Source of the DNA: Geosiphon pyriformis uo1
Lineage: Eukaryota > Fungi > Glomeromycota
DNA: 64,000 nt
Assembly: GCA_016748015.1 (NCBI GenBank)
Contig: JAAOMT010000630.1
Location: 345,585 to 409,584 of the forward strand
Direction: 5' to 3'
The notes under the pieces are model-generated. The model was not told the origin of the DNA and ran no database searches. It saw only the letters and a program-made list of their open reading frames with translations. This document shows positions 1 to 64,000 of the stretch, piece by piece. Position 1 is the first letter of the stretch, and each line of letters begins with the position of its first letter. Position numbers and translations under genes: made by a program.

Positions 1-324
1 CGAATACGAATGAACTTTTAGTATCTTTTAAAAATTTTATTATACTAAATATGCAAAAACATACTTCAAAATAATTTCAAAAACTTCGGGTGAAATGTTT
101 GGCTTTTTAAACACAAAAATTCCATCTTCTTTCTTTGCCCAATCAGCTGATAGAGCGGTGGAAAAGTAATGCGACCTCGCGCATAGTATAAGAGAATGAG
201 CTTTATATTCTTTAATGCTTGGTTCTTCACCAGCGTAAATAATTACATCATGTGCATCGTCTTGTTCCAGAATTTTCCCAATATCAACGAAAAACTTTTT
301 TTGAAAGTCGGAAATTTCAGACAT
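1..324 (-). CDS. BTB/POZ-BACK-TLDc protein B1, partial: exon 1 (324..65), intron donor at 64, rest beyond window start
   Basis: MSEISDFQKKFF...HDVIIYAGEEPSIKEYKAHSLILCARSHYF is a BTB N-terminus. The 260-bp exon ends AA|GTATGT, as in all seven other paralogues. Confidence 0.85.
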
Positions 325-820
325 ATTTAATGTCTTATTCTCGAGTTCTGTAGTAAAATTATAAGCTGGACAGTTTTTATGGCCAAACACCAATTATGAG
401 GCTGGGAAAACTATCATGCACTTTGAACAGTTTAAATTTAATTTTGCCTAATTAAAAATTTCAACCTGTTTTTTTTTATTTCCAGATGGAAGTGCAAAAG
501 TTAATATATGTATTAGCCATTATTAAAGTGATAAACCAGCTACTTCGGGATAATCTACATTTCAATTGGGGATTTGGGGAAGTGATTTTTATATATCCTA
601 TTTCATTATGTTTTTTTGCAGGTCTAAAACTTTAAAATTATGCCAAATTCTCAATGACTAATATAAAATATAAAGTTATAAGTTATATTAATAAAGTGGT
701 AGTATTTATGAATTTTTTGAGTAAATACAACAAGAAAACTGTATATCGTCTCTTGAGATTGGGTGAATAAACACTTTTAAGAGATAATTAGCCTTTAGAA
801 ATTCAATTTAAATATTAAAT
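325..820. repeat. Upstream region of B1, direct repeat of the B3 upstream region 9506..9965
   Basis: Shared collinear blocks, e.g. aattataagctgga, tgcactttgaNcagtttaaatt, tattagccat, ttttaagagat..ttagcc.ttagaaattcaa. Confidence 0.8.
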
Positions 821-2224
821 CCTGGTTTTTTTTAAGAAAAATGCTTTGTCTTAAAAGACAATAACTCACAGAAGATGTAGCAAAAACGAACCGTTCTCAA
901 GGCTTTATCCATTTTGAATGAATTTACTAATTTTTACATTAGACACAAAATTTTTTTTATTCTATGAAGTGAATACATTAAATTTTATACTGTAATTTAA
1001 CTCATCTCAAGGGCAAATACTTAACTATTTTATACAAAATATTTGCCAAAGTGAAAGACGCATAAAACAAATAATAATGGTGGTAACATTTTAACAATTT
1101 TGGACTGACTATTAAGGTTTAGCATTTTTATAAATAATATATTGACAAAATTTATTAGGCAATTTCCTAAATAATTGTTTAATTCAATTGGCTTTATCGA
1201 CTCGCTGAAATCAAAGATAAACTTTATGCAAGGAAGTTATATTAAACTTATTATTAAAGCTATCATTGATGAAAGAAGGGGATAGAGGTAACGAAGATAA
1301 TTTCCGATCTTAGAACTAGATTATGCATTTAGATTGTCAAGCGAAAAAATCCTAAACAAGCATTCTGGCTGTCTATGGCTATTAATAAAAAATTTGTTGT
1401 AGTACATGAGAAACATGAAATTGAAATTTTTATTGCTGCAAAACTTATAGCTAAAAATTATATACTGTTTCAGAAGTATTAATATTACAGTGGCGTCAAA
1501 ATATTAATTCAAGCTAACTCTGATTCAATAAGTTTATCTAACTTAAATCTTAAAATATTTTTGAACGATTTGATAAACTTAAGATGTTTATTTCTTTTAA
1601 CATCTAATTATCCTTTAGAATGTATTTTGAGTTGCACTTTTGCAAGCCTAAAATTGTGTAGTTCTGAGTATTCTATAGTTATGTTAATTAGTAGACATTC
1701 ATCTATCAATTAAGGCAAAACGGTTTGGAATTCAAAAATTTGATATAATCTTTAATATTCTGGAATGAAAATCAGGGCAATATTAATGTTTATAAAATAA
1801 TAGGATCTTTTCATTATAAAGCAGTTTCTAAATAATAATTAATTCATTTTATCAGCTCTCTGAAATCTGAGGTAAAATTTCTACAAGATAATATTGAACT
1901 TGTCATTATGATATTAAAAGAAGCGGCTAGACCATCTCTAACCTTAAACCTAATTTATTTAGAAAACTCTCAAGAAAGTTTATCAATGAGCCATTGAAAC
2001 CCGCAATTATCAATCAAACTTTAAATTAAAGATAGCAATGATACAATGATAACGATAAGCATAGTCAGCCTTTTTGCAGTCATTTGAGTTCCAAACAATG
2101 GAAATGAGGAGTAGGCATCTATTTTCAGATCTCTTCCTTTTCGGGAATGTGATTTAACATAAATTCTTATTTATTACCTGAAAATCTTAGCCTTTGGTGC
2201 TAAAAAAATATTATCTAAATACTA

Positions 2225-2300
2225 TATGTACAGGATATTGTCCTTAAATAGCTTCAAAATGTTTTCAGTTGAATTCAGGTTTGGCCAGCAAGTTGATAGT
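2225..2300 (-). mobile_element. Possible short Tc1/mariner transposase relic
   Basis: Minus-strand translation CWPNLNSTENILKLFKDNI resembles the SPDLNPIENIW..LKDNI motif and the relic at 23.3-23.9 kb. Confidence 0.3.
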
Positions 2301-2400
2301 CTTAATTTTATTTTCATTATATTTATTTTTCAAATTTTGTTTTAGTAAAATTTATTTGTGATTTTTATCAATTTTCTTAAGGCCAAACTTTTATTACTTT

Positions 2401-2865
2401 ACATTCTTGAATTCTTTATTTGTTAAGAATTCTCTTTTAGCTTTTAATTTTTTCTCAAAGTTAATTATTAAACATAAAACAGTATTAAAAAAAATATAAA
2501 GATAATATTTGTAAAAAACTTTACAAATATATAATCACAAAATCTTTGTTAAAAACTATTATTGATTAAAAAAATTATGACCAAAAAAACTATTGTTTAT
2601 TTTTATATTTATGCATTATTAATAAATTAAATATTATTAAATGCAATTAATTTTTTTTATTAACGATACAATCAATTATTAATTTAAAGTTTTTTAATAT
2701 TTTTTAAAATTGAAGTAATAATTAAAATTAATATATTTGTATATCAAATTTATTTTAGATAGTAAATTTCAAAGCATTTATATATTATTTTAATATCAAA
2801 ATATGTATATTTAAAAAAAATTACTTATTTGAATACTATTATTTTTGCTATTTTATTTGAATTTT
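2401..2865. repeat. Diverged inverted repeat of 49735..50192 (distal 3' flank of B2 versus B8)
   Basis: acattcttgaattctttatttgttaagaattctc and following blocks are reverse-complementary to 49735..50192, roughly 75-80% identical by eye. Confidence 0.75.
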
Positions 2866-3447
2866 TATTTTATGATTTATTAAATTTAAAAAAAAAATGG
2901 TTTTCGATATAAAATTAATAAAAAAATTACAAGATATATTATTTTAAATTTTGCTATTCATAAAGTATTAAAGTATTTTTATTTCAAATAGTTTTTTATG
3001 TTTAAAATATTTTTTTTACGTCAGTAAATTGTATTAGACAGCAGATTTATAACTTACTATTTGGGTTATAAAAGTTCTTTATAATTGTATTCATGTTGAA
3101 ATTTAAAATTATTTTATTATTTTATTTTTTAATCAATTTAATTGTATATTGTTAATATATCATGTTATATTTTAGCATTTATATTTTTTTCTAAAATTCA
3201 TTAGTATATATATTTTATTTTAAAAAATAGCAATTTATTTATTATTTTTTTAAGTTCCATGAAAATTTTTTAATCCATTTTTTTTATTTATTTTCATAAT
3301 ATATAATCTTTATAGTTTTTCTTGGGTTCGAGACTGTTCTTTATTCCTGATTTAGCTATTTTTCTGAAACTCAAGAAAAACAATTATTGAATTTATTAGT
3401 AAAATTATAACATAGACTAGTAATTTTTCTGGAGGAAAAAATCAAGT

Positions 3448-5251
3448 TTAATTCTTCGTTACAATTCGAAAAACTTCATATTCTTGCATCTGATAGCTAT
3501 TACCTTTACTTAAGGAAGAAAAAATATCTGGATAACTATACGCTGTAGATTGTTGCCAATACGTCCCATTTATATAGAAATCATGTCCACCACCAAAAGT
3601 TAGTCCATAACTAGAATAGTTATAAACAGCATGTTGGTAATAGGTGGTAATTCGACCAATCTGCCCTGATTGACTACTCGAATCCGAAAACTGAAAAATA
3701 AAAGTAGAAATCGAACTTTGGTAACCTGAATTACTGGTCCAGTTTAGAGGATTATAGGCGCCAACAATAATATTGTTTGATGAAAGCTTTACGATAGTGA
3801 ATGTAGGTCCTTTATTATCACATCTACTATGAAAAGTTCCATCATTAAATCCATCCCGACTGGCGCGAAACAAGTTTTCAAATTTGTAGGAATGCTTTTG
3901 CTCTGATATCAAGTTCGTTCCTGCTATCCAATTACCGATTACAGCTGCGATCTTCTCATCAATTATAGTGGACTTAATTGCAATTGCTGATCGAGCTTTC
4001 AAAGTAGATTGAATTGGTATACTCGAATTCAGATAATGCTCAATGATGTTGTCAAAAAGAGGCTCGGGGAATACCCGCTTATAAGAGAAAACCTTGTGCT
4101 GAAAATCAGATGATTTAATCTCTCCCCATCGGATTAGAGGTAGCAGTGGTTCTAAGGTAGCTGCTACTGCGATGAAGTCTTCTCGGGACCATTTAGAAAC
4201 CTCCTTTTTCAAAGATGTATGTTGTGCCGTACCCCAATCAATTAAATACTCCCAAATTTTTATTTCTTCAATGTCAAGGTCATCCCGTTTCAAGAGCATT
4301 AAAAGAATTGATCTGTCGATAGAGTGAAAACCCTTTGATTCAAAAATTAATTTCGGGTTTGCACAAATATCCTCGAGACAATAATCACGGATGCTGTGAC
4401 ACGCTTCATGNNNNNNNNNNNNNNNNNNNNAATCTCTCCCCATCGGATTAGAGGTAGCAGTGGTTCTAAGGTAGCTGCTACTGCGATGAAGTCTTCTCGG
4501 GACCATTTAGAAACCTCCTTTTTCAAAGATGTATGTTGTGCCGTACCCCAATCAATTAAATACTCCCAAATTTTTATTTCTTCAATGTCAAGGTCATCCC
4601 GTTTCAAGAGCATTAAAAGAATTGATCTGTCGATAGAGTGAAAACCCTTTGATTCAAAAATTAATTTCGGGTTTGCACAAATATCCTCGAGACAATAATC
4701 ACGGATGCTGTGACACGCTTCATGCCTGAAAACAATATCAAGCACTTGCACGGGATTTTGGTTTAACCATTCATGTTTCTCTTTGATCAAGTATTGTTGT
4801 ATATGAGCCGATAAATTATCCAATTCTAATTCATCAACTGCAATTAAAAGTTTCAAAATTTCTGGACCTTCCTGACTTTTTAGGTTAACAGTTGCGCTGT
4901 ATAAAAATCTATTTAGGTTTTGAAAAAGTTTTAACAAATGGTAAAGATGTTTTAAAAATATCCATCAATTACTAAATATTCAAAAGCATACTTCAAGATA
5001 ACTTCAAAAACTTTGGGTGAAATGTTCGGCTTTTTAAACACAAAAATTCCATCTTGTTTCTTTGCCCAATTAGCTGATAGAGCGATGCGAAAGTAACGAG
5101 ACCTCTCACATAGTATAAGAGAATGGGCCTTGTACTTTTTCACGTTTGGTTCTTGACCAACAAGAATAATTACATCATGTGCATTGTTTTTTTCCAGAAT
5201 TTTCCCAATATCAGCGCAAAATTCTTTTTGAAATTCGGAAATATCATACAT
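3448..5251 (-). CDS. BTB/POZ-BACK-TLDc protein B2 (exon 1 5251..4992, intron 4991..4909, exon 2 4908..3448; about 468 aa after collapsing the gap duplication)
   Basis: BTB (HDVIILVGQEPNVKKYKAHSLILC), BACK (LLKRDDLDIEEIKIWEYLIDWG) and TLDc (LFRASRDGF..FHSRCDNKGPT, VGAYNPLNW, FGGGHDF, EYEVF) motifs. A phase-2 GT-AG intron joins ILK to FLYSATV. Confidence 0.85.
4117..4724. other. Assembly artefact: 294-bp duplication (4117..4410 = 4431..4724) around a 20-N gap
   Basis: Both sides of the N run carry the same sequence. Merging them restores one open exon of normal paralogue length. Confidence 0.9.
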
Positions 5252-5257
5252 ATTATA

Positions 5258-6525
5258 CAGTCTGGTAAGAAAAAAATTCGAAAAATATGAACCTATTAAG
5301 ATTGCGTTTGATTTAACCATTTTTGGTAAGTTTTGTGAAGGTAAAAAGGGAAACAGAATATTAGGTAATTTGCTGAGCTCTAAAAACATTTTCTCACATA
5401 TTAACTAATAGTTTTTTTTAAAACTTGTCTTTGAAATGCCGACTTCAAAGCAAAAAATGCAATGGCACGTCGTATTACATTTTTGGAAGCAAGAAATATG
5501 AAAGGTGAAAGAAATACAGAATAAAACAAATATACTCCTTTCTACAATCTATAATATCCTCGAAAAACTCAAAAAAAAAGCATGCGAGTGGTAATGGTCG
5601 GCCAAGAAAAATTATGGGAAATTCTTTGAAAGTATTAGGGCAGATTATTCGTAGAGATTCCTCAGTTTCGTCTAGATATTTAGCAATAAAGTTGGCTGAG
5701 AAGGGAATAAATGGTTTTTATGTTACTATTCAAAACCATTTATCCAACCTTAATTATAAAAAAGTCTTCCTTGAGCAACTCCAATGCTGACCGAAGAGCA
5801 TAAGCAAAAATGTGTAGAATGGGCCAAAAAACACTTGAACGACGATTGAAAAAGAACAGTTTTTACTGACGAAACATCTTTTCAACTTTTTCAAAACACG
5901 GTAAAATGTTGGCATAAAGGTACTCGACCAATTCGTCCTATGCTTAAAGATCGAACAAAAATTCTCGCATGGGGGGAATTCTACGAAAAAGGAAAGACTA
6001 GTTTATTCTGTTTTTTTCAAATAATGAATGCTCAATTTTATATAGATATTCTTTGTAACCACTTACCTGAAATTAGAGCAATGCTGGGGGATAATTGGCA
6101 ATTCCAACAAGATAATGACCCCAAGCATACTAGCAAGCTTGCCAAAGAGTTTATTGCTGAGAATACAACTGATTTGTTAGGGTGGCCATCTAATAGTCCC
6201 GACTTAAACCCAATAGAAAACCTTTGGGCTATTGTTAAAAAGAATGTAGAAAAAAGAATGCCTCAAAATCGTAGTGAATTAGAGAGATTTATGGGGGAAG
6301 AGTGGCAAGATATTCCTGAATCTACCTTAATTGGTTTAGTAGGATCAATGAGGCGGCGTTGTGAAATGATAATTGAGACAAATGGTGAAAGAATTTCCTA
6401 TTAATTTTATTAAAAAAAATTATATGATATTTGACTTTCTAATAAAAGTTGTTTTATGTAATTTGGTACATTAGTTAAGACATAGTAATTATTTTTATAT
6501 TTCCAATTTTTTTCTTACCAGACTG
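5258..6525 (+). mobile_element. Tc1/mariner DNA transposon, 1268 bp, DD34E type
   Basis: Perfect 21-bp TIRs CAGTCTGGTAAGAAAAAAATT (5258..5278, 6505..6525). TA duplication at 5256-57 and 6526-27. The empty site is visible upstream of B3. Confidence 0.95.
5436..6404 (+). pseudogene. Tc1-like transposase with stops and frameshifts; only the DDE C-terminal half (5940..6404) is open
   Basis: GRPRK, VFTDETSF, FQQDNDPKH and WPSNSPDLNPIENLW motifs, with 34 residues between D2 and E. In-frame TGA stops occur in the N-terminal half. Confidence 0.9.
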
Positions 6526-6527
6526 TA

Positions 6528-7967
6528 TATATTATTCCCGAGCTCTGTAGGAAAAATTATAAGCTGGATAGATTTTATAGCCAAAAACCAATAATGAGGC
6601 GTTACTTTTTTCGAATTGGATTTTATAAGTTAAATGTGACAATTGGCTTCGCTGTTTTGTATTTTTATTCAGCACAAATTGGTATTAGTTATTATTGGAG
6701 GGAATAAAAGCAAACCAATTAGCAACTTTGAGAATTTGCATTGTGCTGATTTCTAAGACTTGAATAAGATTTATCCAACGAGATATTTGATCATCTGCTT
6801 ATTTTACCGAGATTTCAGGTTTAATTTCTAACCTATTCAAGAGATAAAAATACCACCCGCGTAAAGTAAAATTTCATTGTTATTGTTCACTTTTAAGGTA
6901 AAACAATGACAATTGAAAATCGCGCAAAATCTTTTGCTAACCTATTCACACAATTTTTTCAAATCAAAAGATTTCAGTGATCTTTTTATAATAAACGCAA
7001 ATAAAAAAATCACAGAAATTTTGGATCTTATCAGAAATGGCAGCTGNNNNNNNNNNNNNNNNNNNNNNNNNNNNNNNNNNNNNNNNNNNNNNNNNNNNNN
7101 NNNNNNNNNNNNNNNNNNNNNNNTTAAACAAAAAAGTAATTATATTCTAGAATGCTTTTATAACCAAGTCAGCAATTTTTTTTAGATTTCAAAAAGTTTA
7201 AGCTTTGCAATTATCAAAATTAATATTTAAATAAAATTATATTTAATAAAAAACTCTTAAATATTAATACTGCTACAAGTGTTAAAGTTTGGATTATTTG
7301 GTTTTGAAATACAAAATGCTTTTTTTAGCTATTAAAATCTGCTGTAAAGTTATTTGTTATGTTTAAAGTTTTTGTAAATCAGTTTGTTAATTAGTTTTTT
7401 ATGTCAAAACTATTGTTTTATTTCAAGTGTTTTATTTTGTAGACTCTAAAAATAGGTTTAAATCTGTAATTAAATCTATTGGTTTTTAGTTATTTTTTTA
7501 CTGGCTGTTAAAAATATATTTATAACAAGCTTAAATTCTTGGCATTTATCGTTGGGAACTCAGGATAGAGTTTTTTTAAGTTGGTTATTAATATATATTA
7601 AAATAAGTATGAAGCATGTTTATTAAATAGCAATAAAATAATTAATGCTATTGATTTTTTATTAAGTGAATATGTATTTAGTAATCTAATAATTCTTTAA
7701 GGTTATTAAAAAAGCTATAAAAATCAGGGATAGCGAATTCATTTAAGATAGTAGTTAAATAATTATTGTGGCTGGTCACGTGTTGTTTGTAGCCTGATCC
7801 ACATCTAATATACAATAGTTGGTGGTTGGACTACACTTGTTTGGCAATAATAAAAAATAAATATAAATATAATAAAATTAAAATTTTATTATGTTAATTA
7901 TTATTTATAATTTTTGTTCAACTTTATTAGAATGTATTTTAGAAAATACTTCCATATAATAAATTTA
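6528..7967. repeat. Inverted repeat arm matching 45552..47135 (spacer upstream of B2 and of B8)
   Basis: 7560..7967 is nearly identical to the reverse complement of 45552..45959. 6601..7046 matches 46497..46960 with a few substitutions and indels. Both N gaps start at the same homologous base. Confidence 0.9.
7124..7880 (+). mobile_element. Probable 3' end relic of a non-LTR retroelement with an A-rich tail
   Basis: T-rich decayed coding-like sequence of the same character as 58.5-60.4 kb. It ends in ggtggttggactacacttgtttggcaataataaaaaat, a motif that recurs at 11516 and 11599. Confidence 0.4.
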
Positions 7968-8027
7968 GAGCAAAGAAATAATCATGTTAGATACCACTCT
8001 TAAAAGGGAAAAAATCAAGTTAAATGG

Positions 8028-9505
8028 TTATAAAACTTTAAAAACTTCATAGTCTTGCATTTGTAGGCTACTATTTCCAAGGCTTGAAAAAATGTTGGGA
8101 TAGGTGTGTACTGAACTGTGGTACCAATAATTTCCACTTATATAAAAATCATGTCCACCACCAAAAGTTGGTCCATAACTAGAATAGTTATAAACAGCAT
8201 ATTGGTAATTGGTGGTAATTCGACCAATCTGCCCTGATTGACTACTCGAATCCGAAAACTGAAAAATAAAAGTAGAATTCGAATTTTGGTAAGTTCCATT
8301 ACTGTTCCAGTTTAGAGGATTATAACCGCCAACAATAATATTGTTTGATGAAAGCTTTACGATAGTGAATGTAGGTCCTTTATTATCACATCTACTATGA
8401 AAATTTCCACTATCAAATCCATCCCGACTGGCGCGAAACAAGTTTTCAAATTTGTAGGAATGCTTTTGCTCTGATATCGAGTTCGTTCCTGCTATCCAAT
8501 TACCGATTACTCTTGCGATCTTCTCATCAATTATAGTGGAGTCAATTTGAGCTCGTAATCGAGGTTTCAAAGTAGATTGAATTGGTATACTCGAATTCAG
8601 ATAATGCTCAATGATGTTGTCAAAAAGAGGCTCGGAGAATACCCGCTTATAAGAGAAAACCTTGTGCTGAAAATCAGATGACTTAATCTCTTCCCATCGG
8701 ATTAGAGGTAGCAGTGGTTCTAAGGTAGCTGCTACTGCGATGAAGTCTTCTCGGGACCATTTAGAAACCTCCTTTTTCAAAGATGTGTGTTGTGCCGTAC
8801 CCCAATCAATTAAATACTCCCAAATTTTTATTTCTTCAATGTCAAGGTCATCCCGTTTCAAGAGCATCAAAAGAATTGATCTGTCGATAGAGTGAAAACC
8901 CTTTGATTCAAAAATTAATTTCGGGTTTGCACAAATATCCTCGAGACAATAATCACGGATGCTGTGACACGCTTCATGTCTGAAAACAATATCAAGCACT
9001 TGCACGGGATTTTGGTTTAACCATTCACGTTTCTCTTTGATCAAGTGTTGTTGTATATGAGCTGATAAATTATCCAATTCTAATTCATCAACTGCAACCA
9101 AAAGTTTCAAAATTTCTGGAGCTTCCTGACTTTTCAGGTCAACCGTTGCGCTGTATAAAAATCTATTTAGGTTTTGAAAAAGTTTTAACAAATGGTAACG
9201 ATGTTTTAAAAATATTAATTAAATGCTAAATATTCGAAAGCATACTTCAAGATAACGTCAAAAACTTTGGGTGAAATGTTCGGCTTTTTAAACACAAAAA
9301 TTCCATCTTGTTTCTTTGCCCAATTAGCTGATAGACCGGTGCGAAAGTAACGCGACCTCGCACATAGTATAAGAGAATGGGCTTTATATTCTTTAATGTT
9401 TGGTTTTTCACCGGCGCAAATAATTACATCATGTGCATTGTTTTGTTCCAGAATTTTCCCAATATCAGCGCAAAATTCTTTTTGAAATTCGGAAACATCA
9501 GACAT
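8028..9505 (-). CDS. BTB/POZ-BACK-TLDc protein B3 (exons 9505..9246 and 9162..8028; 464 aa)
   Basis: Same motifs as B2. 83-bp GT-AG intron at 9245..9163. The spliced frame is open. Confidence 0.92.
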
Positions 9506-12128
9506 ATTATATATATTATAGGAAAAATTATAAGCTGGATAGTTTTTATAGCCAAAAACCAATAATGAGGCTGGAAGAAATATTATGCACTTTGACCAGT
9601 TTAAATTTAAGTTTGCCCTAATTAAAAATTTCAACCTGTTTTTTTATTTTTAAATGGAAATGCATGTATTAGCCATCATTAGAGTGATAACCAGCGACTT
9701 TCAGATGATACATTAACCTATATTTTAGTTGGGGGTTTGGGGTCAAATAATTTTTATATAGCCTATATCAGTAAGTTTTTTTGCCGCCTCTAAACTTTAA
9801 CATTATTCCAATTTTAATTGATTAATATAAAATTGAAAATAATAAATTAGCTTAATAAAATGTAGTATTTATTAATGTTTTAAATAATATGACAAAGAGT
9901 TACTCATACTGCATAAATACTTTTAAGAGATGATTAGCCATTAGAAATTCAACTTAAATATTAAAAAATTGTATTTAAATATTTAGACAAATTTTATTAG
10001 GCTTTAGTATGATCAGAAATTAACTTTAGAAATAAATTTTTGAATAAATATCTTTATTTAAATAGACAAATATAAAATAATGTTAAGAAATATTCATAAA
10101 ACTTTGTGAGCTGCAAAAAAGTTGTATTTTATGATATTTTAAATCTTAATAAGTAATATATATGAACTTAATTATAATAAATATTTTTTATCGAGTCATT
10201 TCTTACATTGATTTTAATCTTAATATATTAATCTTGATATTGCTATGCAAAAGAAACAATTTCTAAATTATAAATGCTTATAATAAAAGATGTAATTTAT
10301 TTTAATGATTTCTGATTATATTTCTTAATACTATTGAAATTTGAAATACTTGTATGCTTTTTATATTTAATAATATAACTTTTAGCAATATTTTATATTA
10401 TGACTCTTTTATATATTTTTTTCCAAAGATAATTTATAAATCATAAAAATCTTGGTAAGTAAATTAATGATGTATGCTTATGCTTGAGCCTATGATAATT
10501 CTATATAATAATAAAATAGAAAGAATTAACTGAGTCCTTGATGGGATTTGGACAATTTAAAAAAACTGATAAATAAAAAGAAAATGTCATTTTATTTTAT
10601 TTTATTATATACTTGCTAAATATAAGCCAACAAACTAAAAAATAAACATTGTTTCTTGTTATTCTTTAACATACCTAGAAAATTAGCTTCAAAAAGATCT
10701 TTTGATTAAAAGTTTATGACTCGTGAATATTCCTTGTTAATGAAAAAGAAAAATTCTTTATTATAAAAATAATGTATTAATAGATAAAAACATCAAAGCT
10801 CAAAAATCAAGATAAACAAACCAAATCGAAAAAACAATTATAACCATTTTTTCTAATCTTCCAATAAAGTTATTTTATTCTTTTGAAATAAAACAAATTG
10901 TATATTGTTTCCAAAAACCCAAATTTTAGAATATAACTATTTTTACACTGAATAATATAAATTTTTTAAATTTATTATTTCATGATTATGTAATCAAGAT
11001 TCAATTAACAAATATTCTTAAATAAAATATTATATCGATTAATTGTATAATTACAAAACATAATTTTAAAATTATTAATTAATTATAAATTAATTATTAA
11101 AAATTAATCTATATTAAAAAATAAATTGATAGTTATTTTAATATATACTAATTATATTAATATTAAATAATTTTAATTTATTAAAAAATTTTAATTTTAA
11201 TGATTTATAACAATATTCAACAATTAAAATTGGGTTTACCATTTATATATATATTATTAATTTAATAATTAATTAATTAACCAAAAAAACTTATTATATT
11301 GATACTTTAATTAAAATATCAAAAAATATTTTTTACTTTTATTTTAATATAAATTAATTAACACTTGGACTTTTTTTTCTGAATTTTATTTTATTTAAAA
11401 TAATACATTTTTTTAAAAAAAGGATTTATTTATTTTTACATATTTTATATTATATTTTATTTATTATTTAAAATATCAAAAAAAAATAAACCCATTTTAA
11501 GCTTTTATTAATAACTGGTTGGGCCACACTCGCAATAACAAATAAAAAAAATGAAATGAAATTATAATAAATAATAATATTAGTATGTAAGTAAATAGCG
11601 GTTGGATCACATTTATTAAAACAAAATAATAAAATTAAAAAAATTAAAAAGTAACAATAATTATTACAAAAATAATAATAATAATATAATAAACAAAAAA
11701 AATAACTCCTACTTTTATTTATATTAATTTGAATTCTTTTATAACAATTATAACAGAAAAACTGTTAAAATTATAATTAAACTCATCTCATTTAAAAGGT
11801 TTTATATTTTATAATATTTATATGTATTTTTATTTATTTTTAATATTTTAATATTGAAAATTCAAGATTTGTGTCACCCCCTTTACTAATTTATCATGTG
11901 ATTCAAACCACCGAATTTTTGAATTTTAGCCACAAAACAAATATTAAAAAGCGGAAAGTCCCATTCATTAAATTCTAACCCTTCATTATTTACAAAACAA
12001 TATAAATTTACTTTTTTACCTCAAGAAACACCTTAGAGAATTCGCGAGACGCAGCAGTCGGTCATCTCAGAGTTCAGGGCTCCCCAATATTTGAGGATCG
12101 TAAGGAAGTGGTCGAAGAAGGTATTCGT

Positions 12129-14258
12129 TCATGAAACGTTTTGATTACCAAGATCTGAATTGAAATGACAAGGAGTAGCACGCCAATTAAACACTTTTGG
12201 TCCCGACTTTATTCGACTTTGCTCAAGAATATATGTCCAAGTAATCGGACCACCATTATACCCTTCAGACCCTTTACTACCTAATCGATTCAGCCTAAAA
12301 GGTTTCCCGGTTTTTGGAGTTTCTTCTTCGGCATCAAAGTTTTTATTCACTTGGTGATTAGGGACTTGAGGTTGATACGATGCTACTTCATTTGATCCTA
12401 TCACACCATCTTGCTTCGTTGGTGATCCGTTATCTTCTTCTTCAGATGAGAAAATATCGTCATCTATTTCGGTGAGATCACTTGTTTCGTAATTGGAATC
12501 AGAAAAGAGGTAGTCACGTCGCTTATCGACGGCAGTTTGGCGTATTAAAGGCGCGATTGCTTTCCTCATCATATAAAAGTTAGATTTCTTCTCATTTGAC
12601 AGTTTCATGCTGTCCTCTTGTTTATCTGAATTCTGCGAAGGATATTCTTCATTAACGGTTTTAGAGGCCTTCTGGTCTTTACCTTTTCTACGTGCTTCAC
12701 GTAATCTTTTTCTCTCTCTATGGACCCATTTTCTAACAGCCTTTAGGGAATTCGGATGTTTTGGAAGACGTTCTCTCCTTGTCATATCACAAAACAAATA
12801 TTTTGAAAATGGCATCGGTTTCTTTCCTAACTTTAAAATCTCGTGGTATACAACTGTATTTGTACATTCAGGGTCCTTTAAACGTAGCTCATAATAATAC
12901 ATAAGCTCATCAATAAACTTCAATTCCTCTTCACTTAGAGGAGAGCAATTTCGTAATCTAGCCGGTTGGGTCCAAGTTGAATAATCAGTATACTTTATTT
13001 CAGGTTCCGGGTCAGATGATGATGATGACAAATCTGATGATGAATCCGAAGATGAGGATGTGGACGGCTGTTTAAACCTTTTCGATGGCGGTGGCGATGA
13101 TTCATCTGTAAAGCCTTTGATGCGGGCGTATTCTGAAAATGGCGGAGTTGATGGTGTTAAGAGTGATCGAGGTGGTTTGTATCCATTATCAGTAGAGCAT
13201 TTCAATCGTAGTTTCGATTTAGTAGCTTGATTGGCCTTTCGACGACGTTTGGATGATACATCCCATTCTTCAATGGCGCTTTCATCACTCGACATCCAAT
13301 CAGTATAAACAGGGACTTTTCCAACCGCAACGCGTCGGAGTCGTTTAGACCAGTTACTATCGACTGAGGGTGACATACGATCAATTGATCCTGATTCAGA
13401 TAAATATTCCTCACTTGAATTTCCATCTGATTCATCGTTTGGGTATTGATCTTCAATCTCCTTCGATGATGGACTAAAATAACTAAAAGTGTGAAAGCTA
13501 CTTGAATAGTATAACTCTGAGCTGTGATCGTAATTTAATGCTTTTCTGGACTTAAAGTCAGAAATTTTATTATTGCCAACCACACTGGGAGTTTTAGTTG
13601 GGGAAGATGGGTTTTCATTTAATTCATTTTCCGATCCATTTTGAGTTTTATTCGGATTATGAATGCCTTGCTGAAAGAGACCCAAAGCTTCAGTTGCCAA
13701 AAGGGTTAAAGAATCTTGAGTGGAAAGATCTTGATAGCTCACAGTGACCTCTTTTACCGCTAACTCGTCCTCTTTTTCTTCTGAAGGCCGATATTGTTTT
13801 GGACCCTCGGAAGCGGCAAATTGAGAAAACGGGACATCTTTTTCTTGGAAAGTAACAGTCCGACTTTCGGAAACCGAAGGCGTGATAGTGGAAGGTTGGG
13901 AAAGCTTAAAATAAGCTTCTGCATATTCTTTGGTTGATTTATTAGAAGCTTCTATCGAGGATAATGGTTCAATATTGATAGGGGAAATCAAGCTATCCAC
14001 AGCCATGATCTTGTCCCCATTTGATTTGTTCGAGGTTGGAAGCTGATTAGATTCTTTTTTTGGTACTTGTTGCTTGGGTTGTCGGTTGTATATTCGAAGA
14101 TCGATTCGATTATGTAGTTTGAAATCGCCCTTATACCGAGGAGGTGTTAGCGAAGTAATGACGCTATTTGGTCGGCCAGAAGTTGAGTCGTGATCCAAAT
14201 GTTGATAATTTGATGAAATCGTTTCAGACGATGACCCTGAAGAGTTGTGAGAGTCCAT
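12129..14258 (-). CDS. Hypothetical Ser/acidic-rich, largely disordered protein (709 aa); possible extra 5' exon 14501..14448 spliced to 14315
   Basis: 2.1-kb open frame in a GC-elevated island, with basic clusters (KRRRK, HRERKRLREARRK) and no domain I recognise. The candidate exon MDVSSSSSSKSEKPPKSA|GTATGT joins in frame at an AAG acceptor. Confidence 0.75.
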   Translation of the reverse strand: MDSHNSSGSSSETISSNYQHLDHDSTSGRPNSVITSLTPPRYKGDFKLHNRIDLRIYNRQPKQQVPKKESNQLPTSNKSNGDKIMAVDSLISPINIEPLSSIEASNKSTKEYAEAYFKLSQPSTITPSVSESRTVTFQEKDVPFSQFAASEGPKQYRPSEEKEDELAVKEVTVSYQDLSTQDSLTLLATEALGLFQQGIHNPNKTQNGSENELNENPSSPTKTPSVVGNNKISDFKSRKALNYDHSSELYYSSSFHTFSYFSPSSKEIEDQYPNDESDGNSSEEYLSESGSIDRMSPSVDSNWSKRLRRVAVGKVPVYTDWMSSDESAIEEWDVSSKRRRKANQATKSKLRLKCSTDNGYKPPRSLLTPSTPPFSEYARIKGFTDESSPPPSKRFKQPSTSSSSDSSSDLSSSSSDPEPEIKYTDYSTWTQPARLRNCSPLSEEELKFIDELMYYYELRLKDPECTNTVVYHEILKLGKKPMPFSKYLFCDMTRRERLPKHPNSLKAVRKWVHRERKRLREARRKGKDQKASKTVNEEYPSQNSDKQEDSMKLSNEKKSNFYMMRKAIAPLIRQTAVDKRRDYLFSDSNYETSDLTEIDDDIFSSEEEDNGSPTKQDGVIGSNEVASYQPQVPNHQVNKNFDAEEETPKTGKPFRLNRLGSKGSEGYNGGPITWTYILEQSRIKSGPKVFNWRATPCHFNSDLGNQNVS

Positions 14259-16985
14259 TGCTCGACGAGAATCCCGAGACCAGATTTCGATCGCTCTAGT
14301 CGTGCCAAATAAAGACTTTCAAAGTTTTCGGTAGAATTTTAATTTTAATTTCGTAACGAAAAATCAGTATGTGGGAAGTTTAAATTTAAATTTGGTTTAA
14401 CAGTAAGGATTCTTGACTTCAAAATTTATTGAAAAAGATATACATACCGCACTTTTGGGAGGCTTTTCGCTCTTTGAAGATGATGACGAAGAAACATCCA
14501 TGGGTCATTAAGTTGTTGAATTGAACGCGTTGTGAATTGTAAATATTTTAAGAATTCACTCGTTCACGTCATGTACTTCACTTTACCGAAAACTTAATGG
14601 ACGTGATAATCTTTGAGCGTCAAGTGCGTTGTTCGTCAAAAAACGACAACTAGTAGATAAGGTTTTCAAATTTTTTTTTTGGATAGTGAAGGAACGCGGA
14701 GGTTGGCCTTCAATCCCATCCCCTGCTGAAATGACTATGTGACTGAATTTATGTCATGTTCGACTGCATTACCAGAAGTAATAATATTCAAAATTTGAGC
14801 AGGGATGGTGAATGCATCAAATGCATGTACGACGCAAACATTGAAGGGCTTTACGATTTGGTAAATTGGCATGGGAAAATCGGGCTGGTTTGACGATCAT
14901 GGGGTCATATTGTTCTTTTGTCCTGTGAAGTTTTTCAAAAAGCATTTTTAAAATATGATTTTTTTTTCGTAGACAAGAAAAATTCAAAATAGATTTAAAC
15001 AGAATAATTGAATTTCAGAATCTAAGGATTATTTGATAAAATAAAGATGGTTATTATTAATAAAAGACTTGGAATTGAAAATTCTCTCATGCCAAAACAA
15101 AAACGAGAAATAAAAAAATGAGTAATACATAATTTTTGAATAGAAAAAAAAGATCTGTAAAAAGATTATAATAAGGATAGAATTTTTATTTTTATATTTA
15201 TTTGAAAACTTTAAAAAACATATAATATATAATTTTTTTAAAAATTTTAATATAATACATAAATGTGTATAAAAATATAATTATTTTATTAAATATATAC
15301 ATAATTTTTGTTTTAATTGTATATTGTTAAAAAATTTAATTAAAAATAATTTAACTTTAAATATTTATTTTTTATTATGAAAATTGAAAAAAAAATTATT
15401 CTTTTATATTTTAAATAATTGTAATTAATTCTTTTTTTTATATTGTTAAATATATTTGTTAAATTTTGAAAAATTTTAATAAAACAAAGTTTAAAAATTT
15501 AATATAAACTAAGTTATATTATTGATATTTGTATATACATATTAGTAAAAGTATAATAAACAAAGAATATATTAATATTGTCTCATTTTAAATTTGTTTT
15601 CTAAACATTTATTTATTGTTTTTCTTATAGATAATTTTGCATTATAATAAAAAAAAATAGTTTTTTGAATTAAGAAAATCATATATATTGAATTTAAATT
15701 GAACAATCAATTTAAAATTTTGTTGTCATTTAAAACAAATGATTTCAAAAATCAAATTTTTAATAATAATAACACCGTTTATTTTTTGTAAATTTTATTG
15801 ATTTCACGGTCATTTCAAATTAATAGTGATTAAAAATTTTGAAATTATTAGATTTCATATAAGTCAATTAAAAACAATAACAACTACATACAATTTGGCA
15901 TATAAAATTTATGAAAATTATTATATTTTAAAATATAAAAGTAATTAAAATTTGGCTATATATATAAATATTAATAATTCGGGTTTAATTCATCTTTTCA
16001 GAATAAGGTAGATTAATATTTTAATTTCTAGAATTCGAACGAATTTTTGCTATTGCCATTGAGAATTTGATATAATTTTTGATAATCACATTTGGAAAAA
16101 TCTTGTTTTCGATTTAAAAATGATTATATTATTTCCTTAACGAATATTTTGTTTTAAAACAATATATGTGCTTACTTTTGAGTTTTTGCTACGGATACAT
16201 TTATAGCTAATCTCATTAACCAACTAGAAGTAAATGCTAAGTTTTTCAAAGCACGTGTTAATAACACTAATGCGATTAATGAAATCAATTCACTTGTAGA
16301 TTCAAAAATTCTACTCATCGATTTGTCTAATCAAATTCTTGATTTTTGAAAATTATAATTTCATTAATTGTTTTGGGACTGGAAATGATATTTAAATATA
16401 ATATATTTTATCTTATCAATCCAACTATAAATTTTTTTCAAATTCATTGCCCTCGTTGTCAAATTGATTGAAATTACCTACACACAAGTATAATTCTTAT
16501 TCATACATTACTTTCCTAAAAGATGTTTTTGTGAACTACTTGTTTTCAAATAGGTTACGTAAAAGATCTGAAAAATTGTTTTTATTAAAAGATAAATTTA
16601 TATTACCCCCCTCAAGTTTCTCTAATGGTCTTTAGAACTCTAAATCCTATAGGTGACTCGAGATTTTCTGAACTAACTAACATGAAACGTAGATTTGGTG
16701 TAAAAAGTTCTTTGAGACTTGACATTCAAAAATAATTATATCAGAATTATATCATTTTCTATGAATAAGCGTATTTTGTAATTTATTCTCATCCTCCCAA
16801 AAAAGGACTAGTTTTTTATAGACAATCGAAAATTTTCTCATGGAAACTAACATACTTTAAAGTTGCTATTTCATTTTTGCTAAGTGATGACATGGTACAA
16901 GTACGTATGTATATACACTCAGAATCATATTTAAATTGATCTCTCACTTGAATTCACTGTATAAGCCAACTAACTCGGCACAAAT

Positions 16986-18464
16986 ATGACCGAGGTTTCT
17001 AACTTTCAAATAAAGCTATGCGCTGATATTGGAAAAATTCTGGAGCAAAATAATGTACACGATGTAATTATTCTTGTCGGTCAAGAACCAAACGTGAAAA
17101 AGTACAAGGCCCATTCTCTTATACTATGTGCGAGGTCGCGTTACTTTCGCATCGGTCTATCAGCTGATTGGGCAAAGAAACAAGATGGAATTTTTGTGTT
17201 TAAAAAGCCTAACATATTACCCGAAGTTTTTGAAATTATTTTAAAGTATGCTTTCGAATATTTAGTAATTGATGGTTATTTTTAAATGTCTTTACCATTT
17301 GTTAAACTTTTTCAAAACCTAAATAGATTTTTATACAGCGCAACTGTTGACCTGAAAGGTCAGGAAGGTTCAGAAATTTTGAAACTTTTGGTTGCAGTTG
17401 ATGAATTAGACTTGGATGATTTATCGGCTCATATACAACAACACTTGATCAAAGAGAAACGTGAATGGTTACACCAAGATCCCGTGCAAGTGCTTGATAT
17501 TGTTTTCAGGCATGAAGCGTGTCACAGCCTCCGTGATTATTGTCTCGAGGCTATTTGTGCAAGCCCGAAATTAATTTTTGAATCAAAGGGTTTTCGCTCT
17601 ATCGACAGATCAATTCTTTTAACGCTCGTGAAACGGGATGACCTTGAAATTGAAGAAATAAAAATTTGGGAGTATTTAATTGATTGGGGTACGGCACAAC
17701 ACACATCTTTAGGAAAGGAGGTTTCTAAATGGTCTCGAGAAGATTTCACTACAGTAGCAGCTACCTTAGAGCCGCTGCTCCCTCTAATCCGATGGGGAGA
17801 GATTAAGTCATTAGATTTTCAGCAAAAAGTTTTGCCTTATAAGCGAGTCCTACCCAAGCCTCTTTACAAAAGCATCATCGAGCATTATCTGAACTCGAGT
17901 ATACCAATTCAATCTACTTTGAAGGCTCGAGCCGCAATTCACATTGACTCCACCATAATTAATAAGAAGATTGCAGCTGTAATCGGTAATTGGATAGCAG
18001 GAACGAACTCGATATCAGAGCAAAACCATTCCTACAAATTTGAAAACTTGTTTCGCGCCAGTCGGGATGGATTTAATAATGGAACTTTTCATAGTAGATG
18101 TAATAACAAAGGACCTACAGTTACTATTGTGAAGCTTTTATCATACAATATTATTGTTGGCGCTTATAATCCTCTACACTGGACCAGTAATGGAACTTAT
18201 CAATATTCGGATTCTACTTTTATTTTTCAGTTTTCGGATTCAACGAGTCAATCAGGACAGATTGGTCGAATTAACAACTCTTACCAAAATACTGTTTATA
18301 ACCAATCTAATTATGGGCCAACTTTTGGTAGTGGAAATGATTTCTTTATAAATGGGACGTATTGGCGTCATTCTACAGGGAATAGTTATCCAAATATTTT
18401 TCCTTCCTTTAGTACAGGTAATAACTATCAGATGCAAGAATATGAAGTTTTTAGAGTTTTATAA
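16986..18464 (+). CDS. BTB/POZ-BACK-TLDc protein B4 (exons 16986..17245 and 17327..18464; 465 aa)
   Basis: BTB, BACK and TLDc motifs. 81-bp intron GTATGC...AATAG. The spliced frame is open. Confidence 0.92.
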
Positions 18465-19550
18465 AGCATTTAACTTGATTTCTTCCTTTTAAAGAGTGGT
18501 ATATAACATGATTATTTCTTTGCTTTATAAGTTTTCGTCAATTTGCTAGCCCGTGTTATCTGTTTACGAATAAAATTCAATAACTATAGCTTCAAAAAGA
18601 TGTTACATACTTCTATAGGCAAATTTGATTAAAAAATTATTTAACGTATTCAGAATTTAATTTTAAACCTGATGTTTAATAATGATAAAATTGGTAATTT
18701 TAACTTATTGAAACCAAGAAAGCGACTTTTTTTCTAATAAAAGTGTTAGTTTCACAAATAAAGAAACTAAAGTATCTAAAATTTATGTGCTTTTCAAATT
18801 TTTCCTACGTATTAAAATACCATTGACAAAAACAGTTTGATGAGTTTAAAAATGGGAAATTAGTAATTATTAAATTGATTTTTTAAACTGATATTGAAAA
18901 TAACATAAGATCTCTAATACTAAACCAACAGTTTTATTTGTAAGTAATTTATATTATTTGATTTTTATTTGCATCATAGTATTTTATTAGACTTAATTAT
19001 TATCATTTAAACATTTAAACTATTCAGTTATTTCTTCGCATTTTTATAGTTTAATGTATATTTAATCTATGATTTACATGATTAGTTTTATATATAACCG
19101 TTTATTTGTTCTGCAATAAATTAATTCTTAACTAATTAGTTTTCTCTTTTTAATACATGATATATTAATATTTCGCTGTATTATTAGTATATTCTTTAAT
19201 TATTTTTATAATTTTTACAAATGAAAAATTATTATTAAAATAAACTACAAAATCTGAATTAAAAACAAAAATAGACAAAATAATAAATAATAAAATTGGA
19301 AAATAGTAATTAATATTAATCTTATTATATAATAATGTTTTTTTAACCAAATTCTTAATCTAATTAATATTAACTATTAGTAAAATAAAATTTCAATAAA
19401 TAATAATTTATATTGTTGCAGGCCAAATAAAAAAATTAACAACTAGCAAAAAATAGAATAAATAAAAACAATAATTAAATAATATAACATAAATAATTGA
19501 GATAATTTAAATACAAATATAAAAGATAACAATATAATATTTTATATTAT
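18465..19550. repeat. 3' flank of B4, inverted repeat of the B6 3' flank (about 28650..29830)
   Basis: gttttcgtcaatttgctagcccgtgttatctgtttacgaataaaattc and following blocks are reverse-complementary to 29830 downwards. Similarity decays with distance from the gene. Confidence 0.85.
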
Positions 19551-22500
19551 ATATAATTTATAGAAACATAATAAATTATAACAATTATTCTCTTTATAGT
19601 TGAATTTTATAATTATAATTACATTATCAGTATTTTTATTGAATAGAAAAAACAGAAAATTTGAATAATTATTTATTGCGTTCCAAAAGTACATTATAAC
19701 ACAAAGTTGTTTTTTTTGAAATTTTGCAAAATATTTTACTGTTCATAGAACAATTTTAAAAACAAAGTAATAAGAAATTAATTTCCTTTAAAATTTAAAT
19801 ATTTAAGTTTGGTAAGAAACAAATTATGTTTATAAATATAAATTTAGTCTGTAAAAACTATACTTAATAATTTATTTATGCAATCAAATTAATTTAATGA
19901 ATAACTTTTTTCATTTTACAAATAAAAAAATAAAAACTTTTCTAATTTTTATTAAAAACTGTTTATTTTTTTAGCTGTACAATTTAATAATTTTTTAAAT
20001 TTCTTCTAGTTGGCTATATTTTAAAAATTATAATTTGAAAACAATGATATTCAATTAAAATTATTAATACATTTACTTATAGTTTTTTTATTCTTAATTT
20101 CAGTTATTTTAAATACAGTTTATGTTTCAGTAAAAAAATATTGACAACCATATTTTAAAAGAATACGCATTAAGCAATTTCAAAATTGTTTTTTGAAATA
20201 TTGTGTTAAAATATGTTAATTTATTAACTTATCTTTAAAAAAATTTATAACATAAATTTGAAAGAAGAATTAATATATTTAAAATTTGGGTGCTATTATT
20301 AGTTGAAAATTAATTCTTCATTTTGATTAATTTTTTTGCACGCAATGATTATTTGTTTTGCGCTTTTTTAATTCACTTTTTAAGTGGGTTTTTTTTGCTG
20401 CTTTTTGGTTTTAGTATTTTTTTTGTATAAACATATATTTTATTTTACTGATATATATTCTTCAAAATTTTAGCTTAGATTTTAACAATTTTATATTTTT
20501 AAAAATATTAATAAAGTATTGCAAATATTTTGAAAATTTTTGTTTATATGTATTTAAGGTTAATAAAGTTAAATTATATAAAAAGTTTGCTAGATACCTA
20601 CAAGATTTATAATTATAAATATTACTATGCATTATTTTTTATAGCAAGAATTTTCTAAAATTTATTTATATTCATGTTTAAACATAGTTCACAAAAAGTA
20701 AATGCTTCTTAATTGCTTAATTAATTTTGTTAAAATTCTTATTGTGCATATGTTTTTAATAAAACTTAATAAGTAAATAAAAACAATTTTTTATAATTAT
20801 ATTTATTAAGTCTGAATAAGATTTTTTCAACAAAAAATATTTATTTTTAATTTTATGTACAATTTTATTATTTAATATTTAATTTATGGTCTTTTTGATC
20901 ACATTCTAAATTTTGCATATTTAGTATTATTTTAATATTTGTATTTTTTTATGTTTATTCAAGACTATTGCAAAATCAAAACAGCAAACAAGTCATTATT
21001 TGTTTAAAATAAATTTGTAAACATAATAAATAAGTATAAATTGAAATTAATTGCTATTACTTAATTTAAAATTGCAACTATGTATAAATTAAGGCTTTTA
21101 TTTATTGAAATAATATTTTTAATTTTAAAGTTTTTGATAATTATATAAATATTAAAATATTTAGAATTATTAAATGTTTAAAATATAGTTTTAATATATA
21201 AAGGTATTTTGTTTTACAATAATAATAATAATAATTAGATTTGTTTTATATAAATAATTTGAAAAACAATATATATTGTCAATTATCAGTATAAAATTTA
21301 AAAATTAAAATTTTTTAATGTTTTTTCTGGTTACTTATCTGCTTCTAAGTAGCTTCTTTTTTTTTACATTGTTTAGTCTTTTTTTTAATTAAATTTTTAG
21401 TTTTTGCTGAGAAATTATTGAAAAATGTCAAATTTTTTCTTTTTTCTGGTCATAACTAAATAACATTAGTTTTTGATTTATTTATTTGCAGCAACCAAAC
21501 CATTTTATTTTTGGATAGACTTTTTTTATCAATTTCGGTTTTATTTTCACTTTTGGCTTCAGTTTCAGTTTTTATATTAAATCTCTTTATGCTGTTTTAG
21601 ATTTGGTTTAGATCAACTAATATTTTAATCACAGATTTCTTGCAATATAGGATATAAATAAATTAAAAAAAATATTAATTAATATAAATACAATTTTGTA
21701 TAGCCTATTTTTTTATCTATAAAATAGTCATGTTTAAATAATTTGCCAAATTATTTACATTTGCTATAATACTTATATTTATCTTATATAGTGTTTATTA
21801 TAAATTTAAAGTATTAATGTCTTAATTATAATAGTGTTGTAATTGAATTTTTAGTTTTTAGTTTTAATAAATATTTGATTATATTTAGTTACATTTTTCC
21901 GAATTAGTTATTAATATAATTATTAACTTAATTATTAATCTAATTATAAATTAAATTATTAATAACATTACTAATCTGATTATTAAATTTTTTTAAAAAT
22001 TATATAAGAAAATACCTCAGTATTATTGAAGATATTTATATTAATCAAGTTTTAAAAACAATTTATTAGCAAGATTAATATTATAATTTTAATATCCTTT
22101 CATTATTATTTTTTTTGTTTAGCTTTTGTAAAGTAATTGAATAAAAATTTTCTGAAAAGTATAAACAATATTTGTTATTAAATTTTAAGAAGCATTAATT
22201 TAAAACATAGAATTTTAAAAGCTGTGTTATCTTTATTAATAATACAAACTATCTTTTTACATTTAAGTTTTATTAATTCTTTTTGAAAATAATAACAACT
22301 AAAATATCTATGAAATTAATTTTGCATATTATTTTTTACAAATTAAAATTACTTTTTTAGTTGAACTTTTCTTTGATCATTTTCTTATTATACAATATTT
22401 GTTTTTTTTGCTATTTAATAGTGTGTGTATTTTAATTCATAACAATATTTTATTAAAAAAAAATCAAGTAATTTTTTTAAACTTAAAATATAGTGTATTT

Positions 22501-23295
22501 TATTATGAATATTAATTTAAACAATATTTAAAAATTTGTGAATTTTGATAAAATTATAATTTATTAAAATGTTTTATAAATTATTAACACTAATAAAGCT
22601 GAATAATATTTTGATAATATAATTATAGTTATTTATTTTTTAAAATAGTGTAATTTTGATTGGCTAGTCATTAAATTATTATTTAAGTAATAAATAAGAT
22701 ATACATATATTTTTATTTAAAATTGCAAAATCAATTTATAATATTACAATAGTTTTATTTTGTAAATAATAATAATTTTTATAATTTTCAATTAATTATT
22801 ATTATTATTTAATTATATTATTATTATACTGTTACAATTGAATTTCAATTCAATAAAATTCATGACTCTTTTTTTATTTTTTAATCATGTATTAGTAATT
22901 ATATTATATATTTTAAATTATTTAACTTAATTATTGAATTATTCAGTTAATTTAGTTGTTAACTTAATCAATTTTTTTATTGAATATATAAAAAAACTCT
23001 CTTAAAACTGCGAAAAAGCATTACTTTTAAATTAGACAATCTTTTTCTTAATACTTTAAGTTAATACAAAGGCATTTTTTTCAACAATAATATTAAAATT
23101 AACTTAAAAAATAAAAAATCTGCTTATATGATATGAAATGTGAAACTGATTTTTTAATTGAATTATTATATATTTGATTTGGTTTTTTCAAGTAATTTTT
23201 ATTAATTTATATTGTTACAATTGAATTTTGAATTTGAATATTATATATGCTTTATTCCTCTTTTTATTGTGTGTATAAAATTATTTTAAAACATG

Positions 23296-23950
23296 TTAAT
23301 ATTTTGTCGGCTTTCCATTCATATCCAAAACTCCTTTAGATTTTTGTGACATTGGATATACAACTTTCCAAAAAATTGAAGTACTAAATTGGACGACTTT
23401 TCTCTTAGAGCAGCCTTAATTCTTCTACAATCTTTAGAAAATTTTGGCGTTTCTGGATATTATTATCCAGATATTTTGATCGGATTAAAGTCGGGGATGT
23501 AGGCCAATTCATAGTTTTTTTGTAGACTATTTTATAGCTTCATTTACAGTATAAATTGTTGTATTATTTTGTTGAAACACCAAATTTTTCCTTTACCAAT
23601 AAACAAGCTATTTTGTAAAAATGGTTTAATATTTTTTTAAAAACCTTTGAATTAAATTTTCTATTAATTTTTTCTTTGTTTTTGTCAAAAATACTAACAG
23701 ACTCTTGATTTCTTTTATAAAAAATATCCAAACTATTACCAAGCTGATTAATTGTGTACGGATATGTTTCATATTTCCACCAAACAATATTTTGTCCAGC
23801 ATATGTTTAAATGTTGAAAAAAATAATAAACAAAAAATTTGAACTATGAATATTTCAATAGGAAAATTTTTACGTTTTTATTTATTAATCCGACGGGCAT
23901 TATTTTCCAACATGGTTGTAAATTGAGAATAGTAAAGATTATTCATGCTT
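23296..23950 (-). mobile_element. Degenerate Tc1/mariner transposase relic, distinct from the 5258..6525 element
   Basis: Minus-strand fragments in the correct order across frameshifts: NIVWWK, VFQQNNTTIYT (FQQDNAPIHT), NWP-SPDFNPI, NIQKRQNF..VEEL.AAL, GVLDMNGKPTKY*. Confidence 0.75.
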
Positions 23951-25297
23951 TTTTAATCTTTCATTTAATTTTCTTTAATATATGTATTCAGGTATTATTG
24001 CAAATCAATAAAATATAACAAATATTATTATTTGTTAAGTAAAACATTTGACAAAAGCTTTGTAGTTTTCTTTAACAGTTCAAACAAAATAAAAAGATAA
24101 AAAAATATCCATTGAATTTTATAAATTAAAAAGGTCATTAAAACACATCCTTACAAGTAATTACTATAATGATGATTATTATTATTATCAAAATATATAA
24201 AAAAACAAAATATTTATTGGTGACAAGAAAATATAAAGCCAGCTTTAATTTTTTGTATTTTTCTATTGTAATAATATAGTATTTTACTTTGCTTGAATAT
24301 TAAGTTCAATTTTCAAATATTCAATTTTCTTAAAATTACAATTGTATGCAATTTATCCCCGAAAAAATTTGGAGCTTTAATTTTTTTGACTTATTTTACT
24401 AATAAATTGATTCTTTTTAATTTTTTTTGTCATCAGATTTAAAACACGGGTAAAACATTTATAGTATAGTAATTCAACGTTTTCGTGGTTACATGCTAAA
24501 AAGTAATTGCGTATTTATCATTTGTGATAAGTGTTATTATTTTATTATTTAATTCAAATTTTTGAAGAAAAGTAATTGTCATTGCATATTAATACCTGTA
24601 TGTTAAATTGTAAAAAAAATGATATTAAATAAAAATTTTATAAATAATAACTTCTAAAAATTTTATAGCAAAATTTTTTTTGCAGATTGTTAAAATAGAT
24701 GGCACATTTTGTAATAATGTTTAACAAAGAAAATTATCATATAAATTATTATATAAAATTTCGAATGAATTAATTAATTTTGAATTTTAAATTCAAAAAG
24801 TAGATATAATTTATTTTTAAATTCTAATTTTTATTTTTTTACTTTTTATTTAAATACTAAATTAAATCATAGTATTTTTAAACAATGTGATTATAAAAAA
24901 TATATTATTATTACAAATAGCAAATAGAAATTAATTAATATCTATTAAGAATTATTAATACATTTGTAAATTGGCAATAAGCTGTTGACGCGTTAATTAT
25001 ATGATGAGCAATAAAAAAAAATAAACAAGGGGTAAAACTAGAAAGTCCATAACTGAGGATACAGATTTTTTTCCCATTATATAGTTTCCTTAATAATGAA
25101 ATCGATCAGGTTATTATCATCAACATCTAATCTTATCTATAACTGCGCTGGTGCTAAAAACCTTCAGAATAGATTATTCTTTGTAAAATGTGGGACTTTC
25201 CCTCTATATTCTCAGCATAAAGCTTTTTTAGATTTTGGCTATAAAAACCCCCCGGCTTATCGCTTTGCCTAAGGGCCTCGAGGAAAAGATTGTTAAT

Positions 25298-26392
25298 ATG
25301 TCCGACATTTCTAACTTTCAAATAAAATTTTGTGCAGATATTGGAAAACTTCTAGAGCAAAACAATACATATGATGTAATTATTCATGTCTGTCAAGAAC
25401 CAAACATAAAAAAATATATGACCCATTCTCTTGTACTGTGTGCAAGGTCGCGTTACTTTCGCATCGGCCGATCAGCTACTTGGGCAAATAAAGAAGATGG
25501 AATCTTTGTATTCAAAAAGCCAAACATTTTACCAGAAGTGTTTGAAATTATTTTAAGGTATGTTCTAAAATATTTAGCGTTTAAGAAATATTTTTAAAAT
25601 ATACTGAAAATTTATTGGCCTTTTTTAAAAACGGGCTAGATTTTTATACAGTGCAACTATTGACTTGAAGAGTCATTCAGCTCCAGAAATTTTGAAACTT
25701 TTAGTTGCAGCTAATGAATTAGAATTGGATGATTTATCGACTTAGAACCACTGCTCTCTCTAGTCCGATGGAGAGAAATTGAGTTATCTGATTTTGATCA
25801 AAAGGTTTTGCCTTATAAGCGGGCATTGTGTGAATTAGAGTATACCAATTCAATCTACTTTGAAACCTCGATTACCAACTCAAATCGACTCCACTATAAT
25901 TGATAAGAAGATCGCAAGAGTAATCGGTAATTGGATTGCAGGAACGAACTCGATATCAGAGCAAAAGCATTCCTACAAATTTGAAAACTTGTTTTGCACC
26001 AGTCGAGATGGATTTAATCATCAAAGTTTTGATTGAAAATGTGATAACAAAGGACCTACAGTTACTATTGTAAAGCTTTCATCGAGCAATACTATTGTTG
26101 GCGGTTATAATCCTCTAAACTGGACCACTTATGGAAGTGTGGGAAGTTATAGGAATCCTTTTATTTTTCATTTTTCGGGCTTAACAAGTCGATCAGGGGA
26201 GATTTGTCGAGCCATTCAGCGTGCCCACTACCCTTTTTGTGACTATCCTGGTTATAAGCCAATTTTTGGTGGGAGAAAATGGTTCTCTATAAATAAAATT
26301 GATTATAATTTTCATAGTAGATTCCTTCCCCTAATGGAGGAATTTATGATGTGCAAAAATATGAAGTTTTTCGAGTTTTAGTGAAGAATTAA
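25298..26392 (+). pseudogene. BTB-BACK-TLDc pseudogene B5 (exon 1 25298..25557 open; exon 2 from 25640 has deletions and stops)
   Basis: A 337-bp frameshifting deletion relative to B4 at about 25741 removes most of BACK. There is a second deletion near 25830, a TGA near 26034 and a diverged TLDc tail ending YEVFRVLVKN*. Confidence 0.9.
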
Positions 26393-26769
26393 AATTAAAT
26401 TTTTTCCCCTTGAGAAAAGTGGTAGCCAAAATTTTCCCACCCTGATATTCTAAGCTTATAAAACTCAATTATCTTTTTATAAATGTATTTTCATGTTTCC
26501 ATCGGTAAATTTATTAAGCTTTTGAATTTTTTCGCCATTCTCTAGTTAATTTTTAGCTTTTATCATAAAATGGCTAAATCAAGCTTAAATACATAATTTA
26601 AGACTATTTGTGTTGCTAAAATATTCAAATACGCTTAGCTAAAAAAATTGGCCGGTCTTATTGCTAAAATTTTACTATTTTTTTGAGAATATTTGAATCA
26701 AAGCTATAAATAAAGATAATTAAATTTGCGTATGAAAATTTCAAGATATTTTCTGGTCCTTGTTACAAT

Positions 26770-26895
26770 AAGAAGCCACCAAAAGTTCATCCTGATGTTT
26801 GACTAAAGATCACAAACAAAAACGAGTAAAATGAATGCAAAGCCACTTAAATAACAACTGAAATAATTATTTTACTAATGAAATCGCTTTTCAAA
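26770..26895 (+). mobile_element. Short Tc1 transposase fragment
   Basis: LTKDHKQKRVK*MQSHLNNN*..FTNEIAFQ aligns with LTEEHKQKCVEWAKKHLNDD*KRTVFTDETSFQ of the 5.4-6.4 kb transposase. Confidence 0.65.
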
Positions 26896-29830
26896 ATATA
26901 ACCAAAAATATTTACTTGAAGTGACTTTTTTATTAAAAAAAACTAAGTCTTTGTTTTAAAAGAATAATAAACGCGAAACTTTATGTTGAAAATTCGAAAA
27001 TCATATTTCAAAATTTTCGAAACAATAAAAAGGGCTAGCAGTTTCAGAAACTAACAATTCTAAACACACTAGTTGTTTTGCTTGATTATTCTTAGAATAA
27101 TAATATTTAATTTATGAACTGATTAATAAATAATTTGAATTCAAATTTTATTGAGAATTTATGAAATTTAATAAAAAAAGGTAATAAAATTATAAATAAG
27201 AAATTAAAATTATATTTTTAATAGTATAATACAATTCAATAAAATTAATAAAAACAAAAATGTGAAAAATTATAAAAAATAGCAAAAAAATTATATTACA
27301 ATTCTATAATAACATTATTATATATAATTTGGACAGAAAGTAAAAACACAAATTCAAAACATATTTATTTGAAATATCTTAATAATAATAATTTTTTCGC
27401 ATTTATGCATTATAAGTTTTCTTAAATACACTTTTTATATTTTTTTATTAACTTAAATAAAAATTAATTTTTATGATTTAACAATATTTGCTTTAAAATT
27501 TTGAATTGGTTGTAGCTCCTTAAGAATTTAATTTTCAAATTAAAAGTTAAAATTTTATAAAATTGGTTTTACAAGTAACTAAAAGTCTTTAAACTAAGTT
27601 TTTGGTTCTTTAAATACAAAAATACAAAAATAGTTTGTTGATATTTTTAATTATTTTTTCGTTTATTTTAAGATAATATTGCTTTTGTTAAAACCTGTAA
27701 TCTTAATTAATTACTAGTTATATAATTTGTTTATGAAAACCTGTTCAAAATTACATATTGTTATGGTTTTTTCAAAAATATTATAATATTACCTATAAAA
27801 ATATTAGCATTTTATAATTATAGAAATTTTTTTGAATAACCAAAAATAAAACAAATTAGTAATTCAATATATCAGTTAGAAATTAAATTTCCAAAACATT
27901 AAAACCATTTTAAATTTAATTAATATTGTGAATTATATAATAAATAACAAGTAAATTTTAACAATCTCAAAGAAAGCATTATTTTCATGTTATAATTAAA
28001 GTAACAACTGATAAATAACAAATAAAACAATAAAAAATATATTTAGACTCAAATTGCAATTGATAATTTTTTCAAAGAAAGTTTTACGGTTGCTTATAAT
28101 TCTATATTTTAATTGATATTTTTGAAATTTAATAACAAATTATTATTTTTTAACAGTTTTTTATTTAATGAATTATAAAACCACATTTTTTTATTTTTTA
28201 AATAAATTTAACAAATACCAATCAAAAAAATAAAAGTTGACTTTAATTTAAAGATAAAAAAATGTTAAAAATATAATGATAATTCCATAAATAGATAATT
28301 CTTTAGTTTTAAATACTTTTTACAGTTTTGAAAAATATTGTTTATATAACTCAAAAAAAAATTAGTAATCACATCAATTATTATATTAAAACGTAAGTTA
28401 ATATTCAACTTAATAATTAATTAACAATTAAGTTATTAATCAAGTTAATAATAAAATTAAAATTAAAATGACTAAATATGGAATATTAATAACTAATACA
28501 TGATTGATATAAATAAATATTAATTACTATAATATAATAATAAATTTTTTCAACTATAATCATACTTTCAATATATTTTTGATGTTAATTTAATTCAAAA
28601 AATATATAAATATTTTATATTAATGTTTATATAAACTGAAATTATAATCATATAATAATTAAATATTATCATTGTATTTTATTTTTGCTATTTAAATTAT
28701 CTTAATTATTTATCTTTTAATATTTAACTATTGTTTTTATTTATCAAATTTTTTGCTATTTGTTAATTTCTTATTTTAATCTGTAACAATATAAATTAAT
28801 ATTTATTGAAATGTTATTTTAATAAGAATTAATATTGATTAAATTAATAGTTTTGTTAATAAAAACATATTTTATATATAATTAAGTTAATATTAATTAC
28901 TATTTTCCAATTTTAAATATTTATGATTTTGGTTATTTTTTTGTTTTTAAGCCAAATTTTGTAGTTTATTTTAATAAAATTCTTTATTTGTAAAAATTAT
29001 AAAAATAATTAAAAAAGAGAAAACTTATTAGTTAAGAATTAATTAATTGCAAAACAAATAATTAGTTATAAATAAAACTAATTATGTAAAACCATTAAAA
29101 AAAATTATTATACATTTAAATATTACTTTATAATAAATTGGTTTATATATTAATTACAAAAAATGCATCTGATAATCTGACTTATTTGAGAATTTCATCG
29201 ATTGGAAAATCAAAAAATACGAAAAAATAACTGAATATTTTAAATGTTTAAATGATCTAATAAAATAGTATGATGCAAATAAAATTAAATAATATAAATT
29301 ACTTACAAATAAAACTGTTGGTTTAGTATTAGATATCTTATGTTATTTTCAATATCAGTTTAAACAATCAATTTAATTATTACTAGTTTCCCATTTTTAA
29401 ACTCATCTATTTTAATACATAGGAAAATTTTGAAAAGCACATAAATAAAATCCTAAATTTTAGATACTTTAATTTCTTTGTATTTTCTCATGAATTGTAA
29501 ACCAAATATCAGAAAACAGATGAGAAAGTTTGTGAAATTAACACTTTTATAGAAAAAAAGTCGCTTTCTTGGTTTCAATAAGTTAAAATTACCAATTTTA
29601 TTATTATTAAACATCAGGTTTAAAATTAAAATCTGAATACATTAAAATAACGTTACATCATTTTTAAGTCAAATTTGCCTATAGAAGTATGTAACATCTT
29701 TTTGAAGCTATAGTTATTGAATTTTATTCGTAAACAGATAACACGGGCTAGCAAATTGACGAAAACTTATAAAGCAAACAAATATTCATGTTAGATACCA
29801 CTCTTTAAAAGGAAGATCAAGTTAAATGCT

Positions 29831-31306
29831 TTATAAAACTCTAAAAACTTCATATTCTTGCATCTGATAGTTATTACCTGCACTAAAGGAAGGAAAAATA
29901 TTTGGATAACAATTCCCTGCAGAATGACGCCAATACGTCCGATTTATATGGAAATCATATCCACCACCAAAAGTTGGTCCATAACTAGGATTATTATAAA
30001 CAGCATTTTGGTAGGTGGTAACTCGACCAATCTTCCCTGATTGACTACTCGAATCCGAAAACTGAAAAATAAAAGTAGAATCCGAATTTTGGTAAGTTCC
30101 ATTACTGATCCAGTGTAGAGGATTATAAGCGCCAACAATAATATTGTATGATAAAAGCTTCACAATAGTAACTGTAGGTCCTTTGCTATCACATCTACTA
30201 TGAAAAGTTCTATCATTAAATCCATCCCGATTGGCGCGAAACAAGTTTTCAAATTTGTAAGAATGCTTTTGCTCTGATATCGAGTTCGTTCCTGCTATCC
30301 AATTACGATTACAGCTGCAATCTTCTTATTAATTATGGTGGAGTCAATTTGAGTTGCGGATCGAGCCTTCAAAGTAGATTGAATTGGTATACTCGAATTC
30401 AGATAATGCTCGATGATGCTTTTGTAAAGAGGCTTGGGTAGGACTCGCTTATAAGGCAAAACTTTTTGCTGAAAATTTAAAGACTTAATCTCTCCCCATC
30501 GGATTAGAGGGAGCAGCGGCTCTAAGGTAGCTGCTACTGTAGTGAAATCTTCTCGAGACCATTTAGAAACCTCCTTTCCTAAAGATGTGTGTTGTGCCGT
30601 ACCCCAATCAATTAAATACTCCCAAATTTTTATTTCTTCAATGTCAAGGTCATCCCGTTTCACGAGCATTAAAAGAATTGATCTGTCGATAGAGCGAAAA
30701 CCCTTTGATTCAAAAATTAATTTCGGGTTTGCACAAATAGCCTCGAGACAATAATCACGGAGGCTGTGACACGCTTCATGGCGGAAAACAATATCAAGCA
30801 CTTGCACGGGATCCTGGTGTAACCATTCACGTTTCTCTTTGATCAAGTATTGTTGTATATGAGCCGATAAATCATCCAATTCTAATTCATCAACTGCAAC
30901 CAAAAGTTTCAAAATTTCTGAACCTTCCTGACCTTTCAGGTCAACAGTTGCGCTGTATAAAAATCTATTAAGATTTTGAAAAAGTTTTAAAAAATGGTAA
31001 AGACATTTAAAAATAACCATCAATTACTAAATATTCGAAAGCATACTTTAAAATAATTTCAAAAACTTCGGGTAACATGTTTGGCTTTTTAAACATAAAA
31101 ATTCCATCTTTTTTCTTTGCCCAATCAGCTGATAGACCGATGCGAAAGTAACGCGACCTCGCACATAGTATAAGAGAATGGGCCTTGTACTTTTTCACGT
31201 TTGGTTCTTGACCGACAAGAATAATTACATCGTGTACATTATTTTGTTCCAGAATTTTTCCGATATCAGCGCATAGCTTTATTTGAAAGTTAGAAATCTC
31301 AGTCAT
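29831..31306 (-). pseudogene. BTB-BACK-TLDc copy B6 with a single 1-bp deletion at about 30306 (exons 31306..31047 and 30964..; 309-aa product lacking TLDc)
   Basis: + strand reads ccaattacgatt where the other copies have ccaattaccgatt. Frames on both sides of the deletion are otherwise open. Confidence 0.8.
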
Positions 31307-31500
31307 AATAAGTATGTTATTCTCGAGTTCCGTGGGCAAAGCAATAAGCTGGGGAGTTTTATAGCCAAAATCTAAAAAAGTATTATGCTTAAAATATATA
31401 GGGAAGGTCACATTTTGCGAAGAATAATCTATTCTGAAGATTTTTAGCACCAGCGCAATTATAGATGAGATTAGATTAGATTAGATTTGATGTTGATAAT
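31307..31500. repeat. B6 upstream region, inverted homologue of the B5 upstream region 25115..25297
   Basis: Shared tgcgctggtgctaaaaa.cttcagaatagattattct and ttagattttggctataaaa. Confidence 0.85.
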
Positions 31501-34500
31501 CATTAATTATTATGTAACGTTGTTTAAAATAAAATATCGCAATAAATTATCATTTAGCATACTATGTTTCAATAATCTGGTTATGTTAGAAAAATTTCAA
31601 ATAGTTCAAATATTGCCAAATTTTAAAATAAGTATTTTTTATTAATATAATATAATAAATATGTTATGGTTTAAATCAATAATTATTTAATATACATATA
31701 TAAGTTTTTCATTAATATAAAAAGTGAAAAATAAAAATTATAACGAATTTAATATAGTCAGTTATCATCATAAATTTTAATATAAATTTATATACAGGAA
31801 AAACATTAAATCATTGTTTAATAACTAAATAATAAATGTTTGACATAAATAAACACAATTAAAATTAAACATTAAATTTTTTATAATAAATTATATATCT
31901 TTTTGTTGATTTAAAACTCAAAGTTTATTAAATGAATTAAAAATTAATATTATAATTTTTATATTAAATTTAATATTCAGATAATAAAACTTGAAGTTTT
32001 GGTAAAAACGGTTTTTTAATATAAAACTTTAAAATTTACACATTCGAATTTATCAAAATAGAGATATATATTATAGTGTTAAATAACAGTTTTTTTAGTT
32101 TTTTGTTAGTTTTTATTCTGGTTTCATTTAAATATAGTTCTAATTTACTTTTTTTAACATTGCTTTAATTTTTTTTCAAATGTATTAAAAATAAAAAATA
32201 AAAAATATATAAAATAGTACACAAAAAATTAATTCATCTATTTTAGTTAATAATTTTTTGTTATAACAATAAAATAAACATATTCAAACTGATGAATTTT
32301 ATTATTAAAAAATATCAACACCATTATAAGATGTAGTCTTATTGTTCTCTACATGGATAAAATCAAACTTTTATAATAAATACAGCTTATGTAGTTTTAG
32401 TATGTGACCATTGATTTGGATTTAAGGTATTTATCTTTCAAACTAAAAAAATTTTAATGTTTTATTTCATTTAAATAATCTATGAATATTTGTTTATTAT
32501 AAATATGTTTTTGCATTTATTTTTTTATTGTCTTCTTATAAATATTATCTTCTCTTCTGTCACAATTTACATATTATATAATTTTTTATAGTTATCATAT
32601 AACCAGAAACTAACTTTCAAAACCACAAATATTTATAATATAAATTTTTTTTTATGTTTAAACTAATTAGAGCTTTTAAGCATATTAGTAATTACTTCAA
32701 ATATATTTGTTTTACACTTTTAATAAAGTATAATTATTATTTAAATAATATAACAAAAAATGTTACATATAAGTTTTTTATATATAATTAACCATTTGAA
32801 TTTATGTTAAAACTATTTTAATTAAATATCAAAAAAAATCTTTTTGTATTATTTTATCAATAATATAATTTATATTAAGTCTGCTTAAAAAAATACTAAT
32901 AAGTTTTATTATTAATTATATAAATAAGTTGAATTTTGCATTTTAATATGTAAAAATTTATTTCGAATTTTAAGTTTTAGTTAAATGTAATAAAATAAGA
33001 CATAATAAATTAAATGCTTAAATATAAAAAATAAAACTTACAAAATAATTTAAATATAATAAGCATTTTTAAATAAAACAAAAAACCAGTTTTATAGACT
33101 AAAAACCTAATACTCTAAACTTTAATAAATTTATAACAACACCAATATTTAAAATTTTTATATTAAATAAAACCTTTTTTAAAATATTAACTTTAATTAT
33201 AATAATATTAAAACTTAAAAATTACAATTACATGTTTTAGTTATAATAATTATTTTAATTATTTTTAATTAAATATATTATTTACTAAATTATTTACATT
33301 AACTATTCTATTTTCAAAATAATTATAAATTTTGTTAATTGTCTTTTTTACAAGTATATAAATCAAACTTTCTTGGTTTAAAAAGTATTTAATTATTTTA
33401 ATATTAAAAATATAATATAATTTTATTTTTCTTATATTCTTTTATTAAATATTTTTTTTCTTGATTGTATATTGTAAATCTTAGCAAAGTATTATTAAAA
33501 AAAATAAATATTGAAAAATACAAATAATATTTATTATTTAATATATATATATTTGTTTTTTATCAATTTTTTATTTTAATTTACAACAATAAGTTAATTT
33601 TAATATAAGTTTGAATAGCTTGATTAAATTTAATTCATGTTTATAATTGTTTAATATTAGTTACATAAATATTGAATGTACCACACTTTGTTAAAGTAAT
33701 AAATAAATTATAAAAACACAAAATTATAAAATAAAGTTTTATTATTACTCTTTTTTGCACACAAAATTGTTAAATTTTTTTATTTATCTTATAAAAAAAT
33801 GCCAATATTACCAATAGATATAAATATTGAAACTATATTTTTTTGAAGAAAAAACAAAAAAAATAAAATATATTTTTGTATTAATTATGCTTTTGTAGTA
33901 TTTGACATCATATAAAAAAATTTTTCAACCATATTTTAATTAGCTGTAATAATTAATTTAAATAACATTTTAATATTTAAAAAAAAAAAAAAAAAAACGC
34001 AATTATTGTGTATAATTGGTATAAAAAAAATTGCCAAATTAAACTTTAATCAAACTAGAAACATGTAAATTTTAAATTTTTTAGAATTAATAATAAAAAA
34101 TGAGCTTTAATTGCATCTGCAATTAAAATTTACTGTTTAATAATAAATAAAGTAATAAAATAATTTTTATATTTAATATTTGTGAAAAATATTGAATTAT
34201 TTTGAATGTTTTAATTAAAGAAATAATTATTTATTTTGAATAATAATTCTTTGTTTTAAAATTTAGGTTTTCTATTTATTTTTTCTGATAAATTGTTTTT
34301 AACGCTTATTTAATTATAAATAGTTGTTTTTAAAAGAATTATTTAAACTTTTATTGCAAAATAGTTATATCTAATTTAAGGAACTGTTTTTTATTTATTA
34401 CCATGTTTAATTTTAAATAAAATTGTAAGTAATATGCAAATTACTTTTGCTATAAACTTGATTAATTGCTAATTGATTCAATAGATTAAAAATTAATATA

Positions 34501-37060
34501 TAATAAATATTGGTTTTAATAATAATTTTATTCGGTTTATAATAATTTACAGATATTTCAATTAATAATTTATATCAATGAATTATGACAGCATAATGTT
34601 TAGTTGAAACTTCAAATTATATAGCAGTGATTAATTGTAACCAATGTGATGATTATTTGACAAATTTGCAATTCTATTTTATTTTAAAAATAATACTGGT
34701 GTTTTAACAAATAAGTATAAATGTTAAATAAAGATTCTAACAAATTTTCATTAATATATTCACAAAATCCAGCTAATTTTGGTTCAGAAAATTTATAAAT
34801 TGATTTAAAATAAAAATTGTATATTTTTATTTAATCAATAAAACAATTATATGAACGATATTTTGAGCAAAATATTTGTTTTTATTAACAAAACGGTTAT
34901 AAAATTTTTGTATTTTTTAAAAACCATTATTGATTTTGAATTCGGTCTTGAATAAATCATACTAAATAATATATTTTTAATTTTGTTTAGCAATTTGAAT
35001 AAATAGTGTTGTTTTAATAAATACATATTTATTTCAACTTGTTTGGCTGTTAATAAAGTAGTTTTTATTGTGTTCTATTTTGCATGATTGCAATCACTTA
35101 AATTGACATAAAGTAGCTAAAAATATTAAATTAATTTGAATTATTATATTAATAATAGTTATTCATAATATATTAACTTTTTATGTTTTAAATATATTTT
35201 AGTTAAATCAATTAATAATTTTTTATAATTTTAATTAGACTTTGATATTAATGAATTATTAGATTTTTTAAATTTCACTAATTAAAAAATATCAAATTAT
35301 AATTAATTGCAACAATTGTCAACAGTTGTTGTAATTATAGCTATTTGTTAAAGTTGTAATAATTGTGGCAAAATCAATTGTAAAAATTTTAATCATTGCC
35401 AATTAATAAAATAAAATAAATGATTTAGTTAATAATCAAGTCAATAATAAAGTTGGGAATTTGATGAATAATTGAATCAACCATCAAGTTATGAATCATA
35501 TTAATGATTTAGAAAATAAATAATTTTAAAAATAAGATGTAAAATATATATTTGAATTAGTAAAATTATTCAAGTTTTTTAATCAAGCATTATTATTTTT
35601 AAGTTTTAAAAACATTTCAAAAATTATTATTTGATAGTTGTTAAATATATTGAAACTTTTATTTAATCATATCAAATATTAAAAATTTTATATATAAAGT
35701 TTAATAAAAAAATAGTTTAAGAAAGATATTATGAGTTTATGAATTTATTAAATTATTAAAAATATTTTTTGGTAATTATTATTTATTAGCAAATATGATA
35801 AAATATTAATATAAATGATTTTATTAACCATTATTATTTAACTTAAAATTAATTACAGAAAATTTTTTACGTGAATAAAGTTTTTAAGATTGAATACAGC
35901 ATCATGTTCTGGTCAAAGTATAGATTTTCATTAGCAAGTATTCAATTTAACTTTATACTATGAAATCAAAACTACACAATATATTATCATTAGGATTGGA
36001 TAAAAAAAACATTGACATATGAGATTTGCGTACTACATGTATGACAACATTAGAGCTTATCGATTTCTTTCCTTGCATGTTTTACTAAATCATAAAGTAG
36101 AATTTGTTCTTTGTTTGAAAAAGTGGTCATACATACATATATACACTTAATAAAGATGGGTTAGTACATATAATCTTTCTAAAAAGCATTTTCTGAATAA
36201 AAAATCCTGATACTTTTATACTTTAAATACGCAGTTAATTGTAAAAACTTGCAATTTTCAAAATCATCCAATCAAAACCAAATAATTTTTTAATTAGAAC
36301 CATGTTTCAAAATCAAATCCAAGAGACCATAAGCAAAACAATAAATTTACTTTTTTGATTCTAACATTGAATCATTTTATGTTGTCAATAAATAAAGTTC
36401 AAGATCCCCATTTCTTATATGAATAACGATTTAAATTCAATTAAAATTTTCTATTGTTTTTTCTTTTGTTTTTTTCAAGCTTTTTAATTCTTTTGATTTT
36501 ATTTATTTTTCAATATACGAAGATTGAAACTCAAATTCGCTTGATGAAAAAATAACTAAAATCATATTCGAAAATTTTCAAAATGATTTTTAAAAATTCT
36601 ATCCCAATTTTCATTCAATTTTTGATTCTTAGATAAAATTAAATAATATAATTTTAAATTAAACATAATTCTTAATTTCTTGAAATTCAAATCAAATCAA
36701 ATTTAAATTGGCATATATAATGATTCAAACTAAAATCTCAATTAATTACAGAAAACAATGATTATTTAATTGTAAAAAAAAACTATTTCAGATATTATTT
36801 AATAAAAAATTTCATTCTTTACAATAATCATGTTCTTTTTTTTATTATCATCATAATATAATAAAAGATAAATCATCAATTCACGTATGAGTGGCCAAAA
36901 ACTTGAATTTTTTTAATATTTAAGTAAAATTAATCAAAAAAATTTTCTTGTCAAAAATTTACACTTAAAAGATTTACACTTTTGATAATTTATTTAGTAT
37001 AAAGTTCAAGATTAACAGATATTGGTACCTAATCTCTCGAATTTTGATACATCTTCATCC

Positions 37061-39362
37061 CTAATCTTTTTTACCTAATTCCCATAATCCTTCTCTCTCT
37101 CTTTTGTAACTATCAAATTCTTCATCACTCTTTCCAACACTGTTTTTCTCATCACCATCAATATTCCTATTATAATTATGATCACTGTTTTTATCATCCT
37201 CATTATCATCATTATCATCATTATCGTCATCTTCATTATCAAAATATATCCGAGCACGTTGCATCGCCTCGAAATATCTAATCGGTAAATGGTTTCTAAA
37301 AAAAGTAGGTAACACTCGTTCAATCCAGATTAAAGGACTCCCAACAGGATGTTTGTAATTCGGTTCAGTACGAAAAACGTCTTTTCTACTGAACCACGGT
37401 TTACCATTTCGACAAAATTTTGATTCGGTTTCACTGTCAGCCACTTTCCCTTCACTATCTAAAGAATTCCATCCAAACATCGAATATAATGAATAATTTC
37501 TTCTTTTTCGTTGTACAACGACCGGCTCAATTGCATTATCAAAAGAATCCCAAGTTGATACAGGTTTCCTACCATCCCGGAAAAACCTCATTCCTTCACC
37601 AACATGTGCATAATTTAAAAGATTCATCTTGTTGATGAAACGTCTGATGCTAGGATCTTCATAGCCTGGTGGTAATTTCGTGATAATATCTGTATCATTT
37701 ATTACTCGCCATAACATATTCGGCCTATCGAAAGGATCATTTGCAGCAGCTGCAAAATGTGCCGCAAAATCTGCATCACCGATAGCTGGAGTACCAAATA
37801 GATATCCATCTCGTAAAATACAATTCTCATCAAGATCTGAAGGTGACTGAAGGAGGCGAGAGTAGAATAGAGTTCCTAGAGCAGCACCTAGTGAATGTCC
37901 TGTCACCCAAAGATTTATCGGTTGAGAATGTTCATTACTTGATGATGATGATGACAATTTTGATAATGAGCGAATTTGTAAAGCTTTAGCACGAACTGCT
38001 CTTATGATTGTTATGTATGGACTTGTTGCATGGCCTCTTGAACTTTTGTGACCTGCATCTGGAAAGAGGGACGTATAGAATCCTTCATGAATTTCCCCAA
38101 ACACGAATCCTCTTTAAGAGTGAAACATTATGAGAGTAGTGAATTGTTTCATAGATATTATAAGCAATATTATTAATAAAAAAAACTATAGATTTTTATT
38201 TTAAACGTTTTGCATTTCAAAAAAATAAAAAAGTACCTCGCATCAACACGTTGAATCATCAAATCCACCAAAAAATCTTCAAAGTTAGTCGGCGTCGTTC
38301 CTTTAAATACAACCACAATGAATCGATGTGCATATGACCAAAACATTCCAGCGAAGGGTCCACCCAAAGAGTTTAATTCCGATAACGAAGTAAATTCTAA
38401 TCCCCACTGATCGGCTTGCTTGTGTATGCGAGCTTCACTTTCTCTCAATTGTCGATTCACCTCCTCGAAAGCTTCTGGAGTTCGTTTTACTTTATTTTTA
38501 GAGAGAGATGTAATCATTTTATGAGCATTACGAACCATCGTATCATCACGTTCATATACAATCGCTGACATGAGAAGTAGAGTTTCGGCGATATCGAGAT
38601 TAAAGGGTCGAGTTTTCTTTTGGGTGCTTGTATCAGATTTTGCGGCCTCGTGTTGGTAAGCTGTTGTGGAGGGCAGGGGTTGGTCTAACCCTAGAATACC
38701 ATCATTTACTATGTCACGAACTTCTTCCGAGAATATTCTTGGATCCCCTGGACATTATGAAATATAATGAATTTGAGTGTTTGTAATTTGATTGAGGGAA
38801 TTATTAATTCGTTGAAATTATTCGATTGTAATCGAAATCGCTAAAATCTACTAGCTAATTCAAATGAATAAAAACACGCTTCGTATCTGTACTCACACCA
38901 ATTAACAGGAGTCAAACCATCACCCCATTTTTCTGAAACTCTGTTCAACACGTTTCCAAATCCACATAAAAAAGCCATATGTAATGATAACTCAATAATC
39001 ACCAAAGAAACTACAATAGCGGGAAACACGGTAATGGTCAACATAAAATTCACTGGATGAAAAATTGGCATTGACCAATCAAATAATACTGTTAATAATA
39101 AATTTCGTATAGCACGATGAACATAAACTACATAAGTTAACGAAGGAAAAAGTGTGGGAAGAGAAGTGAATGATTGGGTAGCTGTTGATTTATGTTCTGG
39201 TGTTTGTGTTAAATCTTTTAGATGAGGACTGGCATCTTTATAATGCTTTACGTGGCCATTTAGAAGTGGAATTGATGTTTCACGATGGGGCTGAGAGGTT
39301 GAAGGTTGAGGTGGATTTGGCCTTTTGGGATTTTGATTTTGATTTGATTTTTGAGCCGACAT
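37061..39362 (-). CDS. Class 3 lipase (alpha/beta hydrolase) with an N-terminal hydrophobic region; exons 39362..38897, 38747..38237, 38111..37061; 675 aa
   Basis: IVVVFKGTTP, GEIHEGFY, nucleophile elbow VTGHSLG, YLFGTPAIGD, RVINDTDIITKLP and RNHLP. Two GT-AG introns join in frame (PVNW-WDPRIF; VDAR-GFVFG). Acidic D/N tail. Confidence 0.9.
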
Positions 39363-41929
39363 CTTAATAAAAAATGGGGGAATAAATTATTTTGAAAACT
39401 TATTTACAAGATTCTTTAATTTTAAACTCCAAAGGGTTGGGATTCGTTCTTTAAACTATATTTCAAATTGGAATTTTATGAGAATACAAATAAAGTCTCT
39501 ATGTTCTCTATCCTCCGAATTTTTTGCATTCACCAATTATAAAGAATAATAATGGTAAAAGGCAAATCTTTCCCGGCCAAAAGTATTGAGACGAGGTTTT
39601 TATAATCAATTTCTTAATTAAAATGTAGGAGTATCTGGGATCCAGAAGTAAGCTTGTTAAAAAGATTTTACCGGATTTTTTTGTACCCATTTGTATTAAG
39701 AATCGACAAGAAATGTATGCTTTAACCACTTTGTCAAACAAACAACAGGTTTTTTATTCTACGAATTGGATCACAAGAGAATAAATCATGTTAGATTTCT
39801 TTACGATAATCTGAATCTCAATCCGATAATGATTCAAGTAACTAAATTTGATTTTTAGAAATACTTTGGTAAAATTTAAATCATTTTTGCTAATAAAATT
39901 TAAATAACTTTTTCCATGATTATCTCCGAAACTATTATTTAATCATATATTGAAAATAACCATATAATCCAGTCTTTTAGTAAAAACCATTTGGAAATAG
40001 TCTTTCAACGAAATTGTTACTATGCTCATTCCTTTAATTTTCCAAAAACTGTTGTGTAACTTGATGGCTAAATGCAAATCCTTGTTTTTTCCATACCAAA
40101 CTACGAAAAAATCCGTCAAAAAGTGAGACTACCCGAAATTTAATGATAATAATATCATTTAAAATGAAGAAGGTTTCCCAAAATAAATAATTGCAAAGTT
40201 AAATGAAAACATTTATTTTCAATTCAAAATAATTTGGAAAAATGTGAATATTTAGACGGGAAGAAATTTTATCATTCAAAATAAATTTATAATAGGTAAA
40301 AGTTATTACACAAAATATTAGTTAAAGATAAGTATAGTTACTTGATATATAATCTGAATTATTAATATTTAAACCATATTTTTATTATTTAAATTTGAAA
40401 AATATTATAATTATAATTAAAATATCTAATATTTTTTATTTTTTATTGTTTTAATTAAAGTATTTTAATAACTACTTATTAAAAAAAAAATATATTATAA
40501 TACAAGATTAAATATTTAATACGAGATAAAAATTTATTTAATTTTTAAAGAAAAAAAAATTCAGAAAGTTATCATACATGTCAAATTAATTGAAAAAAAA
40601 TATATCATATTTATGAATTATCAATTATATATTATATATTATTTTAAGATAATTTGAATTTAAATTATTATAATATTTGTTTTTTATTAATTATAATATT
40701 TTTTTTAATTTAATATTATAAATTATTTAATTAATAAATAATTACATATATTTTAATATTAAATTGATTTTGTTAAAACTTACAATTTTATATTTTATAT
40801 TTTATATTTTAAAAAAAATTTAAACTTGATTATCAATTTTGAATTTAAAAACTTTTTTGCTAATTTTAAATATATATATATATAAGAAAAATTTATAAAT
40901 AATCTATAAAACCAATAAAAATAATTAAAGATGAAATCTTTAAAGTTTTAAAAATCTAATTACTTTTAATTGAAAGTATAAAAATTTCACAAAAAATAAT
41001 AGTTTTTAAAGTTTAAAGAAACTAGAATAAATATTTTATTTAAAATTTGATAAAAAAAATAAAAAAAATAAAATTTAATTAAAAAAAATTATAACTAAAG
41101 TTTTAATAATTCAAAAATAAATTATTTTTTGGGGTAATATTATATATACAAGTTCCAAATATACCCAATAATTAAATCAATAATTACGTTACAAATAAAC
41201 ACACTAAAATAAAACAATATTAAATTTATAAACGTCATATAATAAACTAAGAAATAATGATAATATTAAATTGTACTAAGATTTTATAAATAATTATAAA
41301 ATAAAAACAAGTTATTAATATTTTTTGATTAAATAATTTAAAAAAATTTGTATATATATATATATATTATAATTATTTTTAAATTCTATTTTCAAAATAT
41401 AATTCCAAATTTTATAATAAGAATAGTATTATGTAATAGAATTCTAAATATTCAACCTTTTAAAACTTTGAAAGCAAATTAAATATCTTTATAAAGAAAT
41501 TTAATGTTAACTTTATATTAAGAAACTATAAATATTTTTTTGATAATTCAAAAATCAAAAAATAATTATCTAAATTTTTTAAAAAATTAATTAATATAAT
41601 ATTTTATGTTTTAGTCGTAAGTCTTTATATTAATATAAATAATAAAATTCATATTTTGTGACTTGATTAACATTTTTGAATATACTTAGTGACAAATAGA
41701 TCAATCATTGTTTCTAAATTGATTTATTTTTAATTTATCTGATCAACTTTTATCAAAATCTTTGCTGATTAAATTTTTAGAATAAACATATAAATCCTTA
41801 AAAAATTATTTTGGTTTAAAATACTTGGAATCTCGAAACCCTTAAAAAAGATCGTTCAAAGAACTCCTACTTTTTATCTGTTAACTTACAATTGAAGATA
41901 TAGGTACCATTTCTGGTAAGATTTAAAAT

Positions 41930-42400
41930 TTCCGTGATTTTTTATTCGCGTTTATTATAAAATAATCAAAAGATTTTGCGCGTTTTTTTCTTACACTTTT
42001 ATTACAAAAGATCATAATGTCATATTTTTAGTTAAAACATATTATTTTAATATAAACAATTTCAATTGTCTTTGTTTTACCTTAAAAGTGAACCATAACA
42101 ATGAAATTTTTCTTTTTACACGAGTGGTATTTTTTATCTCTTGAATAGATTAGAAATTAAACCAGCAATCTCGATAAAATAAAGAGATGATCAAAAAATT
42201 CTTGTTGAATAAATCTTATACGAGTCTTAAAAATCAGCGCAGCACAAATTCTCAAAGTTGCTAATTGTTTTGCTTTTGTTCCCTTTAATAATAACTAATA
42301 CCAATTTGCGCTGCATCCATACCTTTTATACCTCATAAATAATAGCAAAACAACGAAGCCAATTGTCTAATTTAAATTATAAAATGCAATTCGAAAATAA
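41930..42400. repeat. Third copy of the ~450-bp upstream module (also 46497..46960 direct and 6601..7046 inverted)
   Basis: Shared ttgttttaccttaaaagtgaa, gtggtatttttatctcttgaatag, caaattctcaaagttgctaattg, ataactaataccaatttgcgctgca. Confidence 0.85.
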
Positions 42401-42522
42401 TGAAGTGAATCCCTATTTATACTCTGTAACATCACCTCAAAGTCTTGACTTGTCTTTAAAGTTAAAATCATCCAAGCTTATATTAGTATTTTTCTAAAGA
42501 ACTCGAGAAAAAGATTGTTAAT

Positions 42523-43987
42523 ATGTCCGACATTTCTAACTTTCAAATAAAATTTTGTGCAGATATTGGAAAACTTCTAGAGCAAAACAATACACATGAT
42601 GTAATTATTCATGCCGGTAAAGAACCAAACATGAAAAAATATAAGGCCCATTCTCTTATACTATGCGCAAGATCGCGTTACTTTCGTATCGGTTTATCAG
42701 CTGATTGGGCAAAGAAGAAAGACGAAATCTTTGTGTTTAAAAAGCCAAACATTTTACCAGAAGTGTTTGAAAATATTATAAAGTATGTTTTGAATTTAAG
42801 AAATATTTTGAAAACATTCTGAAATTTTCATTAACATTTTTCAAAACTCGAATAGATTTTTATACAGCGCAACTATTGACTTGAAAGGTCAGGAAGGTCC
42901 AGAAATTTTGAAACTTTTGGTTGCAGTTGATGAATTAGAATTGGATGATTTATCGGCTCATATACAACAATACTTGATCAAAGAGAAACATGAATGGCTA
43001 CACCAAGATCCTATGCAAGTGCTGGATATTGTTTTTCGGCATGAAGCGTGTCACAGCCTCCGTGATTATTGTCTCGAGGCTATTTGTGCGAACCCGAAAG
43101 TAGTTTTCGAATCAAAGGATTTTTACTTTATTGATAGATCAATTCTTCTAATGCTGTTGAAACGAGACGACCTTGACATTGAAGAAATAAAAATTTTGGA
43201 GTATTTATTTAATTGGGGTACGATGCAACACACATCTTTAGGAAAGGAGGTTTCTATCTGGTGTGGAGAAGATTTCACGGCAGTAGCAGCTACTTTAGAA
43301 CCACTGCTACTTCTAATTCGATGGGAAGAGATCAAGTCATCTGATTTTCAGCAAAAGGTGTTGCCTTATAAGCGGGTCCTACCCAAACCTCTTTACAAAA
43401 GCATTATCGACCATTATCTGAATCCGAGTATACCAATTCAATCTACTTTGAAGGCTCGAGCCGCAACTCGAATTGACTCCACTATAATTAATAAGAAGAT
43501 TGCAGCTGTAATCGGTAATTGGATAGCAGGAACGAACTCGATATCAGAGCAAAAGCATTCTTACAATTTTGAAAACTTGTTTCGCGCCAGTCGGGATGGA
43601 TTTAATGATAGAACTTTTCATAGTAGATGTGATAACAAAGGACCTACAGTTACTATTGTGAAGCTTTTATTAAACAATATTATTGTTGGCGCCTATAATC
43701 CTCTACACTGGACCAGTAATGGAACTTATCAAAATTCGAATTCTACTTTTATTTTTCAGTTTTCGGATTCGAGTAGTCAATCAGGGAAGATTGGTCGAGT
43801 TATCACCTACCAAAATGCTGTTTATAATAATCCTAGTTATGGACCAACTTTTGGTGGTGGACATGATTTCTATATAAATGGGAATTATTGGTGCCACAGT
43901 TCAGTACATTCCTATCCCAATATTTTTTCAAGCCTTAGAGGTAATAACCTACAAATGCAAGACTATGAAGTTTTTAAAGTTTTATAA
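42523..43987 (+). CDS. BTB/POZ-BACK-TLDc protein B7 (exons 42523..42782 and 42856..43987; 463 aa)
   Basis: Family motifs present. 73-bp GT-AG intron. The spliced frame is open. Confidence 0.9.
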
Positions 43988-45551
43988 CCATTTAACTTGA
44001 TTTTTCCCTTTAAAATGTGGTATCTGACATGATTATTTCTTTGATTTATAAGTTTTTGTCAATTTGCTAGCGCGTGTTATCTGATTTTTAATAAAACTCA
44101 ATAATTATATTTAATTTTCTATGGGCAAATTTATTTAAAAACGGTTTAGCATCATCTCATACAATTTTAATTTCAATTTATTGATAAATAAAAGTGGATT
44201 CAGGAGTCTCGAAAAGTATTAAAACCATCCATGCCACTATTCATCACAAAACCTAAGCTATAATCATTGTAAAGAGAAAAAAAAACAAAGCCTCAAGTCT
44301 TACATATTATTTATAGGTTATAAAATCAACTGCTTTTCTATATACATTTTATCACCTGATAGCTCAAGTAAAAATTTCAAGTGAAAAAGTCAAGAATTAA
44401 ACATATTTTACTTGCCATAAAAAAAATTCTTTCCCACCAAAATATCATTTTCTCATCGTTTCCGTTATTTTTCCGGTACCAACTCAAAATTCAGAATACT
44501 TCCTCGATTCGTGATTAAGTAGCAAATAGCACAGATAGTATGTATTAGAGATTAGACTTAGTCTTATAAGAGATTAGCAGAATGGAAAAATTTAGGTATA
44601 ATAAAATTCTAAATATTTCGCTGTTCCATTCCTCTCTTCTACAATATTCCAAATAAGATTTTCCTTGCTAAAGAATATTTTTCAATATATTTTTATGAAT
44701 TAATATTCATTTTGCACTATCAGATTCAAAACTGATATTTTTCATTAAAGAATTTAAAATTTATCTTAAATTAGAAATGCAATAATATCTAATATTTCAT
44801 ATTTTTTATACATGTAAATTATATTTTTATTTCCTGATGTCCTGATGTCTGGTTTTAAAATGAATTTTATATATTAAAAATGTGGTTCATAGGGGAATCA
44901 AAAAAAATACATATCTGAAATTCTCAAATAATCATTCGGACTATTCATTATGGAAACGAGTAGTGTGCACGATCTATGGCAGAAAGATTTTTTGGTTTTG
45001 TTTTATTAGCGAAATATATCATTAAGAAACTGATCTCCCGAATTTTGCGGAATTATTTATATAATACCAAGTTAAAAAATTTGAAATGAGATTTTTATTA
45101 ATTTATTATTTTAAAGATTAAAATCTTGGGGAGGCAAACCAAATTTCAAATACAAAATTATGTTTTACGGCTAAAAAATAGTAAAAATTTTTATCAATTT
45201 ACAAAACTATCCTTGCAATTTAGCAAAATCATTATCTTCTTTTATTTAAGTCAATAAACTATAGCTAAAATTCAAAATTTTTGCTTCAAATTTAAAAGCA
45301 GATTATTAATTTGGTCAAAAACAATTACATTTGTAAAAAGTCGACGAGGTAGATAAATTTACAAATATTTGATTTCACAAAAGTTATTTCTGCGAAGACA
45401 ATTATTAATATATAAAAGTTTGAATGTATAGTATAGCAGTATAAATAGCATCATTTAAAGCTGATTAAGAAAGTAATTTAGAAATTTAATAATACAGCGA
45501 TCATACAAAAAAAATCTAATCAGCAAATTTAAATCACAACTACTTTTGATA

Positions 45552-47135
45552 TAAATTTATTATATGAAAGTATATTCTAAAATACATTCTAATAAAGTTG
45601 AACAAAAATTATAAATAATAATTAACATAATAAAATTTTAATTTTATTATATTTATATTTATTTTTTATTATTGCCAAACAAGTGTAGTCCAACCACCAA
45701 CTATTGTATATTAGATGTGGATCAGGCTACAAACAACACGTGACCAGCCACAATAATTATTTAACTACTATCTTAAATGAATTCGCTATCCCTGATTTTT
45801 ATAGCTTTTTTAATAACCTTAAAGAATTATTAGATTACTAAATACATATTCACTTAATAAAAAATCAATAGCATTAATTATTTTATTGCTATTTAATAAA
45901 CATGCTTCATACTTATTTTAATATATATTAATAACCAACTTAAAAAAACTCTATCCTGANNNNNNNNNNNNNNNNNNNNNNNNNNNNNNNNNNNNNNNNN
46001 NNNNNNNNNNNNNNNNNNNNNNNNNNNNNNNNNNNNNNNNNNNNNNNNNNNNNNNNNNNNNNNNNNNNNNNNNNNNNNNNNNNNNNNNNNNNNNNNNNNN
46101 NNNNNNNNNNNNNNNNNNNNNNNNNNNNNNNNNNNNNNNNNNNNNNNNNNNNNNNNNNNNNNNNNNNNNNNNNNNNNNNNNNNNNNNNNNNNNNNNNNNN
46201 NNNNNNNNNNNNNNNNNNNNNNNNNNNNNNNNNNNNNNNNNNNNNNNNNNNNNNNNNNNNNNNNNNNNNNNNNNNNNNNNNNNNNNNNNNNNNNNNNNNN
46301 NNNNNNNNNNNNNNNNNNNNNNNNNNNNNNNNNNNNNNNNNNNNNNNNNNNNNNNNNNNNNNNNNNNNNNNNNNNNNNNNNNNNNNNNNNNNNNNNNNNN
46401 NNNNNNNNNNNNNNNNNNNNNNNNNNNNNNNNNNNNNNNNNNNNNNNNNNNNNNNNNNNNNNNNNNNNNNNNNNNNNNNNNNNNNNNNNNNNNNNNCAGC
46501 TGCCATTTCTGATAAGATCCAAAATTTCTGTGATTTTTTTATTTGCGTTTATTATAAAAAGATCACTGAAATCTTTTGATTTGAAAAAATTGCGTGAATA
46601 GGTGAGCGAAAGATTTTGCGCGATTTTCAATTGTCATTGTTTTACCTTAAAAGTGAACAATAACAATGAAATTTTTCTTTACGCGGGTGGTATTTTTATC
46701 TCTTGAATAGGTTAGAAATTAAACCTGAAATCTCGGTAAAATAAGCAGATGATCAAATATCTCGTTGGATAAACCTTATTCAAGTCTTAGAAATCAGCAC
46801 AATGCAAATTCTCAAAGTTGCTAATTGGTTTGCTTTTATTCCCTCCAATAATAACTAATACCAATTTGCGCTGCAATGCATACCTTTTATACCTTAATAA
46901 AAATAGCAAAACAGCGAAGCCAATTGTCACATTTAATAAAATCCAATTCGAAAAAAGTAACGTTTGCGCTTCCATTTGAAAATAAAAAAAAAGATTGAAG
47001 TTTTTAATTAGGGCGAACTTAAATTTAAACTGTTTAAAGTGCATAATATTTCTCCCAGCCTATTATTGGTTTTTGGCTATAAAAACTATCTAGCTCATAA
47101 TTTTTTGTACAGAACCTAGGAATAAGAAATTTGAT
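45552..47135. repeat. Inverted repeat arm matching 6528..7967; contains a 537-N gap
   Basis: Reverse-complement match on both sides of the gap. Gap length is close to the homologous 513-bp span 7047..7559. Confidence 0.9.
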
Positions 47136-48616
47136 ATGTCTGATATTTCCGAATTTCAAAAAGAATTTTGCGCTGATATTGGGGAAATTCTTGAACAAAA
47201 TAATACACATGATGTAATTATCTACGTCGGTGAAGAGCCAAGCATTAAAGAATATAAAGCCCATTCTATTATATTATGTGCGAGGTCGCATTACTTTCTC
47301 ACCGCTCTATCAGCTGATTGGGCAAAGAAAGAAGATGGAATCTTTGTGTTTAAAAAGCCGAACATTTTACCCAAAGTTTTTGAAGTTATCTTGAAGTATG
47401 CTTTCGAATATTTAGTATTTAATTAATATTTTTAAAACATCGTTACCATTTGTTAAAACTTTTTCAAAACCTAAATAGATTTTTATACAGCGCAACTGTT
47501 GACCTGAAAAGTCAGGAAGCTCCAGAAATTTTGAAACTTTTAATTGCAGTTGATGAATTAGAATTGGATAATTTATCGGCTCATATACAACAATACTTGA
47601 TCAAAGAGAAACATGAATGGTTAAACCAAAATTTCGTGCAAGCGCTTGATATTGTTTTCAGGCATGAAGCGTGTCACAGCCTCCGTGATTATTGTCTCGA
47701 GGCTATTTGCGCAAACCCGAAATTAATTTTTGAATCAAAGAGTTTTCACTCTATCGACAGATCTATTCTTTTAATGCTCTTGAAACGGGATGACCTTGAC
47801 ATTGAAGAAATAAAAATTTGGGAGTATTTAATTGATTGGGGTACGGCACAACACACATCCTTGAAAAAGGAGGTTTCTAAATGGTCCCGAGAAGACTTCA
47901 TCGCAGTAGCAGCTACCTTAGAACCACTGCTACCTCTAATCCGATGGGGAGAGATTGAGTCATCTGATTTTCAGCACAAGGGTTTCTCTTATAAGCGGGT
48001 ATTCCCCGAGCCTCTTTTTGACAACATCATTGAGCATTATCTGAATTCGAGTATACCAATTCAATCTACTTTGAAACCTCGATTACCAGCTCAAATTGAC
48101 TCCACTATAATTGATAAGAAGATCGCAAGAGTAATCGGTAATTGGATAGCAGGAACGAACTCGATATCAGAGCAAAAGCATTCCTACAAATTTGAAAACT
48201 TGTTTCGCGCCAGTCGGGATGGATTTGATAGTGGAAATTTTCATAGTAGATGTGATAACAAAGGACCTACATTCACTATCGTAAAGCTTTCATCAAACAA
48301 TATTATTGTTGGCGGTTATAATCCTCTAAACTGGACCAGTAATATAGGTTATGAATATTCGAATTCTAATTTTATTTTTCAGTTTTCGGATTCGAGTAGT
48401 CAATCAGGGCTGATTGGTCGAATTAAGGCCTATAACCAAAATGCTGTTTATAACCATCCTAGTTATGGACCAACTTTTGGTGGTGGAAATGATTTCCTTA
48501 TAAATGGGACGTATTGGCGTCATTCTGCAGAGAATAGTTATCCAAATATTTTTCCTTCCTTTAGTGTAGGTTTTAACCATCAGATGCAAGAATATGAAGT
48601 TTTTAGAGTTTTATAA
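47136..48616 (+). CDS. BTB/POZ-BACK-TLDc protein B8 (exons 47136..47395 and 47479..48616; 465 aa)
   Basis: Family motifs present. 83-bp GT-AG intron. The spliced frame is open. Confidence 0.92.
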
Positions 48617-50384
48617 AGCATTTAACTTGACTTTTTCTCTCTAAAAAAATTACTAGTCTATGTTATCTTTTTACTAATAAATTCAATAATCATATCATAA
48701 TATATTTCAAAATAATAGTAAAATTAGGAATATAGAATATGTTTGAACACAGTAAAATTAAGGAAACAATATATTTTATACTTTTTATTATTTTTTTCCG
48801 CAAAAATCTTAAAGATTTTATAGTAGAAACGTTAAAGAAATGTAGAAATGAAAAACATATCTATAATTTAGGATTTTTTTATCACTTTTTATTAAACTGA
48901 TATTAAAAACCCTCATGAAATATTGGTTACTAAACTTTTTTCAAAACCTGCCATATTTAAGTAATCTACACTTATTTTTAACTATTAAGTATGATAAATA
49001 TAAATATTTAATAATTACTTTTATTAAAAATCAAATAAATTGTATTAAAATTCTAATAGAACTTACCAAAAAATAAAAAAAATTTGGTAAATACAATTAA
49101 ATAAATCACAAAATTTTAAAACAAATTATGAATGGTATTTTAATGAAATAAACATAATCCATCAATAAACTTTATTAAAAAAAAAATTATTGCTAAATGA
49201 TTAAACAAATAATAAATTAAACAATGAATACAATTTAAAGAAATTTTGTAACTTAATAAATCTGTTTCTGTTACAATTTATTATCGTGAAAAAAATACAT
49301 TAAAAAATTGAGCAAGCTTTCGATTTAATTAAAATTTTTAAAAAAACTAAATATATTTTTAACTTGTTAAAAATTATAATATTTAATTTATAAAAAAAAT
49401 TAATTTTTTCAGTTTTTACATTTAGTAATTTTGATAACCAAATCTTTATTTAATAAATAGGTTTTTATATAATTGTTTTTTATGATTGTTTAACAATAGA
49501 AATTTATTTTCAATTTTCTTAATGCCTAATTTAATAACATCGAATTTTAAAAAGAACAATTTCAAAACATATAATTTTGCAAAGATATAAAAAAGATTAA
49601 AAGATATTTTAGTTTTTTTAAAAAAAATTTTAATACAATTAATAATTTTAATATTTTTGAAGTAACAAAATTTAAAAATAACACAACTTGTAATACGTTA
49701 TTAATTTTTATATCAAAAAATAAATTTTTTAAACTTTAATAATTCAGGAATAGCAAAAATAATAATATTCAAAATAATTTTTTTTTAAATATATTTATTT
49801 TAATATTGAAATAATATATAAATGGTTTGAAATTTACGATATAAATAAATTTGATATACAAAATATATTAACTTTTATTATTATCTCAAATTGTTAAAAT
49901 ATAAAATATTTTTAATTAATAATTGATCGCATTGTTGATAAATAAATTAATTACATTTAATAATATTTGATAATTAATAATTAATAAATTTAAAAATAAA
50001 TAACAGTTCTTTGGTCTTTATTTTTATTAATCAATAATATTTTTTAACAAAGATTTGTGATTATACACTTTTAAAAGATTTACAAATGTTATCTTTATAT
50101 TTTTTTTAATACTATTTTATGTTTAATAATAAACTTTGAAAAAAATAAAAGACTGAGAGAGAATTCTTAACAAATAAAAAGTTCAAGAATGTTAGAGAGA
50201 GCAGAAAATTTCCTTATTTACATTGCATAAACGGGTAGAATTCAAATGACTGCAAAAGCGTAAAAGGGAGCTTGTCATTATCATTCCTATTTTAGTTAAA
50301 TGAAAACCTGAATTGAGTCACACTTTGGTGATTGCTAGTTTTGATAGCTCATTTAAAAATGGAATTTTCAGGTTTGATTATATT

Positions 50385-51268
50385 CTAACGTAAGAGAAAA
50401 TTAAAAGTTTTAAGAAAATAGCTTACCGGACTTTCTCTCAATATATCTTCATCATCCATCCCAAGACAATAAATTAAATCAAAACTATCACAATCGCATT
50501 GAGTTTTGATCAAGTATTTCGTTCCTGAATTTACATACATAGCGGGAATTTTATTACTCGTATGAAATTGGAATCTAGTAACTTGGTCATCCATTAAAGT
50601 AACTACTGTTAATTGATTGTTAACATGTCTTGTAAATTCTATATTCCATGTACTCAAATACGACTTCAGTTGCTATGATAGAAAAAATTATTGTCAAGAG
50701 CATAAAATAAATTCGTCCTAAAGAAATGGGAGAAGTTCTAATTTTAGTTTTAAATTAAAATTCATAGAAATAGAATAAACAAATAAATTATGGAAGATAC
50801 CTCTAATTTTGTGATCTTTTATAATATGTGTTAATTGGCTGGGATTATACCTATTTTTTAAATATCCGGCTAATTCATGAAATCTCCCAATTATCCTTAC
50901 GCCATAAATTCGTGTTGGCCATCGAAGTTTTTCTCGATATTTGATTCAGGTTGAGAGGCACAACTGCTGACTAATAATTTATTCACTTTTATCTGAGCCG
51001 TTTAGAAACTGCTTTAGCGTATCCTCTTACGCTTATTGTTTTGCTGAGTTTTTTCTATTATATTAGAATTTTTATCTAAATTAGTTTCGAAAATAATATT
51101 AAGTCGCTTCGACAAGTATTTGACAATTTTGTTTGAATCACAGAATACAAAATTTTCTTATATATTCTCTGAATCATTCCAAATCTCTAGTTTAGATTTA
51201 ACTAAGCTATATAGAAAAAATGCAAATATAGCGATAATACTGGGAAAATAAATGAAATAAGGAACCAA
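50385..51268 (-). pseudogene. Pseudogene of the secreted lipase-like gene at 53847..55307
   Basis: Collinear homology (EIWNDSENI*, HKIRG|GT, YLSTW, RHVNNQLTV, KTQCDCD, ESP|GT). The start is changed to TTG, there is a premature TAA, and an internal deletion removes the core. Confidence 0.85.
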
Positions 51269-52600
51269 TTTGCTTAGTTATTGACTACTAAATTATAAAA
51301 ATTTTTATTTTTCTTCACCCTTATTTTCTCATTAATTTCTTTTGGTAAGCAAAATTTTAATCTTTATTGTTTAGTAAACAAGCAATGATAATATAAAATA
51401 TTAATTTTTTTATTATAAATTAAATAGCTCAATTTTGTTTTTGATTTACTGTACTAAACAGCAAAATAGTGATAATTTTATCCCTAACAAATTTTTGATA
51501 AAGTTTCCCATTGTTAAAAACATTTTTTTCGGTATTTGAGCAAAGGTAATATGTATGATTTTTTACGGTCAGTTAAATTATGCTGTAACTATTAGTTATT
51601 GAAAAAGCGGAAAAGTAATTTGGAAAAGAATAATAGCTCAAAATTTAAAACTAATCGTAACAAGAAGGTAAAATATGCTTTAAAGTTAATGAAAAAGGGA
51701 TATATAGTTTTGACAAAATATAGAAACGAATAAATTTAGAAGATTAATTATAATAAGCCAAACTTATAGCAGATGATCAAAACACAAAATACTTTACGAT
51801 AATGATTTAATGTATGTATTTTTATTTTCCCATCATACTCTTTTATTGGAATACTGTGCTTATCAATTACAATTTATCGAAATACTGAGAAGGGACGATG
51901 AATACCAAGTCGATGTTTACCCAATTAAAATTTAGAGATTTATTTGTATCTCTTTGCAACATTAATAAACTCAAGGAGTTTAAATATATTTTATATAACA
52001 TTGACAAAAAAAATAATATATATTATTTTTTATTCTAGAACTCTCTATACTAGAAAACTAAACAATTTTTTCATCTGCAATGTTCATTATTTAACTACTT
52101 TGATAATATTTCGATCAACGGAGCATATACTGTGAAAGCAGTTTTGGAAAAGGAATAAAATTACTTTGAATTTTTCTTTAATTAAAATATTAAAATAAAA
52201 ATCTAAAAAAAAACTTGGTTCTCCTTCAGTTTTCAATTTTAGTTTAGACATTAAATTATGAATTTAATAAATAGTGATTTGTAATTTTTGAAATTAAAAT
52301 TATGAATTATGAAGCTTTTTAAATTAAGCAAAAATCTATGGTTGTTTTGCTTTATTTGTTATCTAATCAGAAAGCCCTAGCATCTCTTCTACAAACTTTG
52401 GTTAGTCTTATTTGAAGAGATGATGTAGCATATGCTAAAAAAGATGAACCTTTAAACTTTGTGCTGACTTGAAACTTGAAAATAAATTATTGCACAAAAA
52501 TATTTTAAATACACGCAAACATTGGTTCCATGTCCAGTGAACCAATTTTCATGATATCAGCACGATAAAAGATGTTTTTCACAGTTTAAATAAATCAAAA

Positions 52601-52662
52601 GAAAGCAAGCAAACAGATAAACAAACAAGCAAACAAACAAATAAACAAACAAACAAAAAAAA
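52601..52662. repeat. Imperfect (CAAA)n microsatellite
   Basis: gcaagcaaacagataaacaaacaagcaaacaaacaaataaacaaacaaacaaaa. Confidence 0.8.
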
Positions 52663-53846
52663 AATAGTTTAACGTTTCTTTATACATTCATTCCCTTTCA
52701 AGATTAAATAAATAAAAAAATTAATACCAAAGTTAATTTGACAACAATTTTTGTCAAATAATTATTTCCATGAAAAAGTAGTAATAATTTATTCACGTAA
52801 TATACATGTATTAAGGGCTCTACAAAATTTTTAACAAGTAAAAAATTTCTCGTTAATTAAACGTCATTAATTATTGAGTGTTAGTATTTATTCTTAACAG
52901 TTTGATTAAAAAAAATTTTTATAATTTTTTTTGAAGCTCAATTTTTTGATTACATGATCCAAATTTTTTGGAGAACATGTTTTTTTTTATAAAGAAATAA
53001 CAGGATAGAAATATTTAATTGTTAATAATAAATATTTTTTTTCTTAAATTGTATATATTGGTTGATATTGTCAAAAAAAAATTGTTGCATAAAGTAAAAC
53101 CGAAAATAGAAAATGAAAAAAAAATTTAAATTTTTTGTTTTATATATATATATATACAATCAATATAAATTTCTAATATTTTTTTTACAATATTTATTAT
53201 TATTTAATTAAATTTTCAATTAAAAAAAGTTAATAAATTTTTAATTGTTTAATTTATTTATAAAAATATTGTATAACATAAAATATTTTATACATTAAAA
53301 GTAAAAAAAAAAAAAACTTTTTAAGAAAATTATTTTTTTCTAATAAAATGTAATAATCATGTTTATTAACTAATATCAAATTTTTATTTCATGCCTATAT
53401 TTTAAAATTATAAACCCATTTTCAAAATTTATATTAAAAAATAGTTTTGTAATTTACAACATACAATTCAATTTTAATTTCTTAGTCATAATTTATAAAA
53501 TAAAAGGTAAAAATTTTTTTAAAAATATAACTATTTAAGTCTATTTATTGAAATCTTTTAAGAAATTTCAAGTATTCAATTTTTAAAATATCAAGAAATT
53601 TTATATAAAACATATATATCTAGAATTTAACTATTTTGATATATATATATCTAAATAAAATATTATGTAAAAAGTTAAATGTCTAATATGAATTTTTATC
53701 GGGTATCATTGAAAAAATATTTAAAAACTTTTAAAAAAGCGATTTTTTTTAGATTTAGTAGCTCAAAATTTTAAAAACCAACCTCGCTCCCAAATTATTG
53801 TTTTTTTAATCGCAACTTTATTTAAAAAAATAGTAAACTACTCATT

Positions 53847-55307
53847 TCAGTTCCTCAACATTAAAGAATGGTATTTATTATGTTTTTTTATATGACCATA
53901 TGTATAACCAAAATAAGGACCATCATATGTAAATTTGGGTTCATGTTCAGGTTGTGCATTATTACAATACTATAAAATAGAATTCCCCAATTTAATCCTA
54001 ATCTAGCTTAAAAGAAAATCAAAATTTTCAAGAAAATTGCCTACCGGATTTTCTATCAATATATCTTCATCTTTATCATCTATCACAGGACAATAAATTA
54101 AGTCAAACCTATCACAATCGCATTGAGTTTTGATCCAGTATTCCATCCCTGGATGTACATACATAACGTGAGCTATATTACTCGTTTGGAATGGGAATCT
54201 AGTAATTTGGTCATCCATTAAAGTGACTCGGTATACTGTTAATTGATTGTTAACATGTCTTGCAAATTCCATATTCCCAATTCGTGGTAATCCAAAAGTA
54301 TAGACAATAAAATTCTCAATTTTTGAAGAGAGCTCTTGAATCAGCAAGGCTGTAAATATTGCATATACTATATTTTTTAAAATGAAAAAAAAATTAAGAA
54401 ATTCTACCACTACAACCAAAATAAAAATGTGTGCAGCAAAATATACCTCCTCCTAAGCGATGTCCAAGTAAATAAAGGCCTGTTTTTGTACTGGTATTTA
54501 TCATATTCAATAAATATAATATTATTTCATCTTTGGCTTCCAAGAAATCAGTATAAAAGATTTTATCAACCTTTGCATCTTCAATATCGGGATAAGATTT
54601 AAATATATTTTCTCGGTTTTTATTCCATGTGCTCAAGTACCGAATTTCAGGGGCTATTATAGTAAATAACATTGTATGATGTGTAATATCAACTCTTCCT
54701 ATAGAAAGTGGAGAAATTCTAATTCAAAATTTTTAATTCAATTGACAGATACGGATTGAAAAGTTTAATTACAGAAAATACCTCTAATTTTGTAATCTTT
54801 TGTAATATATCTTAATTTATCAGGATTATAATTGTCTGCCAAATGTTTTGCGAATTGAGTAAATAAATTAATTTTTTTTTTGCCTTGAACTTGAGTTGGT
54901 TTCACAAGTTCTTTCTCCAATGTTGGTTCCATAAGTTCTTTCTCAAATTCAGAGTCAATATTTCTAGCTGATAAAATATCTCTTTTTGTTTGAGCTGATT
55001 GAAAACTATTTTGTCGTTTGTTTTTACACTTCTTTTGTCGAGTTTTTCCTAGAAATTTTTTAGAGGATAATCGGCAATAATTTTTAAAGATAATTTCTGT
55101 ATTGAACTTTTTATCCTCATTCTTCTTGGAAATGATCTTTTGTTGTTTTGGAAAGGTTATAATAATTTTATTCCGATCGAGAGATGCTATTTTGTCTAAA
55201 ATATTTTCTGAATTATTCCAAATCTCTGCATTGGATTTGATTAAAATATATTGAAAATATTCAAATATAGTGACAATAATTAGAAAAATGATAAAGGAAG
55301 AAAACAT
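53847..55307 (-). CDS. Secreted or signal-anchored class-3 lipase-like protein, predicted catalytically inactive; exons 55307..54782, 54698..54447, 54367..54045, 53969..53847; 407 aa
   Basis: Hydrophobic N-terminus. Motifs LLGHRLGGVYA, VYTFGLPRIGN, YRVTLMDDQITRFP, YVHPGMEYWI, CNN and GPYFG. Three GT-AG introns splice in frame. Confidence 0.85.
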
Positions 55308-57873
55308 TTTGTTTAATTATCAATTACTAAATCACACAAAAAATTAATATATATATATATTACTATATATATCTCAAGTATATTTTTGTTTAATCATTCT
55401 CCTTTATTAAGCAAACTTTAATCCCATTTTTTATTATGAGTTAATATTCTTTAATTTATAAAACATTTAAAAAATTGATGATTTAAACGAATTAAATTAG
55501 TTCAAATAATTAGCACGATTAATATTGGGTATCAAACATTCTAAACTATAGCCATTCGCATTTTGTATCATCCCTATCATATATTTGTGTTTAAAAAAAA
55601 GTTAATGATTTAATTGAATGAAAAACATTTTTTTTTGATTTTTAGAAATTTTCATAATGTCCAATTATTTACTTGTTTTAGTTTTTATGTATGTTAGTGT
55701 ATTGTTTTTAAAAAAATATACTTTTATCAACATAACCAATTTCCAAAAAACTCTTTATTTTTCACATTATAAAAATTTCTATTTTTCCGAGATTAAATAT
55801 GTTTAATGTTTATTTTAATTATGTCCAAATACAATAATTTTGTTTCCGACAAATTATAGAAAGGATTAATTAGAAAATAAATGAAGATTTTAACCAAATT
55901 ATTTGATAATAATGATTAAATATTTATATTTTCTTTTTTCTAAAATAATAATATAATTGTCAATTAAAATTTAATGAGTTTTAATTAATATAATGGCAAG
56001 GAAACGAATATCAGGCTTTTAGGAAAGCTAGTTTCACTTACCCTTCCCCTTTCCCCCTCCCCCCCAAAGATCGGAATATTATTAAATGATTAAACAATAG
56101 AAATCACTGACAGTCAGAAAGAGTGATTAGAAATAGTAATTGGTATTGATTAGATTAAAAAATTTTGTTAATAAAAAAAGCTGTATATATAATTATTGAT
56201 AAACTATAATATTCTATAATAATTATGCAAAGATTTTAGAATTTATAATACCAAAGAAAAAAATGAAATTATAATTTAATTAAAAAATATATTAAACAAT
56301 ATAATTACAATGTAACAAAAAAATTAAACATTCTAGATTTAAGAGTTTTTATTATTTTAAGTGAGAATAATAAATAAATATGGATTGAAATATCATATGA
56401 ATACAAGTCAATAATGAATAAAAAATTTATGTTTAAAATTTTTATCAGTTTAATCATTTACCTCGAATTATTATTAATGATTAGATGAATTTTTTTCTAA
56501 AGTTTTTAAAAATTGTAAAATTTTTATTTAGTTTAAAAAGTCAAAAATTTCTAAAATATTATTTATATTATCAAGGCAAAAAAATTTTTGAACCTTTGCA
56601 CTTTTATGAATCTTGAGAGATTTTTAATATTAGAAAAGAAAAATGGAAAACTTTAAAGGGTGCATATATTTTATTCATATTGTATTATAAGTTAAAGAAC
56701 CCACAATAAATTTTACAAATTTCTATCTCAAGATTTAAAAATCTTTTAATCGATCTTATAAAGTTTTTGATGATCTAAATGTTATGAAACAAGGAATCAG
56801 TTACAATATTATTATTATTATTATAGGGTTTAAAGATCGAATTTAATTATTGATTAAATGAATTTTCTCGGATCGTTTATTATGACAATCTCGCGTTGTA
56901 TAATTTTCTACATTTATATGAACCTCAAAACATTTAGATTTCAAATAAATGGAAATCAATAAATAAAATATGATTCGATCAATCTTACCTGGTAAAATGA
57001 ACGCAACCTGACTATACCTTTGAGATTGAAAAAATTAAAAAGTAAATATCAAAAATAGTTTTTCTTAAAGTTCAAGTTTTTTTTCTTTTACTTATTTTTA
57101 TTCGCAAAAAGTTTTTGATAGAAATATAAAATTAAAAATTATATCGTATTCACATGAATCTTGCATAATTGTAAAATATTTTAAACGACTCTAGGGTTTA
57201 AATATTGTCTAAGAATAAAATCATGAGTTAGAGGATTTACTCAAAACAAATTTTTTTTAATAATAAAACAAATTTTAGAAAATTTAAAATAGATTTTATT
57301 TAATTTCATTCAACACTTTTTGACATTAGATAATGGCTATTTTTATTTTTATTTCATTTAATTAATGATTAAAAACGTGGTATCGAGCAACAAAATTAAT
57401 TCAACCTGTAATAAAAAATTCATCATCTTAAATAAACTTTGCTTTCAATGTTTAAGAAAATTAATAAAATTTTTATAAAATCAAAGTTTAACATAATGTT
57501 GAGAATTTTTCTTGACAAAATTTTTAACGGTTAAGATTAATTGTCAACAAATTTTTTACATTCAAAAAAAGTTATCTACAAAAATTACTAACGTTACCCC
57601 TAAAATTATTTACAAACTCAAAAGTCTTTTGGCTAGTTTATTTTCACCCGATTGATTGTGCAAATTGTAAACAATTTTAATACAAATATTATCATTATTT
57701 TAATTGTATAAATAAATCTTTTAGAATATTTGTTGATCTTTGAAGCAACGTCGAGTTTCGAAATTTAAATTTAAATTTTTCCGATTCATCGATTATCAAC
57801 ATTCGAAATATCCTTTATCATTTTTCTTCTCTTATTCACAATTGACTTTAATTTCAAAAAAAAAATTTAAATA

Positions 57874-58439
57874 ACGAATTTGTTTTTGAAACTCTAATTA
57901 TTTCAGCTCTTATTGCTTATTTTATGCAATTTTTGGTCAATCGTTCATGCCAAACCAATTCCAACCTTTGGAAATAACTTTGATAGTGATTCTTTTTCAT
58001 TTGAAATGGAGACAATATTTTATTAGATGAACCAACATCTCCATAAATAAATTGGTCCAATGGTTTTATTCTAAATGAATAGTGAAGTTTTATTCTCAAA
58101 TAAACTTTCGTCATCGTCATCGTCATCGACGAATGTTTGGGAGCCAAATGAATTCAAAACGAATGGAGAGGATAAAGAGATTTTCTTAAACATTAATAAA
58201 TAAACCGATCAAACGAATTTGAAAACCATTATTGATAACACTGCACTTGTACAAGACTTATCTGAAACTAACATTTCACAATTCACAAGCAATCAAGGTT
58301 TCCCTTTTCTGATGCTGAATTGGTTAATATCTTTGCTTCAAATTATGATAACAATATGAATACTCAAATACTTACATCAGCAACTGAAGAAGATCCACAG
58401 GTATTACCCGCAAGTGCGAAAGAAAAAGAAGGATTCTAA
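57874..58439 (+). pseudogene. Decayed small secreted protein gene
   Basis: (ACG)NLFLKL*LFQLLLLILCNFWSIVHA-KPIP looks like a signal peptide and cleavage site. It is followed by interrupted Ser/Asn/Glu-rich coding-like sequence ending KEKEGF*. Confidence 0.5.
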
Positions 58440-58539
58440 GTTATTGCTAGAATAGCTAATAAAGCCATTTGTCATAAAAAAAAAACTAAAAGATTCAAAC
58501 GAATTGGTTTTTGGTGCTCTCAATCACTGATTTTTGGAT

Positions 58540-60370
58540 TTGCAATTTTTTGGTTGAACTTTTAAGAACTCATTGCAATTTTTCATTAAGCTAAGAATTA
58601 GCCTAGTTAACAATTTTTTGGCTTATAATAAGAATACTATTGAATTGCAAAATATATATCACAAAAAATTACTGAGCACATTTTATTTAACTACTAATGT
58701 TCTAATATCTGATACTTTAAGTGTTTTATTGTATTATAATATGGTCTATTCTTTAAAGAAATTTGATATAACAAGCATGATTAAATTTTTGATTGAAAAA
58801 TATTTTGTTATCAGAAAAGATTGAATCCAAAAGATCTTGTGCCTTAATGGTTTAATTTTGTTGTAAGTTTTTTTTATGTTAATAGTTTTTGTTTGTCTAA
58901 CTTCAAGGCATTTTATGGTTCTTGTTGCCAAAGTATCCACAAATCAAGTAGTTTTTTTGTAATTAGAAGTGTCTTAAAAAAGCAAAGTTAGATCGTATTA
59001 ATATTTTTACAGACAGTTTATTAAAAAATATAGGTTTGTCTGCCATTGTTAGTAGTGTTTTAGTTTTTTTTTAACAATTTAGGTTTGAACATAGATCTTC
59101 AAGTTTAAGGCCTAACATTGTCAATATTGACTGAATTGCAAATTAATACTTTAGCTTTCAAGTACATATTGATTCCTAGTGTGATGATTATCTATTTTTA
59201 TAATTAGACAGCTTTTAATATATATGTTTCTGAATTTAAATTAATATTGCTAGATTTATGCAATTGCTATTAAATAAAAAGACACCAAATTGCAAACATT
59301 ATTTCAGATTAAAAAAATTTTGTTACTTAATCCAAGATTAAAGATTATTCTGATAATATAAGCAACAGTACAGTTAATACTATAATTTATAAAATTGCTT
59401 ATTTATTTTTTATTCTATTTGTTTCTATTCAAAAAAGGTTTTTTTTGGCAGATAATATTACAGTTTTTAAAAATGCTTAATATTTTGTTTGTAATATGTA
59501 TAAAACTATGTATTATGCTCAATAAAAAACAGATTTTAATATTGAAATAATAAATAGCTTTTTAATTAAAAACATTAATTACATATATATTTTTTTGGTA
59601 TAGTATTCCAATTTACACATGTTGTCTGAATTTTTTCTTAAACATATTGCCAATTTATGTATTTATTTAATAAAAACAATTTACAAATAATTGTTTTTAA
59701 TAATTAAATAAAATTTGTATAACAAATATTACTTTAGAGTTTTATGTTTGTATTATAAAGAAACAGATTTTTTAAATCAAGTTTTTACTTTTAAAATAAA
59801 TGTTAAGTATTATAAAAAAATATTATTAAATTATAATAGTTGTTAAAAATTATTAGCTAGTATGCAGTTTTTTTATTTTTAGTTTTACATATTTTATTTT
59901 TTGCTCTTTAGATAATAACTTATATACTGCTTTTTATAAGAGTTTTATTTTTAAAAATTAATATATCAAATTTTTTTAATCTAAAAATATTAAGACTACT
60001 TTTGTAAAATTTGTAATTTTTATGTACAGTTAATTATTAGTTATAAAAACAGAATTCGGTTACATAGATTTAAATATAAAGCTACTATAAAAAAAAGTTG
60101 ATTAGTAATAATAAGTTAATGCTTTATATAATATATAGTTTATTAAACAGGTTTTCTGTTGGTGTGATTTGTATACTCAGTATAATTAAAACATATATGA
60201 TAAATTTTGGTTTGTGTAATTATTGCTTTTTTCAGATTTTAAGTAGTAAAGTTACAGTATATATATATATAATATAATTTTAATTGTTCCAAGTAATTAG
60301 TTATATGTAAATTATATTTAATAAAATTTACTTAGTCTAATTTTTATACTAAATAATAATCGGATCTTAC
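58540..60370 (+). mobile_element. Heavily decayed non-LTR (LINE-like) retrotransposon 3' part with RNase H
   Basis: IFTDSLLKN (YTDGS), SILTELQINTLAF (AELxA), NLHMLS and VLCLYY..FLNQVFT fragments are collinear with the minus-strand copy. Both share the 3' block ttacttagtctaattt. Confidence 0.7.
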
Positions 60371-61329
60371 TGATAAAACATAATAAAATATACAATTTTA
60401 ATAAATTAATTAAAAGATTATAGTTATATAATTATTATAAAGTTTAAAATTAATTAATATGTAAATTTATTATTTAAAAATTAAAAATTTTAAGTTTTTT
60501 ATTTTATTATTTATAAATACATAAATTAATAACTAAAATAAAAAAATATAAATTCTTAATTAAAAATAAAATAAAATAAATAAAAATATAAAATAAAAAA
60601 GCTTAATTGAGTATATTTTTAAGAAAAATCATCATTATATTATTTAATACCAGCTAAGTATATTGTTAATAAATAATATTTATTTGTATATAATTGTTTA
60701 AATATTATAATTAATATAAATAGATTCTTTATAGTCTTTATTATCTTTATCTAAATCTTATTTTTTATCTTAATATTTTATTCTTTTTTATTCTTTTGCT
60801 TATATAAGTTTTTAAATTAACACAAAATCTTAAAGTTATATAACTTTACTTATTATTACTAATATTATTTTATCCGTTGTATTTTATAATAAAATTAATA
60901 TTCAAAATTATAACTGACAACAGTATTTTTATTTTTAAATTTTTTAGAATATATTATACATATTATATTTTTTTAAAATAATAAATTTCAAATAACATAG
61001 CTATGTATATAATAATAATATTAATAATTAAAGTATTTTTGAGTTTTATAAATATAAATATGTTAAAATAAAAACAATTTACAAATGTTGAATTATAAAA
61101 ATGAAAAATATTGTTAATAAAAGCTTATATATTCTTATTAATAATTACAAAAATAAAACAAGAATTTAAAGGACAGTAAAACTTTTAAAAAAATAAAAAA
61201 AATTACAATAATAAAATTTATAAGTTTTGTTTTATACTTTTGTATAAATCGATAAAAATGTGTATAAATTAAAATTTATACTAAAAAAAATCAACTTTTT
61301 GTTAATTTTTTAAATATCTGATTAATTAT

Positions 61330-62100
61330 ATAATAATAATTATTTATATTAAAAATTGATTGTTTGTTAACTTTTTAAATATTTTTTTAAAAACATGAAT
61401 TGTTATAATGCCTATTTGTATATATTAAATTAGATTTAATGTAAATTAATTGTTAAATATATGACAACAATTGTTTATACTAAAAAAAAATTAACTGTTT
61501 ACTGATTTATTAAATGCTTTTTTAGAAATATAGATTGTTATATTGTTAATTTACATGTATTAAATTATATTTAGTAAATATTAATTGTTAAATTTATAAT
61601 AATAGTTGTTTATATTAAAAAAAATTAATTATTTACTAATTTTCTAAATGTTTTTTTGGAAATATAAGTTATTATAATATTTATTTATATATATTAAATT
61701 AAATTAATGCAAATTAATTATTAAATATATAGTAATAGTTATTTATATTAGAATAAAACAGTTGTTTATTGGTTTTTTAAATAGTTTAAAATATAAGTAA
61801 TTTTAATATTAATTTGTATATATTAAATTAAATTTAGTATATATTAACTATTAAATAAATAATAATAATTATTTATACTAAAAAAAATCAACTGTTTATT
61901 GATTTTTTAAATGTTTTTTTAAAGCATGTATTATTATAATATCTATTTGTATATATTAAATTAAGTATAATATAAAATATATATTAATAATTGTTTATAT
62001 TAAAAAAAATTAATTATTTACTGTTTTTTAAATGTTTTTTTAAAAACAAAATTTGTTATAATATTAATTTATATATATTAGATTAAATTTAGCACAAATT
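61330..62100. repeat. Degenerate tandem repeat, about 6 units of ~122-135 bp
   Basis: The anchor tttataYtaaaaaaaa...ttaaatgtttttt...tatattaaatta recurs at about 61343, 61474, 61609, 61742, 61872 and 61994. Confidence 0.8.
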
Positions 62101-62189
62101 AATTTTTAATTATATTTATTATAGTTAAAACTTTTTTTTAATTTTATTTATTTATTTAGTTATATTTTATTATTGCAATTTAATAAATA

Positions 62190-64000
62190 AAGCCTAATCA
62201 CTATTTAATATACAAAATTAGACTAAGTAACCGAAATTAGATATGACTTATACATTTATTACATGTGGCCAGCCATTTAAGCCAAACAAGACAACACTAT
62301 ACATTTATTACAACTTTTATATTGCCAATCAAACTCAAAAAGAAAAAACATGATTTATGTCTATCAAAACTAATAGCAAAAAATTCAGCAATACTAAGAA
62401 GTCAGACTATACTATCTGACAACTCAGCCACCAAGCCATAAAACACATTGTACACTACCTCACCATCATTTGTCAAGCCGGTTTTTTCTATCTCAGTCTT
62501 AAATATAGCTCTACTAAGCCAAATCAGTGAACAATGCTTCTTTACCAATTAACTTATAAATAAAACAACAGCTTTTTTCTTAGTGTCAAACATCACTAAT
62601 ACTTCCATGCACCAGTCTTTAAGCATAAAATTCTTACAAATCACAGTGTACAAGTTCACATCTACTAAGCAATAGAAAAGAGTTTCCAATACAACAGATG
62701 ACAAAAGATTATATGAACCAGCCACAAAAATTTACTTGTCAAAAAACTCTGCAAAAATATTTTTATGGCTTTTAACATTTTCAATACATGTGAAAACATG
62801 ATCCAGAAGCTTTATTTTACTATACAGCAAACACAACACATTTAAATAATTCTTATTATATAATTTTTTTCTAACCACCACTAATAAATATCTATATACA
62901 GTCTTTATTAAATAAGTTCACAGATTAGTAAACTTTTTATTGGTAAAATCAAACAATATATATAAATTAGGGTGCCATATCTTAGCAGTAAACAGCCAAT
63001 TCACTTTTTTAATCAAAACATTAAGTACCACTCAACAACTTGGACCAATTTTTTATTGAACACAAGAAATAAAACTGTATATATTCTGAATGAAATAATG
63101 TGTATTGTCAAAAACAGTTATGACATCAGCCATAATATAGTGTTCTTTAACTCTAATTGGCAGAAACAAATGAGATTCAGCTGCCTTACTAGCCATTTGA
63201 TTAACCTTATTATTATTCTACATCCCTAAATGATCCTTGATTTTTATCCATTCAACTGAGAGATTTTTATTCCTTATTAAATTGTGTATATGTCTATTTA
63301 ACAACAATTGCAAAAATCTGGCACAGCACAATTAATCACAACAACACATGTATTAATAGCCATCTGACTGTTTATATATAGAACCACTATACAAAAAAAA
63401 GAGACACATTCCAAAAACAAAGCAACAGTCTGTAGCTTGATCAAAATAAATGGCAGGAAATCATCTACTCCAATGCCAATACCTATATCTGCAGCAGAAA
63501 AATATGCAGCAACTTTATTAGTGACTTTAAAAAAGCCTTAGTTCTTTAAGAAGCTGTCTGTATACATGTCCAAAGCATTTAATCAAACCTTATGCAAATG
63601 TTCATGAATCTCAAAAAATCCAACAGAATCCAACATACTTAAAATACAATATCTATTAATATGTAAAAAAACAAATATTATTGGTTTATTATTATCCTAA
63701 AACTTTAAAGTCAATTTGAATCAAAATAGCATTAAGCCCCTGATATCTAACTTTTTCCAATAACAAAATGTCTTTCAATCCATAACTCTGTTTTTTTTAT
63801 CCAGAAGTTTGTTATTAAACATTACCCCAAACCTCCTAAGAGAATAAACCAAATTATAATACAAAGACTTTTTAAGAATATTAGACATTAAGACTTTTCT
63901 GGGACTGCAAAAAGCATTAAGCAAGATGTTATCTAAAAACAACTTATTAACCAAAAAAATTCTTATAATTTCAGCCAAAAAGTTATTGACAGAACTAACT
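62190..64000 (-). mobile_element. Decayed non-LTR (LINE-like) retrotransposon with RNase H and a C-terminal CCHC-like region; runs off the window end
   Basis: Minus strand reads MYTDSFLKN, VAAYF, KLQTVALFLE, LYINSQMAI, EWIKIKDHLG..NNKVNQMA (RNase H order), then IWHPN and VLCLLY..LDHVFTC. Many stops. Confidence 0.8.

Follow-up and report, generated by a model that had tools for sequence, protein, structure and literature searches.

The window analysed here, a stretch of 64,000 nt from Geosiphon pyriformis uo1 (Glomeromycota; GCA_016748015.1, JAAOMT010000630.1:345,585-409,584, forward strand), covers a large part of a young array of BTB-BACK-TLDc genes that evolves by birth and death and counts at least ten members, eight of them inside the window. 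Using a profile search (PF00651, PF07707 and PF07534), eight loci of this architecture were found in the window, and the copies share a gene model of two exons with a product of ~464 aa. The first-pass annotation had described an eight-gene array; eight three-domain loci do stand where it had placed them, but only five of them are intact (B2, B3, B4, B7 and B8), B6 being frameshifted, B5 dead and B1 cut by an N run, and the copies continue beyond the window. The features are as follows.

65-324, minus strand: B1, exon 1 (BTB) only, followed by 64 nt of intron and then an N run
3448-5251, minus strand: B2, exon 1 4992-5251, intron 4909-4991, exon 2 3448-4908; intact after collapse, 468 codons
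4411-4430: gap inside B2; 4117-4410 equals 4431-4724 (294/294 nt)
6547-6600, minus strand: 54-nt relic of a BTB exon (5' part), adjoining a Tc1/mariner DDE_3 transposase fragment at 5940-6404
7047-7123: gap in the B2-B3 spacer, intergenic, interrupting no gene copy
8028-9505, minus strand: B3, intact, 464 codons; exon 1 9246-9505, 83-nt intron 9163-9245, exon 2 8028-9162
8031-8543, minus strand: TLDc domain of B3, codons 294-464, with the selected hypervariable loops inside
8292-8306 (loop 1), 8178-8222 (loop 2) and 8076-8147 (loops 3-4), minus strand: hypervariable, selected TLDc loops of B3
16986-18464, plus strand: B4, intact, 465 codons; exon 1 16986-17245, exon 2 17327-18464
25298-26318, plus strand: B5, pseudogene; ~115 BACK codons deleted, with more deletions and in-frame stops
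29831-31306, minus strand: B6, exon 1 31047-31306, exon 2 29831-30964; GenBank model of 309 aa
42523-43987, plus strand: B7, intact, 463 codons; exon 1 42523-42782, exon 2 42856-43987
45960-46496: gap in the B7-B8 spacer, intergenic, 640 nt before the start codon of B8, interrupting no gene copy
47136-48616, plus strand: B8, intact, 465 codons; exon 1 47136-47395, exon 2 47479-48616

Because the 294 nt on either side of the gap in B2 are identical, this gap was regarded as a scaffolding artefact, an unmerged contig overlap, and collapse of the span 4411-4724 (the gap plus the duplicated 294 nt) gave a single open gene of 468 codons. The flanks of the gap at 7047-7123 align colinearly with the homologous spacer beside the copy B0, where ~600 nt separate them. 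The remainder of B1 falls in a run of 3881 Ns ending just left of the window; B1 and the inverted copy Bx (C716:326755-327253) share 98.6% identity, and both break off at the same intron position, Bx at a gap. At least two further copies, B0 and Bx, lie 18-22 kb left of the window, so the array extends leftward. B6 carries a 1-nt deletion near 30305 that truncates its protein before the TLDc domain and is probably a young pseudogene, a sequencing error being the other option; B0 is probably a pseudogene as well. The ~10 clustered copies stand in tandem and inverted order with B5, B6, B0 and one relic damaged, a birth-and-death pattern. At least one copy is active: RNA contigs matched B3 with 0 mismatches and skipped 9163-9245 (GT..AG, minus strand), indicating that B3 is transcribed and correctly spliced.

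The array copies are mosaics whose segments were exchanged by recombination or gene conversion. The parsimony length fell from 471 steps to 432, 414 and 407 when one, two and three breakpoints were allowed, and the splits of informative sites shift along the gene; between B3 and B8, dS is 0.03 in the N-terminal part of TLDc and 0.46 in the last 65 codons. On recount, the differences that had been reported over the last 48 codons proved exact, both for B4 (18318-18464) versus B8 (48470-48616), with 9 nt in 7 codons and 0 synonymous, and for B4 versus B6, with 8 nt in 7 codons and 0 synonymous, and the quoted variable motifs after DF and after GRI/V were found in the copies. One such pairwise count of 0 synonymous changes over 48 codons is not significant alone (roughly 0.78^9), and the significance of the TLDc diversification comes solely from tree-based tests. 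The description of BTB and BACK as highly conserved was overstated, since 51 of 125 BTB codons and 68 of 172 TLDc codons vary in amino acid, a difference that is not significant; the variation in BTB residues is of older date and constrained by purifying selection (omega ~0.3). The kind of variation differs between the domains: sites with at least three residues amount to 23/172 in TLDc vs 16/293 elsewhere (p=0.005) and to 16/65 in the last 65 codons (p=1.5e-5), the ratio of amino-acid-variable to synonymous-only sites is 68:15 in TLDc vs 102:62 elsewhere (p=0.0014), and pooled pN/pS is 0.32 for BTB, 0.35 for BACK and 0.81 for TLDc. The core residues of TLDc are invariant between copies.

Codon site models, in a custom maximum-likelihood implementation with relative branch lengths fixed, were run on recombination-partitioned alignments; site tests of this kind can be inflated by residual recombination within partitions or by multi-nucleotide mutations. 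The local array provided seven usable sequences, two of them (B0 and B6) from probable pseudogenes. For the whole gene, the M7-M8 comparison gave 2dlnL 9.3 (p=0.01). The TLDc partition gave 2dlnL 12.4 (p=0.002), with ~20% of codons at omega ~3.9, whereas the BTB-BACK-linker partition gave no positive selection in these models (p=0.42). In a parametric bootstrap of TLDc, 0 of 26 replicates reached 12.4, the maximum being 6.9. Averaged over the whole domain, omega of TLDc is ~0.9, and that of the last segment as a whole partition is 0.79, i.e. not above 1; no single site of the local array had a posterior of at least 0.95. Supportively, a second subfamily of 12 dispersed members gave 2dlnL 54 for M1a-M2a and 69 for M7-M8, with p=1e-12 in TLDc (9% of sites, omega 4.5) and p=0.03 in BACK (1% of sites), and 11 of the 13 sites with P>0.8 fell in TLDc, in loops homologous to those of the array. 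In a third pair (L018/L025) the variation again lay in loop 1, and the pair L010/L011 showed no diversification, with omega 0.10 throughout. These results showed that one class of TLDc codons, found mostly in three to four inter-strand loops, is under positive selection with omega ~4 and that the scaffold is under purifying selection. The diversifying selection that had been proposed for TLDc was therefore borne out for a codon class after recombination partitioning, with none in the BTB-BACK part of the array, and was repeated in an independent subfamily.

The domain assignments were supported by both profile and fold. The BTB, BACK and TLDc profiles scored 36, 26.5 and 76.9 bits against cut-offs of 20.5, 20.9 and 24.5, respectively, and the AF2 model had a pLDDT of 89.7. 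Using Foldseek, the BTB-BACK part matched crystal structures of KLHL11 BTB-BACK, alone and in complex with Cul3, at TM 0.71, and Cul3-bound KBTBD2 cryo-EM chains were among its top matches; in sequence, it resembles solved BTBs only marginally (E about 1e-3). A Cul3 orthologue is present in the genome, as the N-terminal exon of a cullin gene on C445 matched human Cullin-3 with E=8e-43 and Cul4 with 3e-17. The complex predicted with Cul3 from another species (P0121, 65% identical) had an ipSAE of 0.46 vs 0.00 for the best control, a value that may reflect model memory of similar BTB-Cul3 complexes already solved; the runs shared at least 89% of contacts, with a partner pLDDT of at least 83. No phi-x-E motif for Cul3 contact could be located in the sequence of the BTB-BACK-TLDc protein. 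The modelled complex, which the prediction tool rated as weak support, tentatively suggests that BTB-BACK-TLDc proteins may bind Cul3.

The TLDc part of the model had TM 0.7-0.83 to NCOA7, OXR2 and TBC1D24/Skywalker and 0.79-0.83 to 4ACJ and 7OBP. In profile, fold and conserved core motifs it thus resembles the TLDc proteins OXR1, NCOA7, TBC1D24 and mEAK7 (in yeast, Oxr1p and Rtc5p). OXR1, NCOA7, TBC1D24 and mEAK7 are single-copy, conserved V-ATPase binders, whereas the Geosiphon TLDc comes joined to BTB-BACK and in more than 100 copies. In a motif-anchored alignment with mEAK7 (E=0.09), loops 1 and 2 aligned with P316/Q317 and Q353/T354, and the 'GR..' and 'DF-x' sites with Y341 and Y367/F368. 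Of these residues, P316, Q317, Y341, T354 and Y367 have been reported to contact the V-ATPase (PMC9263379), and Q353 and F368 are neighbours of contact residues. The positions aligned with the contacts P316/Q317, T354, Y341 and Y367 are variable or next to variable sites, and it is the positively selected positions that align with the V-ATPase contacts of mEAK7. The RDGF motif, which aligns with the contact G276/H277, is conserved, as is the position aligned with G276. The variable residues had been expected to cluster on one face, and in agreement the selected sites would lie in loops that correspond to the partner-binding face of mEAK7, a placement that rests on this weak alignment.

The Geosiphon pyriformis genome carries at least 108 scored BTB-BACK-TLDc loci among 309 candidates, the array being one subfamily, and the same architecture was found throughout Glomeromycota, in Ambispora, Paraglomus, Rhizophagus, Glomus, Diversispora, Gigaspora, Funneliformis and Acaulospora, with matching clusters in Atlas. 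Arbuscular-mycorrhizal fungi and their relatives have hundreds of BTB and TLD genes. Expansions of BTB/POZ and TLD in Glomeromycotina are already published, and the accessible parts of these papers describe tandem arrays, transposon links and up to ~400 TLD copies (PMC8647823, PMC9453076, PMC10079182). As far as these parts extend, they count BTB and TLD separately and read the TLD expansion as protection against reactive oxygen species (PMC10079182), the sole published reading of it found. The array belongs to both expansions. The present analysis shows that the BTB and TLD expansions are largely one fused family. Within the portions of the searched literature that were available, no paper was found on a BTB-BACK-TLDc fusion, on its mosaic recombination or on selection in TLDc loops.

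Three other explanations were weighed. The hypervariable differences could be spurious, produced by assembly or consensus errors and by collapsed or mis-joined repeats in a repetitive region rich in gaps; the several gaps, the one demonstrable mis-join, inside B2, and the breaking off of B1 and Bx at an identical intron position are of this kind. The RNA contigs, however, matched B3 over ~1.1 kb, the differences between copies keep the reading frame and concentrate in loops, and the same pattern recurred at 12 loci scattered over other contigs, which makes an artefact highly improbable. Relaxed constraint, under which redundant copies decay toward pseudogenes while their TLDc loops tolerate change and their variants are mixed by gene conversion, with no adaptive diversification, would agree with the 3-4 dead or damaged copies of ~10 (B5, B6, B0 and the relic), with the domain-wide omega and the site posteriors of the local array, and with loops that are variable and indel-rich family-wide, as weakly constrained loops would be. 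Neutral drift cannot attain omega >1, however, and M2a/M8 beat M1a, M7 and M8a in TLDc in both the array and the second subfamily; moreover, the BTB-BACK of the same genes lacks such a signal, open frames of 463-468 codons are kept in five copies despite dS of 0.1-0.5, the TLDc core is unchanged and B3 is expressed. We consider relaxed constraint rather unlikely.

The genes could also encode canonical TLDc proteins, V-ATPase regulators or oxidative-stress proteins, in which BTB-BACK would serve for oligomerisation only and loop variation would tune the hold on one conserved partner. All characterised TLDc proteins bind the V-ATPase (PMC9263379), the RDGF motif at the mEAK7 contact is conserved, and the interpretation published for the expanded TLD genes points the same way. 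Hundreds of paralogues with selected, length-variable loops at V-ATPase-contact positions nevertheless fit one conserved partner poorly, and the BTB-BACK fold matches that of Cul3 adaptors and not that of BTBs that only oligomerise; a canonical role is, in our judgement, quite improbable.

Selection falls on surface loops of TLDc, and the domain therefore appears to serve as a variable target-recognition module. The explanation that we favour, and hold to be somewhat probable as a whole, is a recombining BTB-BACK-TLDc array in which the scaffold has a Cul3-adaptor fold and the TLDc loops provide a variable substrate-binding surface. The selected loops would form the one TLDc face that in mEAK7 holds the V-ATPase subunits A and E1, and in the Geosiphon family this face would have become the variable surface. 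The proteins would dimerise via BTB, dock on Cul3 and offer differing targets for ubiquitination, and recombination would join C-terminal cassettes that are old and diverged to scaffolds that have been homogenised.

Since the TLDc loops are selected at the positions with which mEAK7 grips the V-ATPase, the question becomes what these variable receptors recognise. A bolder reading, which we regard as unlikely, is that the Glomeromycotan family is a germline-encoded, recombining recognition repertoire, with the ancestral V-ATPase face of TLDc turned into a hypervariable 'paratope' and Cul3 ligases tagging non-self or fast-evolving proteins for degradation, which would amount to an immune or allorecognition system in fungi built on a new type of domain. 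Its candidate targets may include proteins of endobacteria, the Nostoc symbiont, mycoviruses, transposons and incompatible nuclei or hyphae.

With BTB-BACK-Kelch (KLHL/KBTBD) and MATH-BTB (SPOP-type) proteins the family shares an N-terminal BTB(-BACK) scaffold joined to a separate target-binding domain, lineage-specific expansion, arrays with pseudogenes and positive selection limited to the part that binds targets. It differs from these known Cul3 adaptors in that TLDc takes the position of Kelch or MATH, an architecture uncharacterised as a Cul3 adaptor; if the favoured explanation is true, TLDc would here act as a variable recognition module for the first time. The MATH-BTB expansions of nematodes and grasses evolve rapidly (PMC4091423), and the array would then be a further case in which adaptors of ubiquitin ligases evolve adaptively.

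The BTB-BACK-TLDc array on this contig (contig coordinates are prefixed C716) of the AT-rich Geosiphon assembly (128 Mb, 792 contigs) is real and partly decayed. In tblastn searches, the two exons of one copy together identified eight loci in the window, and the window ORFs are 99% identical to the database proteins G9A89_019565 to 019577. Exon 1 encodes the BTB domain and exon 2 the BACK and TLDc domains, all of which score over the curated Pfam cut-offs, and the two exons are separated by the single intron of each gene, a phase 2 intron of 73-83 nt (GTATG...[A/C]TAG) after codon 86. Searches and fold predictions were run with exon-wise references or with the database proteins P0001 and P0006 (the annotated B3 protein and the B6 protein model), and the exons were joined only for codon alignments. 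The window copies (B1 to B8), a relic and two copies left of the window (B0 and Bx) are as follows.

65-324, minus strand: B1, exon 1 only, followed downstream by a 3881-N run whose end lies immediately outside the left edge of the window
3448-5251, minus strand: B2, intact after collapse of an assembly artefact
6547-6600: 54-nt BTB relic adjoining a Tc1/mariner DDE_3 fragment
8028-9505, minus strand: B3, intact
16986-18464, plus strand: B4, intact
25298-26318, plus strand: B5, with stop codons and large deletions
29831-31306, minus strand: B6, with an apparent 1-nt deletion near 30305
42523-43987, plus strand: B7, intact
47136-48616, plus strand: B8, intact
C716:323318-324868: B0, frameshifted by +1 within an A run, its stop codon lost
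C716:326755-327253: Bx, exon 1 only, cut by a gap at the point in the intron where B1 is also cut

B0, Bx and the spacer between them repeat, in inverted orientation, the stretch that comprises B3, its spacer and the relic, indicating that the array grew by segmental duplication. Between B2 and the relic lies the Tc1/mariner-type DDE_3 transposase fragment (5940-6404, plus strand; PF13358, E=4e-12), whose insertion probably destroyed one more copy. A 709-aa ORF rich in serine and charged residues (12129-14258, minus strand), located between B3 and B4 in the GC-richest part of the window (~40%), had no Pfam match, and pieces of class-3 lipase genes (PF01764) were found both in the array between B6 and B7 (37061-38571, minus strand) and to its right (54003-54419, minus strand). 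Some 30 kb beyond the right edge of the window, at C716:439772-440818, the contig carries a distant member of the family with 35% identity to B3.

The assembly of the array is imperfect, yet interpretable. The 20-N gap at 4411-4430 in B2 is flanked by two identical stretches of 294 nt (4117-4410 and 4431-4724, 0 mismatches) and is an unmerged contig overlap that does not break the gene; a real tandem duplication was ruled out because the overlap is 100% identical and stops exactly at the gap. The gaps at 7047-7123 and 45960-46496 are both intergenic, and the flanks of the former are colinear with a homologous spacer in which ~600 nt lie between them. B1 and its inverted near-twin Bx share 98.6% identity over 499 nt, and N runs cut both at the same base, ~45-65 nt into the intron (intron sequence at window 1-64 and C716:327209-327253, respectively). 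This intron sequence is unlike those of the other copies, and the pattern points to a repeat or insertion there that the assembler failed to span.

The copies are mosaics. The splits at informative sites shift along the gene, uniting B2, B3 and B8 in exon 1, uniting B0, B2, B3 and B8 in codons 215-370, and separating B0, B3 and B7 from B2, B4, B6 and B8 in codons 426-463. In an exhaustive parsimony search over all 945 topologies, tree length was 471 steps without a breakpoint, 432 with one, 414 with two and 407 with three. Between B3 and B8, dS was 0.03-0.08 from BACK through the N-terminal part of TLDc and 0.46 in the last 65 codons; therefore, old, diverged C-terminal cassettes sit on recently homogenised scaffolds.

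The description of BTB and BACK as highly conserved in the first-pass annotation was overstated, as the amino acid varies among seven copies at 51 of 125 BTB, 29 of 110 BACK and 68 of 172 TLDc codons. Sites with at least three residues make up 23 of the 172 TLDc codons, compared with 16 of 293 elsewhere (p=0.005), and 16 of the last 65 codons (p=1.5e-5), and amino-acid-variable sites outnumber synonymous-only ones 68:15 in TLDc and 102:62 elsewhere (p=0.0014). Pooled NG86 pN/pS rose from 0.32 in BTB and 0.35 in BACK to 0.52 in the linker and 0.81 in TLDc, and among B2, B4, B6 and B8 omega was 2.1-4.75 over the last 65 codons. The substitution counts of the first-pass annotation for the last 48 codons were reproduced exactly on recounting, with 9 nt differences in 7 codons between B4 and B8 and 8 in 7 codons between B4 and B6, none synonymous, and neither count is significant on its own.

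Codon likelihoods were calculated with our own GY94-F3x4 program on four recombination partitions with one tree each, and in the site models of the array the branch lengths were fixed except for a scale factor. The M0 omega was 0.52 overall and 0.36, 0.53, 1.74 and 0.79 by partition. For the whole gene, 2dlnL was 7.1 for M1a versus M2a (p=0.03), 9.3 for M7 versus M8 (p=0.01) and 7.7 for M8a versus M8 (p=0.006). BTB-BACK-linker alone showed no positive selection (2dlnL 1.7, p=0.42), and TLDc alone gave 2dlnL 12.4 (p=0.002) with ~20% of its codons at omega 3.9, in line with the diversifying selection on TLDc that had been proposed from the sequence. Under a parametric bootstrap with M1a, the maximum was 6.9 and none of 26 replicates reached 12.4; no individual array site had a posterior above 0.95. 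Diversifying selection on the TLDc loops of the array is moderately supported.

The strongest evidence for TLDc-loop diversification is its replication in a second subfamily of 12 dispersed paralogues (L014-L030) in the same genome, which are mutually 66-94% identical and ~34% identical to the array copies. In these paralogues BACK and the linker are conserved and the TLDc loops are visibly hypervariable. Segment omegas were 0.29, 0.38, 0.43 and 0.91, 2dlnL was 54 for M1a versus M2a, 69 for M7 versus M8 and 50 for M8a versus M8, and the test on TLDc only gave p=1e-12. Of the 13 sites that had P>0.8, 11 fall in TLDc, and a profile alignment placed the selected positions in the same loops as those of the array. 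Diversifying selection on the TLDc loops of this subfamily is strongly supported. Loop 1 varies again in a third pair of family loci (L018/L025). The pair L010/L011 (C537:235857-237032 and C488:90012-91175, on two other contigs), with a dS of 0.7-1.1, is under uniform purifying selection including TLDc (omega 0.10), which argues that diversification belongs to young, expanding subfamilies rather than to all members. As this pair is old and conserved throughout, the family also contains conserved members, and these may have a fixed partner. Across 68 family members drawn from many Glomeromycota, mean entropy is about equal among the domains, and within TLDc invariant core positions alternate with loops that are highly variable and carry indels (P0001 residues 369-376, 399-412 and 423-436).

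The AF2 model of P0001, built with a 68-sequence alignment, had a pLDDT of 89.7, and DSSP assignment placed the selected sites in inter-strand loops. The Foldseek matches of the C-terminal part were TLDc domains from NCOA7, OXR2, TBC1D24, Oxr1p and mEAK7. By sequence, the best PDB match of TLDc was human mEAK7 at only E=0.09, anchored on the GG..W, F.F and G..GGG motifs; in this E=0.09 alignment, P316/Q317 of mEAK7 are the counterparts of loop 1, Q353/T354 of the residue pair preceding 'YGP' or 'GP', Y341-H344 of the 'GR' site with the variable residues around it, and Y367/F368 of 'DF' plus the variable residue that follows. In mEAK7, P316, Q317 and T354 touch residues 553-559 of V-ATPase subunit A, and Y341 and Y367 touch residues 29-40 of subunit E1 (PMC9263379). 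Judged from this alignment, the diversifying loops would form one TLDc face, namely the partner-binding face of a characterised TLDc protein.

For the N-terminal part, the top Foldseek matches were Cul3-bound KBTBD2 cryo-EM chains, and crystal structures of KLHL11 BTB-BACK, both alone and in complex with Cul3, were matched at TM 0.71; with phmmer, BTB-BACK gave marginal BCL6-type matches only among PDB sequences. The genome has four cullin genes, of which the one on contig C445 is a Cul3 orthologue, with E=8e-43 against human Cullin-3, and has an in-frame intron in its N-terminal ORF. A predicted complex of a related-species Cul3 NTD (P0121:1-385) with the B6 BTB-BACK (P0006:1-290) scored 0.46 versus 0.00 for controls. 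The prediction tool rates this as weak support, the score possibly reflects complexes already solved, and it was not counted as evidence of binding. A Cul3-adaptor mechanism is a plausible prediction for these proteins.

Passages in PMC8647823 and PMC9453076 describe BTB/POZ expansion and tandem arrays in AM fungi with a proposed role in environmental perception, so that the expansion is, as the first-pass annotation had it, already published, and a passage in PMC10079182 reports TLD expansion to ~400 copies in Glomeromycotina, interpreted as ROS protection. The BTB-BACK-TLDc architecture is annotated in databases mainly in Mucoromycota, although one cluster carries the label Cnidaria, and none of the papers covered by the literature searches describes the BTB-BACK-TLDc fusion, recombination within it or selection acting on its TLDc loops. 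The closest functional analogues of the array are MATH-BTB and F-box adaptor families that evolve adaptively; an immune-like role, as originally suggested, is speculation.

Expression was examined for B3 in one public RNA run. Contigs covering 7981-8808 and 8954-9162 joined to 9246-9363 matched B3 with 0 mismatches and skipped 9163-9245, an interval bounded by GT..AG when read on the minus strand, demonstrating that B3 is transcribed and spliced. The resulting junction, ...ILK|FLYSATV..., brings back the family-wide 'YIY.G'-type BTB motif; this acceptor is backed by both the RNA contigs and family conservation, and it adds four BTB residues that are missing from the GenBank models. In the models G9A89_019571, G9A89_019576 and G9A89_019577 (B3, 8028-9505; B7, 42523-43987; and B8, 47136-48616, respectively), the acceptor is placed 12 nt too far downstream, giving ...ILN|ATV....
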